A stretch of DNA of 20,354 nucleotides, taken from an uncultured virus (IMG/VR IMGVR_UViG_3300027896_000025). Its lineage: Duplodnaviria > Heunggongvirae > Uroviricota > Caudoviricetes. The DNA lies in the IMG/VR virus record IMGVR_UViG_3300027896_000025; one strand, given 5' to 3'. Positions 1 to 20,354 of this stretch are shown piece by piece. Every line of letters starts with the position of its first letter. Within the stretch, counting starts at the first letter, position 1. The position numbers and the translations under genes are program-made. The notes beneath the pieces were generated by a model that saw nothing but the letters and a program-made list of their open reading frames with translations, did no database searches and was not told where the DNA came from.

Positions 1-94
1 ATAACTGTATTCACTTCGGGATTAACAGGACGTTTATGTTTAGTAACCAAGAACCTGAAACCGCACTTTACGGTAACGCTTGAAAGGTTGAAGT

Positions 95-373
95 ATGGTT
101 TACTACGTGACGATTGGTGGAATAGACTACGCTTGGTGTTACACTTTGAAACAGGCTAAGTCAGTAGTTAGTAGGTTGGGTAAAATCAAGACAGGTTCGA
201 AACATAACCCCCGAATTTCAATTGATGCGTACAACGGGACGCAACACGGCGACGGTGGAGCATTTCGGTATCTTTTAGACTTTGATAAAAAGAAGTTTAA
301 AAAAGTACCTTACGACGATGCAAGAGCTAGGTTATGGGTTTTAAATGATATGTATATTGAAAGGATTGTATGA
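95..373 (+). CDS. hypothetical phage protein (92 aa)
   Basis: ORF with ATGA overlap into the next gene; no recognised motif. Confidence 0.7.
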   Translation: MVYYVTIGGIDYAWCYTLKQAKSVVSRLGKIKTGSKHNPRISIDAYNGTQHGDGGAFRYLLDFDKKKFKKVPYDDARARLWVLNDMYIERIV

Positions 374-555
374 GTCACTTAACCGGGTACTGTAAACATT
401 CCGAAACCGATTGGTGTGAACATTGCAAAGAAGGTTGTAACGATTGTGGTTCGCTTGAAGACTTGAACGACGACGGGTATTGTGAGAGATGTTCGTTCGA
501 AAGGGCGTGTTGCGCCGCTGACGCAATCCATGACCGAATGAAAGACGGTGATTAG
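370..555 (+). CDS. small Cys-rich putative zinc-binding protein
   Basis: CEHC, CNDC, CERC motifs; ATGA coupling; AAGGA upstream. Confidence 0.65.
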   Translation: MSHLTGYCKHSETDWCEHCKEGCNDCGSLEDLNDDGYCERCSFERACCAADAIHDRMKDGD

Positions 556-556
556 T

Positions 557-688
557 ATGGTTCGTAAAGAACGAATACGAAGGATTCTTTCACTTAAAAA
601 ACGGATTAAGAAACTTAAGATTAAAGAGTTGAATGAATTAGCTGATTTATTTGCAAAAGAAGTAATGTATCGACTGAAAAGGCGGTAA
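557..688 (+). CDS. small basic hypothetical protein (43 aa, MVRKERIRRILSLKK...KRR)
   Basis: Hand-translated; exactly fills the gap between 555 and 690; not in ORF track. Confidence 0.6.
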   Translation: MVRKERIRRILSLKKRIKKLKIKELNELADLFAKEVMYRLKRR

Positions 689-689
689 C

Positions 690-887
690 ATGGAAATTCA
701 TAGTGATAAACTAATTACGTTGTTAAATGCTATAGACACTTTAACAGGGTATCATGAAAACGGTCCAGTCAATAACTACACGTTAGACGAAATGATTAAT
801 ATCATTAGGATTGAGGCTGATTTAGTACGTCACGAATTGGAAACGGAGGAGAAAGATGCAAAAACCACGCCAAAAGCCCGAAGTTAA
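690..887 (+). CDS. hypothetical protein (65 aa)
   Basis: ORF in gene-dense run. Confidence 0.6.
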   Translation: MEIHSDKLITLLNAIDTLTGYHENGPVNNYTLDEMINIIRIEADLVRHELETEEKDAKTTPKARS

Positions 888-1002
888 AGAAGAAACACTT
901 CTTGACATTTCGGACGAAACATGGGATTATTTACAAGAAACCGGATGGGATTCAGGCGACGACGTTAAGATATCGGATCTAAATGAATGGTTGGAGGATT
1001 AA
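856..1002 (+). CDS. small acidic hypothetical protein (48 aa, MQKPRQKPEV...EWLED)
   Basis: GGAGGA SD before ATG 856; TAA abuts ATG 1003; hand-translated. Confidence 0.65.
   Translation: MQKPRQKPEVKEETLLDISDETWDYLQETGWDSGDDVKISDLNEWLED
902..930 (+). promoter_or_regulatory. candidate sigma70 promoter embedded in CDS
   Basis: TTGACA (902-907), 17 bp, TGn-GATTAT (925-930); 901-917 matches 9909-9925 at 16/17. Confidence 0.4.
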
Positions 1003-1656
1003 ATGAAGAAACTAATTTTAGTTGTTAATATTTTGAATACTGTAATTTTGATCGGAATGATAACGGTTTTGTTAACCGGATGTGGACAGACGACTAACAT
1101 AACATCGTCAACGGTTAACCAAAACACAGTATCACATATGACAACGGTTCAAGCTATTGTTAGTAACGAGAATCAGTATCGTGAAAGCGTTGGTCAAGAG
1201 TTGTTGATACCCGGACTTAGCTGTTACTTGTACACAGTCCCTACGACTACAACACAGATTGTTGGTGCAACGTTAACAGGAGTTGGTGGATTCGAGTTCT
1301 TAGGAAAGTTTAATCAACCTAATGATTCAGTTAATTCAGGATTGAATATCCTTCCGACCGGACTTAGATCAACGTATCAAAGTTGGTTCATCGTGAGATG
1401 TTATGGAAGTTTGGTTATTGATACTAATAATTGGCATTCGTTTGATTTAACGAGTGACGACGGTTCGAATCTTTATATCGATGGGTTACTGATCAACAAC
1501 GACGGACTTCACGGAGCACAGACTAAATTCGCATCGAAGTACTTGAAATACGGAATTCATTCGTTTGAACTGGATTTCTTTCAAGCCGCTGGAAATCAAG
1601 CGTTGATCTTGAATGAAGACGGTCAGGTTATGGATTCATCAGGATTTTATCACTAG
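1003..1656 (+). CDS. PA14-domain lipoprotein
   Basis: Signal peptide with lipobox LLTG-C; PA14-type FDLTSDDGSNLYIDG..INNDGLHG and GIHSFELDFFQ; GGAGG SD. Confidence 0.8.
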   Translation: MKKLILVVNILNTVILIGMITVLLTGCGQTTNITSSTVNQNTVSHMTTVQAIVSNENQYRESVGQELLIPGLSCYLYTVPTTTTQIVGATLTGVGGFEFLGKFNQPNDSVNSGLNILPTGLRSTYQSWFIVRCYGSLVIDTNNWHSFDLTSDDGSNLYIDGLLINNDGLHGAQTKFASKYLKYGIHSFELDFFQAAGNQALILNEDGQVMDSSGFYH

Positions 1657-1664
1657 GAGATTGT

Positions 1665-1850
1665 ATGAAATACTTAATTATAGGTCTAGTATTCTTGAGT
1701 GGTTGCGCAACGTTGACCCCTTTAGAACGTAAGCAAGCGAACGTCTTGAATTGTGTTAAAGATTTGAAACAAAATGATTCAGGCACGATGGATTCTTTTG
1801 AGATTTGCCGACAGGTTTACGGACTTCGAAAGGTTAGGGATGATCAATGA
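1665..1850 (+). CDS. small lipoprotein
   Basis: MKYLIIGLVFLSG-C lipobox; AGGAG SD; two further Cys. Confidence 0.75.
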   Translation: MKYLIIGLVFLSGCATLTPLERKQANVLNCVKDLKQNDSGTMDSFEICRQVYGLRKVRDDQ

Positions 1851-2023
1851 AATCTTTCGAATGGATGGAGTTACTGACTTTGTTAATCGGTACAGCGGTC
1901 GGTTGGTTCTTGACAGCGGTTGTTGCGTTGTTCGTCCTTCACGCTTGCGTTCATAAACCGACTCCTGTTCAAGACCCGGATGCCACGTTGGAGCATCGTA
2001 GTTGTCCGGTTAACCATAGGTGA
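1847..2023 (+). CDS. small membrane protein (58 aa, MKSFEWMELLTLLIGTAVGWFLTAVVALFVLHAC...)
   Basis: ATGA overlap with upstream stop; long hydrophobic stretch; not in ORF track. Confidence 0.65.
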   Translation: MKSFEWMELLTLLIGTAVGWFLTAVVALFVLHACVHKPTPVQDPDATLEHRSCPVNHR

Positions 2024-2027
2024 TGAA

Positions 2028-2588
2028 ATGAAACCCGATCCAAAATACACGATTTTTGAAATAGGGGATAAGATTGGGTGGTGGACTATTATAAGTGATT
2101 CTCTAAGGATTAATAAAGCTAAAAAATATAAATGTAAATGCGTATGTGGGACTATTCGAACTGTTAATGATAATAGATTGAAATCTGGAAGGTCCAAAAG
2201 TTGTGGTTGTAAATCAAATTTTTTGAGGATGGAAAAACAAGTTATAAGTGATAATGGTGCCTTAAAAAATAGAATCTATGGTAATTATCAAAGAGGAGCA
2301 AAAACAAGAAAGATTAATTTTGATATTGGAAGAGAAGACTTTTTACAATTAGTTTTTAAAAATTGTGAATATTGTGGAGCATTACCCGATAACAAAGTGA
2401 AGTATCTCGATAGATTTTTAATGTATAATGGTTTAGATAGAATAGATAATTCTAAGGGCTATGTGAAGGACAATGTGGTTCCTTGTTGTAAAATGTGTAA
2501 CTTTGCCAAAAGAGGGTTATCAAGAGATATCTTTATCAAATGGTGTGACCAACTTGTAAGGTTTAGATCAAAGGAATTAATTAAATGA
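2028..2588 (+). CDS. HNH endonuclease (putative homing endonuclease)
   Basis: CKCVCG...SKSCGC N-terminal module, CEYCG, NGLDRIDNSKGY..DNVVPCCKMCN; AT-rich; start moved to ATG 2028 (AGGTG upstream). Confidence 0.85.
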   Translation: MKPDPKYTIFEIGDKIGWWTIISDSLRINKAKKYKCKCVCGTIRTVNDNRLKSGRSKSCGCKSNFLRMEKQVISDNGALKNRIYGNYQRGAKTRKINFDIGREDFLQLVFKNCEYCGALPDNKVKYLDRFLMYNGLDRIDNSKGYVKDNVVPCCKMCNFAKRGLSRDIFIKWCDQLVRFRSKELIK

Positions 2589-3010
2589 ATTTAGCTGCTT
2601 TAATATACTTAACAGCGTTAGCTAATGGAGTAAATGGAAATCTAGCAGTTTCTATTGCTTGTGTTGAAAGTAGACTTAATCCTTCAGCTATTGGCAATCA
2701 AAATGATATTGGAATATTTCAAATTCGAGAGAAGTTTGTTCCAGAAAGTCGTGAGGAACTTTTAAATGCAGAAATTAATATCAATAGAGGAACTAGGATG
2801 CTGGCCCATGCTCAAACAGTTTGTAAATCTGACCTTAGTAATAACTGGTTTCTTTGCCACAATCGCGGTGTTGTGGGCGGTCGAAAAGTTGGACGAGTTG
2901 TGGCTAAGAATACGAAGTACGTCAAGACAGTAACCAAAGTTTACCAGTGTTTGAAAGGTAACACTTACAAAGACTACTTAGAACACTTCGACCCAAGGAG
3001 TTGTCTGTGA
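2585..3010 (+). CDS. SLT-family lytic transglycosylase
   Basis: Catalytic ES motif (VESRLNPSAI), GIFQI, NINRG, HNRG (AYNxG equivalent). Confidence 0.8.
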   Translation: MNLAALIYLTALANGVNGNLAVSIACVESRLNPSAIGNQNDIGIFQIREKFVPESREELLNAEININRGTRMLAHAQTVCKSDLSNNWFLCHNRGVVGGRKVGRVVAKNTKYVKTVTKVYQCLKGNTYKDYLEHFDPRSCL

Positions 3011-3159
3011 ATCAGGATTCATTTATGCGTCAACTTCGAAATATCTTTATACGAAGTAACAATTATGAAGGAGATTGTTTGGACGATTTATGATCAAGGC
3101 ATTCAATATTTGGATTGTGTTGTAATATTTTGGGCGAGTTGAAAGTTGAGGAGTTGTGA
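3007..3159 (+). pseudogene. EEL-family micro-ORF 1, interrupted by in-frame TGA at 3091-3093
   Basis: GTG 3007 frame reads MNQDSFMRQLRNIFIRSNNYEGDCLDDL*SRHSIFGLCCNILGELKVEEL*; 51 codons, both ends coupled by GTGA overlaps. Confidence 0.55.
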
Positions 3160-3314
3160 ATACTTTGGATTTAAGAGATCACTTCATTGGAATTCTAAGA
3201 TCAAAATACAATTCAAATGGAGATTTTATTAAAATACCAAGTTTAGGAAGGTATCACTGTATTAAAAATATTAGTGATTGTATAGAAACCGAAATAAGAA
3301 AGGATGAAATATGA
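3156..3314 (+). CDS. EEL-family micro-ORF 2 (52 aa, ends RKDEI)
   Basis: MNTLDLRDHFIGILRSKY...ETEIRKDEI; GTGA/ATGA overlaps at both ends. Confidence 0.7.
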   Translation: MNTLDLRDHFIGILRSKYNSNGDFIKIPSLGRYHCIKNISDCIETEIRKDEI

Positions 3315-3892
3315 TTGATAAACTAACTAAAGAACAAGAGGCTAAGATTCCAGAGTACGTTGAAAAGTACCGTGAGATCGGTTTGGACACGACTCCTTGC
3401 GACCACGCTAAGGCTGAGGCGGCGATTAAACGAGCGTACAAGTACCTGAAGTTAAAGGAGCCGACGTTCGTTTGGGCTGACTCTCCACGGGCAGGTGCTA
3501 TCATCGCCGCACGGTTAGCTAAGAGTTCGGATGATATCACTACTGAAGATTTACGTGCTCAAGCCGGTTCGGCAAACTTCGGATCGTTTGAGGCGTATTG
3601 GGTTGCGTTTTACTCGTACATTGCTCATGAGCTTCCGGTTAAGAAAGACGAGCTGATCGATATCGTTGAAGAGATTGTTAAGAACTGCGGAGTGTACTGG
3701 ACTTTTGAAAACGTGGTTGTGATGACTGAGAAGCCAGTAGCAGTTCATTTCGATAAGAACGGCCAGTTGGATAACCCGGACGGTTTGGCTTTGGAATACA
3801 AAGACGGAACTGGTATTTTCCGATTTAACGGCGTTCGTTACAAGTCGTTAATCGACATGGAGATCAATAACGCATGTGTGGACAAAAAGTAA
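3311..3892 (+). CDS. DUF6745-like domain protein
   Basis: LTKEQEAKIPEY..KY...AEAAIKRAY...P.FVWADSP N-terminus; CGVYWTFENVVVMTEKP..VHFD..GQLDNPDGLALEYKDG..IFRFNGV C-terminus. Confidence 0.75.
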   Translation: MIDKLTKEQEAKIPEYVEKYREIGLDTTPCDHAKAEAAIKRAYKYLKLKEPTFVWADSPRAGAIIAARLAKSSDDITTEDLRAQAGSANFGSFEAYWVAFYSYIAHELPVKKDELIDIVEEIVKNCGVYWTFENVVVMTEKPVAVHFDKNGQLDNPDGLALEYKDGTGIFRFNGVRYKSLIDMEINNACVDKK

Positions 3893-4020
3893 TTTTTACA
3901 TTCGAATCGTTATTTAAGTGGAAAGATGTGATTTCATATGAATTAGAAAACAACCTTAGTAATGTCGTAGAGATGAATTACTTAAGTAGTTTTGTTTATA
4001 ATGATCTGAAGGAGTTATGA
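3874..4020 (+). CDS. EEL-family micro-ORF 3 (48 aa, ends DLKEL)
   Basis: MCGQKVIFTFESLFKWKDVISYELENNLSNVVEMNYLSSFVYNDLKEL; ATGA overlap downstream. Confidence 0.65.
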   Translation: MCGQKVIFTFESLFKWKDVISYELENNLSNVVEMNYLSSFVYNDLKEL

Positions 4021-4244
4021 AAAAGAAATCTAACTTTAAAAACTGTCAAGCTGTTGTCTGGATTCCAGAATGGTTAAAAAGATTTCCGATTAAGAATCAT
4101 CCTCTGAAGTTTGGTGAAGTAGTGTACTTCTTAGGCGAAATTTCAAATTGTTCCGGACATTGTATCGTTGTTAAATTTAACGGACAAGTAATTCCGATGC
4201 TTCATACGGCAGATTTCAGATTGGCAAAGGAAAACGAACTATGA
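4017..4244 (+). CDS. hypothetical protein (75 aa, ends KENEL)
   Basis: Coupled at both ends; ends in xEL but is longer and compositionally unlike the micro-ORFs. Confidence 0.7.
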   Translation: MKKKSNFKNCQAVVWIPEWLKRFPIKNHPLKFGEVVYFLGEISNCSGHCIVVKFNGQVIPMLHTADFRLAKENEL

Positions 4245-5290
4245 ACATAACTGAGATTAAAAAAACAGTCCCGATTCTTTTGAAATCCAAAGTCGTCCCG
4301 TTCCTTTGGGGATCTCAAGGAGTTGGTAAAACTCAAGTAATGAAACAAATCGCGGCTGATTTAAAACTTGGATTCATTCATCTCCACTTGGCGACGCAGG
4401 AAGTTGGCGATTTAGTTGGATTACTAGTTCACAACGAAGACGGGACAGTCAGGCACGCTAGACCCGAGTGGTTTCCGACCGAAGGCGAAGGGATTGTTTT
4501 TTTGGATGAAGCTAATCGTGCTCATCCGGACGTGTTACAAGCTATGTACTCATTTATTACTGAGGGGACAATTCATAGACATAAACTACCTGAAGGTTGG
4601 TCAATTGTCGCAGCAGGGAATTACCAAAACGAATCGTTTCAAGTGACTGATACTTCTGACTCAGCGTGGTTATCCCGATTCTGTCACCTGGATTTTACCC
4701 CGTCTGTTGAGGAGTTTACGGGTTACGTTGAAGATCAAGGGCTAGACACAATTTCATCGTTCGTTAAAAACCATCCTGAGATGTTAGAAACGAAACCAAA
4801 AGAACGTCCGGTGTTCGAAATGTTAGTCCCGAATCGTCGCGGGTTGTGCGACATGATTGGACGGTTGGAACAGTTTTCGGACCTGGACGATGTGAGATAC
4901 GAAGTGTATTCTGGAATAATTGGAAAGATAGCAGCAGCATCGTATTTATCCTATAAGAAACAAGCGGTTAAACGGTTGTCAGGTAAACAAATCTTGAAGG
5001 ATTTCAGTAAAGTAAAGGCTGAAGTCTTAGAGATTTCGAATCCGAATAACGCACGGTTTGATTTACTAGATTCAGCGGTTGAGGAAATCATGCTTCTGCT
5101 CCCAAAGAAACCGTTGACTGATAAACAGATTGATAACTTCCAAGAGTTCTTGTTGACGATTCCTTTGGAGTTAGGACTAAAAGTTATTAATCGGATTCAT
5201 AAACTCTCATGGCCGCAGAGAAACGTTATCTTGAATGATAAGAAATTCGTAGAGAGATTTAAGAACGTGAAGTTGAAGGAGAGGAAATGA
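4241..5290 (+). CDS. MoxR-like / AAA_5-type AAA+ ATPase
   Basis: Walker A GSQGVGKT, Walker B VFLDE-ANRA, sensor AAGN, arginine finger AWLSRF. Confidence 0.9.
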   Translation: MNITEIKKTVPILLKSKVVPFLWGSQGVGKTQVMKQIAADLKLGFIHLHLATQEVGDLVGLLVHNEDGTVRHARPEWFPTEGEGIVFLDEANRAHPDVLQAMYSFITEGTIHRHKLPEGWSIVAAGNYQNESFQVTDTSDSAWLSRFCHLDFTPSVEEFTGYVEDQGLDTISSFVKNHPEMLETKPKERPVFEMLVPNRRGLCDMIGRLEQFSDLDDVRYEVYSGIIGKIAAASYLSYKKQAVKRLSGKQILKDFSKVKAEVLEISNPNNARFDLLDSAVEEIMLLLPKKPLTDKQIDNFQEFLLTIPLELGLKVINRIHKLSWPQRNVILNDKKFVERFKNVKLKERK

Positions 5291-5439
5291 ATCCTGTAAG
5301 AAAACCTGGGCACTTTATTAGTGATCAATTTGATGATCAAATTACCGAAGGACTTGGAATGAAATTAGCTGAGGAAATGAATTATGAAACTTTACATTGG
5401 GATTTAGAATATCAATTAAATTGTATTGAGGAAGTATGA
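5287..5439 (+). CDS. EEL-family micro-ORF 4 (50 aa, ends CIEEV)
   Basis: MNPVRKPGHFISDQFDDQITEGLGMKLAEEMNYETLHWDLEYQLNCIEEV; ATGA overlaps at both ends. Confidence 0.75.
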   Translation: MNPVRKPGHFISDQFDDQITEGLGMKLAEEMNYETLHWDLEYQLNCIEEV

Positions 5440-5597
5440 ATATTCGAATCAATCCTGATTTTGGAATTTACGGTTGGAGCGATCAACAAATTGGTAACAT
5501 GCCTTTTTTCAATCAGTTATTTGATAAATTCTTTGAACTTGATAGCCCAAGGATGTTACTTCAAGATCAATTTCGAACAGATGAGGAAATTCTGTGA
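5436..5597 (+). CDS. EEL-family micro-ORF 5 (53 aa, ends DEEIL)
   Basis: MNIRINPDFGIYGWSDQQIG...QDQFRTDEEIL; ATGA and GTGA overlaps. Confidence 0.7.
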   Translation: MNIRINPDFGIYGWSDQQIGNMPFFNQLFDKFFELDSPRMLLQDQFRTDEEIL

Positions 5598-6721
5598 ACA
5601 CGATCGAAACAACAATCAAATCGCTTCTCGATCACAAACCGTTTTACGCTCATTTCTTCTTGCAATGTAGAATTATTTACGACATGCCCGGAGTTCCGAC
5701 CGCAGCAGCTTCGATGACTCAATCAGGCCCGATCCTGATCTTTAACCGTGAGTTCTTAAAGGATCAACCGATTAGTAAAGTCGAAGGAGTAATTGAGCAT
5801 GAAATACTACACATCATGTTTGAGCACACTTCCCACATGAAACGGAAAGAGTTGAATCCAAAGATCAGGAACATCGCAATGGATTGCTCGATCAACCAGT
5901 ACATCCAAGATCTCCCAGACGGTTGTATTCGATTAGATGAACTTAATAAACAGTTGAAACTAAAGTTAGCACCGGAAGAGACTTGGGAGTACTACCATTA
6001 CAAACTCATGGAAAAAGCTGAAGAACTAAAATCTCAGCAGGATTTTGACGTTCATGGAGTTGATACCGGTGAAGGAGATGAGAAAGATGGAAACGGTAAA
6101 GCTGGTAAAGAAATCTCAGCCGAAACTCTTATAGGAATCATCGACAAAGCAGTTACGGATTCGGCTGGAAATCTTCCCAGTGTTGTCCAAAAGATTTGGG
6201 GGACAATGCGACGGGATTCTGTCATTCCTTGGAAGCAAGTTTTGGCGAACTTCATCTCATCCGCTATTAGCAACTCCACGCTCGCAACTAGAAAACGTCC
6301 TAACCGTAGATTTGGATTAGATCAACCAGGACGGAAAAAGAAACGGGAGTTGACGCTAGGAGTTTGCGTTGATTCATCCGGTTCAATCTCTGACGAACAG
6401 TTTCAAATGTTCTTGAATGAAATTACTAGGATAACTCCGAATTGTCGAACAACGTACGTTATCGACGCCGACTGTCAAGTCAACGGAGTTCAGACTTTAG
6501 ACAAGTACAAAAAGTTGAAATGGGAAAGAAAAGGTTGTGGCGGAACGGCGTATCAACCGGCGATCGATGAATGTGTAAAGTTGCGATGTGACGCTGTAGT
6601 GTACTTCGGCGACATGGATTCGGCGGATGAACCAAAGAATCCTGGAGTTCCATTCCTTTGGATTGTTACTGGAGAACAACAACCGCCTGGGAAGTTTGGT
6701 AAAGTGGTGAGGTTGAAATGA
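5594..6721 (+). CDS. DUF2201-type putative metallopeptidase + vWA domain protein
   Basis: HExxH (HEILH), NIAMDCSIN; MIDAS DSSGS, GGT, YFGD; follows the AAA+ ATPase as is usual for this pair. Confidence 0.88.
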   Translation: MNTIETTIKSLLDHKPFYAHFFLQCRIIYDMPGVPTAAASMTQSGPILIFNREFLKDQPISKVEGVIEHEILHIMFEHTSHMKRKELNPKIRNIAMDCSINQYIQDLPDGCIRLDELNKQLKLKLAPEETWEYYHYKLMEKAEELKSQQDFDVHGVDTGEGDEKDGNGKAGKEISAETLIGIIDKAVTDSAGNLPSVVQKIWGTMRRDSVIPWKQVLANFISSAISNSTLATRKRPNRRFGLDQPGRKKKRELTLGVCVDSSGSISDEQFQMFLNEITRITPNCRTTYVIDADCQVNGVQTLDKYKKLKWERKGCGGTAYQPAIDECVKLRCDAVVYFGDMDSADEPKNPGVPFLWIVTGEQQPPGKFGKVVRLK

Positions 6722-6861
6722 TTCTAATGGAGATGATAATACATCATTTTAAATTGAAACATATGCCAGTTTCCTTTCATGAAGACTTTAATCATAATAT
6801 CTGGATGAAATACCAACTTCAAAGAAATTTAGAAAGTCAGTTACTTTGGGAAGAACTATGA
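6718..6861 (+). CDS. EEL-family micro-ORF 6 (47 aa, ends LLWEEL)
   Basis: MILMEMIIHHFKLKH...KYQLQRNLESQLLWEEL; ATGA overlaps. Confidence 0.7.
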   Translation: MILMEMIIHHFKLKHMPVSFHEDFNHNIWMKYQLQRNLESQLLWEEL

Positions 6862-7005
6862 AACGAATTGATTTCGACGGATTATTTTTTAATGGACTTA
6901 GTACTCTTTGGGGTAGAAATTCAAACGAACTGTTTATAGATATTTATTATTTGTCAGAATTAGTTGTAAACTTGGATAGAGAAATACTTTGGGACGAATT
7001 ATGAA
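6842..7005 (+). repeat. imperfect 21-bp direct repeat at consecutive micro-ORF ends
   Basis: TACTTTGGGAAGAACTATGAA (6842-6862) vs TACTTTGGGACGAATTATGAA (6985-7005), 19/21 identical. Confidence 0.8.
6858..7004 (+). CDS. EEL-family micro-ORF 7 (48 aa, ends ILWDEL)
   Basis: MKRIDFDGLFFNGLSTLWG...VVNLDREILWDEL; ATGA overlaps. Confidence 0.7.
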   Translation: MKRIDFDGLFFNGLSTLWGRNSNELFIDIYYLSELVVNLDREILWDEL

Positions 7006-7183
7006 TTCTGGTGAACAAATCAACTCTCAATTATTTAACGAGATAGAGCCAAGACTGAAAGATTGTATAACTAAAAAACTTTATAGCGATGTAAGATACG
7101 ATCTTAGCGACAAGTTATTTTTATTTCGTGTGTTTGGAATGTTTAGTTCGTTAAGTCATTCATTGAAACAGGAGGAATTATGA
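7001..7183 (+). CDS. EEL-family micro-ORF 8 (60 aa, ends KQEEL)
   Basis: Start at ATG 7001 via ATGA overlap; hydrophobic residue every 4th position. Confidence 0.75.
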   Translation: MNSGEQINSQLFNEIEPRLKDCITKKLYSDVRYDLSDKLFLFRVFGMFSSLSHSLKQEEL

Positions 7184-7230
7184 TAGAGATAGCGGTGTTT
7201 GTTTTACTAGCTTTTTTTATTACAAAGTGA
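7180..7230 (+). CDS. putative 16-aa hydrophobic peptide MIEIAVFVLLAFFITK
   Basis: GGAGG SD, ATGA overlap; links micro-ORF 8 to the protease gene. Confidence 0.4.
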   Translation: MIEIAVFVLLAFFITK

Positions 7231-7934
7231 TGGACGATATGAAGTACCTATCAGTAGTGATGTTTGCCTTAATCTTAACAATCTTCGGAAGCTGCGCCGT
7301 TCCGCATTCTAAAGCCGACGACCGGATTCGAGTCGCGGTGATTGACACGGGAGTTGATTACAGATACATTCCAAAGTCGAAGGTTTGCGGATACTACGAT
7401 CTAACTGGGGAAGGTAAAATTGATCCGACAAAGCACGGAACTTTGGTCTCAGGATTAATCCTTCGAGAATCTCACGACGCTCCAATTTGTTTGGTTTTAG
7501 TAAAATGGTACTCAGCCAAAAACTCCAAGGAACGATTAAAAGATAATGTTATCGCAGCTTTGAAGATCGTTTTACGTCAACACGTTCAGTACTTAAACAT
7601 CTCCCAAGATGGAGGATTTAACAGCCCAGAGGAACGATCTCTCTTACAACAGATTTTGAATCAAGGAGTAGTCGTTGCAGTTTCGGCTGGAAATTACGGT
7701 GAAGATGAATCTATTCAGTGCGACACGTTTCCAGCATGTTACACTTTAAAAGGCAAGTTCTTCGTCGTCGGAGCTACTAACGAAGACGGATTGCGCTGGC
7801 ATCTTAGTAACTACGGTGGACCGATAAAGTCATGGGCACCTGGCGAACATCAATGTTACAAGGGGATCTGTCAGTCGGGAACTTCGTTTTCATCTCCGAA
7901 TTTTTTGGGAAAGTACATTGGAGAAGTTCAATGA
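7227..7934 (+). CDS. subtilisin-like (S8) serine protease, exported / putative lipoprotein
   Basis: Triad VAVIDTG, HGTLVSG, SGTSFSSP; oxyanion SAGN; signal peptide ending FGS-C; start could be 7227, 7230 or 7239. Confidence 0.88.
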   Translation: MMDDMKYLSVVMFALILTIFGSCAVPHSKADDRIRVAVIDTGVDYRYIPKSKVCGYYDLTGEGKIDPTKHGTLVSGLILRESHDAPICLVLVKWYSAKNSKERLKDNVIAALKIVLRQHVQYLNISQDGGFNSPEERSLLQQILNQGVVVAVSAGNYGEDESIQCDTFPACYTLKGKFFVVGATNEDGLRWHLSNYGGPIKSWAPGEHQCYKGICQSGTSFSSPNFLGKYIGEVQ

Positions 7935-8083
7935 ACAGAGTAGTTTGGACAAGTAATAAAGATCCAATCTTTAAAGAATTAGTACATTATAGAAAGGAGT
8001 ATTTGGAAATAAATAGATACATAATAGGTCACGATATAATCTGTTTTTTAGTTGGTGAATACTTACAGACTGAGGAGTTATGA
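7931..8083 (+). CDS. EEL-family micro-ORF 9 (50 aa, MNRVVW...LQTEEL)
   Basis: ATGA overlaps at both ends; start moved to 7931. Confidence 0.75.
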   Translation: MNRVVWTSNKDPIFKELVHYRKEYLEINRYIIGHDIICFLVGEYLQTEEL

Positions 8084-8247
8084 AAGTAGTTTGGAGTTAT
8101 TCAGAAGATCTGTTATTTGATAAGTTATTATTTAAATACAAAGATAAGATGGGGTATTTGAGAGATACAATCGTTGGTTCACTAGAAGGTCAAATTGGAG
8201 ATCTTAGATCTGAAGTACTACGGTTGATATTTAATGAGGAGATATGA
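8080..8247 (+). CDS. EEL-family micro-ORF 10 (55 aa, MKVVW...IFNEEI)
   Basis: Hand-translated; ATGA overlaps; N-terminus resembles micro-ORF 9. Confidence 0.75.
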   Translation: MKVVWSYSEDLLFDKLLFKYKDKMGYLRDTIVGSLEGQIGDLRSEVLRLIFNEEI

Positions 8248-8429
8248 ATCCTGATCAACAAATTCAGAAGTTTTTTGATACAGAACTTTACGATGGGTTA
8301 ATAATTCAGTACGGCGAATCACGATTTGAAGAGATTTATAAAAAGTTTACTAATCAGATGAGAACCGTTAAACAGATTTATTTGACAGAGTTTGAGTTAA
8401 CTGTGGAAATGACTAAGGACGAAGTATGA
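8244..8429 (+). CDS. EEL-family micro-ORF 11 (61 aa, ends TKDEV)
   Basis: ORF track; ATGA overlaps. Confidence 0.75.
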   Translation: MNPDQQIQKFFDTELYDGLIIQYGESRFEEIYKKFTNQMRTVKQIYLTEFELTVEMTKDEV

Positions 8430-8576
8430 AAGAACTGAATACTAAACTTTATCTCTTATTGAAAAATAATACCGGATTTAGATTCAGAGATGTGAATTGG
8501 TTTTCACAACTGCACATTTTGAATTTTCAAATTAAAGATGAATTACACACTGAATTAGCTAAGGACGAAGTATGAA
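8413..8576 (+). repeat. perfect 18-bp direct repeat flanking micro-ORF 12
   Basis: CTAAGGACGAAGTATGAA at 8413-8430 and 8559-8576. Confidence 0.9.
8426..8575 (+). CDS. EEL-family micro-ORF 12 (49 aa, ends AKDEV)
   Basis: MKELNTKLYLLLKNNTGF...LNFQIKDELHTELAKDEV; 43 G+C in 150 nt by hand count. Confidence 0.75.
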   Translation: MKELNTKLYLLLKNNTGFRFRDVNWFSQLHILNFQIKDELHTELAKDEV

Positions 8577-8868
8577 TCTTGAGATTTTTGCTTTGACCTC
8601 AGCAATGTGTTTTTCGAATTACTCAGGACAGACTTGTACTAAAACTACTGAGGCGGCTTTAAAGTACGAAGGAATGTGGAACTACGCGGAACAATTAGGG
8701 AAGTATGCTAAAGAAATTTCAGGCGAAGTTCCAGCTTACATCGCCGCGATGAGCTACGAAGTCGCTAAGGAGAAAAAGATTCGCTTGACAACTCATGGTA
8801 ATATGTGTTACACTGTAGAAGTTAGTAAAGATTCTGGAGTTGCTAAAATAACTTGGAAGATTTGGTAA
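8572..8868 (+). CDS. hypothetical, possibly exported protein (98 aa)
   Basis: Hydrophobic N-terminus; C-terminal alternating strand ending in Trp. Confidence 0.65.
   Translation: MNLEIFALTSAMCFSNYSGQTCTKTTEAALKYEGMWNYAEQLGKYAKEISGEVPAYIAAMSYEVAKEKKIRLTTHGNMCYTVEVSKDSGVAKITWKIW
8785..8814 (+). promoter_or_regulatory. candidate sigma70 promoter embedded in CDS
   Basis: TTGACA (8785-8790), 18 bp, TGn-TACACT (8809-8814). Confidence 0.55.
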
Positions 8869-9191
8869 TGACACAACAGAGATACGACACAGCAGAGTTC
8901 ATGGTTAATAACAAAGAAGAGTTACTGAAAACTCTTGAACCAGATTTATTTCAGACATTGGATTGCCAGAATTGGTTCATAGAAAACTCAATTCGTATCA
9001 CATTTGACGAGCTATTTGAGGATCTAGTACAACATAAAATTACTTGGATGCTAGTTGATCAACTTGGAATTAGTATCGACGAAGCGTATTCAATCGTAAC
9101 TAAGAATTTCATAGCAGATTTATTTGGAGAAGAAGTCCTACAACCTCAGTTTTGGGACAAACGATACAAGGAGACCACATGCAGAGAATGA
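8868..9191 (+). CDS. hypothetical protein
   Basis: TAATG overlap gives start at ATG 8868. Confidence 0.7.
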   Translation: MTQQRYDTAEFMVNNKEELLKTLEPDLFQTLDCQNWFIENSIRITFDELFEDLVQHKITWMLVDQLGISIDEAYSIVTKNFIADLFGEEVLQPQFWDKRYKETTCRE

Positions 9192-9463
9192 GATATTCTA
9201 AACAAGACGACGGAACATTTCTGTCAAAAGATCAGTATCCAACTACTAAAGGGACGTTAGTAGTTCTTCTAATTGGAGATACAAAGTTTGAACTGTGCGA
9301 CGCTGTGACCGGAACGATCGTTGAAACTAAAACGATTGATACACCAAACTCGATTTACTTGCGTAGACTCGCCAAGAACACTCTGAAGAAGTTGATGGTT
9401 GAGTCAGTATTTGAAACTGAAACAAGAGTTAAGAAGTCTTCAGCTACGCCGGTAGTTCTATGA
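9179..9463 (+). CDS. hypothetical protein
   Basis: AAGGAG SD before ATG 9179 (alternative start 9188). Confidence 0.7.
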   Translation: MQRMRYSKQDDGTFLSKDQYPTTKGTLVVLLIGDTKFELCDAVTGTIVETKTIDTPNSIYLRRLAKNTLKKLMVESVFETETRVKKSSATPVVL

Positions 9464-9531
9464 TTTTAATAGCTGAAATAATATTTTTTGGTGGAATTCT
9501 AATCGCCGGGGTGTTGTTACTAAGTGACTGA
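9460..9531 (+). CDS. putative 23-aa membrane peptide MILIAEIIFFGGILIAGVLLLSD
   Basis: ATGA overlap; entirely hydrophobic. Confidence 0.45.
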   Translation: MILIAEIIFFGGILIAGVLLLSD

Positions 9532-9706
9532 TTGGTTCTGCTGTGTAGCGTCAGGGATGATGCTCACAGCCCTCCTTTACGCTGACTCACAGTTACATTC
9601 TGTGTACTTAAAGTTCCTTGAGATGCTATTTTTATCACTCTGGTTATCATCCGCTGATCGATTGTTAAGAAGGTGGAACCGTGGTTCTCGATCCAAATCT
9701 CTTTAA
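9524..9706 (+). CDS. small putative membrane protein
   Basis: Two hydrophobic segments and a basic tail. Confidence 0.5.
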   Translation: MTDWFCCVASGMMLTALLYADSQLHSVYLKFLEMLFLSLWLSSADRLLRRWNRGSRSKSL

Positions 9707-9932
9707 AGCGTCTGTGCCATTCATTAAACTCCTGTACGATAAAGAGATTCAGAAATCTCCACAACACGAAGTAATAACTTCAATTTCGCTAGTAAGTTAC
9801 GTTCCATTAGTCGCCGTAGCTCTTTGGGTGAAGAAGTTGTACGGTGCGACGCCAGAACTTGACGCTAAGATACCAGTACTCCTAGAGTTTTATAAGTACG
9901 ATTCTGTCCTTGACATTTCCGACGATAAGTAG
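9681..9932 (+). CDS. hypothetical protein (83 aa)
   Basis: GTG start after AAGGTGG. Confidence 0.65.
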   Translation: MVLDPNLFKASVPFIKLLYDKEIQKSPQHEVITSISLVSYVPLVAVALWVKKLYGATPELDAKIPVLLEFYKYDSVLDISDDK

Positions 9933-9938
9933 TACACT
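9910..9938 (+). promoter_or_regulatory. sigma70-like promoter, probably giving a leaderless mRNA
   Basis: TTGACA (9910-9915), 17 bp, TACACT (9933-9938); ATG at 9945 sits at the expected +1 and has no SD. Confidence 0.7.
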
Positions 9939-9944
9939 TATTAC

Positions 9945-10112
9945 ATGAAGCTGGGAAAAGTAGTCTGGGATCATAATAATGAAATTTTTTTCCATCGTCT
10001 TGATGATGACTTAAAATTAGAGGAATCTTATTTATTTCTTGAAAGATTCACAGATATCCAAAGTGAAAATTTATTTGTTATTCTTAAGGAAGAAATGGAA
10101 TTTCTAGAATGA
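9945..10112 (+). CDS. EEL-family-related micro-ORF 13 (55 aa, MKLGKVVW...KEEMEFLE)
   Basis: Shares VVW N-terminus with micro-ORFs 9/10; terminal motif diverged; ATGA overlap. Confidence 0.7.
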   Translation: MKLGKVVWDHNNEIFFHRLDDDLKLEESYLFLERFTDIQSENLFVILKEEMEFLE

Positions 10113-10273
10113 AGCCGGGGAAACAAATTCCTCTATTAATTAGTATAGTCAATAATAGTTTAGAACCTGCTTATAATGAGGGAAGATATTATTGGGAAAA
10201 AATTCAGAGACAACTCATTATGAGTGATGAAATGATAGCGCATGTATTAGATTTTATTGGGTACGAGTTATGA
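10109..10273 (+). CDS. EEL-family micro-ORF 14 (54 aa, MKPGKQI...IGYEL)
   Basis: Hand-translated; ATGA overlaps at both ends. Confidence 0.7.
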   Translation: MKPGKQIPLLISIVNNSLEPAYNEGRYYWEKIQRQLIMSDEMIAHVLDFIGYEL

Positions 10274-10485
10274 ACGAGTACATCTGCGAATATTGCGGAA
10301 ACGAATTTAAACACACCGGGTACTACAAATCCGAAGTTCGCTGTCCTAAATGTAATGATTCTCACGTTAAGCCAAAGAAACAGTACGAGAAACTTGATCA
10401 GTACGCTGATCAGAAGAAGCCCGACGCTTACATCTCACTTGAGGAAGAATTCCAACGATTAACAAAAAGGAACAAAGAAGAATGA
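10270..10485 (+). CDS. zinc-ribbon protein (FmdB-like)
   Basis: YICEYCGNEF...VRCPKC. Confidence 0.7.
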   Translation: MNEYICEYCGNEFKHTGYYKSEVRCPKCNDSHVKPKKQYEKLDQYADQKKPDAYISLEEEFQRLTKRNKEE

Positions 10486-10703
10486 TGAAGAAATTTTGTT
10501 ACTGGTTTGTTAGGTTGTTGAACGACGGCGTCCCTGGACGTAAAGAAACTTGGGAATCAGTCGATCTTAGAAAAAATGGTGCGAAAATTACCCAAGTAAT
10601 GGGCTGGTACGCGACTGGGATGGAAATTGAAGAAATCGCCGAAATGAACGAATGCACCAGAGAACGGATCAGACAGATGTTGATCAAAGGATGCAGGAAA
10701 TGA
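10482..10703 (+). CDS. small sigma70 region-4-like HTH protein
   Basis: GMEIEEIAEMNECTRERIRQM matches the sigma region 4.2 pattern (EEI...TRERIRQ). Confidence 0.75.
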   Translation: MMKKFCYWFVRLLNDGVPGRKETWESVDLRKNGAKITQVMGWYATGMEIEEIAEMNECTRERIRQMLIKGCRK

Positions 10704-10855
10704 AACTTGCAGAGAAAGCGATAGAAGAATTGATTTACCAATGTAGTATTCTGATATTTTTAAATGATAATCCCAATTTAAATTTACCACAATCTAGAAT
10801 TAATGTTATCACTCGTATTAGAAATCTAATAACAAAAGGGTATTCCGATGTCTAG
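10700..10855 (+). CDS. hypothetical protein (51 aa)
   Basis: ATGA overlap; AT-rich like the adjacent HNH gene. Confidence 0.55.
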   Translation: MKLAEKAIEELIYQCSILIFLNDNPNLNLPQSRINVITRIRNLITKGYSDV

Positions 10856-11489
10856 ACAACTTTCAAAATACAAAACACATTCTAGAAAAAGAAATGGAGA
10901 GATTTCATATTTCCAAAGACTAGAAGGAAAAATTGAAATTGGCCAGATCTTTGATCAGTTAACAGTAATTGAAAAACTTGGTCATGAAAAGAAACAAAGA
11001 ACTACTATTTGGAAATGTCAATGTAATTGTGGAAATATAATTAAGATTCCATCAAGAGTATTGAGATTAAAAACAAGACATCGTAGCTGTGGTTGTCACA
11101 AAGGTAAAAATAATTTTTTCTCTTACTTAAATTGGATCAAATTAAATTACCAAAATAGCGCAAAAAAGCGACAATTAGTGTATACTTTAACAGATAAGGA
11201 ACTCCAATATTTAATAAAATCAAATTGTTATTATTGTGGCTCGAAACCTTCCAACCATATTCAAAATCGAAATCAGAAAAACGACGCTGGTCTTGACTAT
11301 AACGGGATCGATCGATTAAATAATTCAATGGGATATACTAATAATAACTGTGTTCCTTGTTGTAAAGAATGTAATTTTGCCAAATGGAATAAAACTGAAG
11401 AGGATTTTAAAGATTGGATAGATCGTTTAGTTAATTATCAGTTACAGATTTATCCTGAAAAATATCTTGGAGAATCAAATGAAGACTAG
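10848..11489 (+). CDS. HNH endonuclease (putative homing endonuclease), same subfamily as 2028-2588
   Basis: WKCQCNCG...SCGC, CYYCG, NGIDRLNNSMGY..NNCVPCCKECN. Confidence 0.85.
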   Translation: MSRQLSKYKTHSRKRNGEISYFQRLEGKIEIGQIFDQLTVIEKLGHEKKQRTTIWKCQCNCGNIIKIPSRVLRLKTRHRSCGCHKGKNNFFSYLNWIKLNYQNSAKKRQLVYTLTDKELQYLIKSNCYYCGSKPSNHIQNRNQKNDAGLDYNGIDRLNNSMGYTNNNCVPCCKECNFAKWNKTEEDFKDWIDRLVNYQLQIYPEKYLGESNED

Positions 11490-12612
11490 ACGATTATCTC
11501 ATTCATCAGTATCTCTTTTTTCGCAATGTGGAGAAAAATTCCGTTTACACTACGATGAGGGACTTCGTGAAAAAGTAGGGTCTTCTGCACTTCTTTTCGG
11601 ATCTGCTGTTGATAACACTCTGAATGAGTTACTAAAAGATAAACAACGTGAAGATGTTAAAAGCGTTAGTTATTACCAGAATAAATTTGAGAACAATTGG
11701 CTGATTGGTGAGATTAATAAACAAAAGATTGAAATGCCCGAAACTCTCGACGCGACGTACGCCGACTCCGACATGCAGTTTGATGTACTAAACACTACAG
11801 ATATCTCAAGATTAAAAAACTTCTTAATCAAAAATACAATTGAAACTGAAACTGGTAAAAATGACCGAGAATCTGTTGAAAAAACGTACGATAAAATTGC
11901 TGCGATTAAACGAGCAACAGGTATTGAAAACATGTACCAACCGTCAGCCCGATTCGTGAATCTGGCAAACTGGCTTTCCTTGAACCATAAAGGAAAAGCT
12001 ATGATCGAAACGTACTACAACAAGATTCTTCCCAGAATTACTAAAGTACTGTACGTTCAAGAAGTCGTGAATCTAGATAACGAAGAAGGAGATTCTGTAA
12101 TCGGATACGTGGATTTAGTAGCTGAGATTGACGGAGTTGTTCGGATCTTAGATAATAAAACATCTGCGCGTGAATATGATAAAGATTCCGCCAACATCTC
12201 AGCACAATTAGCAATTTATCGAAATGCGCTTCGCGATAGAGTTGATACTCCTCATGTTGGATTCATCGTGATGCGAAAAGGATTGAAACTCAATAAATCA
12301 AAATGCTGTTCAAAATGCGGAAATGATGGAACTGGGAATCGAGCTAGAACTTGTGACAAAGAAATTCGAGGAGAACGTTGTAAAGGAGAATGGATTGAAA
12401 CTGTTTCCCCAGAAGCGATAATTGAAGATTGCTTTGGAACAATAAATGAGTACTTTGAAACTCAAGTGATTGACAATTATGAGAATGTTCTTCATGCCAT
12501 TCGTAGTGAACAATTTTATAAGAACTGGACAGAATGTGTAAAACCGTACGGTCGTTGTCCGTACTACAATATTTGTCACACTGGTAAAGAAGAGAAACTA
12601 ATTAAAGTATGA
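11479..12612 (+). CDS. PD-(D/E)XK nuclease (AddB/Cas4-like exonuclease)
   Basis: LSHSS..LFSQC, GYVDLV...ILDNKTS, QLAIY, C-terminal C......CPY..IC; GGAG SD before ATG 11479. Confidence 0.88.
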   Translation: MKTRRLSHSSVSLFSQCGEKFRLHYDEGLREKVGSSALLFGSAVDNTLNELLKDKQREDVKSVSYYQNKFENNWLIGEINKQKIEMPETLDATYADSDMQFDVLNTTDISRLKNFLIKNTIETETGKNDRESVEKTYDKIAAIKRATGIENMYQPSARFVNLANWLSLNHKGKAMIETYYNKILPRITKVLYVQEVVNLDNEEGDSVIGYVDLVAEIDGVVRILDNKTSAREYDKDSANISAQLAIYRNALRDRVDTPHVGFIVMRKGLKLNKSKCCSKCGNDGTGNRARTCDKEIRGERCKGEWIETVSPEAIIEDCFGTINEYFETQVIDNYENVLHAIRSEQFYKNWTECVKPYGRCPYYNICHTGKEEKLIKV

Positions 12613-12794
12613 AACTGGCAACTAATAATCCTCTCATGAGATTTTTCTGGAATTTAGTTACTCCGATAAATAACTTTGCATTTGATTTTGTTAATCAAGA
12701 CATTCGAATGGATTTACGTTGGGAATTAAATAAAGCGAATCTGTCTGAAACTTACATGAGAGTTAAAGAAATGTTACGCGAGGAAGAATTGTGA
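12609..12794 (+). CDS. EEL-family micro-ORF 15 (61 aa, ends REEEL)
   Basis: ATGA/GTGA overlaps; V-NQD-I-RMD-L-RWE-L tetrad. Confidence 0.75.
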   Translation: MKLATNNPLMRFFWNLVTPINNFAFDFVNQDIRMDLRWELNKANLSETYMRVKEMLREEEL

Positions 12795-12979
12795 ACGATT
12801 TAATCTTCCTTTACATCATTGGATTTGCGATTTCATTGAGTATTTCATCATTCTCAATCCAAGGGTTGAAAGATTGGATTTCCTCAATTCTAATGTGTTT
12901 GTTCTGGCCGATTTGGACAATTTTCGTGATCAGTACGATTTTTCTTGCTATTTTAGTACAAATGTGGGAGAATAGATAG
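12791..12979 (+). CDS. small membrane protein
   Basis: Two hydrophobic helices, FWP motif. Confidence 0.7.
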   Translation: MNDLIFLYIIGFAISLSISSFSIQGLKDWISSILMCLFWPIWTIFVISTIFLAILVQMWENR

Positions 12980-12980
12980 T

Positions 12981-13286
12981 ATGGCAAAACCGAAAACAAT
13001 AAAACTTAAGACTGGACAGGCGACGCTGTCATTAATGAGTACCGAAGAGATGGCACCTTACGAAGCTGCTTTAAAAGTCGTTGATGGAGCGGTAACGACC
13101 GATATGGACAGCATAGCGTTGGGATTGAACCTCAATCCCGCAACCAAACTTTGGGAACTGTCCACTGTGAAGTTCAATTCGTCCACGTTGACAAGTACCG
13201 TCGAGTCAGTAAAAGTACTCACTGGATCGAAGAAATGGGCGGTTTCAGCATTGCTTCATGCGTTAGAAGAACTCAAACTAATTTAA
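12981..13286 (+). CDS. hypothetical protein (101 aa)
   Basis: GGGAG SD; no motif recognised. Confidence 0.7.
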   Translation: MAKPKTIKLKTGQATLSLMSTEEMAPYEAALKVVDGAVTTDMDSIALGLNLNPATKLWELSTVKFNSSTLTSTVESVKVLTGSKKWAVSALLHALEELKLI

Positions 13287-13294
13287 GGAGAACT

Positions 13295-13969
13295 ATGGCT
13301 ACTCAAATTATTACACAGTTAGTTAAAGTTATGAAGGACGTTGGCGGAGTTGGTAAGGATTCTACTAACTCTCAACAGGGTTATAAATTCCGTGGGATCG
13401 ACGCTTTGTTAAACGCAGTTCATCCGGCGTTGGTAAAGAACGGAGTTGTGATCATTCCTGAAGTTCTTTCGTCACAAGTTGAGTTTCGCGACGTTGTTCG
13501 TTCAAGTGGTAAGCCTGGAACTGATAAACATGTCCAACTTCGCGTGAAATTTACATTCATCGCTGAAGATGGCAGCTCAGTGTTAGCAGTTACAGAAGGT
13601 GAAGGTTTGGATTCTGGTGATAAAGCTACTAACAAAGCGATGAGCGGTGCGCTGAAGTACGCCCTAATACAAACTTTAAGTATTCCGACTGAGGATATGG
13701 AAGACGCAGATCGAACCAGTCCAGTACTCGAAACAAAGATTCAACCTCCATCACAGGAAAAAAGTTTTAAAGCCCCGGTCGCTACCCCCGAAGCACCGGC
13801 GGCTAAGACCGGCGGGTCAGGTGTCCCCTCCCAGACGACTTCAGCACCTAGTAGCAGCAATGCTCCTCGCCGGTCCACTAGTTTCCGTAACCGTGCTCCA
13901 GCAGCACCAGCACCGACTCCAGAAAAAAAGCCTGAAGTTAAGTCCGGCGCGATTGACGAGTGGAGTTGA
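13295..13969 (+). CDS. erf: ERF-family single-strand annealing recombinase
   Basis: KD..N.QQGYKFRGID, GEGLDSGDKATNKAMSGALKYAL; Pro/Ala/Ser-rich tail; AAGGAG SD before ATG 13295. Confidence 0.88.
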   Translation: MATQIITQLVKVMKDVGGVGKDSTNSQQGYKFRGIDALLNAVHPALVKNGVVIIPEVLSSQVEFRDVVRSSGKPGTDKHVQLRVKFTFIAEDGSSVLAVTEGEGLDSGDKATNKAMSGALKYALIQTLSIPTEDMEDADRTSPVLETKIQPPSQEKSFKAPVATPEAPAAKTGGSGVPSQTTSAPSSSNAPRRSTSFRNRAPAAPAPTPEKKPEVKSGAIDEWS

Positions 13970-13971
13970 AC

Positions 13972-14343
13972 ATGATTGACCAACCAAAACCCAAGCAAGA
14001 AACTCCAGTAGAAGTTGAAGCTGCGGCTCGAACGTTCACGTTGACTCGTCCGGTGTTTGAAAAGAAGATCCAAGATCTTTCTTTGAAATCAGCGAAACGA
14101 GTTTTGAAAGCAGTTGTTGAGTTTCCATTGAACGATGACAAGGATACAATGTTAGTTCATCGTGATGAGTTGGAGTTGTTCCAGTTGGCAATGGAGTTGA
14201 TGGAAGCTAAAGTTAAGATGATTGAGTACTCAGTACAACAGCGACAGCAACAGGAAGATACAAAAGCTACACAGCCTGTTGTTGAAATTGAGAAACCAGT
14301 AACAGAACCGACAGCTACAACTGAGGAACTAAAAGTTGAGTGA
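13972..14343 (+). CDS. hypothetical protein
   Basis: GGAG SD before ATG 13972. Confidence 0.7.
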   Translation: MIDQPKPKQETPVEVEAAARTFTLTRPVFEKKIQDLSLKSAKRVLKAVVEFPLNDDKDTMLVHRDELELFQLAMELMEAKVKMIEYSVQQRQQQEDTKATQPVVEIEKPVTEPTATTEELKVE

Positions 14344-14407
14344 TAGCTCAGATGACATGGAGTCACAAAGTGGACTTCTTGAGGATTATTTAGAAAGGAA
14401 AAAGAAG

Positions 14408-14656
14408 ATGGCAAAGTACAGAAATATTGGTAGTATTTGTAAGGCGAAAGATGGAAAAGGTAACTACTTGAAGATTACCGAAGATGTTGTGTTGAAGAAG
14501 GGACAGATTCTTTCACTAGTCGATCCGCGAACACTTGGCGACGAGTTGCTTGCTAAGGGTTTGATTAATGAGGAAGTCGCTGAGAAGATGCGTGAATCTG
14601 GACTTAAGACACCGAGTTTCGTCCGTTTCAACGTTCAAGTTAAGAACGAGGCGTAA
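14408..14656 (+). CDS. hypothetical protein
   Basis: AAGGA before ATG 14408; frame is open from TTG 14336, so start uncertain. Confidence 0.65.
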   Translation: MAKYRNIGSICKAKDGKGNYLKITEDVVLKKGQILSLVDPRTLGDELLAKGLINEEVAEKMRESGLKTPSFVRFNVQVKNEA

Positions 14657-14847
14657 TGTTTAAGTACGGCGATAAGATTATAGTAACTCAAAAAGGATTT
14701 TACGAAGATCAACGAGGAATAGTTATTTCTTATCGACAAGCAATGTATGGAAAACACCCAGTTGAAAATAGAAATATCATTGAGTACTTAATTAAACTTC
14801 CATTCAGTGATATTTGGATAAGTGAACTTAATTTAGAGGAGAAGTAA
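14656..14847 (+). CDS. small SH3/KOW-like hypothetical protein
   Basis: FKYGDKI..TQKGFY.DQRG.V pattern; TAATG overlap. Confidence 0.6.
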   Translation: MFKYGDKIIVTQKGFYEDQRGIVISYRQAMYGKHPVENRNIIEYLIKLPFSDIWISELNLEEK

Positions 14848-15050
14848 TGTTTTACTCTCAGTACTCAGGTAAGTTATTTGGTCCTGGAATTAAACCAGTA
14901 CTAATCGCGATTGAAACTCGTCCAAAGACGTACTTCAATAAAAAGGGCTTCGAGATCGCTAAAGGATTTGAGACGGTTAAAGAGATCAGAGTCGCGAGAT
15001 CAGAAGTTGAAGTAGTACTAAAGGAGTTAAATGCTACGCGCCAGAATTAA
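14847..15050 (+). CDS. hypothetical protein (67 aa)
   Basis: GAGGAG SD; TAATG overlap. Confidence 0.7.
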   Translation: MFYSQYSGKLFGPGIKPVLIAIETRPKTYFNKKGFEIAKGFETVKEIRVARSEVEVVLKELNATRQN

Positions 15051-15183
15051 ACTGTTTTTCCATTGTTTATTCCATCTTCATCGAAGCTTCATCGCTTCTG
15101 ATTCCGAAGGACCATTTTATATGGCTTGCGACGATTGTGACAGAACACCTTGGTCAAGAGAAAGTTATAGGCTTTACCGATGA
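15031..15183 (+). CDS. small Cys/His protein (50 aa, MLRARIKLFFHCLFHLH...CDDC...)
   Basis: AAGGAG SD; ATGA overlap with 15180; not in ORF track. Confidence 0.6.
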   Translation: MLRARIKLFFHCLFHLHRSFIASDSEGPFYMACDDCDRTPWSRESYRLYR

Positions 15184-15491
15184 ACACCATGAAGATTGGC
15201 GATCCAGTTGAGTTGCGAAGTAGGACGATTCGGTTCTTCATTAAGAACTTGGGAGTTCTGTACTTCAAACCAGAATCTCATGAGTTTGAGATGAAATACC
15301 TTGAGGAAGCTGGAGTTTTGATTTCAGCGTTTCTTAAGAAAGCTGACTCTCCAAAAGGGAAGATTGTTGGCTACGGAGCTAGAATTGATAACACGAAAGA
15401 TAGGTACATTGTAGTAACTGTTAAAAATAAGATGGGAAAAATTGAGTCGTTGGCGCTCCAGGAGCGAGATGTTATTAAACTGAAAAAGTAG
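15180..15491 (+). CDS. hypothetical protein (103 aa)
   Basis: ORF in coupled run. Confidence 0.65.
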   Translation: MNTMKIGDPVELRSRTIRFFIKNLGVLYFKPESHEFEMKYLEEAGVLISAFLKKADSPKGKIVGYGARIDNTKDRYIVVTVKNKMGKIESLALQERDVIKLKK

Positions 15492-15499
15492 GAGGCTCG

Positions 15500-17404
15500 G
15501 TGCTTTACCGAAGAGTTTGTCAAGGTTTATCAGACGGGGGTGTACTGATTCCAGAATCCGAAAATGTAAAAAATTACATTGACGACAAGGATTGTTACGA
15601 ATCACTGTATTTGTACAACGAAGATCAAAAACGCCAGTTCGATGAAACTGGATCAGTTGCAGGAATTCAAGATGTTGTTACTAACCAGTTATACCTAGAT
15701 TTCGATTCAAAAGATAACTTAGAAGCTGCTAAACATGACGCATTAGCAGTTCTTAATCAACTTAATAAATTCAACATTGAACCAGAGATTTCTTTCACCG
15801 GATGTAAAGGTTTTTCTCTAAGAATTCCTTTAGATCAGTACATCTCTGTTTCAGAGTTCAAAACAGCAGTGTTTAATCTGGCTGGAGATCTCACCACTTT
15901 CGATCGAGTAGTAAATAATCCTAGCCGTATCATTCGAGTTCTAAATACTAAGCATCAAGATTCTGGACTTTACAAACTCCAAATCACAGAGCAGGAACTT
16001 CGCGAGGCGACGATTGAAGACATTTTCCATTGGGCTGAGACAAAGGGCGAACCGTTCGACGTTCCAGCTGTGAAACTCCCTGAGTTTTTGAAGGTTAAGG
16101 AACTTCCAAAGCCTTCAGTTCCAGTACAAATCCTTCCACTGGATTTCGCCAACAAACCAAAGTTTCTTTCGAATTGTAGATGGGCACTCCAAAATGGAAT
16201 GTTTAAGGAAGGTCAACGATCGACAGCGTTGTTGTGCCTTGCTTCAACGTACAAAAACTTAGGCTACGATCAAGAGATCGTTTACCGAATGTTGAAGGGA
16301 GTTTCAGAGTTACAAGCTCAGAGAAACAACCAGGAACGATTTCCCGACGAAGAGATTTATAACAACATCGTCGTTCAAGTGTTTAACGAATCTTGGAAAA
16401 ATGGTCAGTATTCCTGCCGCGAACCTGGGAACTTTCTGTACAATTACTGTCAGGGATTAGGCCATCATAAATGTAATCATCAAGTCGATGATCAGATGAA
16501 GCCCACGAGTCTGGATGAAGTTCATGATTCATTCAAACACTTCGTAACTCACATTGAAGAAAACACTGTTCTGACAGGGATTAAAGCGATTGACGAGAAC
16601 TTCTTTCTAACAACAGGTAGTAACGTTTTGATCTTAGGTGCGGCGGCTTCTGGTAAAACAGCATTAGCTTTGAATATTCTAAATAACACTTCGAAACAAG
16701 GAATCAAGTCAGTCTTCGCATCGTTAGACATGGCACGTAACAGAATGTTTGAGAAAGTAATGTACAAAATCACGGGACTTCCACGCGAAGAGTTGTACCA
16801 TCGATTTCAAATGGATCAAGAAGGTCCACTTATGGATACTCTAAAAAAAGAATTCGGTAACGTGTATTTCTTTAATAAATCCTGCCCGACTGTTCAGGAT
16901 CTTCGCGAATACATTTTAATGTGTCAGGAAACTTCCGGTGAACGAATTAAGTTAGTAATGGTTGATTACTTCGAACGAGTTACTAGTGAAGTCTCCGACG
17001 ATACAGCAGCTTCTAAACGAGTTGCTGGCGAACTCCAAGATTTAGTAAACGATTTGGACGTTTGTTTGATCACATTAGTACAACCAAACAAAGCGTCGAT
17101 CTTTGGCGGTCCCGACGCTCCAATTTACAACTACACCGCGATCAAAGGATCAAGTTTCGTTTACCAAGCCGGTCGCCAGATTCTGAGTATTTGGAGACCG
17201 TTTGCGACGCCAGAATTGAAGGCGAATGATCATTTCTTACAACTAGCGATTTTGAAAAACGATCTTGGTGAGATGAGCGAGTATGTTTTTGGTTGGAATG
17301 GTAAACGTGGCGACATTTACGAGTTGGCAGACCATCAGATTGAAGAGTTTGAAGAACTGTTAGCGAAAAAAGAACGTGAGAAAAAAGTAAAGGATGGATT
17401 TTAA
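15500..17404 (+). CDS. bifunctional primase (AEP/PrimPol-type) - DnaB-like SF4 helicase
   Basis: LYLDFD, SFTGCKGF, RIIRV.NTKH; PriCT-like GQRS.AL; Walker A GAAASGKT, SLDM, Walker B VMVDY; GGAGG SD. Confidence 0.85.
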   Translation: MLYRRVCQGLSDGGVLIPESENVKNYIDDKDCYESLYLYNEDQKRQFDETGSVAGIQDVVTNQLYLDFDSKDNLEAAKHDALAVLNQLNKFNIEPEISFTGCKGFSLRIPLDQYISVSEFKTAVFNLAGDLTTFDRVVNNPSRIIRVLNTKHQDSGLYKLQITEQELREATIEDIFHWAETKGEPFDVPAVKLPEFLKVKELPKPSVPVQILPLDFANKPKFLSNCRWALQNGMFKEGQRSTALLCLASTYKNLGYDQEIVYRMLKGVSELQAQRNNQERFPDEEIYNNIVVQVFNESWKNGQYSCREPGNFLYNYCQGLGHHKCNHQVDDQMKPTSLDEVHDSFKHFVTHIEENTVLTGIKAIDENFFLTTGSNVLILGAAASGKTALALNILNNTSKQGIKSVFASLDMARNRMFEKVMYKITGLPREELYHRFQMDQEGPLMDTLKKEFGNVYFFNKSCPTVQDLREYILMCQETSGERIKLVMVDYFERVTSEVSDDTAASKRVAGELQDLVNDLDVCLITLVQPNKASIFGGPDAPIYNYTAIKGSSFVYQAGRQILSIWRPFATPELKANDHFLQLAILKNDLGEMSEYVFGWNGKRGDIYELADHQIEEFEELLAKKEREKKVKDGF

Positions 17405-17587
17405 ATGATTAATAACATTAAGAAACTAGAGAAGTACTTGGCTCAGGTTACTGAGGCGTTAAACAACCCAGTTCCTGAGAAACACAAACTTCATGAACAT
17501 TCGTACTTTGATCACATGAAGAACGAGTTTGAAAGAACGTCGAAGAAGCTTGAAGCTTTGAAACTGGCGATGCCGTCGAAGAAGTAA
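17405..17587 (+). CDS. small helical hypothetical protein
   Basis: Abuts the helicase stop. Confidence 0.65.
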   Translation: MINNIKKLEKYLAQVTEALNNPVPEKHKLHEHSYFDHMKNEFERTSKKLEALKLAMPSKK

Positions 17588-17589
17588 CA

Positions 17590-18096
17590 ATGTCTAAGAC
17601 TTTTACCATTACTTCCAAAACTCATGGATTGTTCAATGTTATTGTTGACGATGAGGATTTTGAACGAGTAATGAAATACAATTGGTCAATCTCAAAAAAT
17701 GGTAATTATTTTAGAGCTGAAACTAGAACAAGTGAAAATAAATTAATGCGGCTTCATCGATTTATTCTGGGATTAAAACAAGATGATCGAAGAGAAATTG
17801 ATCATAAAAATCGTAATCCAATGGATAACAGAAAAGAAAATCTAAGAATCGCGACTAGACAACAAAATGCTCGAAATATGAAATGTAAAGTTCACCCAAA
17901 TAAAACAGGATTCATTGGAGTTTATAGAAATAACGGTAAAGGAAAATATCGAGCTTGTATCTCGATTGATGATAAAACATTTCATATTCCAGGAAATTAT
18001 AATACTGCTAAAGAAGCAGCTTTTGCTAGGGATCGCTATGCCTTAAGAATTGCTGGCGAATTTGCTGTACTAAATTTTGAGGATAAAGATGTTTAG
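17590..18096 (+). CDS. HNH-AP2 homing endonuclease
   Basis: IVDDED, LHRFI, IDHKNRNPMDNRKENLR, AP2 domain TGFIGV...YRACI...AKEAAFARD...GEFAVLNF. Confidence 0.9.
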   Translation: MSKTFTITSKTHGLFNVIVDDEDFERVMKYNWSISKNGNYFRAETRTSENKLMRLHRFILGLKQDDRREIDHKNRNPMDNRKENLRIATRQQNARNMKCKVHPNKTGFIGVYRNNGKGKYRACISIDDKTFHIPGNYNTAKEAAFARDRYALRIAGEFAVLNFEDKDV

Positions 18097-19060
18097 AGAT
18101 GAAGGGCCGAAGTTGCCAATTGAGAACGTAAATATGATACTAAACAATGGAGGTGCCGGGGATATTGTTGCCTGTTTTCCAGTACTTAGCTATGTTTTAA
18201 AGTATCAAACTAACGTCATCCCTCACGTCCACGTTCCAAATTACATGAAGCAGTTTACTAAGACTGTGTTCCCAACGATCAACGTCTACGGATTCACAGA
18301 ATCAAAAACTAAACTTAAGGAGACTGGAAATTTCGCCGCAGCTCAAACGTTACAATCTCACGTCACTAATATGAGAATGCATTCCACCGATTACGCTTTC
18401 ATGACGTTACTTGACAAGCAAGTCCCCGATCAGTACAAAGATTACGTTAAGTACCCAGTTGGATCAGTTGACATCTCAAGATTCAACCTTCCCAAAGACT
18501 TCGTAGTCGTCAATACAGGATTCACAATTCCATCAAAGGCATGGCCCGCTCAAGAGGTTAATAAAGTTGTCAAGTGGTTACTGTCAAAAAACATAACTCC
18601 CGTATTTTTGGGAAAAGACGACATTCAGGAACAAGGAGCAGCGAAACAGCTAGACGATCCATTACAACACGCGAAGTTCGTTGAAGAAGTTCAGTACTCC
18701 TCGGGGATGGATCTCAGAAATCAGACAGATTTATGCGAAGCGACTGAGATTCTTGCGAAATCAAAAGCGTTTGTTGGACTGGACGGTGGATTGTTCCATT
18801 TAGCCGCCTGTACTGACGTTCCGATCGTCGTGGGATTCACGTTTGTCGATCCTCGCCATATCGTACCATTTCGAGATGGGAAGTGGGCTGGTGGAATTGA
18901 GATCGTGTTACCAGATGAATTGTTAAAGTGTACTGGCTGTCAGAGTAATTGGGCGCATTTATACAACTTTTCGTTTCGAACATGCTGGTACGATGATTAC
19001 CTTTGCGCCAAACAGATGACAGGTGAGAAGTTTATTGACAAACTCGAGCAAAAGTTGTAA
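18089..19060 (+). CDS. glycosyltransferase family 9 (ADP-heptose:LPS heptosyltransferase-like)
   Basis: GGAGDIV...P, K.WP, DLRNQTDL.E...IL, FVGLDGGLFHLAA..DVP.V..F; GAGG SD before ATG 18089. Confidence 0.85.
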   Translation: MFRDEGPKLPIENVNMILNNGGAGDIVACFPVLSYVLKYQTNVIPHVHVPNYMKQFTKTVFPTINVYGFTESKTKLKETGNFAAAQTLQSHVTNMRMHSTDYAFMTLLDKQVPDQYKDYVKYPVGSVDISRFNLPKDFVVVNTGFTIPSKAWPAQEVNKVVKWLLSKNITPVFLGKDDIQEQGAAKQLDDPLQHAKFVEEVQYSSGMDLRNQTDLCEATEILAKSKAFVGLDGGLFHLAACTDVPIVVGFTFVDPRHIVPFRDGKWAGGIEIVLPDELLKCTGCQSNWAHLYNFSFRTCWYDDYLCAKQMTGEKFIDKLEQKL

Positions 19061-19063
19061 AAT
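19035..19063 (+). promoter_or_regulatory. candidate sigma70 promoter at GT9 3' end
   Basis: TTGACA (19035-19040), 17 bp, TAAAAT (19058-19063). Confidence 0.55.
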
Positions 19064-19229
19064 GAAGGTTATAAGATTGGAAAGTGATCTCGAAAATATT
19101 ATGGAAGTGAAAATTGATAAAGATTTTAAGTACAATACTAATGAACATCTTAGAAATTGTTTATTAGATTGGTTTGGATTTGATCGTCAAACGGTATTAA
19201 AAAGTGTAATCGCAATAGAGGAACTATGA
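19062..19229 (+). CDS. EEL-family micro-ORF 16 (55 aa, ends AIEEL)
   Basis: ATG 19062 just after GT9 stop; ATGA overlap downstream. Confidence 0.7.
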   Translation: MKVIRLESDLENIMEVKIDKDFKYNTNEHLRNCLLDWFGFDRQTVLKSVIAIEEL

Positions 19230-19408
19230 TTCCATTTAGTAGTTTATCACTTTCATATTTACTAGATGAACGGTTAATCGATCCAAATAACTCAGGGAAG
19301 TTTGATCTTTACGAAATTAAAATGTTCAATGAATACCTTAATCCTATAGATGATGATAACCATTTACAGTTTCAAATCATTCAACAGATTCAGTTAGAAG
19401 AGTTATGA
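19226..19408 (+). CDS. EEL-family micro-ORF 17 (60 aa, ends QLEEL)
   Basis: ATGA overlaps at both ends. Confidence 0.75.
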   Translation: MIPFSSLSLSYLLDERLIDPNNSGKFDLYEIKMFNEYLNPIDDDNHLQFQIIQQIQLEEL

Positions 19409-19593
19409 ATAGGTACCAGTTTGCACATCGAGTAATAAACAAAGTTAATGATGCCTTGGAATATTATCACTGTGATCAATGTAACGGTAATCACAAACGT
19501 GGGAATCTAACGATGTGTGTACTTCAACAGGCATACAACCAAATGATCAAAAATATACAGGCAGATATCGAAAATGAATTGTACACTAATTAA
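19405..19593 (+). CDS. hypothetical protein (62 aa, Cys/His)
   Basis: HCDQC..H....C; ATGA overlap. Confidence 0.6.
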   Translation: MNRYQFAHRVINKVNDALEYYHCDQCNGNHKRGNLTMCVLQQAYNQMIKNIQADIENELYTN

Positions 19594-19861
19594 TAAAAAT
19601 CGACCAGTTGGAAAATGCTTAATCGAAGATCGTACTGTAGGAGCATACGTTACATTTCCTATAATGGATGAACCAAAAATATCTTGGGATGATTTTGCAA
19701 GTTTTAAATCAACAATTATCCGAGCAGTTTCTCTTCCAGTACTTCGATCAATAAATTGTGATAAACTGTATCTTGACTGTTCTAAAGAATCATTAGATGA
19801 TTTACGAAAGATTCGAAATTTAACTTTATATCCAAATAAAGTAGGATTCGCACTGAAATGA
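19574..19861 (+). CDS. hypothetical protein (95 aa)
   Basis: ATGA-coupled to the polymerase. Confidence 0.6.
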   Translation: MNCTLINKNRPVGKCLIEDRTVGAYVTFPIMDEPKISWDDFASFKSTIIRAVSLPVLRSINCDKLYLDCSKESLDDLRKIRNLTLYPNKVGFALK

Positions 19862-20354
19862 ACCAAGAGATTCAACGACTGATCTATGGAAAGACTCCAC
19901 TTGAGAAAATCGTCTCAGCTGGAATTCACGATTCAGTCTGCGAACTGTTTATTCAACAGCCCGACGGTTCTGTCAAATCAGTCTTCAAGCCAAATAAATA
20001 CTGGTTACTATCGCACAAGAAACTCGATTCTCAGTTCAAACAACTCCAAGGCGATCAGTTTTACCAGTTCTGTAAACTGTATGAAGATCGTGGACAGTTC
20101 TTGTCTGATCGAAACAAGTACTACCGAAATGGAACGTTCTCAATTTGGAACGAGTTAGAAGCGGCTGAAGTAATGTACGGATTCACGTACTTCAAAGGAA
20201 TGAAGCCTGATGAAGTTACTACTCTAAGTTTCGACATTGAGACTACGACTCTCGAGCACAACGAAAAGTCCAAAGTACTAGTCATTGGAAATACTCTCCG
20301 AAAAGCTGGGACAATCACACGGAAATTGTTTTGTTATGATCAGTACTCAACACA
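19858..20354 (+). CDS. family-B DNA polymerase, N-terminal part incl. 3'-5' exonuclease ExoI (runs off window)
   Basis: Open frame from ATG 19858 to window end: MNQEIQRLIYGK...YGFTYFKGMKPDEVTTLSFDIETT (ExoI DIET); missed by ORF track because it has no stop. Confidence 0.8.
   Translation, partial: MNQEIQRLIYGKTPLEKIVSAGIHDSVCELFIQQPDGSVKSVFKPNKYWLLSHKKLDSQFKQLQGDQFYQFCKLYEDRGQFLSDRNKYYRNGTFSIWNELEAAEVMYGFTYFKGMKPDEVTTLSFDIETTTLEHNEKSKVLVIGNTLRKAGTITRKLFCYDQYST

What the first reader, a model, noticed from the sequence alone, without database searches (positions are those of the whole stretch)
3007..19408. Dispersed family of 17 hypervariable micro-genes with a shared C-terminal [DE]-E-[LIV] motif, in 8 cassette-like arrays
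Seen: 47-61 aa ORFs at 3007, 3156, 3874, 5287, 5436, 6718, 6858, 7001, 7931, 8080, 8244, 8426, 9945, 10109, 12609, 19062 and 19226. They occur singly or in tandems of 2-4 between large genes, and all end in an ATGA/GTGA stop-start overlap. Thirteen end in [DE]E[LIV]* (EEL x7, DEV x2, DEL, DEI, EEV, EEI), two in xEL*, one in EEIL*, and one is diverged. Bodies are highly divergent, rich in F/L/I/N/D/E and nearly Ala-free. They are AT-rich (8426-8575: 43 G+C in 150 nt, versus 33 in 60 nt at 3361-3420). None of the large enzyme genes ends this way. Inference: an expanding, fast-diversifying paralog/cassette system with a variable body and a constant tag, such as an anti-defence or host-interaction peptide repertoire. 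I do not recognise a described family with this layout.
Basis: partly seen in the sequence, partly recalled or inferred. Interest (0 to 1): 0.9.

Follow-up and report, generated by a model that had tools for sequence, protein, structure and literature searches.

The report
Phage micro-gene family with junction-shaped tails
Sixteen tiny, fast-evolving genes packed between the enzyme genes of an uncultured freshwater phage are real relatives of one another, but their shared ending looks mostly like a by-product of how each gene hands the ribosome to the next, not a proven signal tag.

Summary
The one at 3007 is broken by an in-frame TGA. All 16 end in ATGA/GTGA and 12 end strictly in [DE]E[LIV].

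- **Specific to this genome:** 0 of 158 comparable junction ORFs in 12 related phage loci end this way.
- **Forced parts of the tail:** the next gene's Shine-Dalgarno (GGA at -9..-7) makes codon -3 D or E. The ATGA overlap makes the last codon NNA.
- **Unforced parts:** E at -2 and L/I/V at -1. Only 0.39 of 16 full motifs are expected from the two forced constraints.
- **Family membership:** reciprocal profile searches tie the ORFs to a multi-copy micro-protein family in related phages. That family has period-4 "DQLW" repeats, which also form the central repeat of long DUF6745 proteins.
- **Tails in relatives:** they differ (EYD*, YEA*) and are shadows of the relatives' own gene overlaps.
- **The window's tail** has the shape of the family's last repeat unit, recoded to carry the restart signal.
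- **Strain contigs:** homology breaks at cassette junctions, and protein change is fast (5 of 8 differences nonsynonymous, against 2 of 17 in the neighbouring gene).

Function is unknown. The anti-defence role is untested.

The parts
3156..3314 (+). micro-ORF, 52 aa, GTG start, ends KDEI*, ATGA-coupled to the DUF6745 gene
   Evidence: The junction 25-mer is repeat family D2. Weak family score: 36/200 shuffles reach it.
3874..4020 (+). micro-ORF, 48 aa, ends KEL*, ATGA-coupled
   Evidence: The relatives-only HMM score is reached by 1/200 shuffles.
5287..5439 (+). micro-ORF, 50 aa, ends EEV*, lies between the ATPase and VWA-like genes
   Evidence: Relatives-only HMM E=0.004, 0/200 shuffles. This slot is empty in L004, L005, L008, L010 and L011.
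5436..5597 (+). micro-ORF, 53 aa, ends EEIL*, GTGA-coupled to the VWA-like gene
   Evidence: 13/200 shuffles reach its score.
6718..6861 (+). micro-ORF, 47 aa, ends WEEL*; C-terminal part reads as tetrads YQLQ-RNLE-SQLL-WEEL
   Evidence: HMM E=0.026, 2/200 shuffles. A 38-nt tail repeat is shared with the next cassette (D6).
6858..7004 (+). micro-ORF, 48 aa, ends WDEL*
   Evidence: D6, D2. 2/200 shuffles.
7001..7183 (+). micro-ORF, 60 aa, ends QEEL*; the clearest member of the clade-wide family (N-terminus MNSGEQINSQLF)
   Evidence: Relatives-only HMM E=4e-5, 0/200 shuffles. tblastn E=0.002 to L005/L012. Alignment A3.
7180..7230 (+). 16-codon bridge ORF between micro-ORF 7001 and the subtilase start (ATGA, then TGATG)
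7931..8083 (+). micro-ORF, 50 aa, ends TEEL*; member of the VVW triad
8080..8247 (+). micro-ORF, 55 aa, ends NEEI*; member of the VVW triad
   Evidence: 1/200 shuffles.
8244..8429 (+). micro-ORF, 61 aa, ends KDEV*
   Evidence: D2. AF2 single-sequence model is all-helical, pLDDT 74, with helix 25-60.
8426..8575 (+). micro-ORF, 49 aa, ends KDEV*; found as an isolated homology block in a strain contig
   Evidence: Record 7 matches only 8425-8579. 5 nonsynonymous and 3 synonymous among the 8 listed differences.
9945..10112 (+). micro-ORF, 55 aa, diverged tail (EEMEFLE*); triad member; no SD before its start
   Evidence: A promoter-like site at 9910-9938 lies just upstream.
10109..10273 (+). micro-ORF, 54 aa, ends GYEL*; N-terminus MKPGKQI
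12609..12794 (+). micro-ORF, 61 aa, ends EEEL*, GTGA-coupled
19062..19229 (+). micro-ORF, 55 aa, ends IEEL*
   Evidence: 6/200 shuffles.
19226..19408 (+). micro-ORF, 60 aa, ends LEEL*
3007..3159 (+). broken member: 28 codons ending DDL* at an ATGA (TGA at 3091-3093), then the same frame runs on to EEL* at a GTGA
   Evidence: The same letters occur in a second record, L017.
3311..3892 (+). DUF6745 protein, 193 aa; has the N- and C-terminal domains of the long DUF6745 proteins but lacks their central tetrad repeat
   Evidence: Pfam PF20530 E=1.9e-14. Alignment A4. AF2 pLDDT 91.7.
4241..5290 (+). MoxR-like AAA ATPase, conserved with DUF6745 and the VWA-like gene across the clade
5594..6721 (+). 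VWA-like / DUF2201 protein

Best explanation
The window is the early/replication module of an uncultured freshwater phage. The 16 intact micro-ORFs (plus one broken copy) are real, translationally coupled small genes for helical proteins.

They are this phage's own divergent, AT-rich branch of a multi-copy micro-protein family found in related phages. That family has a start of the form M-x-K-x-x-Q-I/L followed by period-4 '[DN]-Q-[LIV]-x' repeats. The same repeat forms the long central region of full-length DUF6745 proteins. The phage's own DUF6745 gene lacks it.

I infer that the copies spread by tandem duplication and by junction-to-junction exchange into the slots between conserved genes, and that the bodies then diverged quickly.

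The shared [DE]E[LIV]* ending is a genome-specific tail, not the family's constant:
- Codon -3 is forced to D/E by the next gene's Shine-Dalgarno (GGA at -9..-7).
- The last codon is forced to NNA by the ATGA overlap.
- The remaining E-[LIV] has the shape of the family's terminal 'polar-Q/E-hydrophobic' repeat unit. I infer that it was inherited with the junction at each duplication and kept by selection on the junction.

Shown: paralogy, the link to the clade-wide family and to the DUF6745 repeat, the forced positions, genome-specific tails, and strain-level cassette variation.

Inferred: the duplication/exchange mechanism and why E-[LIV] is kept.

Unknown: what the proteins do. The fusion of such repeats to DUF6745 elsewhere suggests they act with the DUF6745/MoxR/VWA module.
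For: **Real genes**
- The ORFs tile the gaps with ATGA/GTGA at 16 of 16 ends.
- The chance of an open 47-codon frame at this base composition is 0.0105.

**Forced parts of the tail**
- Before starts that follow R-type ORFs: G(-9) 10/16, G(-8) 13/16, A(-7) 15/16.
- Non-ATGA starts share the GG (13/30 and 16/30).
- Wobble positions in the tail are G/C-enriched: GAG:GAA is 10:13 against 11:48 in the bodies (p=0.027), and GAC:GAT is 3:1 against 5:53 (p=0.006).
- The NNA-UGA bias caused by overlapping AUG starts is published (PMC7246954, passages read).

**Family**
- Body similarity z=5.9, and z=4.6 after removing the obvious pairs. Controls give 0.64.
- An HMM of 28 relatives' ORFs, with no window sequence in it, puts R-type ORFs at 10 of the top 13 among 133 window ORFs (p=6e-9). 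Mean z against shuffles is 2.75. R versus controls gives MWU p=4e-4. Scores barely change without the last 4 residues.
- An HMM of the R set with the tag removed finds the relatives' family at 21 of its top 30 among 1,432 ORFs that hold 28 family members (p=5e-34).
- Control profiles give 3/30 (other small ORFs) and 0-5/30 (ten shuffled-R profiles). The R profile still gives 16/30 without the first 8 residues, and 16/30 without the three best members.
- Q[LIV] in the R bodies: 17 seen against 8.2 expected (z=3.4). Controls z=-1.3, relatives z=18.
- Hydrophobic residues at -6 and -10: 12/16 each, against 5/25 and 4/25 in other ORFs.

**Link to DUF6745**
- The family profile hits 1,255 representative proteins.
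- Of 13 top hits scanned, 8 carry PF20530 C-terminal to the repeats, 7 of them above Pfam's cut-off.

**Genome-specific tails**
- L001: EYD*/EYDQA*, from 8- or 14-nt overlaps with the next gene's MTKHKQ start.
- L006: YE[AT]*, from 11-nt overlaps with MRRR.
- L005 and L008: a plain ATGA overlap.
- The window's motif is in 0 of 158 junction ORFs of 12 loci.

**Cassette behaviour**
- No micro-ORF is found in the relatives.
- ATPase and VWA genes are adjacent in 5 loci.
- Strain contigs break at 5291, match only 8425-8579, and join 6869 to 7162.
- Nonsynonymous:synonymous is 5:3 in the cassette against 2:15 in the subtilase (p=0.017).
Against: - Individual membership is weak for several ORFs. Shuffles reach the observed score in 101/200 for 7931, 40/200 for 12609, 36/200 for 3156 and 30/200 for 9945.
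- Leave-one-out HMMs within the R set recognise only 9945 clearly, and 5287, 5436, 6858 and 7001 marginally.
- The period-4 signal in the R set is faint: z=2.0 at lag 4, against 11.8 in the relatives.
- The N-terminal x-Q-I signature is in only 3 of 16.
- The window has none of the relatives' 12-nt DNA repeats.
- E at -2 (14/16) and NT[AG] as the last codon (15/16) are not forced by the SD or the ATGA overlap. T at -1 occurs in only 6/30 non-ATGA starts. A peptide-level function of the tail is therefore not excluded.
- The strain evidence rests on three short contigs of depth 4-8 from one run that is probably the source sample. Only 8 of 13 differences in record 7 were shown, and 43 further rows were not shown.
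- No expression data exist, and only 20 kb of an 82 kb contig could be examined.
Confidence: 0.62

Rival explanations
1. The tail is a functional C-terminal peptide tag: an acidic-hydrophobic docking or degradation signal, Phi-x3-Phi-x2-[DE]-E-Phi-COOH. It is carried by a diversifying repertoire of micro-proteins, so many variable bodies are delivered to one common partner.
For: - E at -2 (14/16) and a hydrophobic last residue (15/16) are not forced by the SD or the ATGA overlap. Only 0.39 of 16 full motifs are expected.
- Variation at -6, -3 and -2 follows codon wobble, so residue class is kept while bases vary.
- Hydrophobic positions at -6 and -10 extend the motif.
- The AF2 model puts a helix up to the C-terminus.
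- The bodies change fast, 5:3 nonsynonymous to synonymous.
Against: - Homologous micro-ORFs in related phages have other tails that are plainly overlap shadows.
- 0 of 158 junction ORFs elsewhere carry the motif.
- The motif never occurs in this window without an ATGA/GTGA overlap.
- Codon choice in the tail is bent toward SD-like G/C.
- The same polar-Q/E-hydrophobic triplet is the family's internal repeat.
- No partner is known.
Confidence: 0.17
2. Relay ORFs: selection acts mainly on keeping each frame open and on its 3' junction, so that ribosomes are passed along the operon to the conserved enzymes. The peptide sequences themselves are nearly neutral remnants of the repeat family.
For: - Only the last 25-38 nt of cassettes are similar at the DNA level.
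- The bodies have drifted to 26-33% G+C and have no relatives outside this contig.
- A high nonsynonymous share.
- A 16-codon bridge ORF and a broken copy keep the coupling chain going.
- Almost every gene in the window is stop-start coupled.
Against: - Relatives manage with the conserved genes directly adjacent, so spacers are not needed.
- The bodies keep order-dependent family signal and Q[LIV] enrichment.
- Lengths stay within 47-61 aa.
Confidence: 0.13
3. Pure by-product: unrelated small ORFs that merely share an in-frame Shine-Dalgarno and an ATGA overlap. There is no family.
For: - GGA at -9..-7 is shared with other starts, and GA at -8/-7 makes codon -3 D/E automatically.
- The NNA-UGA bias from overlapping starts is known (PMC7246954).
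- Other phages of the clade show their own recurring junction endings.
Against: - Expected 0.39 of 16 motifs under these constraints against 12 seen.
- None of the 12 other ATGA-coupled genes ends [DE]E[LIV].
- Tag-independent similarity among the bodies and to the relatives' family, with negative controls.
Confidence: 0.05
4. The ORFs are not genes: chance open frames in AT-rich spacers.
For: - No family hits.
- No RNA run listed.
- The coding-score test is biased toward open frames.
Against: - P(open) is about 0.003-0.01 per ORF, yet 16 tile the gaps exactly with coupled stops and starts and an SD.
- Family signal.
- Gene callers of the source data also called them.
Confidence: 0.03

Closest known systems
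Central tetrad repeat of DUF6745 (PF20530) proteins, and the stand-alone repeat micro-ORFs of related uncultured phages (loci L001, L005, L006, L008)
   Same: - Mutual profile recognition.
- Q[LIV] enrichment.
- Small size, multi-copy arrays, and stop-start overlap with the next copy.
- Neighbourhood of the DUF6745-MoxR-VWA genes.
   Different: - The window's copies have lost the 12-nt DNA repeat.
- They show only a faint period-4 signal.
- They are much more AT-rich.
- Only 3 of 16 keep the x-Q-I start.
- They end in their own [DE]E[LIV] tail.
- Neither the micro-ORFs nor the repeat is a described family, and no paper in the library mentions DUF6745.
Translational coupling through 4-nt ATGA overlaps with the downstream Shine-Dalgarno inside the upstream gene
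   Same: - All 16 ORFs end in ATGA/GTGA with GGA at -9..-7.
- The forced NNA last codon is a known genome-wide bias (PMC7246954, passages).
- The role of the SD and short distance in coupling is reviewed in PMC12548453 (abstract passage).
   Different: - Coupling explains only codon -3 and the third base of the last codon.
- It does not explain E at -2, the hydrophobic last residue, or positions -6 and -10.
Arrays of small, fast-evolving early genes in lytic phages, such as T4 hyperplastic regions with PeSL cassettes and the SPO1 host-takeover module (recalled, from no call)
   Same: Many small orphan genes between conserved genes, lineage-specific content, and slot-wise presence or absence.
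   Different: - No promoter/stem-loop cassette borders. Promoter-like sites number 43 against 53 expected, and junction folds have mean z of 0.02.
- The units here are one paralogous family joined by overlapping stop-start codons.
Acidic C-terminal tails ending in a hydrophobic residue that dock on partner proteins, such as the bacterial SSB C-terminal tip (recalled, from no call)
   Same: A free C-terminus of the form acidic-acidic-hydrophobic.
   Different: - No sequence match was tested or is claimed.
- The tail is not conserved in homologs from other genomes.
- No partner is known.

Membership tests
Clade-wide tetrad-repeat micro-protein family (DUF6745-type central repeat) | Sequence profile of the family recognises the candidates, and the reverse | tested here: met
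   - Relatives-only HMM: 10 of the top 13 among 133 window ORFs are R-type.
- R-only HMM without the tag: 21 of the top 30 among 1,432 ORFs are family members.
- Control profiles give 3/30 and 0-5/30.
- Per ORF the support is uneven: 6 of 16 have at most 2/200 shuffles reaching their score, and 4 of 16 have 30 or more.
Clade-wide tetrad-repeat micro-protein family (DUF6745-type central repeat) | Period-4 hydrophobic repeat with Q[LIV] units | tested here: inconclusive
   Autocorrelation z=2.0 at lag 4 and 1.5 at lag 8, against 11.8 and 10.5 in the relatives. Q[LIV] enrichment is met, z=3.4.
Clade-wide tetrad-repeat micro-protein family (DUF6745-type central repeat) | N-terminal M-x-K-x-x-Q-[IL] signature | tested here: inconclusive
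   Q-I at residues 6-7 in 3 of 16 (7001, 8244, 10109). Expected 0.06, P=4e-5, but 13 of 16 lack it.
Clade-wide tetrad-repeat micro-protein family (DUF6745-type central repeat) | 12-nt tandem DNA repeat underlying the protein repeat | tested here: not met
   L001 has arrays of up to 33.7 copies. The window has none in the micro-ORFs.
Functional C-terminal peptide tag (docking or degradation signal) | Tag conserved in homologs irrespective of gene-junction context | tested here: not met
   Relatives' homologs end EYD*, YE[AT]*, ELSG[KR]* or variably. 0 of 158 junction ORFs carry the motif. In the window it never occurs without an ATGA/GTGA overlap.
Functional C-terminal peptide tag (docking or degradation signal) | A partner that recognises the tag | not testable with these tools
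   The complex predictor was not available. The host is unknown.
By-product of Shine-Dalgarno plus ATGA overlap | The SD core lies at the same distance as before other starts and forces the residue | tested here: met
   GG at -9/-8 in 10 and 13 of 16, against 13 and 16 of 30 non-ATGA starts. GA at -8/-7 makes codon -3 D/E.
By-product of Shine-Dalgarno plus ATGA overlap | These two constraints suffice to give the whole motif | tested here: not met
   Expected 0.39 of 16 against 12 observed.
Promoter/stem-loop bounded mobile cassettes (T4 PeSL-type; the features are recalled) | A promoter and a stem-loop at cassette borders | tested here: not met
   Promoter-like sites: 43 found against 53 +/- 8 expected. 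Junction windows fold no better than shuffles, mean z 0.02 over 16 junctions.
Any Pfam-A, PHROGs or PADLOC family | A significant profile match | tested here: not met
   - 0 families for the 16 intact micro-ORFs and the 28-aa first part of 3007 in Pfam (E<=0.01) and PHROGs (E<=0.001).
- None for 7001 and 5287 at E<=1.
- None in PADLOC for the 4 tested.

The most novel reading that the evidence does not exclude
The micro-ORFs are a diversifying repertoire of small helical proteins. They are split off from the repeat 'stalk' of DUF6745 proteins, and in this phage they all carry one docking tail, Phi-x3-Phi-x2-[DE]-E-Phi-COOH. The tail would deliver variable bodies to a single partner: the phage's own repeat-less DUF6745/MoxR/VWA module or a host factor. 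The cassettes would be swapped between strains at their junctions, giving a modular host-interaction or counter-defence library.
Probability: 0.15. Interest if true: 0.78.

Novelty: new variant of a known kind. Interest (0 to 1): 0.5.

Why it matters
- It shows how a convincing shared 'peptide tag' can arise from gene-junction mechanics plus common descent. This is a caution for motif-based discovery in phage dark matter.
- It uncovers an undescribed, widespread element. The period-4 DQLW repeat of DUF6745 proteins gives 1,255 representative hits. It also exists as free-standing, multi-copy, rapidly changing micro-genes in a clade of uncultured phages that share a DUF6745-MoxR-VWA module.
- Here these micro-genes take up 16% of a 16 kb stretch and appear to vary by slot between strains.
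- If they prove functional, they would give an entry point to the role of that module and to how phages generate small-protein diversity.

Tried and rejected
**Finding relatives**
- The whole genome is not held. Only 20 kb of the 82 kb contig, plus 1,220 nt from the identical record L017, could be read. The extra stretch shows no member by eye.
- Megablast to isolated phages gave no match. The best tblastn hit for the ATPase is about 25% identical.
- Single-protein locus searches in viral contigs found nothing. An alignment was needed.

**Testing the family**
- Local-alignment all-vs-all: only the 7931/8080/9945 triad and 3874/19062 exceed shuffles.
- Leave-one-out MAFFT/HMM within the R set was weak.
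- The codon-usage frame test is uninformative because open frames lack stops by definition.
- An RNA hairpin at the junctions is rejected: mean z 0.02 for R junctions and 0.25 for other ATGA junctions.
- Promoter-bounded cassettes are rejected.

**Database searches**
- Word-based search with the 16 peptides returned only the window's own proteins. With the family alignment it returned 5 hits.
- The ESM Atlas gave no usable hit.
- PADLOC and NCBIfam have nothing for the micro-ORFs or DUF6745.
- The DUF6745 model has no structural relative: Foldseek best E=0.19 with TM about 0.1, VIA-align best Z=3.4.
- The control ORFs that scored with the family HMM (19405, 856, 17405) do not look like members on inspection.

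**Not available or blank**
- Complex prediction of DUF6745 with micro-ORF 7001 was not available.
- Sequencing runs: one DNA run, probably the source, and no RNA holder listed.
- Earlier scan notes returned nothing.
- A literature search for phage tandem small paralogs gave nothing specific; only the listing was read.

Full report
**Setting.** The window is a one-strand, tightly packed block at about 38% G+C. Its larger genes are:

| Gene | Coordinates |
|---|---|
| SLT transglycosylase | 2585-3010 |
| DUF6745 protein | 3311-3892 |
| MoxR-like AAA ATPase | 4241-5290 |
| VWA-like/DUF2201 protein | 5594-6721 |
| Subtilase | 7230-7934 |
| HNH endonucleases (three) | 2028-2588, 10848-11489, 17590-18096 |
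| PD-(D/E)XK exonuclease | 11479-12612 |
| Erf | 13295-13969 |
| Primase-helicase | 15500-17404 |
| GT9 glycosyltransferase | 18089-19060 |

The region is a phage early/replication module.

- No isolated phage is close: megablast gives no match and the best tblastn ATPase hit is about 25% identical.
- Metagenomes hold many relatives at 50-63% ATPase identity. I fetched 16 loci of them.
- A second record, L017, is identical to window 1-13798.
- The only sequencing run that holds the region is a freshwater metagenome, probably the source.

**Checking the observation.**

- 16 of the 17 ORFs are as described: 47-61 aa, 26-33% G+C, each ending in ATGA or GTGA.
- The ORF at 3007 is broken. A TGA at 3091-3093 ends it after 28 codons, at another ATGA. 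The EEL* at 3157-3159 is reached only by reading through.
- 12 of the 16 intact ORFs end strictly in [DE]E[LIV].
- In my tiling, none of the 12 other ATGA-coupled genes ends so. One ends NEL.

**Is the tail only a Shine-Dalgarno read in frame?** This was my first idea. It is partly right.

What the SD and the overlap explain:

- Before starts that follow R-type ORFs the consensus is G(-9) G(-8) A(-7) N G(-5) A(-4) R(-3) N T(-1) ATGA.
- The GG at -9/-8 also precedes non-ATGA starts (13/30 and 16/30). GA at -8/-7 makes codon -3 D or E automatically.
- The ATGA overlap makes the last codon NNA. This is a bias already described genome-wide (PMC7246954, passages read).
- Wobble bases in the tail are shifted toward G/C relative to the bodies. 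GAG:GAA is 10:13 against 11:48 (p=0.027). GAC:GAT is 3:1 against 5:53 (p=0.006).

What they do not explain:

- GA at -5/-4 and T at -1 (15/16) are not general. T at -1 occurs in 6/30 non-ATGA starts.
- With both constraints imposed, only 0.39 of 16 full motifs are expected, against 12 seen.
- Residues -6 and -10 are hydrophobic in 12/16 each, against 5/25 and 4/25 in other small ORFs.
- No RNA hairpin accounts for this: mean z is 0.02.

**Are the ORFs related to each other?**

- Local alignments single out only the 7931/8080/9945 triad and 3874/19062.
- Anchored global alignment of residues 3 to -5 gives z=5.9 against shuffles. It stays at 5.2 and 4.6 after removing the triad and the obvious pairs. 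17 other small ORFs give 0.64.
- Leave-one-out HMMs are weak.
- At the DNA level, only the last 25-38 nt of some cassettes are alike (families D2 and D6).

**The relatives settle it.**

- None of the window's small ORFs is found in the 16 loci, apart from a weak hit of 7001 to L005/L012 (E=0.002). Only DUF6745, the ATPase, the VWA-like gene and a few replication genes are conserved.
- In five loci the ATPase and VWA genes are adjacent, where the window has two micro-ORFs.
- The [DE]E[LIV] ending occurs in 0 of 207 ATGA-junction ORFs of the loci, or 0 of 158 in 12 loci after dropping four look-alikes.
- Each relative has its own recurring endings.
- An all-against-all search of 1,565 small ORFs found one component of 52. 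After setting aside alternate-frame and antisense artefacts of a DNA repeat, it contains 28 clean members in L001, L005, L006 and L008.
- These members start M-[KT]-K-[HR]-[KE]-Q-[IL] and continue with period-4 '[DN]-Q-[LIV]-x' repeats (autocorrelation z=11.8, 10.5 and 9.9 at lags 4, 8 and 12).
- In L001 they sit on 12-nt DNA tandem repeats of up to 33.7 copies.

**Link between the window's ORFs and that family.**

- A profile of the 28, with no window sequence in it, ranks R-type ORFs first among 133 window ORFs. 7001 scores E=4e-5, 5287 scores 0.004 and 6718 scores 0.026. 10 of the top 13 are R-type (p=6e-9).
- Against 200 shuffles each, the mean z is 2.75. Six ORFs are reached by at most 2 shuffles. 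Four (7931, 12609, 3156, 9945) are reached by 30 or more.
- R versus control ORFs gives MWU p=4e-4. Removing the last four residues barely changes the scores.
- In reverse, a profile of the R set without its tag finds the family in its top 8 hits and in 21 of its top 30, among 1,432 non-window ORFs that hold 28 members (p=5e-34).
- A profile of 17 control ORFs gives 3/30, and ten shuffled-R profiles give 0-5/30. The R profile still gives 16/30 without its first 8 residues and 16/30 without its three best members.
- The R bodies are enriched in Q[LIV]: 17 against 8.2 expected (z=3.4). Controls are not (z=-1.3) and the reversed dipeptide is not (z=0.1).
- Three members keep Q-I at residues 6-7 (P=4e-5).
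- The period-4 signal itself is faint in the R set (z=2.0), and the DNA repeat is gone.

I read the R set as a decayed, AT-rich local branch of the family. Some individual members are not secure.

**What the family is.**

- Pfam and PHROGs do not know it.
- A full HMMER search of 1.84 billion representatives gives 1,255 hits at E<=0.001. The best are proteins of roughly 370-800 aa with 2-6 matching stretches.
- Of 13 hits I scanned, 8 carry PF20530 (DUF6745) after the repeats, 7 of them above Pfam's cut-off, and 5 carry no family.
- Their sequences show an N-terminal domain, dozens of tetrads and then DUF6745.
- The phage DUF6745 protein aligns with both end domains but lacks the repeat.
- Its model is confident (pLDDT 91.7) but has no solved relative.
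- No paper in the library mentions DUF6745.

**Why the tails differ by genome.**

- In L001 the tail E-Y-D* (or E-Y-D-Q-A*) is the out-of-frame reading of the next copy's M-T-K-H-K start, through an 8- or 14-nt overlap. The SD supplies the preceding E-G.
- In L006, Y-E-[AT]* shadows M-R-R-R through an 11-nt overlap.
- L005 and L008 use a plain ATGA.

The tail is therefore a property of each genome's junction, not of the family. The window's [DE]-E-[LIV]-stop has the shape of the family's polar-Q/E-hydrophobic unit. Its codons also serve as SD and restart site. I infer that it was inherited with the junction at each duplication and is held there by selection on the junction. A peptide-level role is not excluded.

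**Strain-level evidence.** The source run holds minor contigs at 80-92% likeness.

| Record | Length and depth | What it shows |
|---|---|---|
| 3 | 535 nt, depth 4.3 | Follows the ATPase 3' end to 5291, the ATGA junction, then differs for 344 nt |
| 7 | 491 nt, depth 8 | Matches only 8425-8579, the 8426 cassette, with unlike flanks |
| 5 | 703 nt, depth 4.8 | Joins 6869 to 7162, skipping 292 nt; what lies between is not known |

- Of the 8 listed differences in the cassette (13 exist), 5 are nonsynonymous. In the subtilase part, 2 of 17 are (p=0.017).
- This fits fast-changing, exchangeable cassettes.
- The evidence rests on few short contigs, and 43 further rows were not shown.

**Function.** Function is unknown.

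- A single-sequence model of 8244 is all-helical at moderate confidence, with a long C-terminal helix.
- The defence and naming libraries are silent.
- The fusion of such repeats with DUF6745 elsewhere suggests the micro-proteins act with the DUF6745/MoxR/VWA module. The complex predictor was not available to test this.
- No RNA run is listed, so expression is untested.

**Verdict.** The family reading is supported and extended to a clade-wide, undescribed repeat family. The 'constant functional tag' reading is weakened but not excluded. The anti-defence idea is untested.

Comparisons with T4 PeSL cassettes, the SPO1 host-takeover genes and SSB-type tails are recalled from memory and come from no call.

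Noticed in passing
window 3007-3159: A broken family member. An in-frame TGA at 3091-3093 sits in a junction-like context (…DDL* with ATGA) and is followed by an 11-codon restart ORF. The original frame runs on to EEL* at a GTGA. The same letters occur in the second record, L017.
   Followed up: partly
window 7180-7230: A 16-codon, very hydrophobic bridge ORF links micro-ORF 7001 (ATGA) to the subtilase start (TGATG). It is either a remnant of a lost cassette or a tiny membrane peptide.
   Followed up: no
window 2028-2588 and 10848-11489: Two AT-rich HNH endonuclease genes are paralogs (87 nt at 72%, repeat D1). Strain contigs show joints between them (2450 to 11010 and 2450 to 11344), probably further copies elsewhere or chimeric assembly.
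   Followed up: no
window 9910-9938 and 19035-19063: Promoter-like sites (10/12 and 11/12 matches) lie directly before or across the starts of micro-ORFs 9945 (which has no SD) and 19062. These could be new transcription units or a leaderless start. Promoter-like sites are not enriched overall.
   Followed up: no
window 12791-12979: A 62-aa ORF after micro-ORF 12609 that is almost entirely hydrophobic, probably a small membrane protein.
   Followed up: no
L001 9767-9931 and 11063-11464; L006 several: 12-nt tandem DNA repeats (unit encoding D-Q-L-W) keep several frames open on both strands. This creates spurious alternate-frame and antisense ORFs (GTS/LVPK-type) that gene callers and clustering pick up.
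   Followed up: partly
L013 6828-7120, 7342-7572, 8072-8209: Another phage of the clade has its own small paralog family (W-rich, ending [TM][RG]TK*), with junction tails identical over about 18 nt. It is not related to the tetrad family by my profiles.
   Followed up: no
window 3311-3892 (model mfe56cf9130ef): The DUF6745 protein gives a confident model (pLDDT 91.7) with no solved structural relative (best Z 3.4). It may be an undescribed fold. It is conserved next to a MoxR ATPase and a VWA-like protein across the clade.
   Followed up: partly
protein P0101: An 89%-identical ATPase fragment on a 962-nt metagenome contig shows that a much closer relative of this phage exists. It could give a direct cassette-by-cassette comparison.
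   Followed up: no

What the first reader, a model, noticed from the sequence alone, without database searches (positions are those of the whole stretch)
3148..19408. Terminal motif varies at wobble positions, suggesting a protein-level C-terminal signal rather than only a Shine-Dalgarno
Seen terminal codons: GAG GAG TTG, GAT GAA ATA, GAG GAA GTA, GAA GAA CTA, GAC GAA TTA, GAG GAA TTA, GAG GAG TTA, GAG GAG ATA, GAC GAA GTA (x2), GAA GAA TTG, GAG GAA CTA, GAA GAG TTA, each followed by TGA. Changes fall on third positions (D/E kept) and on the first base of the NTR codon (L/I/V kept). Several variants lose GAGG, and where present it is only about 4 nt from the next start. The overlap forces only the last base. 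Inference: an acidic-acidic-hydrophobic-COOH docking tag read by a common partner (comparable in principle to SSB acidic tails or PDZ/TPR ligands), possibly doubling as a translation-coupling signal.
Basis: partly seen in the sequence, partly recalled or inferred. Interest (0 to 1): 0.75.

Follow-up and report, generated by a model that had tools for sequence, protein, structure and literature searches.

The report
Acidic tails at overlapping gene junctions
In an uncultured freshwater phage about fifteen tiny orphan genes end in Asp/Glu-Glu-Leu/Ile/Val exactly where their stop codon overlaps the next gene's start, so tail and junction behave as one unit, most likely a way of linking translation of neighbouring genes rather than a free docking tag.

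Summary
GANGANNTRTGA occurs 14 times on the + strand, against 0.55 expected. Every copy is an ATGA or GTGA stop/start overlap.

By my own gene calls, 11 of 27 four-base overlaps follow a [DE][DE][LIV] tail. The same motif precedes 1 of 26 other starts. In 24 related phages the counts are 2 of 208 overlaps and 4 of 724 other starts.

GAN always encodes D or E, and NTA always encodes L, I or V.

The tail never occurs with TAA or TAG (0 matches, 2.7 expected). The motif is at chance level before a non-overlapping start. Carriers are only 47-75 aa orphan genes, never the larger or Pfam-annotated genes.

Two carriers are modelled as single helices running to the penultimate residue.

My best reading (0.5): a dual-coded translational-coupling junction, kept in a lineage-specific expansion of mini-genes.

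A peptide-level role stays open (0.3). The cassette is not a stronger Shine-Dalgarno than other junctions, and the T before ATG is unexplained.

Earlier notes of this scan describe similar tails in other phages. No homologues exist to test conservation.

The parts
3303..3314 (+). GAT GAA ATA TGA: tail K-D-E-I of the 52-aa gene 3156-3314. The ATG of the DUF6745 gene (3311) overlaps its stop.
5428..5439 (+). GAG GAA GTA TGA: tail E-E-V of the 50-aa gene 5287-5439, overlapping the start of 5436.
5583..5597 (+). GAG GAA ATT CTG TGA: shifted form (E-E-I-L) with a GTGA overlap onto the DUF2201/VWA gene at 5594.
6850..6861 (+). GAA GAA CTA TGA: tail W-E-E-L of the 47-aa gene 6718-6861.
   Evidence: 38-nt repeat D6 with the next junction
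6993..7004 (+). GAC GAA TTA TGA: tail W-D-E-L of the 48-aa gene 6858-7004, a weak paralogue of 6718-6861 (blastp E = 0.009).
7172..7183 (+). GAG GAA TTA TGA: tail Q-E-E-L of the 60-aa gene 7001-7183. Its ATGA opens only a 16-codon hydrophobic mini-ORF.
7180..7230 (+). 16-codon mini-ORF MIEIAVFVLLAFFITK. Its TGA overlaps GTG 7227 and ATG 7230 of the S8 peptidase gene. It is either a coupling relay or the remnant of a gene.
8072..8083 (+). GAG GAG TTA TGA: tail T-E-E-L of the 50-aa gene 7931-8083 (VVW paralogue group).
8236..8247 (+). GAG GAG ATA TGA: tail N-E-E-I of the 55-aa gene 8080-8247, modelled as a helix over residues 7-54 of 55.
8418..8429 (+). GAC GAA GTA TGA: tail K-D-E-V of the 61-aa gene 8244-8429.
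   Evidence: (repeat D2)
8564..8575 (+). GAC GAA GTA TGA: tail K-D-E-V of the 49-aa gene 8426-8575. The junction matches the previous one over CTAAGGACGAAGTATGAA.
12783..12794 (+). GAA GAA TTG TGA: tail E-E-E-L of the 61-aa gene 12609-12794, with a GTGA overlap. Modelled as a helix over residues 8-60 of 61.
19218..19229 (+). GAG GAA CTA TGA: tail I-E-E-L of the 55-aa gene 19062-19229.
19397..19408 (+). GAA GAG TTA TGA: tail L-E-E-L of the 60-aa gene 19226-19408. This junction has the weakest SD pairing (-2.4 kcal/mol).
3148..3159 (+). GAG GAG TTG TGA in front of GTG 3156. Upstream there is only a 21-codon frame without ATG. This is a cassette copy with no credible protein attached.
3082..3093 (+). 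GAC GAT TTA TGA ending a 28-codon ORF (3007-3093). Its ATGA opens an 11-codon mini-ORF (3090-3125).
4009..4020 (+). AAG GAG TTA TGA: looser tail K-E-L of the 48-aa gene 3874-4020.
4233..4244 (+). AAC GAA CTA TGA: looser tail N-E-L of the 75-aa gene 4017-4244, overlapping the start of the AAA+ gene at 4241.
10262..10273 (+). TAC GAG TTA TGA: looser tail Y-E-L of the 54-aa gene 10109-10273.

Best explanation
The tail and the stop/start overlap form one dual-coded junction unit. The last three sense codons, GA(N) GA(R) N-T-A, plus TGA carry three things on the same bases: a purine Shine-Dalgarno tract for the next gene, that gene's start codon (A/G-TG-A), and the upstream stop.

A ribosome that finishes a mini-gene can therefore restart on the next gene, which is termination-reinitiation coupling.

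The unit is shared because about fifteen fast-evolving orphan mini-genes (47-75 aa, probably all-helical) expanded in this phage lineage alone. This partly happened by tandem duplication. The doubly constrained junction is the part that stayed the same while the gene bodies diverged. On this reading the peptide Asp/Glu-Glu-Leu/Ile/Val is mostly a passenger.

Shown: the motif, its restriction to overlaps, its restriction to small orphan genes, its absence in relatives, and SD-like pairing.

Inferred: coupling itself, origin by duplication, and that the peptide is a passenger.
For: **Tail and overlap are inseparable.**
- GANGANNTRTGA: 14 copies against 0.55 expected.
- The same motif before ATG/GTG not followed by A: 1 copy against 0.84 expected.
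- The same peptide followed by TAA or TAG: 0 copies against 2.7 expected.
- Tails by junction class in the window: 11 of 27 four-base overlaps, 0 of 3 one-base overlaps, 0 of 7 other overlaps, 0 of 14 gaps of 0-12 nt. The single hit among 5 larger gaps is 7183, which is itself an ATGA.

**An SD tract is kept.**
- 10 of 11 tail junctions pair with the anti-SD at -3.9 to -9.4 kcal/mol.
- Copies without G at -6 have G at -9 in 8 of 10. Copies with G at -6 have it in 2 of 7 (Fisher P = 0.058).
- Non-overlapping starts use the same short spacing.

**One cassette has no protein attached.** The copy at 3148-3159 precedes a start with no credible gene upstream.

**Signs of shared descent.**
- Repeat families D2 (25 nt, 4 junctions), D6 (38 nt) and D9.
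- blastp 8080 vs 9945, E = 6e-4; 6718 vs 6858, E = 0.009.
- Pairwise Smith-Waterman z-scores average 0.39 for tail-tail pairs and 0.01 for tail-other pairs.
- In-frame identity of the upstream flanks: 0.323 against 0.277 at -33..-9, and 0.302 against 0.265 at -57..-33. In both cases 0 of 300 permutations reached the observed value. Downstream flanks show no excess.

**Lineage-specific.** The 24 relatives have 2 tails in 208 four-base overlaps, and no recurrent stereotyped tail of their own; the commonest tripeptide recurs only twice within any one locus.

**The tail is not a flexible end.** Both carriers modelled are single helices to the penultimate residue, with pLDDT 78.6 and 87.0.

**Background.** Coupling at ATGA overlaps, with a variable contribution from the SD, is established (PMC6728339; abstract and passages read).
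Against: - The cassette is not a better SD than other junctions. Mean pairing energy is -5.77 kcal/mol for 11 tail junctions, -5.78 for 16 other four-base overlaps and -5.54 for 30 other starts.
- A position model built from the window's other starts predicts only 0.12 such junctions among 27.
- Larger genes (AAA+, VWA, S8, PD-(D/E)XK) overlap their neighbours through quite different sequences. Coupling therefore does not require this cassette.
- T at -1 goes with GAR at -5..-3. The 2x2 counts are 14, 1, 3, 9 (Fisher P = 7.5e-4), with no such link in relatives. T is not enriched at -1 of other starts (0.27). I could show no nucleotide-level reason for it.
- Tail carriers also share hydrophobic residues at -6 (12 of 15) and -10 (11 of 15), against a base rate of 0.41. 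Other small proteins show 4 of 19 and 7 of 19. These positions lie outside the SD.
- A single paralogous family is not demonstrated. In a leave-one-out profile test only 4 of 16 proteins beat all but 7 or fewer of 200 shuffles.
- Several junctions are recent duplicates, so fewer than 14 copies are independent.
Confidence: 0.5

Rival explanations
1. Peptide-level tag. The C-terminal Asp/Glu-Glu-hydrophobic-COOH, with hydrophobic residues at -6 and -10, is selected as a peptide on a set of small early proteins. It is read by a common phage or host partner, or it sets their stability. The overlap merely co-exists with it.
For: - Codon-structured invariance: A-7, G-5, A-4 and T-1 are fixed while -6, -3 and -2 vary. 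This is partly by construction, because I selected the set on the motif.
- GAR at -5..-3 and T at -1 remain where the purine tract has moved upstream, for example TAAGGACGAAGT and TTGGGACGAATT.
- SD strength is not special.
- Larger genes couple without the cassette.
- Extra hydrophobic periodicity lies beyond the SD region.
- Carriers score as coding: 11 of 15 are best in frame, against 50 of 119 spurious ORFs.
- Earlier notes of this scan report acidic-hydrophobic tags on small proteins of other phages. These are unverified leads.
Against: - The tail is never found with TAA or TAG, or apart from an overlap. If tails were independent of junction type, the chance that all 12 small-gene tails fall on four-base overlaps is small. 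This is my own rough estimate from the class counts, not a computed test.
- One cassette copy has no credible protein attached.
- The tail is the end of a predicted long helix, not a flexible tip.
- The SD-shifted examples mostly belong to one repeat family, D2, so they are not independent.
- No partner was identified or tested.
Confidence: 0.3
2. Cis-acting ribosomal signal. The last residues of the nascent chain (acidic, acidic, hydrophobic) or the last codons and tRNAs (GAR, NUA) tune release at UGA. The post-termination ribosome is thereby retained and restarts at the overlapping AUG. On this reading the peptide matters, but only on the ribosome.
For: - It explains why the tail and the overlap never separate.
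- It explains why T at -1 and GAR at -5..-3 are kept without making the SD stronger.
- C-terminal residues and NNA-UGA contexts are known to affect expression and to reflect overlapping starts (PMC7246954, passages read).
Against: - Other four-base overlaps in the same window, and 206 of 208 in relatives, work without it.
- No tool here measures termination or reinitiation.
- I saw no precedent for this particular tripeptide in the papers I read.
Confidence: 0.08
3. Recombination joint. The roughly 12-25 nt junction is kept mainly as a short homology at which mini-genes are duplicated, lost or swapped between co-infecting phages, in the way promoter/stem-loop cassettes flank orphan genes in T4-type phages.
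For: - Adjacent paralogue pairs have near-identical junctions (D2, D6).
- The mini-ORFs at 3090 and 7180, and the split 50-codon frame at 3007-3159, look like remnants left at junctions.
- The carriers are orphans.
- Precedent: PMC2839356 and PMC4122927 (search listing and start of abstracts only).
- Similar claims appear in earlier scan notes (unverified).
Against: - No close relative with the mini-gene region was available, so no gain, loss or swap at a junction was observed.
- The strictly shared core is only about 9 specified bases.
Confidence: 0.1

Closest known systems
Translational coupling by termination-reinitiation at ATGA/TGATG stop-start overlaps, with the SD inside the upstream gene (Huber et al. 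2019, PMC6728339; review PMC12548453)
   Same: Co-directional genes, a 4-nt ATGA or GTGA overlap, and an SD-like purine tract in the last codons of the upstream gene.
   Different: Here one stereotyped codon solution, GAN GAR NTA TGA, recurs 14 times in 20 kb. It occurs only after tiny orphan genes, is no stronger an SD than other junctions, and is absent from related phages. Coupling itself was not measured.
Acidic C-terminal docking tails (bacterial SSB tip, T7 gp2.5 and gp4 tails, T4 clamp-binding C-termini). These names are recalled from memory and from earlier scan notes, not from a call on the proteins.
   Same: Acidic residues followed by a hydrophobic C-terminal residue, shared by several proteins.
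   Different: Only three residues are shared. The tail sits at the end of a predicted helix rather than on a flexible linker. It is never found without the gene overlap. No partner is known.
PeSL regulatory cassettes that flank orphan genes and mediate modular shuffling in T4-type phages (PMC2839356, PMC4122927; listing and abstract starts only)
   Same: A short conserved regulatory sequence at the borders of small, variable orphan genes in a phage early region.
   Different: PeSLs are promoter/terminator stem-loops lying between genes. Here the element lies inside the coding sequence and is a translational joint. Shuffling was not observed here.
Dual-coded C-terminal tails of phage mini-gene arrays noted earlier by this scan (e1-1994549, e1-5815149, e1-6067000, e1-5402055)
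   Same: Many small phage genes end in one short peptide whose codons are the ribosome-binding site and start of the next gene.
   Different: The peptide differs ([DE]E[LIV] here; LENK, LRW, WRLD and K-L-E-x there) and so does the phage. Those notes are unchecked AI reports on other DNA.

Membership tests
Termination-reinitiation coupled gene pairs (ATGA/GTGA overlap) | Co-directional genes whose stop and start codons overlap by 4 nt | tested here: met
   All 14 cassettes are ATGA or GTGA. 27 of the 56 junctions in my gene chain are 4-nt overlaps.
Termination-reinitiation coupled gene pairs (ATGA/GTGA overlap) | SD-like tract in the 3' end of the upstream gene, within about 12 nt of the start | tested here: met
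   10 of 11 tail junctions give -3.9 to -9.4 kcal/mol against a generic anti-SD 9-mer, and one gives -2.4. The host's 16S rRNA is unknown.
Termination-reinitiation coupled gene pairs (ATGA/GTGA overlap) | Downstream translation depends on translation of the upstream gene | not testable with these tools
   This needs a reporter with a premature stop in the upstream gene.
C-terminal docking tag (SSB/T7-type acidic tail, PDZ/TPR ligand) | Tail exposed on a flexible or disordered segment | tested here: not met
   In 2 of 2 models the helix runs to the penultimate residue: H7-54 of 55 at pLDDT 78.6, and H8-60 of 61 at pLDDT 87.0. The alignments were shallow or absent, so this is only moderately reliable.
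C-terminal docking tag (SSB/T7-type acidic tail, PDZ/TPR ligand) | Tail kept as a peptide independently of the neighbouring gene's start | tested here: not met
   There are 0 tails with TAA/TAG (2.7 expected) and 0 at non-overlap junctions. Conservation in homologues could not be tested because the three small-protein queries searched found no relatives.
C-terminal docking tag (SSB/T7-type acidic tail, PDZ/TPR ligand) | A partner that binds the tail | not tested
   I sent no complex prediction. The candidate receptors had no alignments and no specific partner was indicated.
Single paralogous mini-gene family | Sequence similarity beyond the tail among all carriers | tested here: inconclusive
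   A few pairs are related (E = 6e-4 and 0.009). The mean pairwise z is 0.39 against 0.01. The leave-one-out profile is significant for only 4 of 16.

The most novel reading that the evidence does not exclude
The tripeptide is selected as a peptide. About fifteen otherwise unrelated, single-helix early proteins of this phage carry an Asp/Glu-Glu-hydrophobic-COOH end. That end is read either by one common phage or host partner or by the terminating ribosome itself, and the gene overlap is built around it.
Probability: 0.3. Interest if true: 0.7.

Novelty: new member of a known kind. Interest (0 to 1): 0.35.

Why it matters
If the tail is only the protein-side shadow of a coupling joint, this is a clean warning case. 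Shared C-terminal 'tags' on small phage proteins can arise from the ribosome-binding site and start codon of the next gene, and wobble-position variation does not prove selection on the peptide.

It also shows how a phage can string many orphan genes into one translational chain.

If the peptide itself is read, it would be an undescribed short address or ribosome-acting signal on phage early proteins.

My two literature searches aimed at such shared tails listed no paper describing them. I judged this from listings and abstract starts only.

Tried and rejected
**Relatives**
- Isolated phages: megablast of 17 kb found no match. tblastn with the primase-helicase and the AAA+ protein found only matches below 60% identity.
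- IMG/VR with the single protein found none. With an alignment it gave 24 loci at 43-57% identity, but none of the 15 tail carriers has a blastp hit (E <= 1e-3) among their proteins.
- The metagenome scan gave 6 loci, the best at 69% identity on a 4.7-kb contig without the mini-gene region.
- The genome scan gave 4 MAG contigs labelled Bacteroidia, Flavobacteriaceae, Saccharibacteria and Kaiserbacteria. This is not enough to name a host.

**Homologues of the mini-proteins**
- 12609-12794 and 4017-4244 found only themselves.
- The profile of the three VVW proteins found only those three, plus one 1279-aa protein at E = 7e-4.
- The codon-level test across homologues could therefore not be run.

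**Whole genome and runs**
- No whole genome is held for this window.
- One run holds the stretch, a freshwater metagenome that may be the source; no RNA holder is listed. I did not lay reads, because contigs of the source sample would add nothing.

**Other scans**
- The promoter/terminator scan is at or below shuffle level.
- No tRNA and no Rfam family was found.

**Codon-usage frame test**
- My first version was biased by stop codons, so I replaced it.

**Rejected readings**
- Chance.
- A generic by-product of SD plus ATGA in this phage family (2 of 208 in relatives).
- A stronger-than-usual SD.

**Complex prediction**
- Not sent, because there was no indicated partner and no alignments for the receptors.


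Full report
**What the window is.** All credible genes lie on the + strand. Pfam names these:
- an SLT lysozyme (2585-3010)
- DUF6745 (3311-3892)
- an AAA_5 ATPase (4241-5290)
- a DUF2201 metallopeptidase/VWA protein (5594-6721)
- an S8 peptidase (7227-7934)
- a PD-(D/E)XK nuclease (11479-12612)
- an ERF recombinase (13295-13969)
- a DnaB-type primase-helicase (15500-17404)
- an HNH endonuclease (17590-18096)
- a family 9 glycosyltransferase (18089-19060)

Dozens of ORFs of 43-100 codons lie between them. The primase-helicase has many relatives at 45-71% identity on contigs of about 60-95 kb. The window's own protein is on record on an 82,354-bp contig. This is the early/replication region of an uncultured phage. 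The only run holding it is a freshwater metagenome.

GANGANNTRTGA occurs 14 times, all on the + strand, against 0.55 expected; 0 of 100 shuffles reach 14. Twelve copies end ORFs of 47-61 codons. Three more small genes end in K-E-L, N-E-L and Y-E-L, and one ends in E-E-I-L. The tripeptide is rare inside the small proteins (13 of 1858 positions) but ends 12 of 34 of them (P = 6.5e-18).

**Gene calls.** I made them with my own ORF-chain script. The 10 small proteins I looked up are on record with the same starts. With stop codons ignored, 11 of 15 carriers score best in their own frame, against 50 of 119 spurious minus-strand ORFs.

**The wobble argument is not diagnostic.** GAN is always Asp or Glu, and NTA is always Leu, Ile or Val. 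A nucleotide motif GA.GA..TA in this frame therefore looks exactly like a conserved peptide with free third positions. No alternative codon family exists that could tell the two apart.

**Evidence for a junction unit.**
- Tail and overlap never separate. The same nucleotide motif before a start that is not followed by A occurs once (0.84 expected). The same peptide followed by TAA or TAG occurs 0 times (2.7 expected).
- By junction class, tails occur at 11 of 27 four-base overlaps, 0 of 3 one-base overlaps, 0 of 7 other overlaps and 0 of 14 short gaps. The one 'large gap' case, 7183, is itself an ATGA that opens a 16-codon mini-ORF.
- An SD-like tract is kept. Ten of 11 tail junctions pair with a generic anti-SD at -3.9 kcal/mol or better. 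Of the 8 copies without GAGG at -8..-5, 7 have G at -9.
- The short spacing of about 4 nt is also used by non-overlapping starts such as 13295, 14656 and 15500.
- One cassette copy (3148-3159) precedes GTG 3156 with only a 21-codon, ATG-less frame upstream.

**Evidence that it is more than a by-product of SD plus ATGA.**
- In 24 related phages, only 2 of 208 four-base overlaps and 4 of 724 other starts fit the motif. None of those phages has a recurrent stereotyped tail of its own: the commonest tripeptide recurs only twice within any one locus.
- A position model from the window's other starts predicts 0.12 such junctions among 27.
- The cassette is not a stronger SD. The three classes average -5.77, -5.78 and -5.54 kcal/mol.
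- Larger genes overlap their neighbours through other sequences.
- T at -1 goes with GAR at -5..-3 (Fisher P = 7.5e-4), with no such link in relatives.
- Carriers share hydrophobic residues at -6 (12 of 15) and -10 (11 of 15), against a base rate of 0.41.

Something therefore keeps this particular solution on small orphan genes of this lineage.

**Shared descent is the simplest such cause, but it is only partly shown.**
- Repeat families join several junctions: D2 (25 nt, four junctions), D6 (38 nt) and D9.
- 8080 and 9945 (E = 6e-4) and 6718 and 6858 (E = 0.009) are paralogues. 7931 aligns with the first pair.
- Tail-tail pairs have slightly higher alignment z-scores (0.39 against 0.01). The pairs are not independent.
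- Upstream flanks are a little more alike than other gene ends (0 of 300 permutations reach the observed value). Downstream flanks are not. Shared composition could contribute to this.
- A leave-one-out profile supports only 4 of 16.

**Orphans.** The three small-protein queries I searched found nothing outside this phage. None of the 15 carriers has a hit in the relatives' loci.

**Structure.** Two carriers were modelled, and both came out as single long helices reaching the penultimate residue: 55 aa at pLDDT 78.6 with a three-sequence alignment, and 61 aa at pLDDT 87.0 from a single sequence. This is unlike a flexible acidic tip. Models this shallow are only moderately trustworthy.

**Verdict.**
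- Best reading (0.5): a dual-coded translational-coupling joint, kept in a lineage-specific expansion of mini-genes. Coupling at such overlaps is established (PMC6728339, abstract and passages; PMC7246954, passages; PMC12548453, listing and abstract start only).
- A peptide-level tag (0.3), a ribosome-acting tail (0.08) and a recombination joint (0.1) are not excluded.
- Earlier notes of this scan describe both dual-coded tails and acidic-hydrophobic tags in other phages. I used them as leads only.

Noticed in passing
window 7180-7230 and 3090-3125: Two hydrophobic mini-ORFs, MIEIAVFVLLAFFITK (16 aa) and MIKAFNIWIVL (11 aa), open at the ATGA of a tail cassette. The first ends on a TGA that overlaps the S8 peptidase start (GTGATG). 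They are either relay ORFs or remnants of lost genes.
   Followed up: partly
window 3007-3159: A 28-codon ORF ending D-D-L-TGA is followed in the same frame by 21 more codons ending E-E-L-TGA. Together they make a 50-codon frame broken by one in-frame TGA, the size of a typical mini-gene.
   Followed up: partly
window 2028-2588 and 10848-11489: Two paralogous Cys-rich genes of about 190-210 aa (36% identity, E = 3e-32, sharing an 87-nt repeat) have no Pfam hit. Homologues occur in 5-6 of the 24 related loci.
   Followed up: partly
proteins P0055, P0065, P0067, P0070, P0093 (relatives of window 15500-17404): Some relatives of the primase-helicase are about 1000 aa long and carry homing-endonuclease/intein Pfam domains (PF05204, PF05203, PF14528). 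The window's copy has none.
   Followed up: no
window 17393-17404; L025 4001-4012; L026 1033-1044: The primase-helicase ends in ...D-G-F here and in G-G-F and W-G-F in two relatives. By recall, a C-terminal aromatic residue after acidic residues resembles the T7 gp4 tail.
   Followed up: no
window 9945-10112: The third member of the VVW mini-gene group ends K-E-E-M-E-F-L-E. Its E-E-M aligns with the N-E-E-I tail of 8080-8247 and is followed by four extra codons before a new ATGA, as if the junction had moved 12 nt.
   Followed up: partly
window 9464-9944: A 481-nt stretch with only weak GTG-started ORFs and a terminator-like hairpin at 9486-9511. It may be an operon boundary in an otherwise gap-free gene chain.
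   Followed up: no
window 1003-1850 and 7227-7934: Three genes start with lipoprotein-like signal peptides (…LLTGC, …FLSGC, …IFGSC): a weak-PA14-domain protein, a 61-aa protein and the S8 subtilase.
   Followed up: no
L031, L034, L032, L033: Relatives of this phage family sit on contigs binned into Bacteroidia, Flavobacteriaceae, Saccharibacteria and Kaiserbacteria MAGs. The window itself uses clear GGAGG-type ribosome-binding sites, so the host is unresolved.
   Followed up: no

Follow-up and report, generated by a model that had tools for sequence, protein, structure and literature searches.

In an early-type region, an uncultured freshwater phage carries a series of small genes whose products tend to place hydrophobic residues exactly four positions apart, and in one of them, a 60-residue protein, this tendency becomes a ladder of extreme regularity. 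The reading we favour, with a probability of about one half, is that these are translationally coupled micro-genes of the early region, in which a period-4 ridge arises at the protein level and would pack small helical hairpins or bundles. The window is the whole stretch of DNA analysed, 20,354 nucleotides; positions are counted from its first letter, and proteins are named by the first nucleotide of their genes.

Genomic setting and coding status

The region at 3874–12794 is part of the replication and recombination (early-type) region of the phage, where about 20 small genes are interspersed among those for an AAA ATPase, a DUF2201 VWA-metallopeptidase, an S8 peptidase and a PD-(D/E)XK nuclease. 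So far these small genes are known from this phage alone. The micro-peptides tested are ORFans, with no relatives in the databases searched, and the period-4 peptides gave no family match among the Pfam, PHROGs and NCBIfam profiles; the few profile matches seen are weak (10270, zinc ribbon; 10482, sigma-70 region 4-like; 12791, phrog_9878 at E=0.0073). In a distant relative, L003, the AAA and DUF2201 genes adjoin, and micro-genes are absent from this junction. Small ORFan early genes are known to form clusters in phages, and the present one resembles them in its short, lineage-restricted, one-strand genes, set among replication genes and devoid of family matches. Four of its members illustrate the setting:

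5436..5597, plus strand: micro-gene, 53 aa, between the AAA ATPase and DUF2201 genes and missing at that junction in L003
7180..7230, plus strand: hydrophobic mini-ORF of 16 codons joining 7001 to the S8 peptidase gene, with AGGAGG, an upstream ATGA overlap and a downstream TGATG
8244..8429, plus strand: micro-gene, 61 aa, from the translation and ladder display
12791..12979, plus strand: protein of 62 aa, 52% hydrophobic, membrane-protein-like in appearance

The lack of homologues in the databases searched, together with the low codon score of 7001 (0.119 per codon), would suit a view of the micro-ORFs as remnants of disrupted longer genes or as open frames arisen by chance, whose pattern would then be meaningless. 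This is very improbable, and the micro-ORFs are real coding genes. A codon model, for which 9 large genes served as training set, scores the annotated frame highest in 40 of 40 small ORFs, database gene calls match the micro-gene lengths (60, 50, 55, 50 and 55 aa), and the ORFs, tiled along one strand, reach 95% coverage. The architecture is also regular: 23 of the 52 genes overlap the next start by 4 nt at their 3′ end, and Shine-Dalgarno motifs lie 2–11 nt upstream of the starts, within the final codons of the preceding gene. With both marks of translational coupling present, stop–start overlap and a Shine-Dalgarno site within the preceding gene, the micro-genes are translated as a coupled chain. 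Chains with ATGA/TGATG overlaps are already known (PMC6728339, PMC12548453), and the stop–start overlaps of this phage are alike, with nothing unusual about them.

Two nine-rung ladders

7001..7183, plus strand: ORFan, 60 aa, with the strongest period-4 ladder by shuffles and natural background, and a helical hairpin predicted by AF2
8868..9191, plus strand: acidic ORFan, 107 aa, with a second 9-rung run, I38 to I70 at spacing 4; predicted all-helical

A sequence-only reading had pointed in 7001 to I7, L11, I15, L19, I23, L27, V31, L35, L39, (R43), M47, L51 and L55, that is, 12 of 13 positions, and translation confirms them, with 9 rungs unbroken from I7 to L39. In 1,000,000 shuffles with ILVMF as the hydrophobic set, the run has p=4.4e-4 and the phase count p=2.1e-4; values range from 2e-6 to 2e-5 for ILV or ILVM and reach 1.9e-3 for ILVMFWYC. 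The periodicity maximum falls at 4.00–4.05. Its period-4 power is 7.11. Among 351 coding-filtered small ORFs of four unrelated phages none attains this value, and among 3139 chunks of 55 aa cut from the large proteins of these phages 3 do; the four phages make up the whole of this background, and its ORFs come from a crude caller. This protein is a true outlier. It has no relatives among either 5.8 bn clusters or 1.84 bn representatives, and a PDB sequence search gave no matches at E<=10.

The single-sequence AF2 model of 7001 (pLDDT 82.5, pTM 0.58) consists of helices H3–29 and H35–58, with six rungs on helix 1, V31 in a 5-residue loop and an in-register continuation on helix 2, so that a two-helix hairpin is predicted. 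The ESM Atlas model is poor (pLDDT 0.53). On the Eisenberg scale most windows of 7001 are maximal at 180 degrees, not at 90–100 degrees, and a strand-like 7001 therefore remains compatible with the sequence alone.

The run in 8868 had gone unmentioned in the sequence-only reading. The AF2 model of this protein is all-helical (pLDDT 64.3), with six rungs carried by helix 46–66; a fold search with this model gave no matches, and residues 54–88 have a weak HTH-like match to a designed repeat, as well as one to AFV1 ORF99 (E=0.05).

Could both ladders be the product of chance acting on ordinary amphipathic helices? The micro-proteins would then be unrelated small helical proteins, with 7001 and 8868 as tail events, in which a common six-rung ladder happens to stay in phase through the loop, and with an excess over the set that is post hoc. 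Runs of at least 6 rungs at spacing 4 are indeed common in nature (107 in 237,049 aa of background, 4 of them extending to 9 rungs, vs 5 in the window, p=0.18). Moreover, 7001 ranks at the top of 222 tests (37 small proteins at spacings 2–7), and Bonferroni correction over these leaves about 0.1 with ILVMF. Against chance stand the power of 7001, unequalled among the background small proteins, and the frequency of runs of at least 9 rungs, 2 per 6,526 aa in the window vs 4 per 237,049 aa in the background (binomial p=0.01); for at least 8 rungs the counts are 2 and 13 (p=0.06).

Shorter runs

5287..5439, plus strand: ORFan, 50 aa, six rungs from I11 to M31, then L36, L40 and L44 offset by one
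3874..4020, plus strand: micro-gene, 48 aa, with a run of four named earlier, at chance level (p=0.45)
8426..8575, plus strand: micro-gene, 49 aa, with a run of four named earlier, at chance level (p=0.36)
12609..12794, plus strand: micro-gene, 61 aa, in which the stretch named earlier is the period-2, strand-like IRMDLRWEL
10109..10273, plus strand: micro-gene, 54 aa, periodicity maximum at 3.6, not 4.0 (Kyte-Doolittle p=0.001)

In 5287, the residues I11, F15, I19, L23, L27 and M31, followed by L36, L40 and L44, are present just as had been described. The run of 6 has p of about 0.007–0.0078, which is lost after correction for 37 peptides; the Kyte-Doolittle period-4 value is p=0.002, and a database search returned only the protein itself. 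The residues of the runs of four attributed to 3874, 6718, 8080, 8426 and 12609 are likewise all there, but each run is at chance level (p=0.36–0.53), as the chance account would have it, and runs of at least 4 rungs occur in 201 of 585 background small proteins. For IRMDLRWEL a period-4 reading was rejected, the stretch being really of period 2 (moment 1.2, maximal at 180 degrees). AF2 models cover two of the proteins, 7001 and 8868, and the description of the peptides as helices is supported by that of 7001, the one with fair confidence. Taken singly, all but 2 of the 14 peptides are unremarkable for period 4.

A weak signal across the set

The period-4 hydrophobicity of the peptides was compared with shuffles, a check proposed along with the original claim, and also with the natural background. 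A signal above controls is found in 7001 and, modestly, in the set as a whole, but not in most single peptides. The 20 small in-range proteins have a mean period-4 power of 1.85 and a median of 1.44, vs a background mean of 1.09 and median of 0.75 (MWU p=0.0018 with ILVMF, 0.012 with ILVMFWYC and 0.008 with Kyte-Doolittle). The difference gives p=0.005 without 7001, p=0.05 without the seven peptides named beforehand, and p=0.13 when these seven are left out and the tails trimmed; cutting 6 or 10 residues from either end gives p of 0.008–0.03, and applying the same crude ORF caller to both sets, p=1e-4. Of the two halves of the peptides, the C-terminal one carries the stronger signal (p=0.002, vs p=0.049 for the N-terminal one).

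Pooled over the 14 peptides of up to 65 aa, the hydrophobic autocorrelation takes the values -0.085, -0.13, -0.066, +0.107, -0.031, -0.074, -0.027, +0.053 and -0.01 at lags 1 to 9, and is above zero solely at lags 4 and 8, whereas the background is flat. When sets of 14 were drawn from 177 background proteins of up to 70 aa, lag 4 by itself gave P=0.002, and its excess over lag 3 gave P=1e-4. These peptides have a weak but real tendency toward hydrophobics exactly four apart, which form a single-file ridge at i, i+4 and i+8, with depletion at i+2 and i+3. A literature search, not exhaustive on this point, found no earlier description of such a modest period-4 bias.

Here too the chance account has evidence on both sides. 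Both period and region were chosen by eye on these same sequences, and hence all the p-values for the set are post hoc and optimistic. The large enzymes of the window, cut into 55-aa chunks, have a bump at period 3.9 as well (z=4.08; 1.57 vs 1.17, p=0.0095), so that the signal may in part be a general trait of this phage. Nor do the peptides have a common register: in a Rayleigh test of the period-4 phases, p=0.45 when they are counted from the N terminus, and p=0.15 from the C terminus with the tail trimmed. On the other hand, the lag-4-only autocorrelation persists without 7001 (P=0.019 for lag 4; P=4e-4 for lag 4 minus lag 3), and the small ORFs of the window outside the range have no period-4 excess (mean 0.73), differing from those within it at p<0.001. 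On balance we regard chance as a possible but doubtful explanation.

A protein-level pattern

A period of four residues equals twelve nucleotides, and the pattern could in principle descend from a decayed 12-nt slippage or tandem duplication, or reflect a 12-nt-period signal in the nucleic acid. Nucleotides 12 apart agree slightly more often than expected in 5287 (z=2.35) and in the ladder of 8868 (z=2.0), but not in 7001 (z=-0.3), the ladder codons are varied, and Tandem Repeats Finder detected no array in the micro-genes. The pooled identity at a lag of four codons is raised solely at codon position 2 (z=3.71) and nil at positions 1 (z=-0.09) and 3 (z=0.36), which makes the signal a property of the protein and not a DNA repeat. 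An origin at the DNA level, already largely refuted, is hardly credible, and the word "repeat", if taken to mean a duplicated unit, finds no support.

Relatedness of the micro-proteins

7931..8083, plus strand: 50-aa member of a paralogue group of three (M..VVW....F..L...YL..R), from the alignment
8080..8247, plus strand: paralogue, 55 aa, 9/14 in phase (L27, I31, L35, I39, [R43], L47, F51, I55)
9945..10112, plus strand: paralogue of 8080, 55 aa, E=2e-4, 10/14 in phase
6718..6861, plus strand: micro-gene, 47 aa, its last 21 residues similar to those of 6858
6858..7004, plus strand: micro-gene, 48 aa, with the tail NLDREILWDEL

The earlier claim was that the whole set shares one ancestor, with all of some 17 micro-proteins being diverged paralogues of a single tetrad-repeat helical scaffold whose surface varies freely. 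Several features are in keeping with it: the lengths are alike (47–62 aa), the genes are grouped on one strand, the period-4 statistics are common to the peptides, and there are one demonstrable paralogue triplet and one possible pair. With the last 6 residues removed, similarity among the 231 pairs of 22 in-range proteins is retained only within 7931/8080/9945 (z 3.6–5.3) and between 9945 and 10270 (z 5.0); the latter was discounted as E/K-rich low complexity. Common descent of 7931, 8080 and 9945 is demonstrable from their alignment, and for 6718 and 6858, in which the likeness is restricted to the last 21 residues, it is weakly suggested. Relatedness thus extends to only 3, and possibly 2 more, of the 22 proteins compared, and no alignment at all is obtained between 7001 and 8868. 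Even within the triplet, the ladder named in 8080 falls in the gapped part of the alignment, and the invariant hydrophobic columns, F13 and L16, are three apart, not four. The maximum of 3.6 in 10109, the period 2 in 12609 and the lack of a common register also speak against a single scaffold.

A further likeness, that of the EEL/DEV/EEI tails, is accounted for by translation signals. Such tails occur at 14 of 23 overlapping junctions vs 3 of 29 others (Fisher p=2e-4), because the Shine-Dalgarno site of the next gene and the ATGA overlap dictate them; explaining these look-alike acidic tails is the sole relevance of the coupled-chain architecture here. Common ancestry of the whole set is not supported, and a single family is unlikely.

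Coiled coils, ridges and hairpins

The distinction drawn earlier between period 4 and a canonical heptad is upheld by the pooled autocorrelation (lag 4, +0.107; lag 3, -0.066; lag 7, -0.027). Coiled coils (heptad 3.5, hendecad 3.67, pentadecad 3.75) also have a regular hydrophobic periodicity along helices, but here the period is 4.0, with lags 3 and 7 negative. A heptad coiled coil was rejected on these lags and on a period-3.5 power that is not raised (p=0.087–0.15), and a non-canonical one (3.67–3.8) on the pooled peak at 3.9–4.0. A periodicity of 4.0 lies beyond the range of about 3.5–3.8 accessible to coiled coils, according to the part of PMC4786415 that treats it, which excludes a continuous knobs-into-holes seam.

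Counterparts are also found in the surface ridges of packed helices and in small hairpins. A single-file row of side chains at i, i+4 and i+8 is a standard ridge of the helix surface, usually 3–4 residues long at a crossing contact, and i±4n ridges reportedly figure in the "ridges-into-grooves" model of Chothia, Levitt and Richardson (1981). The row in 7001 is of the same type, but it has six rungs on one helix and 9–12 across the hairpin. Foldseek neighbours of the 7001 model are generic hairpins (Rop, Tsi2, SrfA, WXG100/Esx and designed helical bundles), none of them statistically meaningful (none at E<=0.001, the best at E=1.2). Superposed on Rop (1rop), the model gives TMq 0.73, TMt 0.77 and an rmsd of 2.1 over 58 columns (E=3.5). 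Like ColE1 Rop/Rom, it measures about 60 aa and has a short loop between two antiparallel helices, each some 25 residues long, a Rop-like hairpin found in the AF2 model only; the PDB search at E<=10 gave no sequence homology of 7001 to Rop/Rom or the other solved hairpins. Rop uses heptad a/d layers, in contrast to the strict spacing of 4 in 7001.

A putative role early in infection

In our preferred reading, that of coupled early micro-genes with a protein-level ridge, the ridge would be the seam along which small helical hairpins or bundles pack. Since a strict spacing of 4.0 drifts by some 40 degrees at each rung and falls beyond the coiled-coil range, this ridge cannot be one unbroken knobs-into-holes seam. 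Instead, some of its stretches probably contact the partner helix, and others a second copy or a target. The most likely role of these small, mildly acidic proteins would be that of putative stoichiometric binders, which may act on host or phage proteins early in infection.

Gene setting of the micro-proteins

All credible genes of the window lie on the plus strand (G+C about 38%), and their recognisable products are those of the replication/recombination region of a phage:

Features of the window with recognisable products
window, + strand: PA14-like and SLT transglycosylase domains
window, + strand: DUF6745
4241-5290, + strand: AAA_5-type ATPase
5594-6721, + strand: DUF2201 VWA/metallopeptidase protein
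7227-7934, + strand: S8 subtilase
11467-12612, + strand: PD-(D/E)XK nuclease
window, + strand: ERF; DnaB-type primase-helicase; HNH/AP2 endonuclease; GT9 glycosyltransferase

Three HNH-type or AP2-type endonuclease-like genes occur within 20 kb (1920-2588, 10848-11489 and 17590-18096); the third alone has Pfam support (HNH_3, AP2), and the first two have Cys-rich C-terminal motifs in common, as judged by eye. The gene chain has its widest apparent gap, of 217 nt, at 9464-9680, with a terminator-like hairpin (9486-9511) inside it. A promoter-like TTGACA-17-TACACT (9910-9938) directly precedes gene 9945, which has no Shine-Dalgarno site.

In the collections searched, the phage of the window is without a near relative. 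Megablast of 3800-12800 against 50,697 phage records gave zero matches, the primase-helicase shares no more than 25-27% identity with phages of Bacillus and Vibrio (tblastn), and a scan of IMG/VR with the DUF2201, primase-helicase and PD-(D/E)XK proteins found no relatives. A metagenome scan recovered a 15-kb contig that is 100% identical to the window across 13,798 bases, together with two distant DUF2201 loci. The DNA of the window is present in one sequencing run only, a freshwater metagenome that is probably its source, and no RNA sequencing run containing it is listed.

The AAA_5 ATPase and DUF2201 genes form a conserved pair, present at 4241-6721 in the window and at 491-2783 in the distantly related metagenome contig L003, and followed by the S8 subtilase in the former and by a ClpP-like ORF in the latter. 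In L003 the AAA (491-1639) and DUF2201 (1623-2783) genes overlap directly with nothing between them, whereas in the window they are separated by the micro-genes 5287 and 5436 (small ORFs named, as all those below, by their start coordinates). The absence of both from the same gene pair in L003 suggests that the micro-genes are lineage-specific additions.

These micro-genes are genuine genes, and ORFans. Under a codon model built from nine large genes, the annotated frame scored best for 40 of 40 small ORFs, and the corresponding proteins in public collections have the derived lengths (60, 50, 55, 50 and 55 aa). Homologue searches of a public protein collection with 7001, 5287 and the 8080 profile returned the window's own proteins only, HMMER found no relative of 7001 among all 1.84 billion representatives, the period-4 peptides matched no family of Pfam, PHROGs or NCBIfam even at E<=10, and the ESM Atlas gave no feature matches for the queried peptides. 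The small proteins encoded in 3874-12794 are mildly acidic, with a mean net charge of -4.1 per 100 aa, compared with -1.0 for background small phage ORFs.

Hydrophobic ladders at spacing four

The sequence-only reading had described runs of hydrophobic residues spaced four apart in seven of these peptides (7001, 5287, 3874, 6718, 8080, 8426 and 12609), and had proposed for the micro-proteins a common scaffold, a tetrad-repeat helix of shared ancestry. All the residues it quoted are correct in the translations. The clearest example is the product of 7001-7183, where 12 of 13 ladder positions are hydrophobic (I7, L11, I15, L19, I23, L27, V31, L35, L39, [R43], M47, L51, L55), nine of them in an unbroken run. 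With ILVMF counted as hydrophobic, a million shuffles gave p=4.4e-4 for the run and p=2.1e-4 for the phase count; p falls to 2e-6 to 2e-5 with ILV or ILVM, and rises to 1.9e-3 when aromatics and Cys are added. In 222 tests covering 37 small proteins and spacings 2-7, this protein ranks first.

Since shuffles disregard real protein structure, a natural background was built from 800 kb of four unrelated phages with one crude ORF procedure (1,283 ORFs, 237,049 aa). None of 351 coding-filtered small background ORFs reaches the period-4 power of 7001 (7.11), and among 3139 55-aa chunks taken from large background proteins 3 do so. The top period-4 chunks of background proteins are low-hydrophobicity segments, which offer no structural lead.

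The shorter runs fare differently. At spacing four, 5287 is second of the 222 tests (p=0.0078, no longer significant after correction), and the runs of four pointed out in 3874, 6718, 8080, 8426 and 12609 have p=0.36-0.53; in the last of them, the named stretch IRMDLRWEL is in fact an alternating pattern, with its moment peak at 180 degrees. Runs of at least four rungs carry no information, because 201 of 585 small background proteins have them, and those of at least six number 5 in the window versus 107 in the background (p=0.18). The background has four runs of at least nine, of which three lie in segments that look membrane-like, and the window has two in its 6,526 aa (p=0.01), in 7001 and 8868. 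The original observation is partly confirmed: it is exact and striking for 7001, it is genuine but weak across the set, and the short runs taken singly are uninformative.

The run of nine in 8868, from I38 to I70, had been overlooked. This gene (8868-9191) encodes an acidic product of 107 aa (net charge -11), which AlphaFold2 predicts to be all-helical (pLDDT 64.3), with six rungs within helix 46-66. Its segment ITWMLVDQLGISIDEAYSIV is HTH-like and resembles a helix-turn-helix-like repeat of a designed protein, which we regard as a weak lead only. A sequence search of the PDB gave nothing better than E=0.05, ORF99 of the archaeal virus AFV1 (PDB 3djw) included, and Pfam gave no match.

For 7001, the single-sequence AlphaFold2 model is a hairpin of helices 3-29 and 35-58 (pLDDT 82.5, pTM 0.58), where the six rungs from I7 to L27 fall in helix 1, V31 in the loop, and L35, L39, M47, L51 and L55 in helix 2. 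Foldseek with the AlphaFold2 models of 7001 and 8868 found nothing at E<=0.001, and the neighbours of 7001 are generic hairpins at E 1.2 or worse; one of them, Rop, superposes on its model with TMq 0.73 and TMt 0.77. The ESM Atlas models are weak (pLDDT 0.53 for 7001, and 0.62) with generic helical neighbours, and a PDB sequence search with 7001 had no match.

A modest excess across the set

Beyond 7001, the claim of a family-wide period fails in part, and what stands is a modest set-level excess over the natural background, visible in both period-4 power and autocorrelation. The 20 small proteins of 3874-12794 have a mean period-4 power of 1.85 (median 1.44) versus 1.09 (0.75) in the background, with Mann-Whitney p=0.0018, 0.012 and 0.008 on the three hydrophobicity scales used, p-values to be read knowing that the hypothesis was formed on the very sequences tested and that the background is limited to four phages and a crude ORF caller. 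The excess remains without 7001 (p=0.005), is borderline without the seven named peptides (p=0.05), and reaches p=1e-4 when an identical ORF caller is applied to window and background. Outside this range, the small ORFs of the window have no such excess (mean 0.73; p<0.001 for in-range versus out-of-range). As a further caveat, 55-aa chunks of the window's ordinary large enzymes have raised period-3.9 power as well (1.57, compared with 1.17 for those of other phages; p=0.0095).

In the 14 peptides of up to 65 aa, hydrophobic autocorrelation is positive only at lags 4 (+0.107) and 8 (+0.053) and negative at lags 1-3 and 5-7, against a flat background. On resampling, P was 0.002 at lag 4 (0.019 without 7001) and 1e-4 for the excess of lag 4 over lag 3 (4e-4 without 7001). 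A signal at lags 4 and 8 without lags 3 and 7 bears out the view that this period is unlike a heptad, and it is not the signature of an ordinary 3.6-residue amphipathic helix either.

The pattern belongs to the protein and not to the DNA. Tandem Repeats Finder detected no repeat in the micro-genes, the ladder codons of 7001 are diverse, and its nucleotide self-identity at lag 12 does not exceed that of codon shuffles. When 14 genes are pooled, raised identity at a four-codon lag is confined to codon position 2 (z=3.71, versus -0.09 at position 1 and 0.36 at position 3), a position that is depleted at a two-codon lag (z=-3.74). By these codon-position and repeat tests, what is maintained, or what emerged, is a hydrophobic/polar pattern rather than a duplicated unit, so that the term "repeat" is not supported in its genetic sense.

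Common ancestry and look-alike tails

Neither is the common ancestry of the whole set supported, although the period of four and, in the AlphaFold2 model, the helical nature of 7001 are, so that the original interpretation has partial support. In an all-against-all comparison of 22 proteins from 3874-12794 (231 pairs) with the last six residues removed, 7931, 8080 and 9945 remain related (z 3.6-5.3) and share the motif M..VVW....F..L...YL..R, and the one further surviving pair is low-complexity. No common register of the period-4 phases was found across the peptides, and 7001 and 8868 do not align. The products of 6718 and 6858 are similar over their last 21 residues only (E=4e-4); because the consecutive junctions 6837-6861 and 6980-7004 are near-identical DNA (TACTTTGGGA.GAA.TATGA), this similarity may come from copying of the junction and not from homology of the proteins.

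The resemblance of the tails is mechanical in origin and stems from the ribosome-binding site and the overlap of the next gene. In 23 of 52 genes, the end overlaps the next start by 4 nt, and a tail ending in [ED][LIV] is found at 14 of these 23 junctions versus 3 of the 29 others (Fisher p=2e-4). Within the terminal codons, GAGGA, AGGAG or AGGA encodes E-E, K-E or K-D-E, and the overlapped ATGA forces a final codon NNA, often TTA, GTA or ATA. Of the three apparent exceptions, one is 7001, and its tail is followed by a mini-ORF of 16 codons (7180-7230) that has AGGAGG and overlaps by ATGA. Since the ribosome-binding site of the next gene sets the last residues in coupled chains, look-alike tails are not evidence of homology.

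That mini-ORF is very hydrophobic, and no Shine-Dalgarno site in the region is stronger than its own. It shares ATGA with the stop of 7001 and TGATG with the start of the S8 peptidase, and may act as a bridge for coupling or encode a very small membrane peptide. Another mini-ORF (15121-15183, 20 codons, with Cys) terminates in an ATGA that overlaps the gene beginning at 15180.

An origin of the period-4 signal in the tails alone was also considered and rejected. The excess outlasts a trim of 6 or 10 residues at either end (p=0.008-0.03), so the tails are not its cause, and N-terminal trimming weakens the signal about as much as C-terminal trimming.

Packing geometry and a possible scaffold

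With 100 degrees of turn per residue, rungs placed strictly four apart shift by 40 degrees each, which amounts to about 200 degrees across six rungs, and PMC4786415 puts a periodicity of 4.0 beyond what coiled coils can adopt. Given both, the ladder would not form one continuous seam; more likely, it would provide the hairpin contact together with another surface. As for function, our best guess is that the micro-proteins would be small helical binders produced early in infection.

A bolder reading would see in the micro-genes a fast-diverging array built on one design, a helical hairpin whose core is a strict period-four, single-file hydrophobic ridge. This ridge would wind round each helix and be buried on two sides, at the hairpin seam and at a second interface serving self-association or a grip on a host target. 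We consider this reading as a whole improbable, at roughly 0.12. If true, it would represent a new small-protein scaffold, where selection keeps the pattern rather than the sequence.

Significance

Small phage ORFans make up much of the viral "dark matter", on which sequence searches are uninformative, and a physico-chemical signature outlasting sequence similarity could help to group such genes. The period-4 signature does not yet define a family, because it is real but weak, and extreme in one protein only. The more practical lesson is a warning on tails: tightly coupled gene chains can mimic homology at protein ends.
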